Shown here: piece by piece, positions 1-64,000 of the stretch
Layout: each line of letters begins with the position of its first letter
Numbering within the stretch: position 1 is the stretch's first letter
Origin: Laetmonice hystrix
Taxonomy: Eukaryota
Length of the DNA: 64,000 nt
Direction of reading: 5' to 3'
NCBI GenBank assembly: GCA_965235115.1
Contig: OZ249445.1
Span: 10,354,001-10,418,000, forward strand
Notes under the pieces: generated by a model
What the model saw: the letters and a program-made list of their open reading frames with translations, nothing else
Databases searched by the model: none
What the model was told of the DNA's origin: nothing
Program-made: the position numbers and the translations under genes

Positions 1-90
1 AGGTTTCCATCCATTCCAAGGACCGAGTGTTGTGTATTCAGAGTTACACGATAGCAATGTCATCTTGATATAAGCAAGTGGCCTACTGCA

Positions 91-1027
91 GTGCCACCTA
101 GGTTTGATATAAGACAATACTTGGAACCAACCAGTTGTGTGGTAAATACCCAGAGAATATACAAGTTGGCGACGAGGATGGAATGTTCAGCCCATTCCAA
201 GATGATCGCCAGGTACCGGTTTTATAACCGGAAGCAGCAGGACAGTGACTCCATTGAAGACTTTGATATGGCCTTACGAGAGTGTGCTGTGGACTGTAAA
301 TTTACAACCTTAGAAGGGTCATTGTGCGAACAGTTCGTGCTCGGATTAAACGATGTCAGTACACAGCAAGAATTACTCAACAAGGACGAGGATCTGACTT
401 ACACATCGGCCCTGCAAGCTGTCTTCGTGCTGGAAGCTGTGCAGGCTGGGTGTGCTACTGCGACAACCAAATCCGTGACACATGGTCAAGATCAAGGCAA
501 AAGTGAGACAGTACACCACATGAGACAGAAACCTCATAAATTTCAGAGACCGCGCGACAGTAAACATACCAAGTCAGGTGAATGCAAACATTGTGGCAGA
601 ACAAATCACAGTTCCGAGGTATGTTACTTCAAGAATGCCCGTTGTCATGTGTGTAACGTTAAGGGCCATATCAAACCTGTGTGTACGTATACTTAATCAG
701 AAAATACACACTGTTGACTGTGAGATACCTGATTCCGATGACAGGTCCACTAGTTCTGGGTCCGAGTATGCATGTAACACAATTCAGATAAAAAGTGTTG
801 AGGATAAAGCCCTGAAACCCGATACAAAACCAATGTATGTTCATGTCAAGGTCCAGAACAAAATGGTAAATATGAAACTAGATACAGGATCAGCTGTAAC
901 AGTCATGTCTAAAGCAGAGTCTACCTCAGACCAAAGTACTCAAAAAGGGTTATTCCAATACAATCGTCTCCCTTTTTGCATAGCCTCAACCCCTGCCATA
1001 TTGTATATTTATAATATCTGGCTTTGA
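91..1027 (+). mobile_element. Decayed Gypsy (Mag-like) LTR retrotransposon: gag, protease, large deletion, RT remnant
   Basis: ORF 91-696 has a gag-like core (ARYRFYNRKQQ...LRECAVDCKF...EQFVLGL) and two CX2CX4HX4C zinc knuckles. Overlapping ORF 578-1027 has the aspartic protease motif MKLDTGSAVTVMS and then jumps directly to the RT motif GLFQYNRLPFCIASTPAI. Confidence 0.85.
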
Positions 1028-1391
1028 GTCGCTGATGTAAAAAACAATGCATTTATTCACATAAATTAAGATTTATTAATTACACCAACCTAGATAGTGA
1101 CAAATCCCCTGACTTCAATAATTATTTGAATAATATCCCAAAGGTTTTACGGATAGAGGTAGGCCTAATTATTCTCATGTCACTCATAGACAGAACTTCC
1201 TCCACTCCCCTCTTGTCGTTTAGATGAGATACCTTGCAGATTTCAGTCAGGCCAGGTGTTTTTAGGGTACCTAACGTTTTTTGCCCATTTTTTAGCACTC
1301 AATAGTAGGGCTACGAACCAGTGCACCAGTGCGAGTAGCGAGCGCCTGTTTTGCACCCTGCTAATGCCGACAGATTATCACGGATATCACA

Positions 1392-1493
1392 GCCTACTGC
1401 AGCGCCACCTAGGTTTGATCCAAGACAATAAAGGGAATGGAGTTTGAACTTGGAACCAACCAGTTGTGTGGTTAATTACCAGAGAATATACAA
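1392..1493 (+). repeat. Diverged duplicate of 81-164 (possible LTR/leader fragment)
   Basis: gcctactgcag(c/t)gccacctaggtttgat...ttggaaccaaccagttgtgtggt...agagaatatacaa occurs at 81-164 and at 1392-1493; the second copy has a short internal insertion. Confidence 0.85.
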
Positions 1494-1500
1494 CAGCAAG

Positions 1501-1655
1501 ACAAACCAGTTTTTCTTACCCATGGGGTTAAAAAATAATCCACGCTCATTTCAAGCACCAATGGATTTCGTGCTTGGAAAAGTCAGACTCCATGTAGCAA
1601 TTTGTTTCAAGGACAATATAGTTATCTAGAGCAGGACTTTCCAGAACCATTTGAA
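1501..1655 (+). mobile_element. Decayed Gypsy reverse transcriptase fragment
   Basis: FLPMGLKNNPRSFQAPMDFVL...CFKDNIVI*SRTFQNHL resembles the RT segment MPFGLKNAPATFQ...YLDDIVIYSxTFEEHL, with the catalytic YLDD degraded and a stop codon. Confidence 0.7.
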
Positions 1656-1899
1656 AAACAATTTTCCTTATAAGAAAAGCCAACCTTAAGCTTAAGCAGG
1701 CCACTGGGAGGCAATCCCCTACTCTTCAAAAATGTATCACAACATGCTGCTTGGGCCAGTTTGCTCATCACTGTCAGAGGTTCTGTTTATCTACGACAAT
1801 AAAGAGCATTTGAAGACCTTTGTGGTTAACCTTTGTAGTTGTTATTTTGTCCTAAACTCAACTTTCATTGTAAATGTTTACAATCAGTCAGTTAGACTT

Positions 1900-2125
1900 A
1901 AGCCCCACCCTCATTGTTAATTAGCCAAACCAGCCAGTTGTGAAGTCATGGTCGAGGCCAGTCTAACCAAGCCAGGGGTTCTACCCATATTATGCAGAAA
2001 ACGTAGATTATAAGCCCCACCCTCATTGTTAATTAGCCAAACCAGCCAGTTGTGAAGTCATGGTCGAGACCAGTCTAACCAAGCCAGGGGTTCTACCCAT
2101 ATTATGCAGAAAACGTAGATTATAA
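1900..2125. repeat. Tandem duplication, 2 x 112 bp
   Basis: aagccccaccctcattgtt...acgtagattataa starts at 1900 and again at 2012, near-identical. Confidence 0.95.
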
Positions 2126-2666
2126 ACAGTCATGTTAGACAGACACATTTGAAGAAGAGTGTTCCAAACGAATCACATTTTCTTGTAAGACAAACATGAC
2201 TGCTACGTGCACGAAAATCCACGGTACAACCAAAGAAATAAAGGAGGTAATGTTTGTTTTCAGTTCTGAGCAAACTGAGCAGTTCAGTACAGTGTTGTGT
2301 GAATCAAAATGCCTGACACCACAAGCCCTGCCCATAGAACTCTTCTTTTAGGGATGTAAAAACAATTAACCCACTGGTATCTGCCACGAAACTGGCCACC
2401 AAGAAAGCGAAATTGGCCTATATAAAGAGATTAATTTGATAGGCCTAATAGAAACCTCATAGAAACAAACTTCTCTGCAGGCCGCCAGTGCTGCCACCTG
2501 GTGATCAGAGTTCAAAGTAAGCTTGCACTGCTCTGCTGAAACATGAGAGCGACTGCTCACTACATTAATACTCGAGTGAGGGCTAACTACATGTATTTAC
2601 TGGCCCTAGACTGAAACAAACCTTACAGTGAGGGCTCCCTACATCTCTAGACTGGAGTAAACACTA

Positions 2667-2816
2667 TGTCGACACCTTATGCTATGCGAATGGGTGCAGT
2701 AATCTTAGGGCCTGGGTTCGATTCCTGTAGAGGACTATACAACTTTTCTCTTTAGGGACATTGTCAAAGTAATTGGGTTACCCCTGATGCCCGTGCATTT
2801 CAAAAGAAAAATACAG
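2667..2816 (+). mobile_element. tRNA-derived SINE-like element, 5'-truncated copy
   Basis: Matches the copies at 2971 and 3407 from tgtcgacacc onward; contains the B-box GGTTCGATTCC. Confidence 0.65.
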
Positions 2817-2970
2817 TCTACGCCAGTGCCAGGATTACCTTAACAGTCAATGTTCGGTAGAAATCATGTGTAGCTCTAACTAGGAAAATATGGATTCCGT
2901 CTCATTTCAAAAAGATGTGTGTAGGGGGGAGGGTCCATTGTCCTGCTCGACCACCAAAGCTCCTTTTTTA

Positions 2971-3150
2971 GGGGAGTGGCGGTGGCCTAGTGGGCATGGG
3001 TGTCGACACCTTATGCTATGCGAATGGGTGCAGTAATCTGAGGGCCTGGGTTCGATTCCTGTAGAGGACTATACAACTTTTCTCTTTAGGGACATTGTCA
3101 AAGTAATTGGGTTACCCCTGATGCCCATGCATTTCAAAAGAAAAATACAG
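2971..3150 (+). mobile_element. tRNA-derived SINE-like element
   Basis: A-box-like GGTGGCCTAGTGG and B-box GGTTCGATTCC in tRNA-like arrangement, followed by a non-tRNA body ending tttcaaaagaaaaatacag; three copies in the window. Confidence 0.7.
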
Positions 3151-3406
3151 TGAGGGCTCCCCACATGTATTCACTGGCCCTAGACTGGAGCAAACACAAC
3201 CGTGAGGGCTCCCTACATGTATTGACTGGCCCTAAACTGGAGCAAACACTACAGTGAGGGTTCCCTACATTTAATGAATGGCCCTAGACTGGAGCAAACA
3301 CTACAGTGAGGGTTCCCTACATGTATTGACTGGCCTTAGACTGGAATAAACACTACAGTGAGGGTAACTACATATATTGCCTGGCCCTTGACTGGAGCAA
3401 ACACTA

Positions 3407-3577
3407 CGGTGGCCTAGTGGGCATGGATGTCGACACCTTATGCTATGCGAATGGGTGCAGTAATTTTAGGGCCTGGGTTCGATTCCTGTAGAGGACTATA
3501 CAACTTTTCTCTTTAGGGACATTGTCAAAGTAATTGGGTTACCCCTGATGCCCGTGCATTTCAAAAGAAAAATACAG
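3407..3577 (+). mobile_element. tRNA-derived SINE-like element
   Basis: Same A/B boxes and body as the 2971 copy. Confidence 0.7.
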
Positions 3578-3871
3578 TGAGGGCTCCCTACATCTCTAGA
3601 CTGGAGTAAACACTACAGTGAGGGCTCCCCACATGTATTCACTGGCCCTAGACTGGAGCAAACACTACAGTGAGGGCTCCCTGCATGTATTGACTGGCGT
3701 TAGACTGGAGCACACAATACAGTAAGGGCTCCCTACGTGTATTGACTGACCTTGGACTGGAACACACTACAGCGAGGGTAACTGGAGAAAACACTACAGT
3801 GAGGGCTCCCTACATGTATTGACTGGCCCTAGACTGGGGCACACACTAGAGTGAGGGCTAACTACATGTAT

Positions 3872-4250
3872 CAGGGTTCGTACACTTCCAGTTGATCAAA
3901 ATTTCCCGACTTTAAAGGACCTTTTTTCCAATTTTTAAGGACCTTATTTAACTACTTTTTGACAAGTCACTGCTTCCAAGTCCAGGCAGTTAAGGTAAGG
4001 GATCATCCACGATCTTTAACACGTGCAAAAATGATACAAAAATACAAAAAATACAAAAAAACGTTTTTCAAATTAGCGATGGAAATGCAAAAGTTGAAAG
4101 ACTTTTTCTTTTAAATATAGACAATCGAATTTCATGACTTTTTCATGAATTTTTGAGCATTTTCGGAAATTTCATGACTTTGTAAGTACTTAAATTATAT
4201 AATTCAAATTTCATGACTTTTTTAGGATATTTAAGGACGTACGAACCCTG
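3872..4250. mobile_element. MITE with 12-bp TIRs and a 5-bp target duplication, inserted in the satellite
   Basis: CAGGGTTCGTAC...GTACGAACCCTG; TGTAT on both sides (3867-3871 and 4251-4255). The interrupted satellite unit shows the empty site. Confidence 0.85.
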
Positions 4251-4759
4251 TGTATTGACTGGCCCTAGACTGGAGCAAACACGACAGTGAGGGCTCCTAC
4301 ATTTTTTGACTGGTCTTAGACTGGAGCAAACACTACCTCTCCCTTTGTTAAAAGAGACGTCAGGACTAACGGCAGTGTAGATCTGCACGCTGCAGTCGAC
4401 AGGAGGATGGACTGTCAACACCCCACTGACTGGGTGTGGGATTCACCGCATGGGCCATGGAATCAGCTTGTCAGAGTAGGGACTAGACTAGAGCGGCAAC
4501 CCAATGAATACAATTTGTGGAAGAACACAATATATAGAAGTTGCATCCGAAAATGAAATAAAATTCTTCATCCTCAAGGCATGCTTCAGTTGAAGCTTTG
4601 GGAGGAATAGCACAACATCAATGGTATTAAGGCGACCCGTGTGCCGTGGCCTTCTCACCTCAAACTGACTGATGATTAGGCCCTTTGTCATACTACTCAC
4701 AGTTAAACTACAAAAAAAGACTACAGCATTCAAACTTACATGAATCAAAGATATTAATA

Positions 4760-5030
4760 CAATGAGTAATTTAGAACCAAAATCTCTGAACCTTTGGAGC
4801 TTTTTTCGAGAAATGGGCGATTTTGTGCCAAAAAGTGCACATTTTCGCCCAAAAAATGGTAAAAAATAAAAATTTTGAAAATCTGAAAAAAAACGGTCCT
4901 AGGGAATGCCCTTGGAAATCACTATGCAAAATTTCAGAATTTTTTTTTACCAGTTATTGAGATCCAGCTGCTAACAGATGGACGATACCCCATAACAATA
5001 GCTTATAAGCTGGTAAGCTAAAAATGACCC
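4760..5030. mobile_element. Possible Helentron-associated (HINE/DINE-like) non-autonomous repeat fragment
   Basis: ...tatgcaaaatttcag...acagatggacgataccccataacaatagc... resembles recalled HINE-type ends; motif-level resemblance only. Confidence 0.3.
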
Positions 5031-5369
5031 CCAATGCCCCACAGACGTTTGACGTCATGACAACATGATGTCATGAAGTGACATCGTGACTGATTGTCTG
5101 ACCAGACTTTGTCATGAGATAAGACATAGCGTTTACTACAACACTTCTATGACTATGTATGAGATGAGAAACAAATGGACTAGCTTCCAGACATCATATC
5201 AATACATCCAACCATTTATGCTCAGCATCTCAGTAAAACAACACCACGAGAAGTAGAAGGGCTGTCACAAAAAAAGCCCCCAGCTTGCAATCCAAACTCC
5301 ATTAGCAGAAAAATACACAGCTCATGCCTCCTTACAGTGTCAGTCCATTCTCGCCATACAATCCATGAC

Positions 5370-5652
5370 AGAACTAACTAAACGACAACAGTATTGCCAA
5401 GAAGTGGGGCCACTATAAATTTATGTTCTAATTCCATATTCCAAACAAGCCCCAAGAAACATTTAACTAGAGAAGTTGCAGCATTATTATATCAAAAATA
5501 GCATACAACATCATCATCATGACAGCCCAATCCAGGGAATTCCAAAGAAGAGGCCACAAGTGGAACAGTAGTCGTCCCTGTGTCTCAGAGAGATCAAGTC
5601 CTCACATCGTACCATGATTCACTTCTAGGTGGAGGGCACCAAGGATATTGCG
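5370..5652 (+). mobile_element. Decayed Gypsy integrase N-terminal zinc-binding (H2C2) fragment
   Basis: VVPVSQRDQVLTSYHDSLLGGGHQGY at 5571-5648 matches VVPxxxRxxVLxxxHDxxxGGHxG; disrupted upstream connection-like sequence. Confidence 0.6.
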
Positions 5653-6469
5653 AGTGGTGTTATCACAGCATTATTGCGACGTCACACATCGGGCAGTTAC
5701 ACGTTAATTACGTAACTGTGGCATTTATTGCCCTGAGGTAAATGCTGGTGTTTCATTTGGTCTATGAAACCTTATTTGCCGTGTGTTTTCCATCCCTTTA
5801 AAACTAAATATCAAAAGCTGGGCATTCAGGGTTACATAAAACAGGCATGAGAGCAACGACTGAAAAAAAAATCTGAAAATTCCCAGGGCTATGGAAAATG
5901 GCGAGGCCCTTGGGATATCAAGGGGCAAAGCCCCTGTAAGCTGAGCAAACAAAATCAGGTACCTTAGAGTTTTCGAGACTTTATGCCAGGATGACGCAAT
6001 GTTGCAATGTTTGCTGGCAAGTTTTGATGAATTCGAACAGGTTTCCCCCCCCCCCCTCCATCATAATGCATTTTGAGATCTCAACGGATTTGCATCGATC
6101 TCGATGACCACAAATTTGGACGTGAAAAAATCGGAATTCCGAGAATAATCGGAACACTCTCATGCCTGATAAAAGCATGTGTCAGCGTGTCAAGGTATAT
6201 TCCAAGTCAAAACCTGCTCCCATGCCATGTGCTGATATCTCTGAGGTGGCACATGAACTTCTTAGGTCCACTCAAAGAATCAACCAATTAAAAAATCAAA
6301 TAAGTCCTACTATTTTCTCAAGGAAAGCCAATGTTGTTGATTTTTCAATACTTCTCTTTATTCTTTACAAAAAAACGTGAAAAAATTATTTTTGCATCTT
6401 ACAATTCTCCCCCCCCCCCCCCTCTTTTTTGCCTTAAAATATGGGTTATCGTGCTGCAATTGTGCACAC

Positions 6470-6623
6470 CTGGGGCCCGTTTTACTAAAGAGTCCATAAT
6501 AATGACGTCGATAATTTAACATAGAAGTGAATTGGCTGCTAGGTCGGAAACAATGACCTAGCAACCATTCACTTATATGTTAAATTATCGACGTCATTAT
6601 TATCGACCTTTAACCGGCCCCAG
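6470..6623. mobile_element. Foldback MITE (almost entirely palindromic)
   Basis: ctggggcccg...ataataatgacgtcgataatttaacata..gtgaa..gctaggtc / gacctagc..ttcac..tatgttaaattatcgacgtcattattat...cggccccag; GGGCC-type ends are reminiscent of PIF/Harbinger MITEs. Confidence 0.8.
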
Positions 6624-6949
6624 GGTCCTACGTATCATTTTTTAAAGTGTGGCATTTATAGGAATAAGATAAGAATAATCTATCCATATTATATGCCAGG
6701 AAAAATGATGATTTTGCCCATTCTACAGTTGGTCCTGCGCGAGATGGAGAGAGCATGTGAGATACGGTTTGGCACGTCTGACCCTCACGAAACAAAATGC
6801 TCAATTGACCTGAACGCGCCGAACCGTATCTCACATGCTCTCGCATCTTGCGAGGGCCACAAGGTAGAATTCCATTTATTAGAAATATGAAAATTAAGTT
6901 TTATGCCCTTATATTATGTGTTGGTTGCCTGGTCGGCTACTAGGCTCCC

Positions 6950-7140
6950 AAGTCCCAATCTATAATAGGAGGTGAAACCATGGAAACCATGTACTTCCCG
7001 AGCATGACGAGGGCCTGGCCAAGTGGAAACAGCATGGATCTTCTCAGGATAACAACTTACACCTTTTGCAGAAACTACATGACCCAGAGATTGTAACTGC
7101 CTTTGAAACAATTTGCATTGCTTGGCCTTAAGCTTAAAAC
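6950..7140 (-). mobile_element. Decayed Gypsy pol fragment (RT thumb/connection)
   Basis: FKLKAKQCKLFQRQLQSLGHVVSAKGVSCYPEKIHAVSTWPGPRHAREVHGFHGFTSYYR matches the LKLxxxKCxxFxxxxxxLGHVVSxxGV...WPxP...FLGxxSYYR consensus. Confidence 0.8.
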
Positions 7141-7964
7141 AAACGACCACCACCAGTGTGTACAGGCCAGGCACACTGGCCGTATTCTAAGCAAGTTAAA
7201 CAAGATTTGAACACAATTGGTGCTCAAACAGTTTGATATAAGCACTTTAGTGCTGGAGCCTGCTTAGAGCCTGCTCAGCTGATAGAGGCCGCCATAGCGT
7301 CTGCTCGTTGGGCTAAACCAAATTGCGCATGCTCGGCCTAGGCCTGACCAATCACAGCACGACTGCTCTCAAGTTTAGGAGGAACTAAAAACTGACGCTC
7401 CTGTTGTGTTGAGCAATGCGAAAGGTAGCGAACGTTGACAGCTTATAAGCAATATTTGTTAGAACATAGACGAAAACCATCGATCATCGATGGTGATGAG
7501 GAATGGCTAGGAATTAAGCCTACCGATATCAGGGGATATATCAGGGTGGACACGGATTCGTCAATTCGTCCTGCTCGGAGGTGTGATGTTGACGGAGCTC
7601 AGCCCCGCTGGGCCCGGGCCCCACTCTGACTAGAGATCCGGGCAGTGTCAGCACAGACCTGTTGCGTTTAGTTGTGACTGTGACTGTGGGACTGTCCCCA
7701 TCGATTCGCTCGGCCGCCTTTAGCCTAGTCTAGCCTAGCCCCGACAGCCCCGGCTTCAACTGATCAATTCAGTGCATGCTCAATAGATGGGCACAAGGAC
7801 GTTAATTACTTCCGGCCAGCCCCACAAATGGCTGCGTCGCTGAAGCCAGTGATTTTGACACGGTTGTCATGTTCGACATATGACTTCTTGGAATAGGGAG
7901 ACATTAATTTCCAACCACCACTCTGAAAGGTGAGGCCTTGCAGCTGTCCAAACGTGATTTTTGA

Positions 7965-8114
7965 CTGGACTTCTCCTTTAAGACCTGCATCTCTAGACGG
8001 TGACCGATCGAATGCCACAGAAAGGTTAGCTAGGGTATCTTTAAACATTTTCCCCAAACAGATTACGGGTAAGTCGTCTAAATATACTAAGCATAATTGC
8101 CATTGCAAGCACAT
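7965..8114 (-). mobile_element. Decayed Gypsy RT fragment containing YLDD
   Basis: LQWQLCLVYLDD...GKMFKDTLANLSVAFDR...DAGLK; in Gypsy RT this immediately precedes the segment found at 7140. Confidence 0.75.
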
Positions 8115-9517
8115 ATTATAAGTTCAATTATATAGATGCTCAAATGTGGCAGGTGCGTTTGTTTAACCAAAAGGCATGACATTAAAATGAAATTAACCCT
8201 TTCCAGTCACAAAGGCTGCAGGGGGGATTTTAGCCTTGGGTTGAAGGAAAAACCTGCCACTGGAGCTTACCGGTAGCTGTTCCCTGATCCGAACCCATAC
8301 CCATGCAGTGGCTAAGCCAGCACCTATCCTAGCTGTCGGCCCACTGACCCTTGTTTTGGTTGAAAATTACAAAAAATTATAAACAATATATTAGATAAAG
8401 TGGGCAGTTGTTTATAACATCAGTGTAGATTATCATTACATATTCTCTAAGAAAAATTGTCTCGTACATAATGGCATGTTATAACACAAACATGCACGTC
8501 CGTGCCATGATAAAACTGCTGACCACGTGCGTGTGCAAGTTTAGCGGCCCCTGGTGGCAAATGGCGGAACTAACCTCCAGCCTGGCATGGGATGATTTTG
8601 CTTGGCGGCCCATCCACGTACAATATTATTGTACAATATTCAGGTTTGCGCAATATTATTGAGCGTCTATTTGTCATACTGAAGTACTCAAGTATTGTTT
8701 CAATATTACTGACTCAATAATATTGTACCTGGATGTGCTGCTTTAGAAAAAACACTGCACCCCCAACTTTGAGCTGGGACCCTGGTGTAAAAACATGCAG
8801 TTATCTTAATTCTGGAAATGATGGAAAGACAACTTTCACGGATAATAAGTCAGAATCTTTTTTGTTAGGAGCGTTTGAAATTGGTATGTTCGTCATGTTA
8901 ATTAATAAATACACTGTTTGCAAACTTCTTTTTTTTACCACTTCTATTTGTCATAATGGTGTTGAAGTTATAGAAGTGGTGAAAAAAAAGGAAAAAACTG
9001 ACTTTCAAATTTTCACTTTTGCTCATTTACACCACAGTGAAAAAACAAAAGTTGTTTTTTGGCCTCACACTAGCACTTGTCCTTAAGTTAGTATACCTGG
9101 CAGAAACCTACATCTCTTCTCATGGGGTACAAAGCCGCCTATTCTGAAACCATATTATGTATAGAGAACCCACGGTTGAGCTGCTAAGCACTATTTCAGT
9201 TTCCATTCCAAAGCCAACAACCCTTTGACAGGATAAACCTTAAATCAAGAGCGATCGAGGACTTTATTACATGAAATATTAGGAGATACAGATCTCATAT
9301 GCTAAATATTCTACATGCCTACAATCTACATCGGTCTATGCCGCTTATCTAGAAGCTTCCACAGACCTGACAACATCTGTCGGTTACTATGGTTTGTGTA
9401 GCATTCACGCATTGTGGCGAGAAAATCTGATACACCACTCATGTCGCAGCGACACCTAGGGTTATGTGGAACTAAAACTGGACTCCCATATTAGCCAAGT
9501 TCAAACGCCATTGTTGT

Positions 9518-9689
9518 CAGGGGTGCGTTTCTATAAAGTCCAAAAGACTCTTTGAGACCCTCACTGAACCCAAAGAGTCTTTGCGGCGATGTGGTGTTTC
9601 TATAACTCTATTCTTTAACACTGGTTTCGAAAAGACTCTTTTGAAAGACTCTGCGCAAAGACATCTTTCCTCACAGAAACGCACCCCTG
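9518..9689. mobile_element. MITE with CAGGGGTGCGTTTCT TIRs
   Basis: caggggtgcgtttct...agaaacgcacccctg, perfect 15-bp inverted ends; internal aaagactcttt/aaagagtcttt repeats; no clear TSD. Confidence 0.7.
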
Positions 9690-9799
9690 CCTGCCAAATT
9701 GTATATACAATTGAATATACAAGCATAATTGCTCTTCTGATGGCAGGCTCTGACTGATCACATCTGTGTAGCAGGACAAATTAATAGCCTAATTAATTC

Positions 9800-10056
9800 C
9801 AGTGGCGGATCGGGGGGGGGGGGCACCCCTATTTTTCAAACTCTTGCCTATTTTCTATGTTTCATGCTTAAAAATAATGGAATTTCGTTGAAAGATTTGG
9901 GAGAAATTTCTACTCTACATGTTCAGAAAACATGTTTTCGACGTTCCTGAAAATTTCCAAAAAAAAAACATTCAGGGGAGACCCCCGAAATGGGCCACTG
10001 ATTATCCAACAAAAGTTTGTCCCCTTTTCTGAAATGCTGGATCTTCAATGCCACTG
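9800..10056. mobile_element. MITE, CAGTGGC...GCCACTG ends, 5-bp target duplication
   Basis: AATTC at 9795-9799 and at 10057-10061; internal G-run. Confidence 0.7.
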
Positions 10057-11407
10057 AATTCCCGCCCGAGGGCTGATTAGGCAGAGGCATACAGGGTGTC
10101 TCAGAAAGAAACAAATCCTAAAATATCATTTTGTGAGCAAATGATACTAACTAGATATAAGTTACCAAAACCTTGTCTTTCCAATGGTGTGTCAATATCC
10201 AGAGTTGACCAATTTATTATTGGTTTCCTGCACAAACCGAATGCAGCCTGGGACCAAGATAATTGGTACGAAAATCAGTGCATGAGATGCAACTGGAACA
10301 GATTTTCGTAGGCCTACCTATGCAGCCTGAGACCAAGTTAATAGATAAGTATGCGCTAGCTTCCCATTGTCATAGGCCCTTCTAGATGTGGTTACATCCT
10401 TCTCTAGTGTAGGTCGATATATCGGCTAACGCCCCTCCATACCCTTAGTTAGCCCCCACACCACAGCATGATGGTGGACCTGATCACAGGCTCATTCCCA
10501 CGTTGCCGGTAGGGGTCAGGTGGTGTAACATGCCAGTTGGTCCTCGCCATGGCTGTAGGGGGCGTTGCTGGTGGTGTTCTCAGTGCTAAGATGTCCCTGC
10601 TCTGGAGCCTAAACTGTAGGCCTACTCCAGAATTGCTATCATGCCGGGCCTTATATACCCAAAGGTAATGGATATAACTAGCGACCCATATCACGTCAGG
10701 TCAGATAACACCTAAATGATCTGAACAATCGAACATATTGGTAAACTAGATAGAAGTCTCTTTTTTCCCCCAAAACACCAAACTAAGTCCCACTACACAA
10801 ACGTGTTAAAAACAAACCTACCAAAACACGAACTAACACATCTGCTGGAGAACCCGAGTAGTTAATTTCCCCTGGAAATTATTTCACAGGGACCCGGCAG
10901 GTGTGTTGGTCACACAAGTAACCTTAAAGGGAATAGAAAAGTTCAAACTATCAATATAAGGGTGTTCAGCATGAACAAGCTTGTTCTTAGCTACAATTCT
11001 GTGATTATCTGATCTTTAATAAAGGAATAATCAACCTCAATCAACATTCTCCCGCTGGCTTCGTCGGTTTGTTTACCCTATTTGGCCATTATCAATCTAT
11101 TACCTCCCGCTGCCTCGGGTGAGAAATAGCGAATGACCCGGGCGGTATTTTTAAAAAGTCGCCGTAGACCGTGTTCCACTTATCAGTGTGACCTTAGACA
11201 CTTTATATGGTGTTACTGGTGTTCAAAGGTACGTTAGTGAGGAACTTTTGCTGTAGGTTTAATTTAATCGAAAACAATATATAAACTTGTAGATAGATTG
11301 TGTTGGTTATATGACATGTAGATCTAAGCAGATATATCTATTCGAGGGAACCCCTATCACGGTAGTTTTGATAGTAATCGCAGTAGTGTGAAAGCCTTCT
11401 GGCTCCG

Positions 11408-11540
11408 GGTAGGGTTCACTAGTCCGAGGGTTTACTATTCAGACGGTTCACAAGTCCGAGGGTTCACTAGTCAGAGGGTTTACTAGTCCGAAGTCCCGCC
11501 GACTAGTGAACTCTCGGACTAGTGGAGCCCCAACTAGTGG
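11408..11540. repeat. ~16-bp direct repeats followed by inverted copies (subterminal-repeat-like array)
   Basis: ggttcactagtccgag about 5 times, then cgactagtgaac and cggactagtgg in the opposite orientation. Confidence 0.7.
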
Positions 11541-13290
11541 GTAGTTGCCCTGGCTGGTCCTTACTCATTATGATGAGAGTTAAAATTAATCTACAAATAT
11601 ATTAAAGCCTGCTCCCCTGCATCCCCCACTGTGTCTGATAAATATCAGCGTTCAGATTAAGCCCCGCTGTTCCGTGGTAAAACGGACGCCGATGTTATCT
11701 ACTGTTTTATATTGGCTAGCTTTCATAGTTACTGTCAATGGTTCATGGAATTAGAGAAAGTTGCAAAATAATTGATTGCCTTTCTTCCTTTCTCATTATG
11801 TTAATGAGAATAATGTTGCTAATATAATGTTAATGGTTCACGAGATTAAATAAAGTTTAAAGAAAATTGAGACATTGCTCTTTTTCTTTCGCATCATGAC
11901 ATAACCCGTGCCTACTTCTAGCATCGACCTGGTAACTGAATAAGAAAAATTGATCTGACAACTTCGGTTTTCCGGGGGTCTAATGGGGGTGTGATATTTT
12001 AGTATAGAAATCCATGCAACCGGTGATACCTGAAAATGTATCCCTGTAATATTGCTATTCCAGAAGCATTAATTAATATTGGGGGGGGGGGGGAGGAGGG
12101 AGCAGACCCCACCCCCCCCCCCCCAACTCTTGAGTGGGGCGCGGTAAGTACCACAACTCTGGACATCGTTTTCTATAGGTTGTGGCACATTACACCGATA
12201 TTCTCCAACCTTCATACACAGGTTCACAAAATGAATGATTTAGAGGTACGCGAGTGCTTAGTTAAAGGGGTAAACACTTACTTGTAAATGAAACATATTT
12301 TAGTTTCAGTTGGCGGTCTTCAACACGTGTACAAGTTGCCCGATCACTCTTCCCATATATTCTGTGTCCACCCCAAATATAGCTCCCGCAACAAAGTGCT
12401 TCCCAGGCCACGTGCAGCAGTCACCTGCTGGAAATATTCGTACAATAAAACGTTATATGAAGAGACATAATATATAAGTGGGGGAGGCACGCTGATTCTA
12501 CCAGGTCTCCGTGACAAATATTTCAATCGGGACCACTTGTTCAAACGTAAAACTCAAACGTCGATCTATTTTGTGAAAAGCGTCGACGAATTTGTCTCTG
12601 CGCAAAAAAAGGAAACCCTGGACGTGCTGTCAAATCTTACTCAGTGGACTTACCTTACTGTCTGTCATTATATCGGCCAATATTCCTGGAGTTTGGTCCA
12701 TTTTCATTACCCAACGGAGCTCAACATTGTCATGTCCACCATGTAGTCTTTGGTCACGTGGTACCGTTCACTTCCACCTGTACAGGTTGTACGTGGTACG
12801 AATATAACTGGCTGGGTGCAGGCCGACTCTCCTCTCACCAGTCCCGATCGTCGACACGTTATGTAATAATCGGTGGTCAGGGGGCCGCCATTCAAACATG
12901 TTCTAAAACTTAGGCGAAAGTTCTAAAAATGGCCACGGTAATACCACTGTCTCGGTGAATGGAAAGAGTCGGACTCCACCTTTTCTAGAAGTTCTAGAAG
13001 TTCACTACTTATTCCAACCTCGCTGGGTCTTCTCCATCTTAGAAAAATTTATAGCCGATTCCGTGCAAAATAGATCCGAATTTAAAAACATCGGCCAATG
13101 ACACGAACCCCTGACTTGAGCATGTCTTGTTTGCAATCCAACGCACGTTTGCCTTTCTCGAGTCCAGTATTCAACTACAGGGGGGGGGGGGCTATATTTA
13201 TAGACATGATGCCTATTGTTATATATGAATATATATGATATTATAAATTATATTATTAAGTGGTTCTTTAAAAATCCCGCCAGCTGTGGG

Positions 13291-13384
13291 CAGAGAGACA
13301 GAGAGAGAGAGACAGACAGACAGGCAGAGTGAGAGACAGAGAGAGACACAGAGTGAGTGAGTGAGTGAGAGTGTGACAGTGAGA
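13291..13384. repeat. Compound (GA/CA/GT) microsatellite
   Basis: cagagagacagagagagagagacagacagac...gagtgagtgagtgagtgagag. Confidence 0.9.
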
Positions 13385-14161
13385 TAGGACGCAGAGGGGC
13401 GATTCACGCTAAGAGCTCTTTATTCAGAAATGTGTCATCGGAAATCGTGGGTACGATTTACAGATTCACTATGCATACTTCCAATCGTCTGATGTTCAAA
13501 CTGAAATGACTCTGCAACAATAGCACTAAATCAGTTGTGTAGGACAACAATTGATAATGACAGCATTTATGCTATTCACTTTCTGAATTTTTACAAGTGT
13601 ACAGGCCTACCAGCCTCCACGACAACGGTCTATCTCCCCCTCCCCTTACCCCCCCCCCCCCCCCCCCCCCAGTAAAAATTAAATAAATTAATAAATAAAT
13701 CTTGGTTCTGGGCCAGCCCTCTATTTGAATCAACGCATGAAAAATTATTCTATGTTTGTTTCAAGTTCTTTTACCGGAGCTGTTAATCTTCTGCTGGTTT
13801 GTCTTCAATAAGATAAAGTTAAAGAGAATATAAAATACGATAATGTGCAGAAAAAATACTTCTACCTCTTAATGTTAATATGACCACCTGGTTGTTTGAG
13901 AATATGGCGCGCAAGTATATGTAAATGAGCAGAAATAGCCTCGAAACGCGTCAGTCTGGCACCTAAACGATTGTTACGTCAAAATTTCCCCACTTGTTTA
14001 ACATAGGATGAGAAAAGACATTTTTAAACATCGACCAGATTTTTGTCAATTTTGACATCTAAAACCTGAAAAGTATTTTTTTCATACGTAAAACCGGTTG
14101 CTGCTCTAGTTTTGTAAGGTAAGAAAATGAAAGCGCCCTAACAATGAAATAATTATAATAA

Positions 14162-14822
14162 TTAGAAGTTGACAGTTGTGCTCCTATATGGGAGTCGAAA
14201 TGCTAAGGTGACGAGACTACGATCGCCTGGGTGCCAAACTTGGCTGTTCTCGAGTTTTCTCCTGTTGTCTTGTGACCCACTTGCGCCCCCTATATATTAC
14301 ATAAAAGATACTCATCTTATACCCTAAATTAGGTACACATATCATCGTTTTCTTTTGACTAGTGACCAACGACCGTCTTTTTCAATTCAATGGAAAATAT
14401 CCCAAATGAAAATACCCAAAATGTAATTGTGGATTGAATCTTTTAGTCACTAACGTAGTTTCAGGTGCAGACGACTTGAACTTCTCTGCACACGTGACAG
14501 TTTTTAAAACTACTGTAATATACCGAGTAACATACTTATTCTCTACTATATACCTTACAAATGGTAGACTCTGGGCTGTTACACCGGTAATTCTGTTGCA
14601 GCTTTGAAACCAAGCCTCATTCAGTTTGCAATATACTACTGGAAAACCTCCGTTCTGCAAACAAATGGAAACTGTGTCAGCGGTTAAAGCATTGTTTGCG
14701 AATCAAAATATAGATAGGGACACAAAGAAGGTTTCACCCAATATTACCGACGGTTGTAAATGAGTGCTGCTTCTTGTTCTTGTCAACAAAAACCAGGGTG
14801 TAGTATCTCCAGGTACTCTCGC
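14162..14822 (-). CDS. Candidate compact spliced ORF of unknown product (exons 14748-14822, 14559-14654, 14455-14485, 14162-14289)
   Basis: Four GT-AG-bounded segments with introns of 93, 73 and 165 nt join in frame (phases 0,0,1) to ARVPGDTTPWFLLTRTRSSTHLQPSNGGFPVVYCKLNEAWFQSCNRITGVTAQSLPFRSSSRLHLKLRGASGSQDNRRKLENSQVWHPGDRSLVTLAFRLPYRSTTVNF*. No start exon found and no family recognised. Confidence 0.4.
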
Positions 14823-16923
14823 CTGAAGCACACTGAGAACAACTGATCAATACCTACACCGGCTGAGATCTATCACCGGCTTAGCCATATCACCGGCTGA
14901 AATGTATAACCTGACAAAGTAGATCAAGTACCCGGTAATATATCGAGTGCTAATCCTTTATCCAGGTCACGATATATTCCCAAAATTATACTGTGCCTCA
15001 AAATATAGGAGTTGATACTTTTATCAGGATCACATATTCCGGAAACATATAGACGAAGAATGAACGCACCAATAATGTGAACAACCGAACCTCTTATGGT
15101 GTACTTTGTCCCCACCTTTAAACAAATTGTAAAGCGATAATAGTGCAATATGAGAAGCACAATTATGTCAATCAATCAAATCGATGTCGTCCCACTATTA
15201 ATACCTATGGACAACATTACCCATGTGCACTAAATATGTATATATAAAATCATATATAAAATAATCTACGACCTTTTACATCATATTCATATATGTATAT
15301 GTATAGTTTCATACATATGCATATACAAAACCTTTTTATTATCAGCAGGGAAGCAAGCAATGGGCCAGTTCCGGGTACCCCGGTATATGGAGTGGGCCCA
15401 CAAAAAAATCATGTTATAATGCCACACCCGCATGGGCTATAATAACACCGCATAATAAACAATGGCCAAACATGCACAGGGTTTGACAGCGATGCCTCCA
15501 TAAATAAAGGTTTTTGAATATAATGACGGGCTTTATATCGTCGTGAAATCTAACCGACGTCAACATCAACACTTGTGCGCGAACACAAAGCTGCTTCACT
15601 TGTGTGAATAATAATAATAATACGAGGAGTCTGCTCTCGGTGTGCTTCTAATCATGTTTATAATGTATTTACAATGATGCCAGATGTGTCTATCTCAAGC
15701 CTTTAGGGAATGATCAATAATATTCCCTTTCATATCACGTGTTAGTCTTCACTGTTAGCAATTACTAGAAAAAGTCTGGTTTCTTCCTCATTTCTAACCC
15801 GTTATTTGAGCAGGGAGGTTTTTTTCTTTTCATTGCTGGTTAAAATATATGTACACGACTGTATTCTGTACTATACGACATGGTGGCGTGTAGCACGTTT
15901 CACTAGTTGCACAGGTCGTACGACTCGCCCATTGATATACCCTAAGGGCACGGGAATATACCTGCAATATATCTCAAACGTCTTCTATAATACTCCGTTC
16001 AAAACACGGTGAAGGAACACGGGCAATGTCTAACATGAACTGACACGTGTGACCCAGAGTAACAACTTTTACCACACACCTATACCAACATAAATACACA
16101 CTGATATGAATAAACACAATTGTTATTTGCAACTCTGCCTGGTAATGAAATACATCCTGTGCATTCCATTGATAGTGCCCCATAAATTAGACACCTCTGT
16201 ACGCAATAATGCGTCTGAGCACAATGCTTAAGGACACTGTAATAACTATGTACACGTATTATATATATATGTTCTTATTTCAAAGGTTGGCCAGCCCCAC
16301 CCCTCACAGCCATCGACCTTGCTATACACAATTAAGTCTACAAATTTACAGCTCCCTACTTACCTTCTAACCGAGGCTACAATACTTGATAACGACATTT
16401 AATATGCCCTCCTACCTCGTCCTCGCTAATCTTCACGCCAACATTTGATGATGATAATAATAATTATGATCGGAATCTATCACTTCTGAAGTAACGTCCA
16501 CTTAATATCAAACATTATTCGAGCGTAGACTACTGAAGAGCAAAATGATTACGCAGCAACAAGGTCACAGCTAAGCTGAGGTTAGAACATCACATTTTTA
16601 GTAACTACATATTTAACATTTTTAATGGCTAGAAGGCAAGAGTGTGCAACGTCGATGAAAAATTCACGAGTGAAATTGTTAAATAGAACATTTCAATAAA
16701 AGTCGGGACATTCCCGACAAAGCTCAACCATACAAAAACTGCTTCACCGACTTAAAGTTTTAATTGAAACAAATCTGGAGCTCTCCATGAGCCATACTCG
16801 TTACTCCTCTCTCCATGAACTGAACGAGTGTGGTTTCAAATGTTTTTAAGGTAAGCACATCTCAAGGTGGCCTGTTCATCATCCGGTAGGTATATACAGA
16901 CTGTGGGAGTTAGTGGTGCCATG

Positions 16924-17143
16924 CAGGGCATCCGCCAGAGGGGGGGACGGGGGGGATTTATCCCCCCCATGATTGAGACATGGGGGGGATATCCCCCCCA
17001 TAAATCTGCGGAGCAGTGTTTTTTTTAAGCTATTCTCGCTCTGAGAGGCCAGGAAAACGCATCTCCGGAGTTCATGAAAAAAAAAATTTCTGGGGGAGGG
17101 CCCCCCCGTCCCCCCCATTAATTATTTTCTGGCGGAAACCCTG
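16924..17143. mobile_element. MITE, CAGGG ends, 5-bp target duplication
   Basis: cagggcatccgccaga...tctggcggaaaccctg; CCATG at 16919-16923 and 17144-17148. Confidence 0.8.
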
Positions 17144-17149
17144 CCATGT

Positions 17150-17612
17150 CATGGCCGTATTTAGGGGGGGGCTGAGGGGGCTGCAGCCCCCCCCCCCCAA
17201 CCAAAATCAAGTCAATTTTTTGTTCCTCTTGTATCAGTGAATGTTTGTATGACGAGGAGAATCCAAAATATACGCTGGTACATAACAGTCCAGCTTTAAC
17301 CCAGCAGGTCTAGGCCTAAAACTGTAAAAGTGTAAGCTAATCATGGGAAGCACCATGCCTCTCTTGAAATGCTTAATAGGGGGGCCCGGGGGGGCCTAAA
17401 CCCCGCTAGGTGAGTTCACCAGGCATTGACAAATCAGTCATTTTCTGTCCCAGGTGCCGGGAAATCGCATCTCCGGGCTTCCTAATTTCAAAATTTTCTG
17501 GGGGAGTACCCCCCGACCCCCTCCTTTTCGTTTACTCGCGCCTGCGGCGCTCGATGATGCGCGCCTACGGCGCTTGTCAGCCCCCCCTGAAACAATCCTG
17601 GCTACGGCCCTG
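17150..17612. mobile_element. MITE, CAKGGCCGTA ends, 5-bp target duplication
   Basis: catggccgta...tacggccctg; CATGT at 17145-17149 and 17613-17617. Confidence 0.8.
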
Positions 17613-18014
17613 CATGTATTGCTGGTTTTGTACCATAGACCGACCCCCGTGGATATGGCACCAATAGACCGACCGCGCCCCGACTGTATGGGTGTTATGT
17701 ATATCGGACTATGTATGCCGTACGTAGGGATGTATGTGTGTGTATGTATGTACAGTTGCTTCAGCTACCTAAAAGATCCGTGTGGACGTGATATGTGTTT
17801 GGCGGCGTTAGACTCCACACGTGACGTCACGGGTTAACAGAGAGCCGACGTCACGGCAATACACAACCGAGTGGAAACGACGACGACGACGACGAGAGGG
17901 CGCGGTGAAGGTGAGAAGGCGCGGATAACGACGACAACATGTAGTTGGACGTCGCCCAGAGAGTTATGTGGACATTGATGACCGAGGCTTCAGGTCGTCG
18001 TACCACGGTCACTC

Positions 18015-18122
18015 CTAGATTTCGTGCAGATACTTGAGGGGACACGGAAAACGAGATTTCAGCTCATCGCAAGTCCTAATCAACACCATCCCGTCTTCTT
18101 CTTCAGCCTCTTGTATAACAAT
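18015..18122 (-). CDS. STAC: STAC terminal exon, end of second SH3
   Basis: tatag|IVIQEAEEEDGMVLIRTCDELKSRFPCPLKYLHEI*; phase 0; 108 nt. Confidence 0.9.
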   Translation of the reverse strand: MVIQEAEEEDGMVLIRTCDELKSRFPCPLKYLHEI

Positions 18123-21100
18123 CTATAATATTATACAGTAACAAAGTCAGGAACATTTGCTCAAGGGGGAATCGTTCGCTGGCTTGAACAAGCTTTGAAT
18201 CTGGGAACACGGCAACTCCCTTCTGCCGAAATGACGATAGTATTGCCTGATCAAGACCTCCGGTTTTATCCATCTATTAACCAGTGTAGCTCATGTGCTA
18301 CATGGGTTAATAAGGCTAATTTGGTGGCCAATTTATTTTGAGTTTACCTTTATCAACCAATGCGCTACTACTACTAGGTCGCTTAACAAACACTAGGTGG
18401 CAGCACCCTCGGTCGATTTCCTATGAGCAGGCGGCCTCTGGCGGTGCAAGCCAGAGCAGATTGAGAGTGGGGGGTTCTTTGCTAATCTCAGGGTGTGCAG
18501 TTAATAGAGAGTTATAGGTGGAAACATGGGTCATGAACAAATAATAATATTAAAATGTAACCTGTACTAAGCTACTGATTTTTCCTTTTAAATCGGAGAG
18601 AAATGTTTCAAGGTCTATTAACGTATTAAAAGCATCTACGTAAATCTATGGGGGCGAAAAGATTATGGTGAAGTGGGTGTGGGATTACCTGATCTTTGAG
18701 TAGTTTCACCCCGTTATCTCCCTCGCTAATCTCTAAGCCTTGTACCACCTGGAGAACCTTCTCTCCCGGATTCACCTTCTCCACGTACTTAGCCGGAAAG
18801 TAGCCCACTTTGCCATTCGCTTTTCCCTAAAACAATATGAAACCAAATTAGTGTAACAATCCTATTATGGTTAAGCCCGACTCCGTCTGATGACTTGATA
18901 TTATGTTCTCCACCAGTGTACACGGCCCGAGCCCAGTAACTGAGTGGGGTGGGGGTGGGGGGTAAAACCCTCCAGTATCTACCTGGTCATGCGTCATAAC
19001 TTATACCCGACTGAGGGCGATCCATGGCCGTGTACTCTGCTCGGAACGGTCAGACAAAGATAGATTAGACAGATCAGATACAGACAGCAATGTCGTGAGT
19101 TATTTAGATTGACAGATCTTAGGACAGACCTAGAGAGAAAGATAGACAGATTACATCATCATAATAATATCAGCCTGCGGTTATACGGTTGTACAGTTAT
19201 ATTCTAATCGAGGGAAACCTCACAATTAAACATATTTTCATACATCTCTTGAGCAATTACATTCCTATAAAGGATTGAATGAATATTAAATGGTTTAGCA
19301 ATTCCTAGAGGACAATTGGATTAACTGATGGATTAATTAATTAAATATCTAAATCGTCGCGTGAAAGACATGTTTACAAACACTGCATGCCGCCATCGGT
19401 TTCTCTACATCTAAAAGGTTGGCACCCATTTGTTCAAACCAACTACACTCGGCAGTAGAATGTTCCAGCATTCTCTTACTGTCAATAAACGACTATATGG
19501 GGTGGTCACGTTGTAAGCCATGAAATGATGGGGTAGAATAATGTAACACGCCATTCCCGCGTCCAGTTGAGCAACATCCACAGCGGAGGCTCTGAATCCA
19601 GTCAACTGACAACCAGAATCAGAAACCTTGTTATCTCAAAGCGGTTTTGTTTGCACTAATTTTTGTAAGTCTTATCCCCCAAATACGGAGTCCTAGTCGC
19701 CAGGCTTGACGTAACAAGGTTTCAAGGATTGGTACACGTAAACGTTTGGACATGAGGCAACATAAGGTGTTCGAAATGTTACGGAAACTTGAAACACACA
19801 TATTTCTAATGGTTGTATAAGGAACATTCGGTGCAGAAGGTGACTGAACATAATGAAAAGGTGACCGACATTAGTGTTTGTATGTAGGTTCACCATTGAC
19901 AAAATACCACACGCAATGCAAGTCACGCTAGGACCACACCAACTTTAGACTGCGGAAAATTCAGGTATGCACAACCATCAGGGGCGCTACTCACTGGAGT
20001 ATACGAAATGAACTGAAAATATTAAGTGAATATCACAATCCATGACATTTTGATTCAGGATATCATGATCATGACAACGTCATATGAACATAAGGTAATT
20101 CAATTGCTATTGGTACCATTTGGAATATTTCTCCCATCCTTCTTTACTTACGACATGATCATATTTTTTTGCTAAGGTCTGATGGTTTGAACGGAGAGTT
20201 ATTTCTGCTTTCGGTGGCATTTGATCTTGAAACATAAAGCTTGATCACCCGTCTGCCTCAAAAAAAAGCCTATCCTCAGTGGAAGGTGACGCTTGAGCGG
20301 CAAATTCCGCAAAACCGTGGCAAGCAAGGACCAATGGTGAGGTCTATCATGCATTATGTTTTTACTAGATGCCACTATAATCTATCTCATCCAATCAAAT
20401 ACTACAGAATTAAACTGTGATGATGGTACTTTTTTCATTTTAGTAGAAAGATCCTATATCCACCAGCATTCTCTACCCTTGTCACTTATTTGTCTCGATT
20501 CGTAATGCCAAGATTCTCTCGATAAGTCAGACATCAAATTCTTTGAAAGCATGCGTTAGAAAGCATGAGGTTGAAGTGTGTAGTGGAGACTAAGAGCTGG
20601 GAGATCCCAGGAAAGCTTGTGCCCGAAGATGTTTGTAGTAGCTATTAAAAAGGAACGCGGATACTTGAACCTACCTTCCACCAATCTGGATCCGATGTGT
20701 CTATGGCGTTAACCCTCCAACCAGCCCTGGAACACAGGAGTAATCACTAAGGCAGGTATCTTTACCATCCCGTTACTCTTTCAACGCATTCTCTGTAGTT
20801 CAGCCTGGTGGAGTGGCACATTTGTACTCTTGGACCTCCCACATGTCTGAGGTGTATAATCAGTGTCCCTGTACGAGCAGGTGATGTTAATATGGAACGC
20901 ATAAAATGCAAGGAATTCAGAGTTGGAGAACTCCTAACTGTCTGAAACTTGAACCTGAACCCTAAACGCCACACTTGAACTTCGAATTTATGAGCATATA
21001 GCAGGGTTGCCTGGCACGAGGTGGGAGGGGATTTGATGCTATGACCAGGAGGTAATTTATGTACCTGAGATCGAGGTCGTCCTTCTCCTTGCCGCGGAAG

Positions 21101-24100
21101 TTGTAAAGGACGACGTAGAGGTTGGTGGGTAGCGTTCGCCGTGACGATGACGACGATGACGACGACGACAGGTTCATCTTGGACGGAGGCGCCTCATTGA
21201 TCTTTTCCATGGAGCCCCGACCCTGCAGTTAAACAGAGCTACAGTTGTCGTCATGATAAATATGTAATCTTACAGGTTAGATATCCTGGGTGAGCTAGGC
21301 CTGAGATATCTGAGTCAAGGACTCACTCTGGTCTACGATGATGCGTCAGATCATCCTTTTGGTTCTTTAATATCAGATTACGGCATACTATGGTTATAGA
21401 CTCTCCTGTCGGTTAATTTGAAAACGGTTGAGTAGTACCGCATGATGCATTAATGGACATTTAGACTGCTTTCCATCATCCTAATGTATTGAAGTCCACT
21501 TACTCTAGTGTAGTTCCACTTACTTCATGCTGATATCTAATATATAACTATACAAATATACATCTACATAGTACATGTAGTATTGTAGATTCCACACGGC
21601 TGGCAGGTAGCACAGGTATAGTGTTATTACTACTACTTCACTAAGAGATCAGCTCTAGGTCATTCCGCATGGTTTCCATCAAACATGCAAGAAGCAGGGT
21701 GTGTGTGTGCATTTTCTTGTTAGGCAGTGAATAGCGACCTGTCTCGTCCCCGTGTCAAGTCAGTGTCTCTCTTATCATAACCTACAGGCAATTAAGTGTT
21801 TGCTTCTTCTTTTAGCTAGCTAGGTATATGAGGTGTTGTGTGTATTCTGTACGTGGGGTGCCTGTATTGGTATGTCTGTAACACTCCATTTGAAGTATAT
21901 GAACGGTCAACTTGAGCATGCGGTTATAACACACCTGCACGGTTTCTCTCCAACACCGTTTTTTCTCTCTCGCAAGCTTGTGAGGTAAACAGCTCTCTAA
22001 TCCATCTCTGGTGATTTCTACTACACCGCTACGTATAATATACAGTTTTTCCTCTGATAACAAGATGGGTTGCAAGCGATCACATGTATGTATAGAATAG
22101 AATGGAGTCTAGACAAACCATCAACCAATCATGGATATCGGACGGGTATCCAGGCACATTCTCCAGGCCGACAGTAAACTATGAGATAAGGACAGCATCA
22201 GACACGTCAGAGAGCGAGTACGTCTGACAGCACACACTTACATCGCGCTGCAACCGGGTGAGGGCATCCTCGGCCGCCTTTGTTTTTCTGTGTGGTATTT
22301 TGGCAGTCATTATTTTATCGGGAACTAAATTAGAATCTTCACGGCCATAGGGAGTAACTAATTGGGAATACTTTCAATGGATGTAAATTCATCTTAGGAA
22401 TTAGCCACCGCACATCCCCACCATTTATTTCCTTACCAAAGGGTACACTAATTACTTGGGACTGAGGGCACTGTTGGATGGCCACATACAAAGAAGAAGA
22501 AAAAAAAAGAAAAAAAGAAGGAACATAATGTAAGAAGGATATAAGAAGGATGAGGATGAGAGAAGATGACCACAGGGTGTCAAAACATTTAAGGCAGGAA
22601 ATGTCTCGGAATGGCTTATGGTAAATGGTATTGTTGAATGTACAAAGAAAGATATGTGTCCCCCAAATCAGTAGAAAGCTGACTAAAGAAATTTATGGGT
22701 TTTACTTCACAATAATGTGCATTATATATACATATATATAGGCCCCTATATATATCATATATATTATTTTATATACAAAAGAAAAGGAATCAATTTTCAA
22801 ACAATGACTGACCGGTGAACTCCCTCCGCGTGGGGACAGAGACTGGTTACTTTTGGGAGAATGGCTGTCGTAGGTATCCTCAATGTCGAGGGAGGTAGAC
22901 CGGTTCCAGAACTTGCTGCGCCGGGCGTACGCTGCAGTGGCCGAGGACGCACCTGGGGCAGGTACCAAGAGGACAATGTTGGTCAGTGAGCGCAGACAAA
23001 TACACCGCTCGCCCGACGGCCACTGACCTGTGCCGTAAAACACCGTTTTTACTGGCTCAGCCCACCACTTCCTCGGTTTTCAGAACCATTTGCAAGCACT
23101 TCTGATTTATGCAAAACTTTCATACATTCGATGATGATCTTATCTTCAATGTGGCAAAATTGCAAACCTTATCTTTTTTTCACATCGGTGAATAGAAAAA
23201 TGTCATCTCATAAATAACGGGAGTGAGCCAGGCTTGATAGAAAAAGTGAAATTGCAATTAACAATGCCAAGAATATTGTACATTCTCAGTCTGCACAAAC
23301 TTAAAATTTTTCAAACCAATTTAATACAATCTATGTCATCACTTATCCAGAAGAAACAGAATAGGTGTTATGTGCAGGGTATAGACCCAAATATAAAGTT
23401 ACATGGCCATGCGGGTTTGGAAGTCATGCGGGACTAACATGCACTGTGGTGGCGTTGGTGAGTTCTGGGAGAGCCGGGAGCAGAGCGGGGGTGGTAGACT
23501 TCCTCCGACAGGAGCCGAGAGCCTGGAAGTAAACCACAGAATGGTGGCGGGCGGCGGTGAGACCACAAGGTGGCAACTCAACGTGGCAACTCACAGCGAC
23601 TGGCAATACATGTATACATCTCTTCAAGGTGGCAACGCACACCCGGTGTCAACATACAACCTGACGTGGCAATATACACTTCAAGGTAGCAACTAAGACC
23701 AAGAGGCAATATGGCTTTTATCAAGTGGCTGAGTGTCAATATAGAACATAAATTGGTAACTGAGAATGGGTGGCAATAAACTAAAGTTGGCATTTAAAAA
23801 CGAATGGCTATATAAATCCTACAAGTAGGCTGTGACCTGAGGTGCGACATATAAAATGTATGTGCCCACATAAATAATTAAAAAAAACCACAGACACACG
23901 CGCAAAGAGTTTACGTTTCTACGTAGCACAAGTCCATTTATCCATCAATCAATATGTATGTACGCACAGAATTATATGCTCAAATGTATATATGGCTTAC
24001 ATAATATAGCTTTGTCCTTAAAGAGTCACTCCAACCAAGATTTCCACCAAAACACAAGAAAGGTATATACAAAAAAGAATTTTATCTTTGATTGAAAATA

Positions 24101-27100
24101 ATGCTTTGCACTTATTTTCAGAGAAATTTGCACCAAATGTGAGCAGGATAAAATTTGACGGGGCTTTAGTTGTGTTCGATAGATGATAATTGTGGTCCAG
24201 TAGATGGTTAAAGTCATTACCCATTGATAGTAATTCAAGTATTCAAACACTGGCTAGATTGCTAAATACGGTCTTCCCTGCAAGTGTACACTGTAATACA
24301 TAAATCTGTCTAGTGGATCGGGAACAGGGAGAGACAGAGAGAGAGAGAGAGAGAGACGGGGATCTACACAGAATGACGTCATAAATTATGTCCTAACATC
24401 CATGGACTCACCTCCAAAACAAGTATTAGTAAAGGAACTGCTTTTCTTCTTCGACGTCTCATCGATAGCATGCTGCTTGGGAGGGTCCGGAGTGTCCAGG
24501 GAAAAACTTTTCATGCGCATATTCAGCTTTTTCCGACGGCGATGAGGAGGACTTTGTGGTGCTGAAAAAAAGTACCATCGATCTGGTGGTCATTCTTGGT
24601 TCAACTCCTCATACTTCATACTGCTCCTACCTCAAACTTCCTATCATGAACTTGATACTTATAGAGGATGTAAATTTAGTCATCTGAACATACAGATCTG
24701 AATACTACACATATTAAATTCTTAACTGAGATGTGAATATAGAGTAGTGAATGAAATATTACCCAAGATTTTGTGTAAAACTAATTGTGTAAAACCCGAT
24801 CAGACTGCATCATACATTTGTCACCAAGGGATAAAAACGCCTTGCTGGCTCGGATCAAAAAACTATGCAGCCTTGTGGTATCAATGCTATTTTATGGGTA
24901 ACTTAACACTGGGAACAGCCTATTACAACACTGACTTAAAATCTAATTCATGCAAAAACATCAGTAGAAGTCATCACATCTATCTGGATTACACATCTAT
25001 GAATTTATGTTAAACACATACAGCTCTGAACATGTTTTATATAAAGATAATATGTTCACAAAACTGTAAAAAAGAAATATCAAATGCCCGTGCGCGCCAT
25101 CGTAGACGGGTGATCAGCACTTGAGTGGCCTGGTGACCTATCCGAGATGTCAGAAAGAATCATACGTGAAATGACCACGTTAAACGAAAGGTCATTAGTT
25201 AAGTCGCATACCAGTGTAACAAAAACACATCAAAACCACATCAAAATTATCCTATTCTCTGATGATATTACAAAGAAAGAACTCAAACTTGCATGGTAGC
25301 CATATCGTCAGCACGTATGGCCTATGTGCAGGTTTGATTCACAGGACATATATATAGTGACATCTAAACGACGTGCCACACGTGTATCCCCTGGATCCTA
25401 TCTAAAAATGGATGTCGTCAATTGGGGTCTCACAGTGACGTGCTGAAATTATAATTCATTTTTTAATCTTAAAAAAGTACCGGGTGTACAACAGTATTAT
25501 CATCCAATTGCATATGTGTGTGGCTCTCCACCTGCCTGCAAGCATGTGGACAGAACGGGGACCATGAGTATAGGTAGGGGTGAGGTAAACAGGTGTGTGA
25601 AGGACACTGACTGCCCAGAATATACAGGGCAGGTGTGTCTGTGACGTAAGGAAACTACAGCTAGAAATCTTATATTTACTACTGGTGGGTGACGGACAAC
25701 GACTGCCACCGACAACAGGTATTACAGGGGGATCATTACACACTGCTATCGGTTAAAGATTAAAACAACTCTCTCATCGTGATTACCTCAAAAAGTGATG
25801 ATAATCATGGTTTATATCCATCACAAAAGAATTATTTAGGTGTAATCAAAAGCAAATCTGAGGGGTTAAGTTGGTAAACAGTAAGAAGCAGGGAGGCCTA
25901 ATGTGCAGGGCGGTGAGCATCAATCGACCGTTGCATGGAGCACAGACGGCTATCAAGGCACATCTAGCACAACGGCACGTCTAATTACATTGCTCGGCCG
26001 CCATTACAGCATCGCGCGATACTTTGGATTCGCCCCACAAATGGCGATCTTGAGCCCCGCCACTCAGCGGCCGATCGCCGCCACTGGACCGTCGCCCGCT
26101 CGACGAGCGATGCGGTGAGCTACTCGACGAGCGAGTTCGCGACTGGGCCGCCGACTCCTGTTGGGGTTGTTGCTGAGATTGTTGTTGCTGTAGTTGTTGT
26201 TGTGAATGTGTGTCCGGGATAGTGATGAACTCATCAATGTTCTTCTTCAAATGAGATCGGGTCACGTGATCATAATCTGGAAAGTGCAAAGAAACATTTG
26301 AATAAACACGATTTTTATCTTCTTTTCACTTGATGGGAAGAGCAAGGGGTTACTATGGAAGGAACAATCCAAAATTATTTTTTTATAGTATAAATTTTTT
26401 CTATCAATTCACTTAATCGACAATTATAACATATAATTCCTGATGAATATATGTCCCTAAATATCTCATTTTGCATTTCTTACAACCGAAAATTGTGCTA
26501 CAATAATAACATTCCAATTCTTCTCCAATGCAGTTAGGCACCTTAAGTAATGAACTTACAAACAGAAGGGGTGTTGACTTGCAAAGGAATATAGCTTACT
26601 TGTATAGACGGATGTGCGAAAGCATTTCTGCTTTTCTATAATCAAGAACAGAACAAAATTTGTTACTACGCTATAAACGTGTTGTTGACCCACCCGGTTG
26701 GCGTCCCGTTACCTTGACAACACGTGTCGGTGCCGTCCTTAAAAAGTTGTCAAACACCGTGCAAATCTACCAGCAGGAGTAGGCAGGGTGTGTCTCAGCG
26801 AGTCTGAGAATAGTGTTACATCTTTACGTACAGAACTGACTGCGTGCAAAAATGACGAGTTATCAATGTAAAGTAAAGCAGTATATCAAGTGTAAGCAAC
26901 TATTTAGGCATAATACTTGGTGTTCTCTGGCGTCCAACCGGGACTCGGCATATGGAGCATTTGGAGAATTTAATAAACGACAATGTGTATTGTTTTTTTT
27001 TCAAAACGATAAGTGACATTTGGGGTGGGGTGGGGGGGGGGGGTCACTACGTCAGAAAACGTCAAGTATTTCAGTGACCTTGCCATTATCATACAGATTA

Positions 27101-30100
27101 TAACTATCAACTATTAAAAACGGACAATATAAATAGGCAAAATTAAACCTTTATTCAGGTTTGTAACGTTTCCAAGACTCAGGCATAAGTAATGAGAAGG
27201 TGTATAGACAGAAGCACTTGGATAGATAACGGTGAAGTAATAATTTAACTGGGTATTGACCAATGATCTCGGTTTACACTTAGTTCATAGAAAGGGCCTG
27301 GGTAAATACATCCAAAACTTAAATAAAATTCTGATATCAACATTACATACATTATCGAAGGAGAATTTTCGACTCGTATGTAAGATTCTCCGTCTCCAAG
27401 GCCAACTTGTGATTTCAGAATAAGGAGTGCGAATACTTATCGTTGTTTTTTAAGGAGGTGAATTCATGGGGGTCCATGACCATTGTTTTCTTCTCTCACT
27501 TTTTTCAACATTTCTGCGTTTTTACAACCCGTTGTGGGATTGGACTACATTGGATGAGGGACACTGAGTGCATCTGATGTGAGTGCTTTAAGAGGAATGT
27601 GAAGGTTGAAAGAACATCGACACAATGTGCAGGGACAACATCCCAGCTGAGTGCTCAAACACCTGCCGCCCTGCCGTCAAGCCATACATAACCATGACAA
27701 CAACTGGTCGGATTGAGACAGCAGCCTGCAGGAGGGATGGACACACTGGGAGTCACATGGCGGAATACAGTGGACACATCGAAACACTTAGACGACTGCA
27801 CACTTGTACTGGTCATCATTGTGGTGTTCTCCCGAGGATCGGGTGTCTTAGCGAACTATACCGTTTCCAATATAAACGATTGTCCCTCCATCCTGCACAC
27901 TCAGATTTCTGTATCCTGCGTACTCTATGCCATTATCAAATTTTGAGCATAGATTCAAGAATCTTCCTAGACTATAAAAAGGACACACAAAAGGACTCCT
28001 TTGTGTAGACGGGCACAATGGAGTTCTTTTGTGGACAAATGTTTGTGAAACTTGGCTCGTAATTGTGTATTTTAAACATATAAATCACGTCATAAAAAAG
28101 AGACTGGCCCTGCTCTCTAAGAGCTCGTAATCCTGGCAGAACCCCCAAAAGACGAGAAACTATTAAACTTCACGACAAACTTAGACTGTATTTATAATTG
28201 CCTTGTTGTTTTTCGGCCAGGTTTCCGTAGAGTTCCAGCCTCCGTTTTTCCCACGGTGCCATGGTCTCCACCTCCAGGGTGTTGCTACTCCGGCGGCGAA
28301 CCGAGATTGACGGGTCGCCCAGTGTCGGCTGGGTGTCGATCATCAACACCCGCTGTTGGGTACTTGGGCTCCGGTCCCCGTCACGTGGGGCCTGGAAGCG
28401 GGGCGTGGACTGGCCACCGGGACTGCGGTCACGACCCGAGTCGGAGGTCGTCCGTGGGGAGGTCTGACTGCTGCGCCGGACGTGCTGGGAGCCGGCGGAC
28501 GGCAGCATGTCGCCCTGGTCCCGGGGTCCCTCCCCGTGAACGACCCCTCGAGGCGAACTCTGGATCAGGGCCCGAGAGGAGCCCTGGTGGCGCAGCTGCC
28601 TGCCCGGACTTTTCTCCCGGTCACGATGGGAGTCCGACTTAGACCGGTCTCGGTGTGACTTGGGAGCGTCAGTGTGGGGCTGTTTTCCCTGAGACTCGCC
28701 CTGTCCACGATATGTGTCACTCGGTCGGCCATGACCTCGGTCTGATTGACCTGCTGACCTTAAAAGGTCGCGATCGGACTTCCCTTGTGCCCTTAACAAA
28801 TCTCTCTGACTTTTGCCCCGGTGTATTTCCGGTGTTCCGCGATATGTATCAGATTTAGTCCTATGGTGAGTTCCCTCTGGACCAGCCTTGGTCGTTCTGG
28901 TGGGCTCAGAAGGACCTCTGGGGGAGAGACCTCTCAAAGAGTCAGGCCTTCCGTGGTGCCGCACCCTTTCCCTGCTCCTGTCCCTATCATGTTCTCTATC
29001 ACGGTCTCTCTCCACTTCTACCTGACTCCTTGATATGTCCGGACCCTTGAGGCGAGCGGGCACCTTGTCAAGCTCAGAGTACCTGCGGTGCCGGTCAGGT
29101 TGCCTTGGGCTGTCGGTCTGCTGGGCGCGGTGTTGGACACTAGGACTTCTGTCCCGAGGAGAGTCAGGGAGGCTTCGCTGTGAATCGGATCCACTCTGGC
29201 CTCTGGGACTTTTGTCCCGCGGTGAATCGGATCCACTCTGGCCTCTGGGACTTTTGTCCCGCGGTGAATCGGATCCACTCTGGCCTCTGGGACTTCTATC
29301 CCGCGGTGAATCGGATCCACTCTGGCCTCTGGGACTTCTGTCTCGGGGTGAATCGGGGAGGTTTCTACGGTCCCTCGGGGTGTCTCCACGAGGTGACAGG
29401 CCTTTAGCTGGACTCTTGGGACTTTTGACGGGGGATTTACTGTCGTCCTGTTTTGACTGTTGCTGTTTTTGATAGAACTGCTGCTGCTGTTGCTGTTGTT
29501 GCAGCTGCTGGTAGTGCTGTTGATATCGACCTTCACAAAGCCCCGCTGTATCCTGCGTTTCTATCACTGTAAAGGTAGAAAATGAAGAAGCACTAACATC
29601 CTGATGATTATGTCAACCTAAAATATATCAACCTGAGATCCTAGATGGAAATTTTTTTTCTATGACTATTTTGTTCATATCTCTTTGAGTTTGCCTGCTG
29701 TTGATGACCTACCATTGACCTCCCTGTTGCTGTCCTGTGTATCACGGGGTTCAATGGGGGAGGTGGCCTGGAGGATGGCGTCCACGTCAATAGACACCTG
29801 TGGGTCGAGGGTGAAGTGGGCGCTGGCGCTGCGTCTCTCGGGCTGCCCTATGTAAAACATGGGGTCCCGGCGGCTCGACGACGACGTGGATGTCACCGCT
29901 ATACCATCCGAAGTGGGGTCTGAAAGAAGATTTGCCACAAATAAAATTACTTTTTGTACATTCAAATATAACTGTAACCCTCTCGACTTAAATGTCTTCC
30001 CAGGAATAACTCTATAACTGTCCTATCAATCGAGTTATTAAACGACAGATATTTCTGGAGTTGTATAAATATTAGTTCCCTTAAAGGCCGGGATTCGTTA

Positions 30101-33100
30101 CCACCTGATAACGTTGACTTCAGCTGACCTTGCTCCACTGGTTCAGGCCATTTTGAATAGGACATGCTGAGCTGTTACCTCAGTATTTCAGACGGTTCCA
30201 TGGCTGTGAATTATCATAGGGATTTCTGGACTTTGACATTTTATGCGCTAGGGAATAGGGCAGGTAAGTGTACAGGTACCGGTATATTTGAAGGTTTGTA
30301 CCAGCAAATATTGGCTACACTAAGAAAAAATATTTCTTTTACACTTTCCTGGAATGTGTTGTCCTAAAGAACTCAATTTAAGTTAATTTCTTAATGATAC
30401 AATCTCCTTAGCGCAATAGATACAGTTTCAGAAAGTAGATAGTAATTACACACGACACAATATAATGCATTCCGTGCAGTATTGCACAGAATACGCAATT
30501 ATTGGCTAAACGACATTCTAAACTTGTATTAAATGTAGAACAATATTTGTCTTTGTAAGTGCCCGTGACACTAGGCCCCAAAGCAACATTGGGTACCAAC
30601 AAAGACAAACGAGTGTACAGTCTGGGTAATGCAGAATCCCCTCACACCAATGATGGGATAGATGAGGGAAAGGGCATGTCCAACTCGCAGGCTGACATAT
30701 ACATGTATCATGTACAGTAACTACATCGAATAACGAGATTTTGAAAAACAACTCATGCCCTCGATATAATTCTTAAATAACTGATAGAAAATGGCATTAT
30801 ATAAAATTCCAATATAACTATGATTAAATAACACCATAAGCATGCCGGGGCATCAAATTGGAAAAGGGAATACAGGCAAATTGATAACATAATGATATGA
30901 GAAATAACAGTGCCTACCTAATCCGTAAACGTCTATGAAATAAAGAAAATACACAAACAGGATAAAATACATTTTAAGTAATATCGTTTGTTTACACCTA
31001 TGAAGCTGTTTCACTGAGGTCCACTAATACGGGCTACAAGCGAACCGGCAACCACATCTCCACAGGACATCGTCTCACAAAACAACGCCGTCTGGGATTC
31101 CCACCAAGTCACACCAAACTTCACCATGACTGCTAGAGGGTGTACTGTGACGTAGGGGGGCGTACTGGACGTACTGTGACGTAGCCAGCCATACGTGCCT
31201 TTGGTATCCTCAGTGATCGTACTGTGCACCGTTGCCTGCACGGGAATTTTCGACCTCTGCGCTAGAGCGTCCTGCCCCTGACCTTGACCCGCTCTGACCT
31301 GACAATATTTTTGGATGTTGGCCTGGCCCAGGCAGGGGTCATAGTCTGGGTCAAGGTCATGCTGGATGGTGGTGAATGCAGAGGAAGTGAGCTGCAGCGA
31401 CAGTCGTTTCATACGAGGCATGTTGCGCATGCTCTGTGCAGTCAACGCTGAGGAGAGGAAAACAATGGATGAACACGCGCGCATGCGTGTGTGTGCACGT
31501 GTGTGTGTGTGAAACATGTCAATCAGTGAATCATCCAAGTGTATCACACAGGCCTACGTCCAACTTTCATCAGGTCACACATGCAATTTGTAATCTCAAG
31601 TTTCTATATACTGTGGACAGCATTTTAAAAAAGTAACCTATACAACAATTAGCTGATCTAAAAACGTCTCCTATCGTATAACCGATACAACCGATACAAA
31701 GCTTTTGCAATTTTTCAGATTTGTTATAAAAGTGGGTGAGTGATCAATTCACTTTAATTGAACTTTTAATCAGTCTTTTAATCACACATTTTGGCAGAGC
31801 TAAATTGGTACTACGGAAATATTGTGGAGTGAAACCAAATATGAATGTACAAAACTAATATGAATTCGTTCACTTTAAAGAGATGTAGCAACAGCTAGGG
31901 TGCACTTAACAGGGTTCCCACTAAGGCTGCACACTCAACGATATCGAACCTCATAAAAGCAGGGAAAGAGTTTGTTCCGATAGAGAGGGCAAAACATAAT
32001 TAGACCAAGCATGTAAATGTTGGTAGTATCATCACATGATGCCAGCGAAATCTCCACCTGATCTATCCAATTTGTGTGCACCCTGTTGTAGGTCCTACGG
32101 ATAAGCGATCATGCAACATGGATCACAGTTGAATTGTGCCAGATGTTTGGTGAACTGACGGCGTTTGTTCTAACCCGTTCTAACGGCACTCCAAGACAAC
32201 AGTGCTTGGTCTGTATAAGCGGCACTCTCTGTATATTATGCACAACTGAAATCATAGGCTGACTGCTTGGTGGTATATGAAGACTGCAGTGAGTTAATGA
32301 CCGCCACTATCGGGTCGTGCAGCCTTGACTGTGGGAGTCTGAGAACTACGGAATGCCTTCTGACTTCTGGCTCTTACCATCATTTACCTCAGACGCCCCC
32401 AGTTTTCACGATCTTTTGAAATATTTACATTATTACTTCAGAAATATAGGTAAGGAAGTACCTGAATAGGTGGTTTGGGGTCCATCTGCCACATTATAAT
32501 ATAATGAAACCAAGAAAGAATAACCACATAATCTGCCATTTGTACATTTTGTTATTGGCGTGTGCCTGGGCAAAGGTGAGCAATGGCGGCGCTAGAGAGG
32601 CAGGGGGGGATTTCCCCCTGAAATATTGCTTGCTCCCTGTACTTCTCGCTGATATTCCAAAAGCTTCCAAAGACATACGGTTTGCCCTTCTAAATTTCTT
32701 TGTGCCTCCGTTGTCTCCCTGAATGATTAAATCTGGCGCCGCCACTGAAAGCGAGTTGATTATTTCAGACCATTTCATAAATCCAATTAGAGATGTGTTT
32801 CGAACGTACATTTATGTTAGAGTTATACATTTATAATATATATTGAAGGTTGCGCACCTGTTTTTGGGTGTTCGTACTGGCCTTCTGAGACGGCCGTCCA
32901 GGAGTGGGCCTTGGTCTGGGGGGCCAACTGCTGTTGCTGCTCCTCATCATCATCGTAATATGGCGAGTCCATGGAGAGGCTGCGGCCCTCCATCAATAGA
33001 AGTAATCGTTTGTGTTTGGCCTTCATCACCTTCCTCGGAACGCCAGGACTGGTCTCGATCACCGACGGCTGGCGGCTGACACCCGCCGACACTGCAGCAC

Positions 33101-36100
33101 CACAATACGTACGTTCATATCTAATCAATCACCGACCAATCCACAACCATTACAATTACTTACACACAACTTATTCCCTCTCTATGTCTTTTCAGCTAAA
33201 TTTAGTAACATCCGAACTCGGGATTCTCTGCAAAGTCGGTCATACTTTATTTTCTAAATAACTCCAATGTAAGTTGAAACTGGAGCCCCCCCCCCTGCAG
33301 GGGCTGCAGGGCAGACATTCCTCAAACTCTAAAGACTAATACTAACACTAACCCTAACACAAACCCATCACTAATCCTAAAACCGAAAGAAAATACCCCT
33401 AATCCATACACGAATTCATTCTAGGCAAAATAATGGTAGAAAAAGATAAATCCGTAGGGGGTTCGAACTAGCGTCCTATTGATTCAAGCGTGAGGAATGT
33501 CTGCCTTGTGCAAAAATCCAGGAATTGGAGGGGGGTTGAGTACAGGATGATTACCTGGGGTGGCACCGCCGGTGTCACCACCGGCACCGGCCGGTGTGGT
33601 GGCCTGAGGCGGGGTGAAGGCCGGTTCCTTGGAAACCTCCTTCCACACGTTTTCTTTCATGGCCTCCCGCTCCCACTTCTCATGCTCAGACGCCGACCCG
33701 TCCTCTGTGTCACACGACATGCTCCGCTGGTAACGCAGCATCCTGGGTCCGTGAGCTTTTGTTAGAAACAGACAGCGGATTACGGTCAGCTCACAAACAC
33801 CGCCAACAACTCACCAGGTTCTGAAACAAACCAGGCCTCGCGGCGAAAATTCAGTAAGAGGGGGATAAACGGGGAGACAACACACAAACTCATTGAGTGG
33901 AAGGTGGAGAATGGGCTAGAAAGGAAACACAGGAGAAGTGGGGTGATTTGTGGAGATGGTCGCCGGGTCCTTGGGTCGACTGGAACCGGACCCATTGTTG
34001 GCGTGGAGACAGACCACCTTCAATTACTCAACCACAAACTGATGCCAGGTGGTGTGAACTGAGTCCAAATGGTCCAAATCTGAATGCAATATTTCTGATC
34101 ATTCTAATTTAAACATACTTAAACATCGTGGAAACATTTAGCCTGGAGGTGAGCTGTCTGCTACATAATATATACTGTTGTATTTCTGTGTTTCTTGATG
34201 TTTCCCTAGTAACTGGCCCATATTTACCATGTTAGAGATCGTTCATTTCTATACTAACTTGGTATCTAATAATGTTGAAAATTGATTGTAACTTTTAGGA
34301 ACTTCAATTCAACTTTTTTCAATTGAATCAGCTATCAAATGTCACTGAAACAATCACCCTCAAATAAAGCAGAAATGATGCAAATAAAGTAGAACATAGG
34401 TTTACAATATGAACAGATGTTGGGTTGCTGTGCTTAGTCAACGTTTCAATGAGGAGAGGATTGACCATTCGCTCAGCAGATCACTATTATAAAGCCTAAA
34501 AAGCAGGTTTTTTTGGGTGCACGTCTAAAAATGAGACGGCTTACAAGCATTCTAGAGTCGTTTTTGGTATATATATATATATGACCCCGTCGACAAAACA
34601 TGCCTATTTTCTTAGATAACCATGATCTGAAGACTTCCTGGCTGTCCGGTGGAAGGGACACCCTATTCACATGAAGGACCCTGTATATGGTTAAAATATA
34701 CGGTTTAACAAGACGAGTGATCACAGCTTTCATTTAGTATTATCTTTAACCAAACAAGACAGGAGCAGCAGCAACCCAAATCAATGACATGACATTGCAA
34801 CTTCGTGAATTCATAGAGATGATAGAAATTACTGGGAAAGATTCGTCCTTTTAGAATGAGGAGAGCTAACTGCAGCATACACCGCACAGAGATTGAGTTC
34901 TAATAAAATATTGATATAATTTATAGATTATATCATCTCAGGAATGAAGCCGCACACATTCCACTGATGGTGATAAACATAACAAGACGGACTAAAACTG
35001 GACAATCAAGGTGGACCTATCTACATATGACACAATATTCAATATATATATGTACAAACATATATTTTGGGGCACGATTCACTTACACTGACCGTTGCTG
35101 GATTACGTCACCTTACAAAATGATATATCTCTGGTAATTTCATGATTGGTTCTAACTTGGAGGAACAATTAGACCTCTATAGATTCTACTATTCCTGCAA
35201 GGTTCCAAGAATAATTTTGAAGTGGAATACATCTTTTTGCATGATCAGTAGTTGTGTTTAGTTTGTGAGAATCCGTCAGCGGTGTAAAGTGAGCCTGAAG
35301 CTGTTGGTGATAGGGTGGGGAGGGGACAATGAATGCAGTAAGCCATCTACAAACGGAAGCATGCCTTCTCTGTCCCTCGACGCCTGTGTCATGGCGGTGA
35401 AACTGTGTGAGCGCTCGGCCATGTCGTTGTCGCCGTCCATGTCCAGTTTTTGTTGTTCATGTGAGTGAGCATAGGGCGTGTCCAGGGACTGTGACTTGGT
35501 CTCCTGCATAAATCGTACCCGTCGGTCCTTGGCCGTCCTCACTACAGCTGGGAGTCAGCCAATCACAGTGAAAGAGCTCTTATATCGGCGACTCCGGTGA
35601 CAAAAAGACATACACACACATGCTAATATATGGACACACACATTGGGTCAGCCCTGACGGTCTCAACCCCGCCTTGCCGTGTCAAGATGAAACTATCGTC
35701 GCTCAATCAGTCAATGATTGCATAATCATTTGACTGGTAACAACATGAAGACATGTATACGTTAGAGAAAAGTAATAACAAATCAATCAGTCATTCTGAT
35801 TGAGGCATGACAATGATTGTGGTTATTTATTACTTCACTTAACACTGACAGCCTCCCACGTGTGCGATCAACTTTAATATGCAAGTACATAAGTGTCAAT
35901 GTGCGCATCATATGGAACAAGGCTTTGTGCTCACGTGCATTTTGGTTTGTATGTAAACAACACTAAGCATAGAGAAACAAATGTATGATAAAAGTAATCA
36001 CATCCAGTATAAAATGATTGCCTCAATAGACAAAAAGGAAAGACCCAAATAATAAGTTATACTGGCTGATCAGCGCGTCAGCCTGCTGATTCAGCAACAT

Positions 36101-39100
36101 AGGCTTAACGTAAACCACCAATTAAAGCAAACATATGTACAGGGTTTGTTTCAGATGATCTAATGTAAAAAATCAAATAGAAATTCATAACTCTTTACAT
36201 GTTACTGCAAAGATGCTGAATATTAATCTTTGACTTTGTATAAATATCCATGAAAGATGCATTGATGAGACGACAAATTATATTAATTATCAAGAGACTT
36301 CCCCAAAATTAGAAATCGTGCAAAAGTCGGAGAGAGTCGAGAGAATATAAAGAGCCATACTCGTAAGCCCGCAGGTAGAATTCAAGCCTTGCAAGGAAAA
36401 AAATAATGATAGAGGAATTAATTACAAACTACGCCGAGCTGGTTTGTAATCTATGATCCTATCTGATCGATGTGAAAACCCCAACCGACTTACTTGCCGA
36501 GACAAATCCTGGATCTTTTTTATACGACTCGACGGCCATGATACAAGCAAGTATTGAGGTTGTGGCATTTGAACACATGTACATGTACGTTTTGTATCTA
36601 ACATTACATTGTCTACCCGTGGACACCTTTGGAAGCACGGGCCCAGTTTTCTAACTGGCTGGTCTACTGCAACCAGCCAGAAGCAATAAGTTTAAGCTTA
36701 AAAACAGAACCCTGTTTCGCCGATCTCCCAGTCAGGTGTGCCCCTCGACACTACGAGCCTCCCTTCCCAACCGAGCAGGTCGATGAGGTTGGGAGAACTG
36801 TGTGAAGTCAGGAGAGGGCCGGGGGTACCCCCACTACACTCTGGGTCCCCAAGACGGAACTAGATTTTTATAACAAGGCTGGGGCGCAAATCTAAAAGGG
36901 TCTTCTGTAATCTGACGTAAGAAAAAAGTTCTATTGTCTCGAGTAAATAAGGGCGACTTGAGAAGCGAGGACGAATACTAGTGTTCTATGCAAATGACGC
37001 AGAAAACATGCATAGATACATATTATTTACTTGTCAGACGGACAGCCATATGGGCCGACCTTTAAGAAGTGCTATAACATGATACTAATAATCTCCTTCC
37101 AGCAGAACCAGTTTGAAGGGTTCGCCTTCACCAAGACAGTCATCACGTCAACGGTTTCTCATTACGTACTTCATTAGTTTCTATCTTTTCATGACAGAGG
37201 GACGCCCAGACGCTGGGCTACATGCTCCACTTGTAATGGGGCGAAATAGGAAATGAAGAACCATGCCCAAAGGCCACCATGTGCATACAGAATAAATGAA
37301 TACCTACTTCTACGTCAATTTGAGGATTTGAGAAAACTGGTCGCAGTTCAAGACAAAGCAGAGTTATATTGTACAAAAGGAGCAGCCTTTGAAATCACTA
37401 GTTCCACCCCTGTTTCAATAGTATGAAAAGAAGGGAAAAGTCGCATACCACAGATGTAATTAAAAGAATATTATATGATGACATTTGCCTTCCGTGTACG
37501 GTTGGTGTGAGTTGAGCCAGGGTTCGGCAGCCATGACCTCTCCACTGTCAGTGTACGAGTAGGGTTCCTCTAGTGACTGGCTCCGAGACTTCAGCCCACG
37601 CAAACTTCGCCACCCTGACAACGTGCCAACTCAACCCTTAACCACAGCCAATTAATGTTAATAAATGTCCGAAAAACCGGGGGGTGCTGTAAATACGTAC
37701 AATTAACCGAGGTTAGGGGAAGTGTAAAACACAAACTCCAACCTCGAGGTGAATACAGATTGCCGTTGGAACCACACTGGCTTTACTATCTATACCCACC
37801 ACGTGTTGTAATGGTTGAAAGACAATTAGAGTATACATTCCACGTGTTATACCACTGTTAGCCCTCTACCTACCACGTATTTTAGTTCGGTTTATCTGGC
37901 TATCATATCACAATGGCTGTCATAAGACTGACCATAAAGCCTTGTTGTACTTGGTAATTTTCATATTATGACCAACCTGAGAATTATTTCGAAAGTGTTT
38001 CCGTATCTGTACCCTCAGATGGGATCCAGGGGGCGGGGGTCTGCCTAAACCCCTAATGGTCAATGACAAGTGTTTGTTTATTTCAAACATTAAAGACCCC
38101 CCCCCCCCCCCCCCACCACCACTACCACCACCATTCATGCACAACCTTTGGCAGGGTGCACCTTGAGTTCCTACGATCGACACTAGGGGGCAATAGTGTG
38201 TCTCATCTGCAGGATGCGGTCACGGATCTCCCAACTAATCTACAGGAGCAGAGCGAGTCGGGCAGGACGCTGGACTACTGGCAATGACGTTATAGACCTG
38301 GATACTTCGTCTTTATATTAGGTGCGTTTTACAAGCTGTCATTAACTTGTATCGTTAAAGCCAATGCATTTTCAATGGGGAATTTAACGCACGACAAGAT
38401 CGTTGTGAAACGCACCCCTGGCAGAGCCCCGTTTTTCCGACGTCAGTGTCTTGCATACAATTAATACGAAATCATAACTGAAGTTTGGTCACAAACCTTC
38501 ACTTTCAATGCTATCATGAAAAGTGTCCTACTACTATGTCGTAGTAGGCCCCTAAATATAAATCCTGCAATCCAAACACTGGCAGATAGGCTTACCTAAA
38601 TAAGACGAACAAAACCAATATCTCAATATTGTAAGGGAGAACTAGCTTCCGTAACTATTAGGCCTACCCCTAAAACACATTCACTCGACCCATCCTCATC
38701 CGAGGGGTAAAACCACTTTGACCTATTACAACATCTTATGCTTCTTTTCGATGAAAGATCTTTGGCCTTGACTGAAACTTACGCAAAACGTTGAGAATTA
38801 CATGGTCGACATGATGGGTTGATGAGCGGCTGTTGACCTTCTCTAACAGTGCTTCATTCCCTGCCTGACTCGCCGTATCATCATGTACTAAGGACTGGTA
38901 GGCGGAAAGGATAATGGCCATATGATTTGGATCACCCGTCAGGCTACAGCCTGAACCCGGCACCAGCCGCCTAACCTGGCTATACGTCAGTCACGTGTAG
39001 TGCCAGCCAGGAGGCCCCAGTTTTTGCCCCGCCCTCCCCCGCTAAAATAACCCCGCTTGACGTCAGAGCAGGGCCACGGCCGGATCAGGTGGCCCACCGG

Positions 39101-42100
39101 GGAGCAACAGTTGCCCCGGTGGCGGGGTTTCGGTCCCCGTCCTGCCGAGGGTCTAATTTAACCCACCTCACTCAACAGATCCATTATGGTACGCCCATAC
39201 AAATCATCAACAGTAGGCGAAATATGGCGGAACGTATCAAGTCTCAGCACTGCTACGAGATAATACTCTACGGCCGCTGTGGGCTAAAACTGCTGTTGTA
39301 TTTCAACTAGCTTTTTTCAAACTTTTTTTCAGTTGATTCAATATCCATGTCAGAACTTGACTGTCCGGCTCCTGAGGCCTAGAGAGTCATGAAAGGAAGT
39401 TTAGTTCTTGGGGAAGTCCAAGCAAGGTCCTTACACACTTCGTGGACTCGAAATACAAGACCCTGCATGAAGAGGTAATCCACTCACTGCCAACCTACAC
39501 CACAGCTCGATCGCACAACATGTGGGCTTTCGAGAATCCAACGGACATATATAACTTGGAGACAGGCCAAAATACACCTTCCATACAGCACGACACGATG
39601 CTATCGGTACAGGGGCACAGGTTCTAAAACATCTCCTCCCAGTGTGAAGAGAGGGAGAGAGAGCAAACACGATCAATTACTATCATCGAGTTCAAGAAGA
39701 TAACATCGAATACATTGGCCGCATGTGCTCCAGATAGCGCTTATTATGGTTATACACTTACATCGTCAGTTTATAAACATTTTCCTCAACGTCCCTTCGG
39801 TCAAATTCCATGGTCTCTGGGTCAAAGATGTGAAAAAAGTTACACAAGAACAATCGGGTGGAAAAAACTTTATTTTGGAAGACTATGTTGTACAATAATA
39901 CATTTTCAATGGTTGACACTACAATGTGGCGCTCATTAAAAAAAAACGTTGGTGCTCAAGACTGCCTCAGTCCATCCTGCTGCCCACATGGACCAGGAAA
40001 ATGACGATAATCCTGCCCAAAATACATTTTATCTCCAGTTCAGCAATTCTACACGAAAAAACACTGAGCTCCGGAGAGACAGACTGGAACTTATACGTGC
40101 GCCTTCAGACATGGTGAGGTATGAGATTTCAGGTGACGTTATAAGGAATGTGCAAATAATTCATGAAAAAAATGTATATGATATGAACATATATGACAAG
40201 TATTCTGCAAGAATAAGTTTCCATTCTCGCTCTCCGAGAATCCTGTCCAGTATTTCTTCTTTTGTTAAATTATTGTTCAGAGGAAGGAATTTAAAACATA
40301 AATTTGGTAAATTTTCTATCCATCTTGGGTTAGAAACTAGTAAAAACCCGAGAGTCCGAAGATGGGCAAACATAGGATGGGCATCTGAGCGACCAACAGT
40401 GTGCACCGACAGGGCCATGGGCCTACAGATCAAGACCGGGCAGGATAACAAGACAGATACTACATTCGTGCATTAATGGCATGGAGAATCCAAAGATCAT
40501 GTTCTGCATTCTGGTTGTCCCATTGATCATAGAATAAAGATGATATTGAGACAATGATATCAACAATGTCTTGTACTGTTTGAAAGATGTGCCAGGGATA
40601 CTTCAAACATAGAGAATATCTGTTATAGCATAAGGACACTGACGCCTACTATACTCGATATTTAGGTAATAGTCATAACTATATATCCTCGTCCATTGAC
40701 ATATAATTCTCATCATCACACCATCCGATGCCTTAACTTTATTTTAAGATTAATAAATGTATATGTTAAAATAATTAGGTTTATTTCATCGATTACACAA
40801 AAACAAATGAGATCAATTTGAAATTGTGAACCCATTGGGTTGCACGACCTATATAGGACAGGGGATAGTTTGGCTAACACTAAGATGTTCTACTATGACA
40901 AGGCCCACATCCGTCTAAGGACTGCGACCATGAGAAGAAGATTCCTCATGCGACTCTCAAAAAATAGTCCCTCTTCTAGTATTTTGCTGAACTCTTCCGT
41001 AATGTAACCTTTATGCGTTTCCACAACTTCAAAAGCGAGTATTGCCTATACTGTCGGCCTAAATCCAGGTCAGTAGAGAACACGAGAAATCTAGTCTATC
41101 GGTAGCCAGGGGTCTATATCAAAATGTAAGATCAGTTTACATTCTAGATGTTACTCTAAGGTACATATAATTATGTCGTTTGAAATAAAGAATATGCTAC
41201 ACCGTGACAACGAAAATATAAATGAACATTATACGCATGAGAAAGGAAAATGAACGATGGCGACCGATTCAAATGGGGATGTTTTTTTTAAAGACCTGTA
41301 ACAACTGTGCCCATCACACGGTCCAATAGTATACACTGAGCGAAGTAGTAAGACAGGACTATATAATGAGGGCATTTACAGTTCTTATATACCAATGGTC
41401 GATAAATCAATGCACTGTTCCGAAAGTACTGAAATCAGGAAACTAAGATGATATAGCAACAAACAGTTAGAGCCACACTGAGAAAATCTAAACATGCCCA
41501 GACCTTCAATACGGTTTTGGAATTAGAGAAATAATCCAAGGAAGAAAAAACAATGCGTGCAGAACGTGGTGGCAAAAAAAAAATGAACAAAATATTTCAT
41601 TTGGATAGTTCTGAGCTGCCTCCCCAAATCGGCGGCATCATAATGGAGGATGAAGATGTATGAAAAGAACGCAGTCAGTCCAAAGTATGTACGGAAAAAG
41701 GTAACTATTTACACAGTAGATACAAGGCTGTTGATAAATTAAGAAACATATGTACAAATAACTTAATATCCACCTGTCAACATGAGATTGATGTCCTCAA
41801 ATATTTATCATTATACGTTTTGAAAATATTTTCGGTGGGATGAGAAAAGCAAGGCGTTGGCACATCGCTGCGTGTTTTAGGTCTGAAATATGTCGCCGTC
41901 AGAGTTGTGATAAAAGATCAAGACAACACAGACGTCTCCTTTTTACCTTGAGCGTACCTAGCTGTTTCGTTTTTTCCCAATCTTTCAATTTGGGACTGTG
42001 AAAACATGGGTGTCCCGACTTCCAATGTTTCTGTCCTAAGCTACTAGTAGAATACCTCGTGGATACTTCAGAAGAGTAGAAAACAGACAGTGGCAAGGCG

Positions 42101-45100
42101 TGTTGCCCGAGGGCAATGTCAACAAGACCCAGAAAATCAGGAATCTCTATCCGACAGCCTCAGTGCCATATCTAACAGAGTCTAGAGCATGACCCAGGCA
42201 TACATCCTGGCCATAATAGTCGAGCAGCTATCTAAATATCTTTAAATATGGTCACTTGTCAACGTCCTATATGATGCATTTAGGCAAATTTCAATGTGAC
42301 GGGTCTCTCATCACGAAGGCGTATAAAGGTAGTCAAAATTGTGCTGCCAATCTAAGCCTACACTACTTAAATGTATCTTAATTATCTTTTTTTCCCCATT
42401 TAAGAAAACACTAGTTAGGCCTGAACGACCAGAACATATTTCACAACTGATAACAAATCACTGCCTTAGTCTGCAGGTCAATGTCTCATACAACGTCAGA
42501 GCTGTGTGTTGAAATCAAATGTGTCTCGTTTTCCCTCGTTCAGATTTCCATTTCGAGATCGCATGCGGATTGTAAAAAACTGGTAAACCTCTTGGGTAAA
42601 TTCTACCTTCTTATCAGTGCTTCTCTTGTTGTATATAACAAATGAGATGCACCAAAATGTATGGGACGCCGACATGACATTATGTGTAGATACGTATGAT
42701 AAGCCAACCCTTCTAGAGTATAGCAGCCGGAACTGCACAGTTTTACACGGAACATCTGGACATACAAGGACGCTAGGAATGAACAATTCGAGAGTCGACT
42801 GGAACTTCTATCCGAGTCTGAGCCTAGCTAAAATAGGGGGTATGCGTCGTTCCTATGATTATACCCAAAATGGGGGAAATCAGCTCAATGGTGAGCATTC
42901 AGCTATCGCATAAAATACACCAAGGGCATATATGCAGCTGTATCCTTCCAAATATTTCCATTAGGGTAGTCCAGCAGCATACCATCCCGTCCAACTCAAA
43001 CCCAGGCATACAGAGACATGGGGACGACCACCAGCCTTTACAACCACAGTCAGACTCCATCTTTCCCCAGTGCCTCCGTTCCTTCGCTCAATTCAAAGCA
43101 GATACTCCACCATCGGTCGCCTTGGCTTGGGTGCCTGGCAATGGACCACAATGGTTTTCTCGGCCAGAGGCCGCCTGACAGCAACAGTGGGCATCCACTT
43201 GTGGTGGATCCTCGTCGCCTTTCGGTCAGGGAGGCCAAAATGACAAGAACTCTTGCCGTGGCAGCAGCAACAACAGCTTCTCAGGGAGCACCCCACGGTA
43301 ATCGTCACGTCTTCTTGTTATTGTTCTTGTTGATGAGAGACGCATGATAGTTCTCAAACACTTCCGGGGTGTGGCACGGACAAGGACACCTCTGTGATGA
43401 CGTGTCCGACGAGTCGGACATTGGCCAGTTAAAGGGAGAGTCGTAGTCCATGTATTCTGGAACGGAAACCAGGAACGCAATGTTTAGTTAAGAAAACGAT
43501 TGTGAAGGGAGAACATAATATTCTGCATTGAAAAACTGTTTAATCTTTAACTATAGGCGATACAAAAGATCTTTACGTAAAATATATGCACCGTAGCAGA
43601 TGTGTTTTATTTTGCATACTTTGGAAATTCTTAAGTGCACCTTAGTCGAGTTGGCTGTAGAATCGATTAATCGTTACATGTAACAGAATTATTCAACACA
43701 ACTTGGTAGTTCGTCACAAGGAAAACGACGACAGGAAGAACATCGAGAAGGGTAAGAAAGGTGAACATTGAGAGTTGGTACTTGATCCCAGTGATTGACA
43801 ACAATAGTAGAAAACAACACCTAAAGGAGACGGTCAGCAGAAAGTCAGATTACAAGTATAGGGAGGTGGAAATGTATATTAGCAAATGCACTCAAATTAC
43901 GTCATCTTTCTTGTGCCAATTTCGTCACGTAGTTTCTTATTCGGAGGCGATCATAAAGAGAACTTATTTTTAAATCTCTCTACGTTACGAACACTTGGAT
44001 CTCAACTTGGAAGGGAAGAACTGCGTGTGCATTTGCAAATATGACACTATATGTGTTACGTGTATATATATAATGTATATATTATATATATGACACACAC
44101 CCCACGCAAACCCGCACTCGGGTACATCGGGTACACTCTATAAGGTCAGATGTCAGGACCTAACGTGTTCGTGCTGGGACCTCGGTATATAGTATATCAC
44201 AGCTTTGGTCTATCACACGTGCGTGGTCGGAGAACCCCCACTTCTAGCCCTTTCACGATCAGTGGCGAGGAGCAGGACGTGGGTCGGTCAGGTGGACACA
44301 GCGGAGGGATGTCTTCATGGAAGTCACCGAGGTTATGAAAGGGCTACAAGTCCCGACATAGCGTCGTTATGGTAACAAACGGACGATTGGTGGAGCGATA
44401 TCCCCGAGGAACTCCCTCGGGTAGACTAGAGTTAGGCACAAGTCCTTCTGTTTACTTTCAACTGAAGGACTATGGAATTTTCTTTCTCTTAATAAGGCCG
44501 AATACAGGTTTTGTCTTTACAATTAGTATCTCTTGGCTTTGAACATAATATATACGATCATTATCAGATATATTGCAATCAAAGCTTCTTCACACATGGT
44601 CCACTAGTCCTCCGTTTGCACCAAAGGAATGTTATGAAAAGGCACGAAAATGGCAAGCGCAACTTGAAGTGTTGGAAGTGTTATGGGATGTACCAAATGC
44701 TGGACACATCGAGAAAGAGAGGTTAGTTAGAAACAGGTGAACGATCTAATACACTTATAAAAGCTGATGAAAAACACGTATCAAAGATAACGGGAACGTT
44801 CAAGAGAAATGAGTAGTAGCAATTTTATCAACCTACCTACTAGTATTTCATAACGGTTGTTAGGCTACTGCATTCCGTGGTTGACATTTGTGTGGTATGG
44901 GCAATATGCAGCAAAATCACCGCATCAAATTATAAAAAGGTAAAAATCAACCCGAAGTCATGCTGGAAGCCAAGCGTTTAGTCGACACAGTCTCGTAGCT
45001 GTTACATATTTGCTTGCTTGACGCATATCGGAATGTTGAAGGCATTGTTTTTGTAAATGTGTAAAGGCGGACTCGGCATCCATTGCTGGGTAAAACTTGA

Positions 45101-48100
45101 TTTAGCCATCATGCCGGGTCAGATCCTGAGAAAAGGTACATGATTTTAGTGAATGCAAAGACCGCTTCTTCGGTGTGTTCCCTCATCGTTGAAGAGAGCT
45201 GGAAGAAAAGGTCATGAAATAGGCCCTCATACTGTAACAAATTCTACCGAGACAGTCAGCCCCAATAAAGTCATGCACATTCCATCGCCGGCATGATCAA
45301 CCTGGATTCTCTGTGGAATCAAAACCTGTGTTACAGTGGGCGCAATCGTCATTAAAAAAAACCGCCATACGAACAGAAAACTACTGTGAACTGTACGAGA
45401 ATGCACCTGACGGGTATATATGCAGTGGGCAATGCTGACACTATAAGTCAGCCACACTAACCACCTCACTACAGGTCATCACGCATGCCAACGGCTCGCA
45501 TTACAACTGACAGGGAAACCATGTCAGAGTCGTAGACGGTAAAAATACCTGATACCTGTTAAAATCACAGAACGGCCGACTACAGAAAAATTAACGGACT
45601 AACGGGGAATACATGACTGTCACATGCACTGCTATCCATCACTCGACGGCACTTACTCAACAGTACAAGACAAGCAATGGTACAATCCATGTCATGCTCT
45701 ATGTAACTCATCAACGTTATTATGAATGCATAATCAAAAGGGTACCAGAAGTTAGTAAGCATATTCACCACAAGGCTGATACTGTTTTCTGTTTTTCTTT
45801 CATGACGGTATCTCCAGAACATTGATGCTGAGCGTGGTTACTTGCTGAACCACAAACACACTTGGTTTACTGCCAGTTATCGGCGTTAACGTCCTGCCAT
45901 ATTCATGATTACTTCAAATACCAGCGAGCTTCTAAGTAACCATGAACCTAAGCTCACTCCCTACAACGCCACTTCAAGTAAAGACAAACAAATTCATTTG
46001 CGGAATTCAAAAATAAAAGTTCTGTACTCCACAAACAATTTTCCTACCGTTGCTTTCTGGCGAGAGGAGGGAAAATGCCTTCATGGTATCCAAAATTCCC
46101 TGCCTGCAATTTTGGACTAACCCGAATCCCAAGGCTTTCCTTCAAGGTTCTATCCTACTAAAACCAAATGGGGGAAAATCCTGGCCACGGCACATTCAAG
46201 CTGGCCAACGGCTTGCTTTGGTATGAAATTGGCATAGATGTCCTACGTACCTGACGAAGGACTGGAGCTCCGAGAGTTACTCCGGACGTTTAGGACATTA
46301 TCACTGTTTGGGGCCTGGGCGGTCCTCATACAACAAGCATGCCCGTGGGACCCACCAGCAAACTTGGACTGACGCGGGAGGTCGGCAGCACACTTAAGCA
46401 AGCTGTACACGGGGTCAATCTCCTCCGCTAGAGTCACAACGAACAAGAAAAAAAGAGAAAACAGAATTCAAACCTTGGTGGCAGATTACATCTTAGCTGG
46501 TTAGTAAGACAAATGATGGGAAGGGGAAATCCCTGGAATCTGGAGGCGGTGCAATAATAAATTGGGTGGTGGAGGTCACTACGGAAGCTGGGTCCGGGGG
46601 GGGGGGGGGGGGCAGAGCACAGAGAAGACCACAGTACCTTGATTTGTTGCCCCACAAAGGCTTACAGAATGGAAAATCACTGTGAATGGTTTCTATCTTC
46701 CTCACCCACAGTGATAGGTCCAAGTTCCTGAATGTTCTAGTACAACCATTTTAATTGTAAACTGACCTATGCAACAGATTGCTCTTCATTAAGGGCAATT
46801 TCTAAAAACATAATTGCAGAAATGAAAACAACCTACTTTCAAAGATCATACTTCAATACTGGTCACACTACTTTGGAAAATTTGTCAAGCACTACACAAT
46901 CAATGGGCAAAACTTCAATGCACAGGTCAGATCTTCCCTCTTCTCTGCATGGAATTTTCGGATCCCAACGGTGGCCAGATGTGACGTAGACACTCTGACT
47001 TCTACACGATTCGTCAACATACCAACGGAGCACGGGGTAATGCAGATGCAGGAATTCACTGAAAATGTTGGGACGGTGGAATAGAAATGGGAGGGCAATG
47101 CATGTTGGTTGTCGGGGAGGTACAGGTGTTATGTTTTAGTGCGTGTCTGGTGATAAGCCCTGGTGATCCTGGTCACTCGGTATGAAATATGGAGTGCAGT
47201 CACCTTCACCAACACGTACAGTTCTCAGGAGCGATAAGCGTAAAGCTCTAATGGTAGGCTCTCTCTTGGTCCTTTCGGAATGGATCTTCAGAGAAAACCT
47301 CGGACGCTCCCATTTCCATGTCATGGCCCATGTCGTTTTCGGAGCCTGACCAGGACCGTCCTGTCGGACGCCGCATGGACATGGCGTCTCTGAGAGTGGT
47401 GAACACGGGGTCCATGTCACCCACTTCTGGAGGGGAAACACAAGCTCAGCTCATTCATCAGCTCCGCCTCTATGTACAGTAGTACACCAGCCGCCTGCGC
47501 TACCTACCGCCCTATACTCAACTTTGAACGGGAGGAGGGGGTGGGGGCAGACTTGGGCAAGCACGCATTGGCCTTTCTCCTATGTGACAGTGTAACAGGC
47601 CTACTAAAAATTCCAATCTCTTTCCCTTCATCCGGCGCTTACCGATTCACCAAGGGATACTCGCGTGTTTAATGAGGTTAATAGATCAAGCTGGTCTCAT
47701 ATCAACTGACCAGACTGTCTGATTTTAGACAATGAGCGACTTGAATGAAGGCGCCCTGCATGGACGTATACTGTTTGTCTTCTTCCAAAATCATACGTTT
47801 AAAGATTAAGTTCCCACTGCGAACTATGTTCTTCACACTATTATTAATTATTTGTGTCAAGTTATTGAATATACCCTTCATGTCATCAGGAATACCTCTT
47901 ACCGACTTCCATATGGCACGATACTGAGTCACTCTTCCTGTAAATAAGGCGTCAACAACTGGTGTCACACATATAAACTTGCGTGTGTACACGTCTATAG
48001 GCCCATATACCGCATAATCATAATAACAGAACTTAAAATCCCATTTCTTACGATACGAAACACAACTATTAGCAAACATGTTTCCCTGAATCCCTTTGCA

Positions 48101-51100
48101 AGTTGTAATGTAAATTCCCGTTGTTATCAATGAGGCCCTCTACCATCCTGGTTCACATAGACATGATACAAGCTGTTATTATTTGGTTGGTCTACAATCA
48201 GCGATTGGTAAAAGTGGCTTGAGATAAAAAAAATAAATAAATAAAAAAAGGTGGGGCCATTAACCATACGAACTGATTGCTATAAAAACCACCTGGACCC
48301 TTTTCACGACAAGTATTGCACGATCAGTAATTTTGGAAAATAAGCCTCTACAGGATAATCAGCGAGAAGCGCCTAAAACTAAAGGCATGAACTGTAATTA
48401 ATAATAGTAATAACAACATTATGATGACGGCACAGAAGCTCTACTGGTAGCTTTAAATGATACCTAAAGTATATATCAGGTATTGTCAGTTTACACCAAG
48501 ACCTGTTAGGTTACCATGGAAACTACATTGCTAACGCTGACCAGGCGACTGACCACAGGATAGGCAGACGGGCAGACGCGGGACACATCTTTAGTTCAAA
48601 TTATCTGATAGCAAATAGCAAATAATATGTAGAACGACACACTTATGGCAAACAACGTCAAGAAAATACATTTGATCAAGACGATTAAAATATCAAAATA
48701 CATGTAATCAAACAACGAAGACACAAACAGCAATGTAGATTTTTACACGCAGCACAACGGTTTGAGGTTAGTCAAAAATAAAGCCAACGTCAGTGACGTC
48801 ACACTATGGCAGTGATGTGTTCTGTGAGCCAACTAAAATCTCATTTTTAATTTACACACTCAGTGCTGCTGGAAGAACGTGTGCAGGTTTGACTGCAGCT
48901 GTGCGTAAAACTGTTTTTGTAATACTGGCACTACATTCACTTTAAATACCCGAACTAACACTTCAGGGAATGTATTTAGCAAGAGGCTCTTAACTAACTT
49001 CGTGCATCCAGTTTGTTAACTAAAACATTTAGACAAACTTTCTTTCTTCAGCGCTACCGTAGTTTAATGGATTATATCAGGATAATGTTAGTTTTCAAAG
49101 TTCTTCACTCTAATATAAAGGTTGCCATATTTTCGATCGTAATTTCTGCCCCAATTCAGCAATTTTTGACGTCCCAGTTCTAAAGCTTCCGCATCGCACG
49201 AAATGGTCATCTACAAGGCTGACTCACTGTCACTGCCTGAGAGAGCAAGGTGTGTGAGCTCCCATGGAAAAATACAATTTGAGATAGAGAGCGAACTACA
49301 GAGAACAGTTAGGATCTACGGTAGTCATCGAGGCTTGGTAACAGTGATCACTATATCATTATACTTGATGATGTGACACATGTGACACTCACCGCCACTA
49401 CTACCACTCCCACCTCCACTAGCCCCTGGTAAACAGAAAAATTCTCACATCAATCTCCTTGAGATCTTTAGAACACTACCAGACAAATTCTTCATTCAAG
49501 CCTAAAAGTTTAGCTTTAGTGATGCTCTAATGTATCTGCATATTTCTTTGGACATTATGTACGAAGATCAAAAATGATAAAAACAAAAACAAAAGAAGAA
49601 AACAATATATTTGTTTGCAATGCTGTCTAATTTGATTTTGAGGACAGCGATGACCTTTTTTAGATTTAATAATGTATCACTATCTGGACGATAGATGTCC
49701 TTCGCTTGGTTAGAAATCTTAAATTTTCCTAGTATGTCAATCAAAATTATTCATACAAAATCATGGAACTAATCATGTTGGGAAATTGTTTCGTACTGAT
49801 TTGAATCAGTTCCAAGTTTCACTCACCTTCAATTGCCGGCTCTCCATCTGAGGGTGTTTCTTTGGAGTCCTTTCTCTTCAGGACTCGTTTCAACGAGGAC
49901 TGTCGCGAGTACTAGATAAAAAAATAAAGATAGCAAATAAATAAATCAAACGCCCTTTTAAAATCTCACTATCTCAATCCATGACGTTATTGCAGAAATA
50001 CTTGAGTACGCCTGAAATATAACAGATTGAATGAATACTTGAACGACAAAATCTAGAGAAGGTATTCCAGGAAGCAGAAAAATGCGCAGTTAGAAGGTCG
50101 GTAGAATCAATCATAGAACGTGTAACAGTTCTATGAATCAATACACAACTCCCAGGTTCTTTTTTTATGGTGTCAAAGCCACTTTCAGGAATGACTTCTT
50201 TTAACGCAATTTCGTTTAGCACACATATTCTTACTGTACACGAACAAATCAATCCCACCTTTCCAATACAATACCTGAGAGATTCAGGATTTTTTTTTTT
50301 TTTTGGGGGGGTGGGAGACGAAATATAACTTTATATTATAAGTGTCCTAACAAATATAATCTCGTGGAACTAGCAGAAAGACCTTCCTATCTAACCTGAA
50401 CAATCACAAAATATGTGCACCGCATGTTAGCTCCTATATATGATCCCAATATATACCACATACTAACAGTAAATGGGCTATCGGATAAATCTAAAGATAT
50501 TTCGTACAACACACGTTCTTTGCTAAATGTTAAATAAACAACGGTACAACTAATCAGTGATACAATAAGGTGAGTCCATTTGTGAAAATATATGAGCACA
50601 AGGTTTCTGCTTGACAATCAAATGTTTTTTTGTTTTTTTCACAATCGATCAGACAACATTATAAGTTTGTCAGGCCAGTATACAGCTTGACTTTGTATAG
50701 TCTTCAAGTACTGAATTTTAAAAATGGTGAAATGGGGAAAAGGTTCCTACCATGTTCCTAATAGTTAAATATAAGTAGTGATATGTAATATCCGAGATAT
50801 TATCGATATCATAATATGCTATGATAAAACCGGAACAAAACTACGAAATACACTATGAGTCAAATCCGTAAAACGTCGAAAATCAAGTTATGAATTGTAT
50901 GAAGGAAGGCATGCACCCTCAACAGTAGCAGATCAATTGAGCAGATGTATAGGATGAAGAGGTCTTAACTGATGAAATGTCGCATTAGTATTAAACCTTG
51001 GGCCTTGACTGGGGTGTTTCATTACGAAGTATAAAGCTAATTATTAAAAGCAAAATTGACGATTAATTAGATGCACATTGTCAAAGAAGGATACTGAGTA

Positions 51101-54100
51101 CTAGAATTCGAAATGTGCTTGAAAGGGGTGAAAACAAGTGTGAATTATCATAATAAGATTGGTGAAGTTAGCGTTAAAATTTAATATTAAGAGTAAAACT
51201 TTAACAGTGAGTGTGGTAAAAATAGAAAATTCCACAGAATTACTTAAATCGTCCATAACTTACATCAGGCTCAGGCAACTTAGCTGCCTTTGGAGTCTTT
51301 GAGTGCTTTTGACAAATCAAACACATCACATAATCAGATAAGAATTCATTACTGCAACTGTGGCACAAATGTCGTGTGCTACATGTGCAACAGTACTTAT
51401 GGTAATAATTCAAGACAGTTAACACGACTTAGCAAAGGATTCGTCACATTTCCCATCATATGTCCACTCAAGATGAATGTTCAACAAATACTGGAAAATG
51501 CCGTCATCACACAAATCTTTTATTTCACATTGAATACTGATCAAATCATAGTCATTGATTAACTCCCACACGTAAATCCATCATCCTGAAACGTGAAAGG
51601 TTGTATAGACATTGGTTTGCAGAAACTCCTAGCAGAGGGACGTGCTAAATGAGGTGCTCTCAGTGCAGCAGTTTATTGGTCTCAAGGTCGTAACACTTGA
51701 ACCACGTCAAAGTGTGGCAAGGAATCCAACAATGACATTCATACAATGTCTGGTCCACACACACGAGAAAGGCAGTGAGAAAACCCAAATAATTGTCTTT
51801 CTCCATTGCCACAATTAACAGTAACGTTGATCAGCACTCTGAAAAGGGGAAATGATCCAATATTAAATTAGTTGTGACCAGGAGGCCATCAGTGATATAA
51901 CAATCAGAATGAAGTTTCACGCATCAATCATTAGTAGGTGAGGTGAGCAGGTCGGTGCTTTGTTTGTACCGGGTCGGGGAGAAGGAGGAGGGGGAGAAGG
52001 AGGAGGAGGAGTTTGGTAGGGACACTCTGGCTGACGGTAGGCCCCTTACCCGACTAATCCTTCGATCTTTTAGTAGCGGAGGTGCGGCCTCAGCTCCTTG
52101 TACTACCAGCGGAGATTCAGCAATTGTCTGTTGTGAATCATGGCCTCTACTGGCCTTAGATGAATTGTGGGAATGACCAAAACTGTGATGTGAGCTTCCT
52201 CTTTGCTGGAAACAAATGTACATCACCAACTCAAGACTCCGACGTCAGTGGACGTAGGGGAAATAGTTGCATTAGAATTTACCCCCGGTAACTATGGCTA
52301 GGCCAGGACAGATCTCTTAATGAATCTCTTACTAGGTCAACAAACCTGGCGTTTATTTGTGCAAAGAATAAGTGACCTTTTCAAAATTGAAACGCACATA
52401 AGTGACATTAAATGTGGGGAGAACATCACACTATTGTGACTCGAATGACAGCCTAAGGAAATGCATTATTTCTCTTCATGGCGTGCTACGATACAGCATC
52501 TTATAGCAGGTACAAATAGCAGTACTCACCAGCTTGGAATATTTACTGTCACCCTTGTCAGGTTTCTCCGTTTTCTCGTCTTTCTCCCGATCCTTAGACT
52601 TGAGGCTCTTAAATGCTTTCTTCCACATGCCTTTAATAGTTGCCTTGTTGTGCTTTCCGCTGTCTGCCTCTACTGATGAACTGCCATTCTGCTTTGGCGA
52701 CAGCAACTCAATCTGGACAAAATACAAACAGAAGACATTTTTACAAAACACTCAGAATTCATCTTAATATTACCACCCGTTGTTATGTTAAGAAGTAATA
52801 CGAATAGATAAATGGGTATCAGTAAATAAAATCACTGGGCAATATTTTATATTATGGTGTCGTCAGCTATATCTTATATATCATTAACCTGTAGCATGGT
52901 ATGCCACCAAAGTTCGTATTATGATTTAAAGACATTTGAAATGTTCAAAATTCGTTCAATCTTTTCACACATTATTTAAGGATCCCTTAAAGAGCTCATT
53001 CTCAATGATCAGGACCTACGCTGAAAGAAATCTTCACCGCTACTGAGACAATGGAGAAACGCTCAGTGGTGATACCGGCTACGGCTCAACTTGCTCCTCA
53101 CAATGTTTCAATCTTGGAATGAATATTGTTTTTACAACAAATCTCCCACAATCATGTTATGGCATCTGGTCTGCTGACGATGCCTGCACATACATTACAA
53201 GAGTCACTACTAGATCAAAAGAGTTTCTTGGGAAATATTCTGGGCCTTTTGGAGGACGCTTGCTGTTGGAAATCAGCGCGGGCTAAATATCTTTAGACTC
53301 TGTGAACAATCATCTATCATACAGTGGTGCACATAAATGGCTGCTAATTAATACCTTAATACGGACACTTGGTACCAGACACATATATGTTGTCTACATA
53401 AAAAGCTTTGTGCATGTCACTTATCATTATATCCTGGAACAATGGAAGGATCTACGTAATGAATGCCACCAGCTCCTAGAACAATGATCAGTTCTATGTA
53501 TTTTGTACCTATTACAGGTGCGTCTCGTTTACATTTACAGTGCCCACATTCATACAGCAACTAGTGTCAAGGCTAATTATACCGTAGACAAAAATGACCC
53601 ATAGACAAAGAAATATATTTTATGTCTGTAAAAAAAGAAAAACTGCGAATGAAAATCGCTGCTATAAAATATCCTTGCACCTTCTCCTTCGCAACATCTC
53701 TATTAAACTGGTGCTTTCAAGCAGTTTTTGAACATTTCTTTATTGCTAATAAAGTGCAATACCGAGTTTCCTAAAAAGAATCAAGACCAATAGAAAAGGA
53801 AAAACAGTCATTTTCAAGTCGCTTCAGACCGGCAAAAGGAGATCATTAATGACTGACAGATTGGGGGGGGGGAACAAAAGATTTCAGCCTTTTATAAGCA
53901 AATTCTCACTTTTTGAATACTTTAAGTTAAATCATTACACATACATTAACTTCATCTCTGCTGCCTCAATACTACAACCAAAATATTTTCAATGTACAAT
54001 GTACTTTTGGAGCACGGTAATTTTCTCTAGTTGTTTACTTAATAATGGTGTTTGGGGACCTTTCGGGAGATATTTCTGCATACACAACCAGTAGCCTCGA

Positions 54101-57100
54101 AGGAAAACTCCTTTGGTATTCGCAGTACAACCTAGAGCTCTGTTGGAAGCAAAGACTGGACTCACATTATTGGCCGAACCCTACTCGTGTCCTGGTACAC
54201 AAGACCAATTTGGCTGCCCTAAACCAAAATCAGGTCATCCCTTCAAGTATTTACAAACATGCAAACCGCCTATCACATTTACAGACACCCGAGCTCCGTA
54301 ATATACACTGTTATACAATGAAAATAAATCTACTGTTGACAAACCCAAGCTCAAGTGACTTAATGCTTTTTCTGTGCATCAATCACCAGGTATTCCCTTG
54401 ATAATTACTCCCCCTAATCAGTGTGTGTCTGTAGTTGATGTTGTATCTCGTACCATGGTGGATGGCTAGGACTGATCAGGACGGTCAGGGGAGAAGATCA
54501 GTCACAAAATGTCACACACCACACCCCATTATGAGTTCCGTCTGATCAAATCCTTCTCGATGTCGCCTTGGGCTGGTATTCGTAACAATCATCGCATTAT
54601 ACGATATATGATAAATTAACAATACCAATATGGGCTATTAACAATACCTTGAACCCTGATAAAACATGTATTAGGTTATACACAAGTGATAGGTCGTCCA
54701 TTAATCTACACGACATTCATAACGAGTGGAGAGTGTGGAGTACGGCAGGTCACAACGAGACAGAGAGTGCGTGACAACAGGTGCATGGACTGCCACCCTC
54801 CCAGCCCCCACTGCCGACCACTGTCCGGACTAGACGCCTAGCTTACCTCATAAAGGGAACCTGTATCACAGCCTGACAAATTCACCGCCGCTATCTGCAA
54901 ATTAACACACGCTTTAATAGAGCTGTCCGTCCATAGGCCGGGTTCGTTGGTCTGTACGGCCTGAAATACCCAGGACAAACGCGTAACGGAAAACTTATTG
55001 TTTCATTGCCATTTTTCTACCTAACTCTGGCACTGATCTATATGGACTGTGGCTTGATTTCGATAAAACAATTATGATTAATTCCGAACATTTTGAGAAC
55101 TATCATAGCTTCCTATTTGAAGGCGTCCTGGAAACCTGCAGACCTACATGAAGACAAGGTAAAACTCTGTAGTGACGAAATACATTTTTTCATTGAGAAC
55201 CCTGCATGGGATGTTTCTACAATAGGCTTTTCCTGAGGATGTTTCAAACCTGAGGTTGGCAGAATGAACCAACCATCACTTAAAGTCAGCAGCCCTGACT
55301 TCTGTTTGATGTGACCACGACCAAGGTGTTGTAAGTATACTGAGATAGGGCAGCCAGCTCTATATTCCAACACACCCTCGCAGGGTTGGGATAGCAGCTG
55401 GCCTTACAAACCAGAATCAGGCAGTCGGGGCCCAACTGACAAACCAGACTGATGCAGTTCATGGTGGAGGCTGAGATGACAAATCAGAATGGTGTGCGCC
55501 GGTGATGGTAGAGGTATGATGTCTGTGCGGACAGAGAGATGACCCCAGCCATCAGGCACCCTCCCTGTAACCAACTCGTTGCTGTAACCTATCACCCCCG
55601 GCCATATCCCTTCCCTCTCCCACCCCCAGCACAGCTCCAACATCTCACTAAGTGCCGCTTCCCAATCTGATATGGCCATGTGATTTATGTCCACCTATAC
55701 TCTCTCTCCGGCATTCCGTCCCATCATTATCCAAACATTATCCAGCTATTCCATTATTCCATTCCTAACGCCATGAATCTGGTAGATTTCTTCACTGGAC
55801 TAAAGGCAGAGCAACTGTATAAAGGGGTAGAGACCGACCGAGAGACGGAAACAGAAATTGTGAAAAAGGAGGGATGTCACCAAGGTTACTCAATAAGTGG
55901 CGCTTAAACATTTATTTTCAATTTGGTACAGGTTATAACCATATATGATAATATATGGTTGAAACCTGGGAGCGCCACCTCGCGACATCCCGCGGAATCA
56001 GATAAATCAGATTCCGTCTAAAAGAGAAGGACCACGTAAAAAAAACAGAAGAACTAAAGGCGGGCGGCTGTGAAAAAAATAAAAAGAGGGGTATTTTTCA
56101 AAAGATCGTTCAATAGGGATGGGGAGCTATTAGAAAGAAAAGAAAATAAAAGGGGAGAGAGCCAGAGATAATGGCCATACCAGTAACGTAATACAGTCAC
56201 TTGTCAACGACAACCAAGCCAGGAGCTGTAAAACATATTGCTACTTTGGAGCCACTTATCATACAGAGCAATATCGGTCGGTTTTCTGCCTGCTGTAACA
56301 CACCAAAAACATCCCCGGGTCAGCCATCTTCAACTATATACACAAAAACATGAGGATATGGGGAACTGTTAACTGAACAGTGCAAATGTCACCCTCAGTC
56401 AGGTTATAGACTGGCGAGACAAGAAGCTTACAACGTTAGGACATATTCACAGGCGGATCAAGAACAAATCCTATGCTCCGCCGGAGGGTAGGCCCCAGCT
56501 TAAGGATTGTGGGCCCTCCGCCCCGGCCCTATTTCCGTTCTCCTGCTAATCATGCTCATATATTCATGAAGAAAATAACACTGTGTTGTTGCACAACTCA
56601 TAAGCTAGGAATATAAAACTGAGCTTCTTTTATGTTAAACGCTATACGCAGTAAGGTAGATTAGGTAGGCCCGTACGTATGTGTATTCTACCCCCCCCCC
56701 CCCCCCCCTCCGACTTACCCTATTCCTGGGCTCAGAGGCTCTCCGACGTCTGCGCGGGGTGTGGTTCTTAAGGACATACAGTTTGCGAGGTGGCTCACTG
56801 GAGCACCTCCGCAGGACCAACAATAAAATGTACATCCCTTGTCAATTCCCACTGAACTACCAGATGATCACCCTGATCAGTGGCCGACCCGTTCTGAAAG
56901 CAGCACTTCTATAATCAGCTGGCTCCAACACTCGTCTGAATGACCTAGAGAACGTTCTCCACTTCTCCAGGGTGGGGGTGGCTTGATCAGGTGGTAGGCT
57001 GCCTCCTGGAACGGGTACAGTAAGAGCTGTGGCCTATTGGAGGACTGTCTGAGGTGGGTGGGTGGGTCGGTTAGCTGCGAGTCTCCAGCGGGGACTCTCC

Positions 57101-60100
57101 AGCCCAGCGCTGTATCCTTCCTCCTGCTGCCTGCAGGATCTCACCGCCTCCAGCCGGGTGACTGACTCACATCCGTCTCACCCGCCAGGCCTGGTGTGTC
57201 TCCCAAACACTGCCATCACAGCACTCCCACTGATCCTGGCCGCAACCACCACTTCACCTGCCAAGGCCATCAACGCACAACCTACAGACAAATACCAAAT
57301 GGGTGCAGCACCCAAAAACGAAAAAAAGGCATAGGAGCTAGTACAGCAGGCAAAGACAAAGATTAAATCGATTCAACCTTCATGGGTTGTAAAGTGAAAC
57401 CCCAAGTTGGGTGACCTTTTGAAATAATCCTGGGTCTGAACTCTTGTTCATCTATCTTTCCCGTGTTTGGACTGAAATAGGTTCTATACCGGTACCTGAG
57501 GGTCAGCGTGGGGTTGAGACCATCAGAATTCTCTCCTTGCCCTGACCACCTGATGATGGGTGGGTACAGATGAGACCGGCAGGCGGCCCTCTGTCAGGTT
57601 CCAAACGACCCCCTCCACTTCACCCCACGCCAGCTGCCAGGTGCCCCCCTCCCACACCTGACCCAGCGCCAGGTGTTCACATTCACGCTGAGTGGAGGCC
57701 AACCCGCTCTCTCAGCCGATACCTACAGCACCGGGCGTGCAGAGTCGGTCAGATCCCCACCCAAAACCTTCAACTGACTGTCCCAAACTTCAAACTCTGA
57801 CCCTGCACCCCAACCAAACATCAAACTCTGCACCCCCACCCCAACCAAACATCAAACTCTGCACCCCCACCCCAACCAAACATCAAACTTTGCACCCCTA
57901 CCAAGGATCGTGTAACGGTACCATTACACGATCCTTGCCCCCACCCCAACCAAACATCAAACTTTGCACCCCATCCCAACCAAACATCAAACTCTGCACC
58001 CCCACCCCAACCAAACTCAATCTCATCACCGCCCCAAACCCTAAACTCCCCCTCCATCATCCCCGCCCCAAAACTTGAACTCTCACCCGCCATCATCCCC
58101 GCCCCAAACCTTGATTCTCTCACCCGCCATCGTCCCCGCCCCAAACCTTGAACTCTCACCCGCCACAGTACCCGCCCCAAACCTTGATCTGTCAACCTCC
58201 ATCATCACTGCCCCAAACCTTGAAACATCACCCTCCATCATCGCTGCCCCAAACCTTGAACGCTCACCTTCCATCATCACTGCCCCAAACCTTGTTCCAA
58301 ACCCTCAACAGATCCCTGCCTCAAATCTAAAACTCTAACCTTCAACTCCCGCCCCAAACAACTCTAACGCTCTGACTCCAGCTAGCGCTGGTCAATGGCT
58401 GCTGCGTGGTACCAACTTTCTCCGCCAGGTGGTTTCTATTAGACAACCATCGCACCCACAGGCGTTTCGGGTGTGAAGAAGTCGATAAAACTAAGTTTTC
58501 ATCCTATCCGACTTGAACTAGGCACTAATATGTTTCAAAATATAAACAAACTTTCAACAGCTCTCTTCAATTCCTGTATACATGCATAAAATCTGTCGAA
58601 TGACATGAAAATATGTAAGCCTCAATATTTTGAAGTTGCCCCTGGATGTACTGCACTAGATGTACTTGAAAGTTAGAAACCTGCTCAAGAAGACACCATG
58701 AAGATAACGATAGCTTACCTGCCCCTTTACACCCAGCGATAAACCCAGTTATGCAAGCACGCCCACCCAGGTCTTCCCGTTCGGCGATATACGGCTATTA
58801 GCCTGATTAAACATGTGTTTTGTACACTATCTATCACTGGCGATCTCTGGGGGAGAGAACCGTCAATCAGAGACAGAAGGAAGCGGTGCCAGTGCCTGGA
58901 ACCCTCCATCCCGCCTCTGTTAGCTGCTTCCCGGCCTGGCTGAGACAGGACGTCAGGAATCTAGACTGTAAACACTGAACCAATGGCGCAACTGTATCAC
59001 CCACCACAGGAAGGGTGTCAGTGCGGTCCGGATGAACATCATGCAACGGATAAAAATAGTCACATCCATTCAAAGTGTGCGGCGCCATCGGAGATTCCGC
59101 GCCCAGCGTGCACATACATAATGTGAGGCCTTGGGGTAAAACCTCAGAGCTATATTAGCCTAATGGAGTGCTATCTGTCTGTCTGTGGTGGCTGTCCGGT
59201 GTCAACGTCCTGAGAGCTCTTGACCTTTACTGACCGGTTACAAGAGAGCACTGTGTTTTCACACACGGCTCAGACGTAAGTTTCTGCACAACCATGTCCC
59301 TTCCGCAGCGTGGTCGAAAGCCAGGCGAGAGCCCACCGTCCCATCGCTGGATTACTGCCAGCTATATGAGCAAGAGACAAATCAGGCTGAAGTTATCCTG
59401 ACCTGGTTTGGAAAGCTTGATTAACATGTTCTTCTCATTCACCCCAATATAATTATGTCGTCTGTTGATCTTTTGGGAGTACAAGAGTATACCTTTCATT
59501 TATATATTAAAAGAATACCTTGAGATAATTTAGAAGCTACCCTGTTCCATTAACAAAACTTAACATATAAGTATTTTAAAACCAAATCCTGGAAGGCATG
59601 GCTTATTTCTTCAGGTGAACTTACACCTCCCCCACCAAATACCCTCTGAGTGTCCATTTGTACCTTTCTCCTTCCGAAATCAGGTCCAACCATGTTCTCC
59701 TGACCCGAAGTTTATACATGTCACCGTCCTACCAGGTGTTAAAGAATAGATCGAGTGTTATTTAAACACCACGTCGGGGCAAAGGGTTCAGCAAGGCCTC
59801 AAAGAGTCTTTTGGGCTTTATTGAAGCGCACCCCTGGCCCGAAGTTTTGGGCGTCCCAGACAGGTGATGAGGACCTTATGGTCGCTGTCCTGCTGCTGTG
59901 GTCTCCAGGATCCTGGCCTGAGCCTGATATCCGACCACTGGGTAAACAATGGTTGCAATTTATGTGTGATTCTTCAGTTAGCATAATTTGCATGTTGCAT
60001 ATTTATTTCAGACCTTTCAATGGGTGGGGATCAGATCCTATGACGAAAATGCCGCGGGCATTGAAAGGGGACAACAGAACAGGTATACATAAAGTAGGTC

Positions 60101-63100
60101 AGTTCCTGCAATAACATCTGGTTGTGGTTAGCACGGCTGGTAGCATCTCAGTTGGCAGACATTACAATGCATATATACCAACATGTCTTTTTGAGCACTT
60201 ACGTAAGACCTGTTTTTCGGACACATTCTGATGGCTAAAGTCAACATAGTTTGTTGAATGTACCTGTGATAGACATGGCTTGGAGATGTTAGTAATGTCA
60301 GACATGTGTAACAATGCAAGGCTCTCGTTGGCTGTACGGTACACCAGCCAAGGTATAAACACCTAATCCATCCTACAGAAGTTACCGACATCAACTGGGT
60401 GTTGTTCACGGAGGACGGCCTTCTTATCTCAAATCAATGGAATATCACAAGTAATATACATCTAAGACATATCTTCATGGTCATCAGATGGATACAATAG
60501 AGCAGTAATGGGCCAATGACAACCCTGCCAGGTGGTATGCCAGAGTTATCATTTACTGAACTGTGGAAGTTTCATGAGAAACCTAACATATGAAGCCCAC
60601 AATATATTCACCTGAAGCCACTGTGACATCAATTCCAACTTCAGGTTACCCTGACAGCTGTATGAGCATCAAGGTGTCCTTCGACCATACAGAAATATAG
60701 ACACCCAGCCGTCATGACAGTGAAACGTGACCCAGCCATCCATGTTTGACGATCAGTATCAGCCACACCTGTCATCCAATCATCATGCCACCTGTAACTC
60801 AATACGGAATGACATCCCTTCAACCCGAGCGGGACACTACACCAAACCAAGGTTTGCTACCGGGAGACCGACCAACCCTTGAAGTTAGCACCCCTCACCT
60901 CTCCACCTCACAATACTCCGGATGGTAGTCTGCCATGGACACAAAGTCGGTTACATGGTCAGAATACACCTTCAATACAGAGTTATCTTCTAATGCTCTG
61001 ATTGATTCCCTTTGAGCGTGTATAAGTATTAAATGCTACTGTATCTGAACTAGGTGCGATGGCTTTCCTTCCAGCCTCATTGTACTGTGTACCCCAGTAA
61101 CAGGAAGCAACGATCTGCCATTAACTTATACTGAAAAACCCTATAGCTATACTTTAAGGTTCGCGCTTATTTATCAACTTTTATCTCTATTACTATGAAA
61201 TGATGCCCTTTACAGAACCACTTCACTGATTACAATACAAGGACGGAGTCGGTCTCGATATTAATCCCATTTGCCAGAACGTTCAAATTGACACCTGGCC
61301 TTCAAAATGTTAGATCTGAGGAACTCCTTATGGATACGTTCTAGGTATATGTTTTCCACCGACATGTATCAGTATACTGCGCGTACCTTTGATGTTCATA
61401 AATTCAGACGTTGGCTGTCACCCGGATGACTGATACCATTCGGGGCCCCAGTTATCAACCCCAGCTGGAGGCCAACCAACCAGGCTGTGGTCGTCACATC
61501 AAGCTAAGTACTCTAGGGTCAGCCCTGGCGACTATTCCCGTCAGGTGACTCTAACAAGACCACCAGGCCAGGAATCCCTACAGTCCACCCTCAAAGTCAG
61601 GGCTCAAAGTTTTCTCCGACTAATCCCACTCGGTGCCCCAGTTATCAACCCCAGCTGGAGGCCAACCAACCAGGCTGTGGTCGTCACATCAAGCTAAGTA
61701 CTCTAGGGTCAGCCCTGGCGACTATTCCCGTCAGGTGACTCTAACAAGACCACCAGGCCAGGAATCCCTACAGTCCACCCTCAAAGTCAGGGCAGGAAGT
61801 TTTCTCCGACTAACCCCACTCCAACCCCTGGCACCTGGATGTTACCGGTTCCCTCTGAGGGTTTATTCCACTGTCATCAGCCAGATGGCAGCAGCTGATT
61901 GGATACCTCCCTCACTCAGACACTTTTTCACAAAGACAATGATATAAAGGCTCCCTGATCCCTCAAAACATTTCATGGCTCCTCCCAAATCGCAACACGA
62001 CAATTTACCACGCACATCCTACATCCACCGATCTTCGTCCAAGATCGCCTTAAAAATCCGTCCGAATTCTCATCCTCTTGTAACTTCGGAACTCCACATG
62101 AATGGCAGTGGATGTAAATCAGCAGCACTTTTTTTTAAAATCCACGTTGGTCTCAATCTCAGAAATGAAGTTACGAAAGTGTTAGCTTGGGTCGAGTCAG
62201 GCAATCCGCCGCGCAGTGCCCTCACGTATTTGCGCACCACTGTACTGCTTTGGCAAGCACCCACTCCACTGACCCCTCAAGCACATGGCGGTGCCAAAAG
62301 TATATATCTTGTCTTGTCAACGCAACCGGTGACTCAATAGAGTGCGAAGTGCACGCCTCTACCTCTAGGGCCGTCAAGCTGTGACCTCCAGTGGTCAGTC
62401 AAGTCGTCCTCAGATCGACAGTCCTGAGATCGACAGACCTTGGCATCCCCTGGTCAGGTACTTACCCTAAATCAGGTGCCAATCACGACGAGGTGAGGAG
62501 CCGGAGGTTCCAGTCGCTCTACACGGAACTATGCTCCACGGTCGTGCAGCCCCTACCTGGGAGAAGACCGAGATTCTTGCCTGCAGCATGAGGAGTATAA
62601 ATACCCGTTGGGAGAGTGGCGGTATAAATAACTCGGTGTGCTCCCAGTTGGGATAGCCCTGGCCTAGTGGTAGTGGATCCCGGGGGTCGGAGGGGCTGGC
62701 CCCACGTCAGTGTACTGAATGGGCTGGATCCTTCCCCACTCACCGACCTGTTACACCTGGCATCCACAGGTCTGGGAGAACGGAGGCAGCACCATCATCA
62801 GGAGCTCAGCTGTCACGGCCATCCATCACTGAGCGGTCACACTTCATCCACCAATACTCAGCGGTAACACGCAAAGCAAAGTTCTCCCTCCATGTCGATG
62901 CTAAGCGGCCATACCTTGACATGGAACTACTTAAAACTCTAAACTGGTTCCCATCTGATTTTCTTTGGAGACCATCTGAACTAACCGGGGCAAAAACAAG
63001 AACTGAATCGGGAGAAACGTCCGGTCTAGCCTGGAGGTTTAACAACAAAACAGGGGCGTATCCAGAAATAGCTTAAGGGTGGTTTCCTAAGTTTAGGTAC

Positions 63101-63811
63101 TTAAGAGATGGCCTTAGGTCATGCTCCTCTGGAAAGTTAAAAAAAAGGGACATCAACGAATGCAATCTCAGGAAAGTCTTGTTTGGAAATATGAAGATTT
63201 TCTGGTTAAAATAATGCACTTTTTACACTCCTGTTTTACAAAAATGTCCTTAATATAGTATTTTTTTTCAAGGTGGGGGGGGGGGGGCGGGATACTTGGA
63301 AAGGCCCCTGGATACGCTACTGTAAAAGGTACCTCTCCCGTATAGTCCATTTGAAAACGGATTCATTCGTATGACCAACACTAACCAAGGGGCACCATGG
63401 ACATGAAATATGCAACCATGACTTTCCATCTAGGTGTTCCAACATATTATTATTTACTTGTTTATTCGATAGCCCAAACAGCTTGCATTGCATTGAACCC
63501 CCAAACAACCCTCAGTATAGTGATACACCGACAACCTTGCAGTATATCGATAACCCTAATTCCATCTCCCTCCATAACGGCCACAATACCAAGGTAATGT
63601 GTACCTCCCCTCTGAACGACTCTGTAATGGTTCCCCTGAGGTAGATGTAGAGGTGGCAGCACACAGCCATCACCAATTGATGGTTGTTAATTCAGCCTCA
63701 CATTACACCCTTTGCTCAGATTACAGTGTACAGATCAGAGACAGGTCTCGGCTCGGACGGCATCCTTTCCCCGTTAACCTGTCCCACGGGATCCTCTATC
63801 ACCTCCGCCAT
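18015..63811 (-). CDS. STAC: STAC-family (SH3 and cysteine-rich domain) adaptor gene, multi-exon, whole span
   Basis: Tandem SH3 with STAC-type sequence (YVVLYNFRGKEKDDLDL..DWWKG..GYFPAKYV..V...V....E...G.VKLLKDQIVIQ...P.KYLHEI*) plus the linker motif DPV[FY]xxL[RK]. Exon phases chain consistently from the candidate ATG at 63811 to the stop at 18015. No C1 exon was found. Confidence 0.85.
18689..18826 (-). CDS. STAC: STAC exon, SH3-1 end and SH3-2 start
   Basis: ttttag|GKANGKVGYFPAKYVEKVNPGEKVLQVVQGLEISEGDNGVKLLKDQ|gtaatc; phases 0-0. Confidence 0.95.
20675..20726 (-). CDS. STAC: STAC exon, SH3-1 middle (WW motif)
   Basis: ttccag|(R)AGWRVNAIDTSDPDWWK|gtaggt; phases 2-0. Confidence 0.95.
21065..21222 (-). 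CDS. STAC: STAC exon, SH3-1 start
   Basis: ctgcag|GRGSMEKINEAPPSKMNL(S)9RRTLPTNLYVVLYNFRGKEKDDLDL(R)|gtacat; phases 0-2. Confidence 0.95.
22813..22952 (-). CDS. STAC: STAC linker exon (phase 1 to 0)
   Basis: ccccag|..ASSATAAYARRSKFWNRSTSLDIEDTYDSHSPKSNQSLSPRGGSSP|gtcagt; closes the phase-1 block. Confidence 0.85.
23439..23522 (-). CDS. STAC: STAC linker exon (phase 1-1)
   Basis: ttacttccag|GSRLLSEEVYHPRSAPGSPRTHQRHHSA|gttagt; 84 nt. Confidence 0.7.
24412..24561 (-). CDS. STAC: STAC linker exon (phase 1-1), KSFSLDTP type
   Basis: ttttttcag|APQSPPHRRRKKLNMRMKSFSLDTPDPPKQHAIDETSKKKSSSFTNTCFG|gtgagt; 150 nt. Confidence 0.85.
25680..25742 (-). CDS. Weak candidate phase 1-1 cassette exon
   Basis: gatagcag|VCNDPPVIPVVGGSRCPSPTS|gtaaat; 63 nt; poor pyrimidine tract. 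Confidence 0.3.
25989..26276 (-). CDS. STAC: STAC linker cassette exon, Gln/Ser-rich (phase 1-1)
   Basis: ctttccag|DYDHVTRSHLKKNIDEF...QQQ...RSSSSSPHRSSSGRRSS...; donor gtaatt gives 288 nt (donor less certain). Confidence 0.6.
28202..29566 (-). CDS. STAC: STAC giant low-complexity cassette exon (1365 nt), poly-Q plus SPR-rich repeats
   Basis: Lies within the 465-codon ORF 28170-29567; acceptor ctttacag in phase 1; ends at a GC donor (AAG|gcaatt) or reads through to the stop at 28170; contains a 42-nt coding repeat. Confidence 0.75.
29713..29919 (-). CDS. STAC: STAC linker cassette exon (phase 1-1)
   Basis: ttctttcag|DPTSDG...RRDPMFYIGQPERRSASAHFTLDPQ...REVN|gtaggt; 207 nt. Confidence 0.7.
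31283..31447 (-). CDS. STAC: STAC linker cassette exon (phase 1-1) or alternative terminal exon to the stop at 31011
   Basis: tttcctctcctcag|ALTAQSMRNMPRMKRLSLQLTSSAF...; phase-1 donor AAG|gtcagg at 31283 gives 165 nt; the ORF also continues to 31011. Confidence 0.6.
32581..32747. mobile_element. hAT-like MITE with a degenerate 8-bp TSD
   Basis: caatggcggcgctag...ctggcgccgccactg; flanks aaggtgag / aaagcgag (6/8 identical). Confidence 0.7.
32858..33091 (-). CDS. STAC: STAC linker cassette exon (phase 1-1), RSLSMDSP type
   Basis: ctgcag|VSAGVSRQPSVIETSPG...MEGRSLSMDSPYY...KAHSWTAV...PKT|gtgcgc; 234 nt. Confidence 0.75.
33555..33755 (-). CDS. STAC: STAC linker cassette exon (phase 1-1), RSMSCDT type
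   Basis: aacaaaag|AHGPRMLRYQRSMSCDTEDG...GGATP|gtaatc; 201 nt. Confidence 0.7.
35365..35541 (-). CDS. STAC: STAC linker cassette exon, KSQSLDTP type
   Basis: ctgtag|xRTAKDRRVRFMQETKSQSLDTPY...ERSHSFTAM...RDRE; GC donor AAG|gcatgc (177 nt) or read-through to the stop at 35276. Confidence 0.7.
37489..37614 (-). CDS. STAC: STAC linker cassette exon, RSQSLEEP type
   Basis: ttgtcag|GWRSLRGLKSRSQSLEEPYSYTDSGEVMAAEPWLNSHQPYTE; GC donor AAG|gcaaat (126 nt) or a stop shortly after. Confidence 0.65.
38320..38419. mobile_element. Short MITE related to the 9518 family
   Basis: ggtgcgttttacaa...ttgtgaaacgcacc inverted ends. Confidence 0.55.
39020..39240 (+). promoter_or_regulatory. Promoter-like GC-rich patch inside the STAC linker intron
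   Basis: GC-box CCCCGCCC (~39027), CRE palindrome TGACGTCA (39058-39065) and YY1-like AATATGGCGG (39221) in an otherwise AT-rich intron. Confidence 0.35.
39949..40660 (+). mobile_element. Decayed ORF, possibly a Mutator/MULE-type transposase remnant
   Basis: 175-aa ORF that continues in frame past stops (FVH*WHGESKDHVL...). Loose resemblance from memory to the MULE N-terminal HxHxxxxxxHLxL...GVxxERI...DxxSVxxW pattern; not verified. Confidence 0.3.
41958..42065 (-). CDS. Candidate STAC cassette exon (phase 1-1)
   Basis: ctgttttctactcttctgaag|VSTRYSTSSLGQKHWKSGHPCFHSPKLKDWEKTKQL|gtacgc; 108 nt. Confidence 0.45.
43305..43456 (-). CDS. Candidate STAC alternative terminal exon (phase 1)
   Basis: tttccgttccag|EYMDYDSPFNWPMSDSSDTSSQRCPCPCHTPEVFENYHASLINKNNNKKT*. 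Confidence 0.5.
46251..46427 (-). CDS. STAC: STAC exon with the DPVY motif (phase 1-1)
   Basis: Long pyrimidine tract, ctag|AEEIDPVYSLLKCAADLPRQSK...RSNSRSSSPSS|gtacgt; 177 nt. Confidence 0.8.
47248..47426 (-). CDS. STAC: STAC exon with the DPVF motif, apparently ending in a stop
   Basis: ttcccctccag|EVGDMDPVFTTLRDAMSMRRPTGRSWSGSENDMGHDMEMGASEVFSEDPFRKDQERAYH*; no good phase-1 GT donor seen. Confidence 0.7.
47702..48130 (-). other. Unassigned 142-codon AT-rich intronic ORF
   Basis: Long for AT-rich intron DNA; no recognisable motif and no convincing splice sites. Confidence 0.2.
49228..49236 (-). CDS. STAC: Candidate 9-nt microexon (phase 1-1, GSD)
   Basis: ccttgctctctcag|gcagtgaca|gtgagt; consensus donor, and TGC 9-11 nt upstream of the exon. 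Confidence 0.5.
49827..49911 (-). CDS. STAC: STAC exon (phase 0 to 1), opens the phase-1 block
   Basis: ttttatctag|YSRQSSLKRVLKRKDSKETPSDGEPAIE|gtgagt; 85 nt. Confidence 0.8.
51264..51305 (-). CDS. STAC: STAC small exon (phase 0-0)
   Basis: ttgtcaaaag|HSKTPKAAKLPEPD|gtaagt; 42 nt. Confidence 0.6.
51924..52205 (-). CDS. Candidate STAC alternative terminal exon (phase 0)
   Basis: ttgtttccag|QRGSSHHSFGHSHNSSKASRG...DLLTSPTND*; 282 nt, in frame after the 52530 exon. Confidence 0.55.
   Translation of the reverse strand, partial: QRGSSHHSFGHSHNSSKASRGHDSQQTIAESPLVVQGAEAAPPLLKDRRISRVRGLPSARVSLPNSSSSFSPSSFSPTRYKQSTDLLTSPTND
52530..52712 (-). CDS. STAC: STAC N-terminal exon (phase 0-0)
   Basis: ttttgtccag|IELLSPKQNG...KGMWKKAFKSLKSKDREKDEK...YSKL|gtgagt; 183 nt. 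Confidence 0.85.
54847..54894 (-). CDS. Candidate STAC exon (phase 0-0)
   Basis: taatttgcag|IAAVNLSGCDTGSLYE|gtaagc; 48 nt. Confidence 0.5.
56719..56835 (-). CDS. Candidate alternative first coding exon of STAC
   Basis: ATG preceded by an in-frame stop; MYILLLVLRRCSSEPPRKLYVLKNHTPRRRRRASEPRNR|gtaagt, phase 0. Confidence 0.45.
57790..58320. repeat. Two adjacent C-rich minisatellites (~31-bp and 33-bp units)
   Basis: ccccaaccaaacatcaaactctgcacccccac about 6 times, then cccgccccaaaccttgaactctcacccgccatc-like about 7 times; explains several overlapping repetitive ORFs. Confidence 0.9.
60675..60745 (-). mobile_element. Possible decayed RTE-clade LINE C-terminal fragment
   Basis: WLGHVS then (frameshift) HDGWVSIFLYG resembles the RTE motif WLGHVxRMxDGRxPKxxLYG. 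Confidence 0.4.
61441..61821. repeat. Tandem duplication, 2 x 190 bp
   Basis: cgg(g/t)gccccagttatcaaccccagctggagg... starts at 61441 and 61631; near-identical. Confidence 0.95.
63051..63322. mobile_element. MITE with CAG..GCGTATCCAG TIRs
   Basis: caggggcgtatccag...ctggatacgctactg; flanks caaaa / taaaa (4/5). Confidence 0.7.
63725..63811 (-). CDS. STAC: Candidate first coding exon of STAC
   Basis: Kozak-like gccATGG; MAEVIEDPVGQVNGERMPSEPRPVSDLYT|gtaatc, phase 0, compatible with the 52712 or 54894 acceptor. Confidence 0.65.
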
Positions 63812-64000
63812 GGCCAGGGTCCTCTATATGACAGATACGGCGCCGAATCAACTCGGTATGAACCTACTCGCCCTCTCCTCTTTCAACCGCTACTCCAGTT
63901 GCTGTTCACACCACATAAAGGCTCCTATCTAGATTCCATTCTCTTTGTCCCGATTTTTCGTCCCGAGGCCATTTGAAATTACAGTGCGAGTCAACAGTGG

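Follow-up and report, generated by a model that had tools for sequence, protein, structure and literature searches.

The window analysed here, 64,000 nucleotides of Laetmonice hystrix DNA (contig OZ249445.1, positions 10,354,001 to 10,418,000), covers the 3′ two-thirds of a Stac-like gene, whose F-BAR exons lie upstream of the window. An SH3 exon used as a query retrieved Stac-like orthologues, arthropod Stacl among them, and the Tubulanus orthologue used as a query retrieved arthropod Stacl, which has C1, and lophotrochozoan forms that lack it. The orthologues have an FCH/F-BAR region at the N-terminus and carry PF00018, PF14604, PF07653 and PF26085 (SH3_20). In tblastn they match only E52.6, E46.4, E24.5 and the SH3 exons (exons are listed below). 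The four 3′ exons, which encode the C-terminal tandem SH3 domains, share 52-83% identity with the SH3 pair of the orthologues (tblastn); one SH3 exon by itself, a partial exon, gives a weak, sub-threshold Pfam SH3_2 match. The U-motif-like sequence DPV[FY]xxL[KR] is found in E46.4 as EEIDPVYSLLKCAADLPR and in E47.4 as MDPVFTTLR, and both are kept in a relative, a contig of ENA assembly ERZ25767047, in which synonymous sites are saturated and introns are no longer alignable. Searching every frame of the window and of the relative with a profile of 36 arthropod Stacl C1 segments gave no significant match, and PF00130 (C1) is present in none of the lophotrochozoan orthologues among the matches listed; arthropod orthologues have PF00130. 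The original prediction named the gene a STAC: the adaptor family is right, but the canonical C1-bearing STAC is not, and because there is no C1 domain the gene is better called a Stac-like orthologue than a canonical "SH3 and cysteine-rich" STAC. By these comparisons, it is a lophotrochozoan orthologue of arthropod Stac-like (Dstac), of the F-BAR/SH3 type, and the predicted protein consists of an F-BAR region, a DPVY segment resembling the U-motif, a linker that is long and disordered, and tandem SH3 domains.

STAC1-3 and Dstac are adaptors of L-type Ca2+ channels, and the U-motif, of 22 residues, suppresses Ca2+-dependent inactivation in STAC proteins (PMC8258685). Binding or modulation of CaV1 by the Laetmonice hystrix protein is putative and family-based. 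Like vertebrate STAC1-3 and Drosophila Dstac, the gene has C-terminal tandem SH3 domains, a disordered linker and DPV[FY]xxL[KR] resembling the U-motif; unlike them, it is without C1, its orthologues have an N-terminal FCH/F-BAR, and its linker has gained at least 11 lineage-specific exons. The exons are given below from 5′ to 3′ of the gene, with their state in the relative and in two other assemblies, L010 and L013.

52530..52712, minus strand: E52.6 (IELLSPKQNG...MWKKAFKSLK...), first exon of the Stac-like part inside the window, ending in phase 0; placed by splice sites and tblastn matches to Lineus, Tubulanus and Haliotis orthologues.
49827..49911, minus strand: E49.8 (YSRQSSLKRVLKRKDSKETPSDGEPAIE), 85 nt, phase 0 to 1; AG acceptor and GT donor kept in the relative.
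47248..47426, minus strand: E47.4, opening in phase 1, with the second U-motif-like sequence; acceptor score 4.6; the frame ends in a stop with no in-phase donor, and peptide and stop are both kept in the relative.
46251..46427, minus strand: E46.4, 177 nt, phase 1 to 1, with the first U-motif-like sequence, ending SSSPSS; splice sites kept; 204 nt in the relative; pN 0.17 versus pS 0.47; matched by nemertean and mollusc orthologues (tblastn).
43305..43456, minus strand: E43.3, opening in phase 1 and ending in CPCPCHTPEVFENYHASLINKNNNKKT and a stop; conserved block with 88% nucleotide identity to the relative, all 8 differences being at third codon positions (alignment read by eye); the KKT-stop ending is also in the relative and L010, and the CPCHTPEV core is kept in L013.
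37489..37614, minus strand: E37.6, copy exon with LKSRSQSLEEPYSYT, 126 nt, phase 1 to 1, GC donor GAAG|GCAAAT; the relative has RSQSLEAPYPYT at the collinear place, in an exon of 234 nt with donor GAAG|GCAATT, and L013 has a weak copy, RRSQSWEEPD, at the equivalent relative position (E = 0.044).
35365..35547, minus strand: E35.5, copy exon (AKDRRVRFMQETKSQSLDTPY...AERSHSFTA), 183 nt, phase 1 to 1, GC donor AAG|GCATGC, a GC donor in three species; 82% nucleotide identity to the relative; pN 0.107 versus pS 0.66; reading frame also in 7 further clusters from other assemblies.
33555..33755, minus strand: E33.7 (LRYQRSMSCDTED..EHEKWEREAMKENVWK), 201 nt in window and relative, phase 1 to 1; AAAG acceptor and GT donor kept; also in L010 and L013.
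32858..33091, minus strand: E33.0, copy exon (KAKHKRLLLLMEGRSLSMDSPYY...TKAHSWTAV), 234 nt, phase 1 to 1; 222 nt in the relative; 76% nucleotide identity; dN/dS 0.16; also in L010 and L013.
31283..31447, minus strand: E31.4 (PRMKRLSLQLTSSAFTTIQHDLDPDYDPC), 165 nt, phase 1 to 1; strong acceptor; 85% nucleotide identity; donor GTCAAG|GTCAGG kept in the relative.
29713..29919, minus strand: E29.8 (RRDPMFYIGQPERRSASAHFTLDPQVSIDVDAILQATSP), 207 nt, phase 1 to 1, unrelated to the motif exon; 82% nucleotide identity; dN/dS 0.16; partially conserved in L010.
28202..29566, minus strand: giant low-complexity exon, 1365 nt, phase 1 to 1, ending in VRRRSSNTLEVETMAPWEKRRLELYGNLAEKQQ, GC donor AACAAG|GCAATT; 1881 nt in the relative, with acceptor and GC donor kept and only the C-terminal end well conserved. 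Within it, 29176-29356 is a tandem repeat whose 42-nt unit is present 4.3 times.
26600..26635, minus strand: micro-exon E26.6 (KQKCFRTSVYT), 36 nt, phase 1 to 1; 88% nucleotide identity; canonical AG and GTAAG sites in window and relative.
25989..26276, minus strand: E26.2 (YDHVTRSHLKKNI...RRSSG..RHLWGESK), 288 nt, phase 1 to 1; 264 nt in the relative; acceptor and donor CAAT|GTAA kept; 50% amino-acid identity.
24412..24561, minus strand: E24.5, the ancestral cassette exon (PPHRRRKKLNMRMKSFSLDTPDPPKQHAIDETSKKKSSSFTNTCFG), 150 nt, phase 1 to 1; 94% amino-acid identity to the relative; pN 0.034.
22813..22952, minus strand: E22.9 (AAYARRSKFWNRSTSLDIED...), 140 nt, phase 1 to 0, with the other of the two ancient core motifs; found in all orthologue isoforms read, where orthologues have ...ASSLE[IL]ED or NIRMSSVELPD.
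21222-21065 (acceptor uncertain), 20726-20675 and 18826-18689, minus strand: tandem SH3 exons, within 18015..21222.
18122-18015, minus strand: last coding exon, ending PLKYLHEI and a stop.

All nine peptides quoted in the original prediction lie on the minus strand where it had placed them, and its claim about phase holds: E49.8 runs from phase 0 to 1 and E22.9 from phase 1 to 0, with 13 conserved segments between them that open in phase 1. Eleven of the 13 are symmetric 1-to-1 exons, and the other two (47.4k and 43.3k) run into stops conserved in the relative. In the window and the relative alike, each of the 11 internal exons has a length divisible by 3, even though 8 of them differ in length, and any subset of them keeps the reading frame. 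Conservation in related assemblies, proposed as a check, takes the form of discrete islands with phase and frame maintained: blastn of the window against the relative aligns solely at collinear exons, with no conserved intronic islands beyond the exons and a few edge bases. The splice sites in the relative are homologous, with conserved AG acceptors and GT or GC donors. For the 11 internal exons, pN is 0.03-0.39 versus pS 0.45-1.0 between window and relative, and dN/dS is 0.07-0.18 where estimable. Splice-site scores are weak at E37.6, E35.5, E33.7 and E33.0. Several exons keep weak acceptors across species, and two or three species share the GC donors of E37.6, E35.5 and the giant exon; donors of this kind are typical of exons under regulation. 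Judged by these patterns of sequence change, the linker segments are real exons.

The motif common to several of these exons has two parts: a basic and hydrophobic lead-in to [KR]-S-x-S-hydrophobic-[DE]-x-P, and [KR]-x-x-S-[FW]-T 22 to 28 residues on. The pattern [KR]S.S[LMCIVF][DE] occurs six times on the minus strand, always between 22.9k and 37.6k, versus about 1.06 per strand per 64 kb in block shuffles and a mean of 0.06 (maximum 2) in exon-peptide shuffles of the same composition (n=5000), figures that are generous because the pattern was picked after the data had been seen. The second motif (KSSSFT, RSHSFT and KAHSWT) begins 22, 24 and 28 residues on from the second residue of the first quoted motif, a spacing that agrees with the original prediction. 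In local alignment against shuffles, z is 8.9 for 35.5k and 33.0k, 6.1 for 37.6k and 35.5k, 4.3 for 35.5k and 24.5k, and 4.2 for 37.6k and 33.0k, whereas exons without the motif give z of about 0. Both motifs and their spacing are visible in a multiple alignment of the copies. E33.7, E31.4 and E22.9 show marginal similarity to the copies (z = 2.3 to 2.9).

The comparison with shuffled peptides thus came out in favour of four copies, which beat composition-preserving controls, and by their alignment E37.6, E35.5, E33.0 and E24.5 are clear paralogues. Serial duplication of a linker exon, as had been proposed, stands for these four (z 4.2-8.9) and is marginal for E33.7 and E22.9, which share the short core motif only. 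E31.4 could be a motif-exon copy that has degenerated, without statistical support (z = 2.3 against E24.5, and no match to the copy profile). A profile of the canonical exons of other species detects E35.5 at E = 0.04 and leaves the remaining copies below significance; since it barely detects the copies, their descent from E24.5 rests on pairwise and architectural similarity. Read in this way, 3 to 5 linker exons come from tandem duplication of one ancient cassette exon.

The ancestral exon is well recognized across species. Protostomes at large conserve the RRxKLNxRMKS[FL]SLD of E24.5. In 37 distinct orthologue segments, whose sources range from insects to molluscs, the canonical motif hardly varies, and a profile of these segments scores E24.5 at E = 1e-16. 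The exon is missing from 34 of the 148 orthologue proteins. It is skipped in some annotated oyster, scallop and insect isoforms (oyster isoform X2 has it, for example, and oyster X3 and X4, scallop X2 and Pinctada do not), and it is thus, as annotated, a cassette in orthologues of other species. The extra copies are collinear in three more assemblies (the relative, L010 and L013), and the order E46.4, E43.3, (E37.6), E35.5, E33.7, E33.0 is kept in L010 and L013. No extra copies were found in the 60-kb locus of the nemertean Tubulanus, which has the canonical copy only, or in the 148 annotated orthologues. These comparisons indicate that growth of the linker by at least 11 symmetric phase 1-to-1 exons is lineage-specific. 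In the Lingula anatina orthologue LOC106174122 (isoforms X2 and X8), three clear RMKS-type linker copies are found, with a weaker HSQSLTD segment in X2 but not in X8, and several motif copies stand together within a single annotated protein. In the Lingula copies the RMKS lead-in is still the canonical one, and the P-Y and second-site features of the window copies are missing; for this reason the amplification in Lingula is probably independent of the array in the window.

We propose that an ancient phospho-motif exon was duplicated into a conserved row of optional, combinable modules in the Stac-like linker, and we put the probability of this reading as a whole at roughly 0.55. The linker exons would be optional cassettes, included in combination rather than one at a time. 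Should all of them be constitutive instead, the linker of the protein would run to about 1100 residues, its six motif copies would be fixed, and splicing would regulate nothing. Purifying selection and a frame kept at every exon would suit this, as would the several copies held together in Lingula proteins. We nevertheless consider it unlikely: several orthologues have annotated isoforms that lack the ancestral exon, three GC donors and several weak acceptors are kept across species, and skipping of any exon is frame-neutral because all are symmetric. An ambiguous sequencing run, X4, gave one 186-nt contig that falls in an intron, with no contig on any of the four copy exons; it speaks neither for nor against expression, because its 3′-end signal is largely a SINE-like repeat of at least 630 copies.

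Under the proposed row of optional modules, each copy would add a module with two putative R-x-x-S-hydrophobic sites of the basophilic-kinase type. The context of CaMKII T286 is R-Q-E-T-V-D, which the motif core resembles. Since each copy would add one module, splicing would set the number of putative phospho-modules between the U-motif (channel modulation) and the SH3 pair (channel binding). The claim that these are 14-3-3 sites fails for canonical mode I, because Pro is at +4 from the second Ser and not at +2. The exons could also be cassettes without being phospho-switches, with a constitutive docking motif (for calmodulin, membrane, a channel loop or a trafficking factor) whose copies raise avidity. 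It is the lead-in RRKKLNxRM, and not the serines alone, that is best conserved in the canonical exon, and a review of STAC proteins has no mention of phosphorylation and describes neither a linker phospho-motif nor an exon array (PMC8258685). In the diverged copies, however, position -3 (basic), both serines, position +1 (hydrophobic) and position +2 (acidic) are invariant while the lead-in is free to vary, a pattern that fits kinase recognition. Docking is considered an unlikely function.

Tandem duplication of exons and paralogous exons in one phase are shared with Dscam exons 4, 6 and 9, 14-3-3 xi and Mhc, and the original prediction had considered mutually exclusive splicing of this kind, in which exactly one copy per transcript is chosen by competing RNA pairings. 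Such splicing is very improbable here, given unequal exon lengths and the lack of a docking/selector signal. The candidate exons share a phase, but their lengths are 126, 183, 201, 234 and 150 nt; those of the copy exons span 126 to 234 nt and change between species. The unrelated E31.4, E29.8, giant exon, E26.6 and E26.2 are interspersed among the copies, any combination stays in frame, and the copies of Lingula co-occur. In the suggested search for docking and selector sequences, no k-mer of the flanking introns was complementary to more exon flanks than in reversed controls in either of two species, by a scan for exact matches that is crude and that short or G-U-rich pairings could escape; the introns of the relative retain nothing alignable. 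That the motif segments are chance frames or decaying pseudo-exons, alike through Ser/Arg-rich composition, would agree with the weak splice-site scores at E37.6, E35.5, E33.7 and E33.0 but is effectively refuted by discrete conserved islands in four assemblies despite saturated synonymous sites and unalignable introns, by dN/dS of 0.07-0.18 with indels always in multiples of three, and by six motifs against 0.06 in composition-preserving shuffles.

A closer parallel to the row of combinable linker modules is found in titin. The titin PEVK region is an array of symmetric cassette exons in a disordered region, grown by exon duplication. Both have phase-symmetric repeat exons that place short modules in a disordered spacer, in lineage-specific number and with differential inclusion expected. 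The Stac-like array differs in being small, in that its splicing is predicted, and in that its modules have a specific two-site motif rather than a compositional repeat.

The Stac-like (Dstac) gene, a member of the STAC family of calcium-channel adaptors, runs on the minus strand, and its model was obtained with a splice-aware scan and hand inspection, which gave the exons listed below.

Exons of the Stac-like gene from splice-aware scan and inspection (E names denote exons or segments by position in kb)
52712-52530, minus strand, clear exon
49911-49827, minus strand, clear exon, phase 0 to 1
46427-46251, minus strand, clear exon E46.4
24561-24412, minus strand, clear exon E24.5 (canonical motif exon)
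22952-22813, minus strand, clear exon E22.9, phase 1 to 0
21222-21065, 20726-20675 and 18826-18689, minus strand, SH3 exons
18122-18015, minus strand, last coding exon

Splice sites are weaker at the motif-bearing frames of 37.6k, 35.5k, 33.7k and 33.0k than at the clear exons, so that sequence alone was not enough to call these frames exons. All nine peptides quoted in the original prediction, which had read the linker as an array of duplicated phase-1 cassette exons with phospho-motifs, were found on the minus strand exactly where it had placed them. There are 11 internal exons (E46.4, E37.6, E35.5, E33.7, E33.0, E31.4, E29.8, a giant exon, E26.6, E26.2 and E24.5). In line with the segments opening in phase 1 that had been described, all 11 run from phase 1 to phase 1, and each is divisible by three in length both in the window species and in a diverged relative, with the length itself differing between the two species in 8 of them.

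The orthologous locus of this relative, 49 kb on a contig of ENA assembly ERZ25767047, was assembled by chaining exact-protein look-ups. In blastn, the window and the relative share only discrete collinear islands, each of which corresponds to a candidate exon, and the introns are unalignable; with tblastn, E47.4, E37.6, E26.2 and the larger part of the giant reading frame also align. Both species have homologous acceptors and donors. Between the two, synonymous sites of the internal exons are near saturation (pS 0.45-1.0), pN is 0.03-0.39, and dN/dS is 0.07-0.25 where estimable. The E35.5 reading frame recurs in seven clusters of other assemblies, in which KSQSLDTPY does not vary and ERS[HN]SFTAI, the second site, is almost constant (ERSHSLPGI in one cluster and AARSNSFTAI in another are the exceptions). 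The order E46.4, E43.3, E35.5, E33.7, E33.0 is retained at two further loci, L010 (GCA_029979845.1) and L013, the former also having E29.8 and the giant exon and the latter a weak E37.6-like copy. The earlier observation is confirmed and, with the array kept in several species, was an understatement. Judged from these alignments, the extra linker segments are functional coding exons rather than frames open by chance. In the relative's assembly the locus is found on two long contigs (L005 and L006; ERZ25767047 ctg37849 and ctg38269) with near-identical exon islands, and the duplicate contigs are probably unpurged haplotypes.

Pairwise local alignments of the exon peptides were scored against composition-preserving shuffles. 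The four clear copies gave z = 8.9 for E35.5/E33.0, 6.1 for E37.6/E35.5, 4.3 for E35.5/E24.5, 4.2 for E37.6/E33.0 and 3.0 for E33.0/E24.5; scores are marginal for E33.7, E31.4 and E22.9, and about 0 for exons without the motif. The strict core pattern occurs six times in the exon peptides versus 0.06 expected from their own composition, and about once per strand in shuffled DNA. In a multiple alignment the copies have one layout in common, which starts with a basic and hydrophobic lead-in, followed by [KR]SxS-hydrophobic-[DE]-x-P-[YDE], a spacer that is acidic or Gln-rich and finally [KR]xxS[FW][TS]. These scores and the shared layout support the proposed exon duplication. A profile built from 37 orthologue segments of the canonical exon, all from other species, matches E24.5 at E = 1e-16 and E35.5 only at E = 0.04; it is too sharp to detect the other copies. 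Since the profile sees E24.5 strongly and E35.5 only weakly, we grade descent from E24.5 as well supported for three copies and plausible for the remaining ones. Just downstream of E46.4, at about 46084 on the minus strand, a reading frame encoding DTMKAFSLLSPESNGRK matches the same profile at E = 0.075; no counterpart was located in the relative, and the match may be due to chance or to decay of a former copy.

The motif of the canonical exon, RRxKLNxRMKS[FL]SLDxP[ED], is nearly invariant across insects, crustaceans, molluscs, nemerteans and brachiopods, as judged from 37 distinct orthologue segments. The exon itself is optional in annotation: it is present in X2 and missing from X3 and X4 of Crassostrea virginica, present in X1 and missing from X2 of Ylistrum, and missing from Pinctada. 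Among 148 orthologue proteins, 34 have no copy of the canonical motif, 108 have one and six have two. A second ancient copy of the core lies in the exon directly before SH3-1 (NRSTSLDIED in the window, ASSLE[IL]ED in molluscs, NIRMSSVELPD in insects). The 60-kb locus of Tubulanus has the canonical copy only, which marks the array as a lineage-specific expansion. In Lingula anatina LOC106174122 (P0054 / P0151), single annotated proteins have three clear RMKS-type linker copies and one weaker, isoform-specific copy, probably the product of a separate amplification of this exon. A motif that is near-invariant in protostome Stac-like linkers sits on an optional exon, and in one lineage this exon has multiplied, with selection maintaining the copies; both findings single out the motif as important for function.

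Full-length relatives were retrieved by a search with the SH3 exon of the window. In a search with the Tubulanus protein, the arthropod members are Stacl or 'SH3 and cysteine-rich domain-containing protein', with C1 and SH3 domains; nemertean, mollusc and brachiopod orthologues have FCH/F-BAR and SH3 domains without C1, and some are labelled 'nostrin-like'. The latter map only to E52.6, E46.4, E24.5 and the SH3 exons, and E22.9 was aligned by eye with their ...ASSLE[IL]ED segment. Among named proteins the closest belongs to the annelid Owenia fusiformis, which makes an annelid source of the window probable. A C1 profile from 36 arthropod segments has no significant match in either the window or the relative, and C1 is missing from all lophotrochozoan orthologues among the matches listed (molluscs, nemerteans and one brachiopod) and kept by arthropod Stacl, which looks like a domain loss in Lophotrochozoa. 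The name STAC is therefore right for the orthogroup, but the cysteine-rich domain that defines the name is missing.

Several indirect signs point to regulated inclusion of the array exons. Their phases are symmetric, several acceptors are weak, and the ancestral exon is a cassette in other species. GC donors are kept on the minus strand at E37.6 (37489), E35.5 (35365) and the giant exon (28202), and are conserved in two or three species. GC-AG introns usually make up about 1% of introns, far below the 3 of 11 internal exons found here. A further conserved in-phase GC site, at 31199, lies past the GT donor of E31.4 and still inside the reading frame. The alternative that the copies are spliced in a mutually exclusive manner, also raised in the original prediction, is unlikely: copy lengths are unequal and change between species, unrelated exons are interleaved among the copies, an exact-match k-mer scan of the introns for docking/selector complementarity found no shared element, and the introns lack conservation between window and relative beyond a few bases flanking the exons. 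A role for Rbfox was also considered from the E35.5 donor, GCAUGC in both species, and rejected, as GCATG is unenriched around the array exons (4 and 6 versus about 5 expected). Searches for sequencing runs with a 10-kb stretch of the array and with the 3' end listed none recorded as RNA. One sequencing run of ambiguous nature (X4) gave a single 186-nt contig over 32500-37800, located in an intron.

Counted from the second serine, the positions that are invariant among the copies are -3 (basic), -2 (serine), +1 (hydrophobic) and +2 (acidic), and their second site reads basic-x-x-S-aromatic. Both sites fit basophilic R-x-x-S-hydrophobic kinases, and the core matches the sequence context of CaMKII T286. 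Lying about 25 residues apart, the two sites could be candidates for engaging a 14-3-3 dimer. On inspection they depart from the canonical 14-3-3 mode I motif, the proline at +2 being missing. If regulated inclusion of the copies holds, exon choice would set how many putative phospho-modules separate the U-motif from the SH3 pair, each included exon adding one module of two R-x-x-S-hydrophobic sites, CaMKII-like and possibly a bidentate 14-3-3 site, and neurons and muscles might tune Ca2+-dependent feedback on L-type channels via the number of exons included. We give a probability of about one in four to the full reading, in which the conserved array of paralogous weak-donor cassettes in annelid Stac-like is a splicing rheostat for module number and L-type channel feedback, with the brachiopod amplification hinting that copy number itself is selected.

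Arrays of cassette exons that grew by tandem duplication within disordered linkers are of a known kind, and the family is likewise known. The vertebrate STAC linker is disordered and bears the U-motif that suppresses Ca2+-dependent inactivation; a 2021 review calls the linker poorly conserved and mentions neither phosphorylation nor a splice array of it (PMC8258685). STAC controls L-type Ca2+ channel inactivation and excitation-contraction coupling, and of all its parts the linker is understood least; the copies offer a natural 0-to-n-module protein series for probing the role of the motif. The conserved GC donors make the locus a convenient case for regulated splicing of duplicated exons outside model organisms.

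Two further conserved segments lie upstream of the copies. E47.4 (47248-47426, minus strand) is a second U-motif-like exon, MDPVFTTLRDAMSMRRP, conserved in the relative, and its U-motif-like element is nearer to vertebrate DPVFETLR than that of E46.4. In window and relative alike its frame hits a stop, and no in-phase donor was found, which rules it out as a simple mutually exclusive partner of E46.4. E43.3 (43305-43456, minus strand) is extremely conserved; by reading the alignment, the eight sites of the conserved block at which window and relative differ are all third codon positions. It ends in ...HTPEVFENYHASLINKNNNKKT followed by a stop, the KKT-stop ending being also present in the relative and L010, and use of its GTGAC as a donor would give phase 2 and break the frame. 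E43.3 may serve as an alternative terminal exon, and the resulting isoform would lack the SH3 domains. Poly(A) hexamers give no support to E43.3 or E47.4 as terminal exons, with none within 2.5 kb past E43.3 in the window and only one ATTAAA after E47.4.

The giant exon is 1365 nt in the window versus 1881 nt in the relative and is well conserved only at its C-terminal end (RRRSSNTLEV..PWEKRRLELYGN.AEKQQ). It contains a 42-nt tandem repeat (29176-29356; 4.3 units, 95% matching) that encodes SPRDRSPRGQSGSD. A protein search with the giant reading frame drew mostly low-complexity candidates and gave no match. Just downstream of the stop codon, at 17150-17613, lies an interspersed repeat of SINE-like type with 94-98% identity to at least 630 candidate copies genome-wide, which can mislead word-based searches for sequencing runs; the presence of 64% of the 3'-end words in X4 is largely explained by this high-copy repeat. 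A short high-copy repeat also lies in the E33.7-E33.0 intron (about 33385-33561), where the contigs of DNA run X1 break and their word depth rises from about 62 to about 3900.
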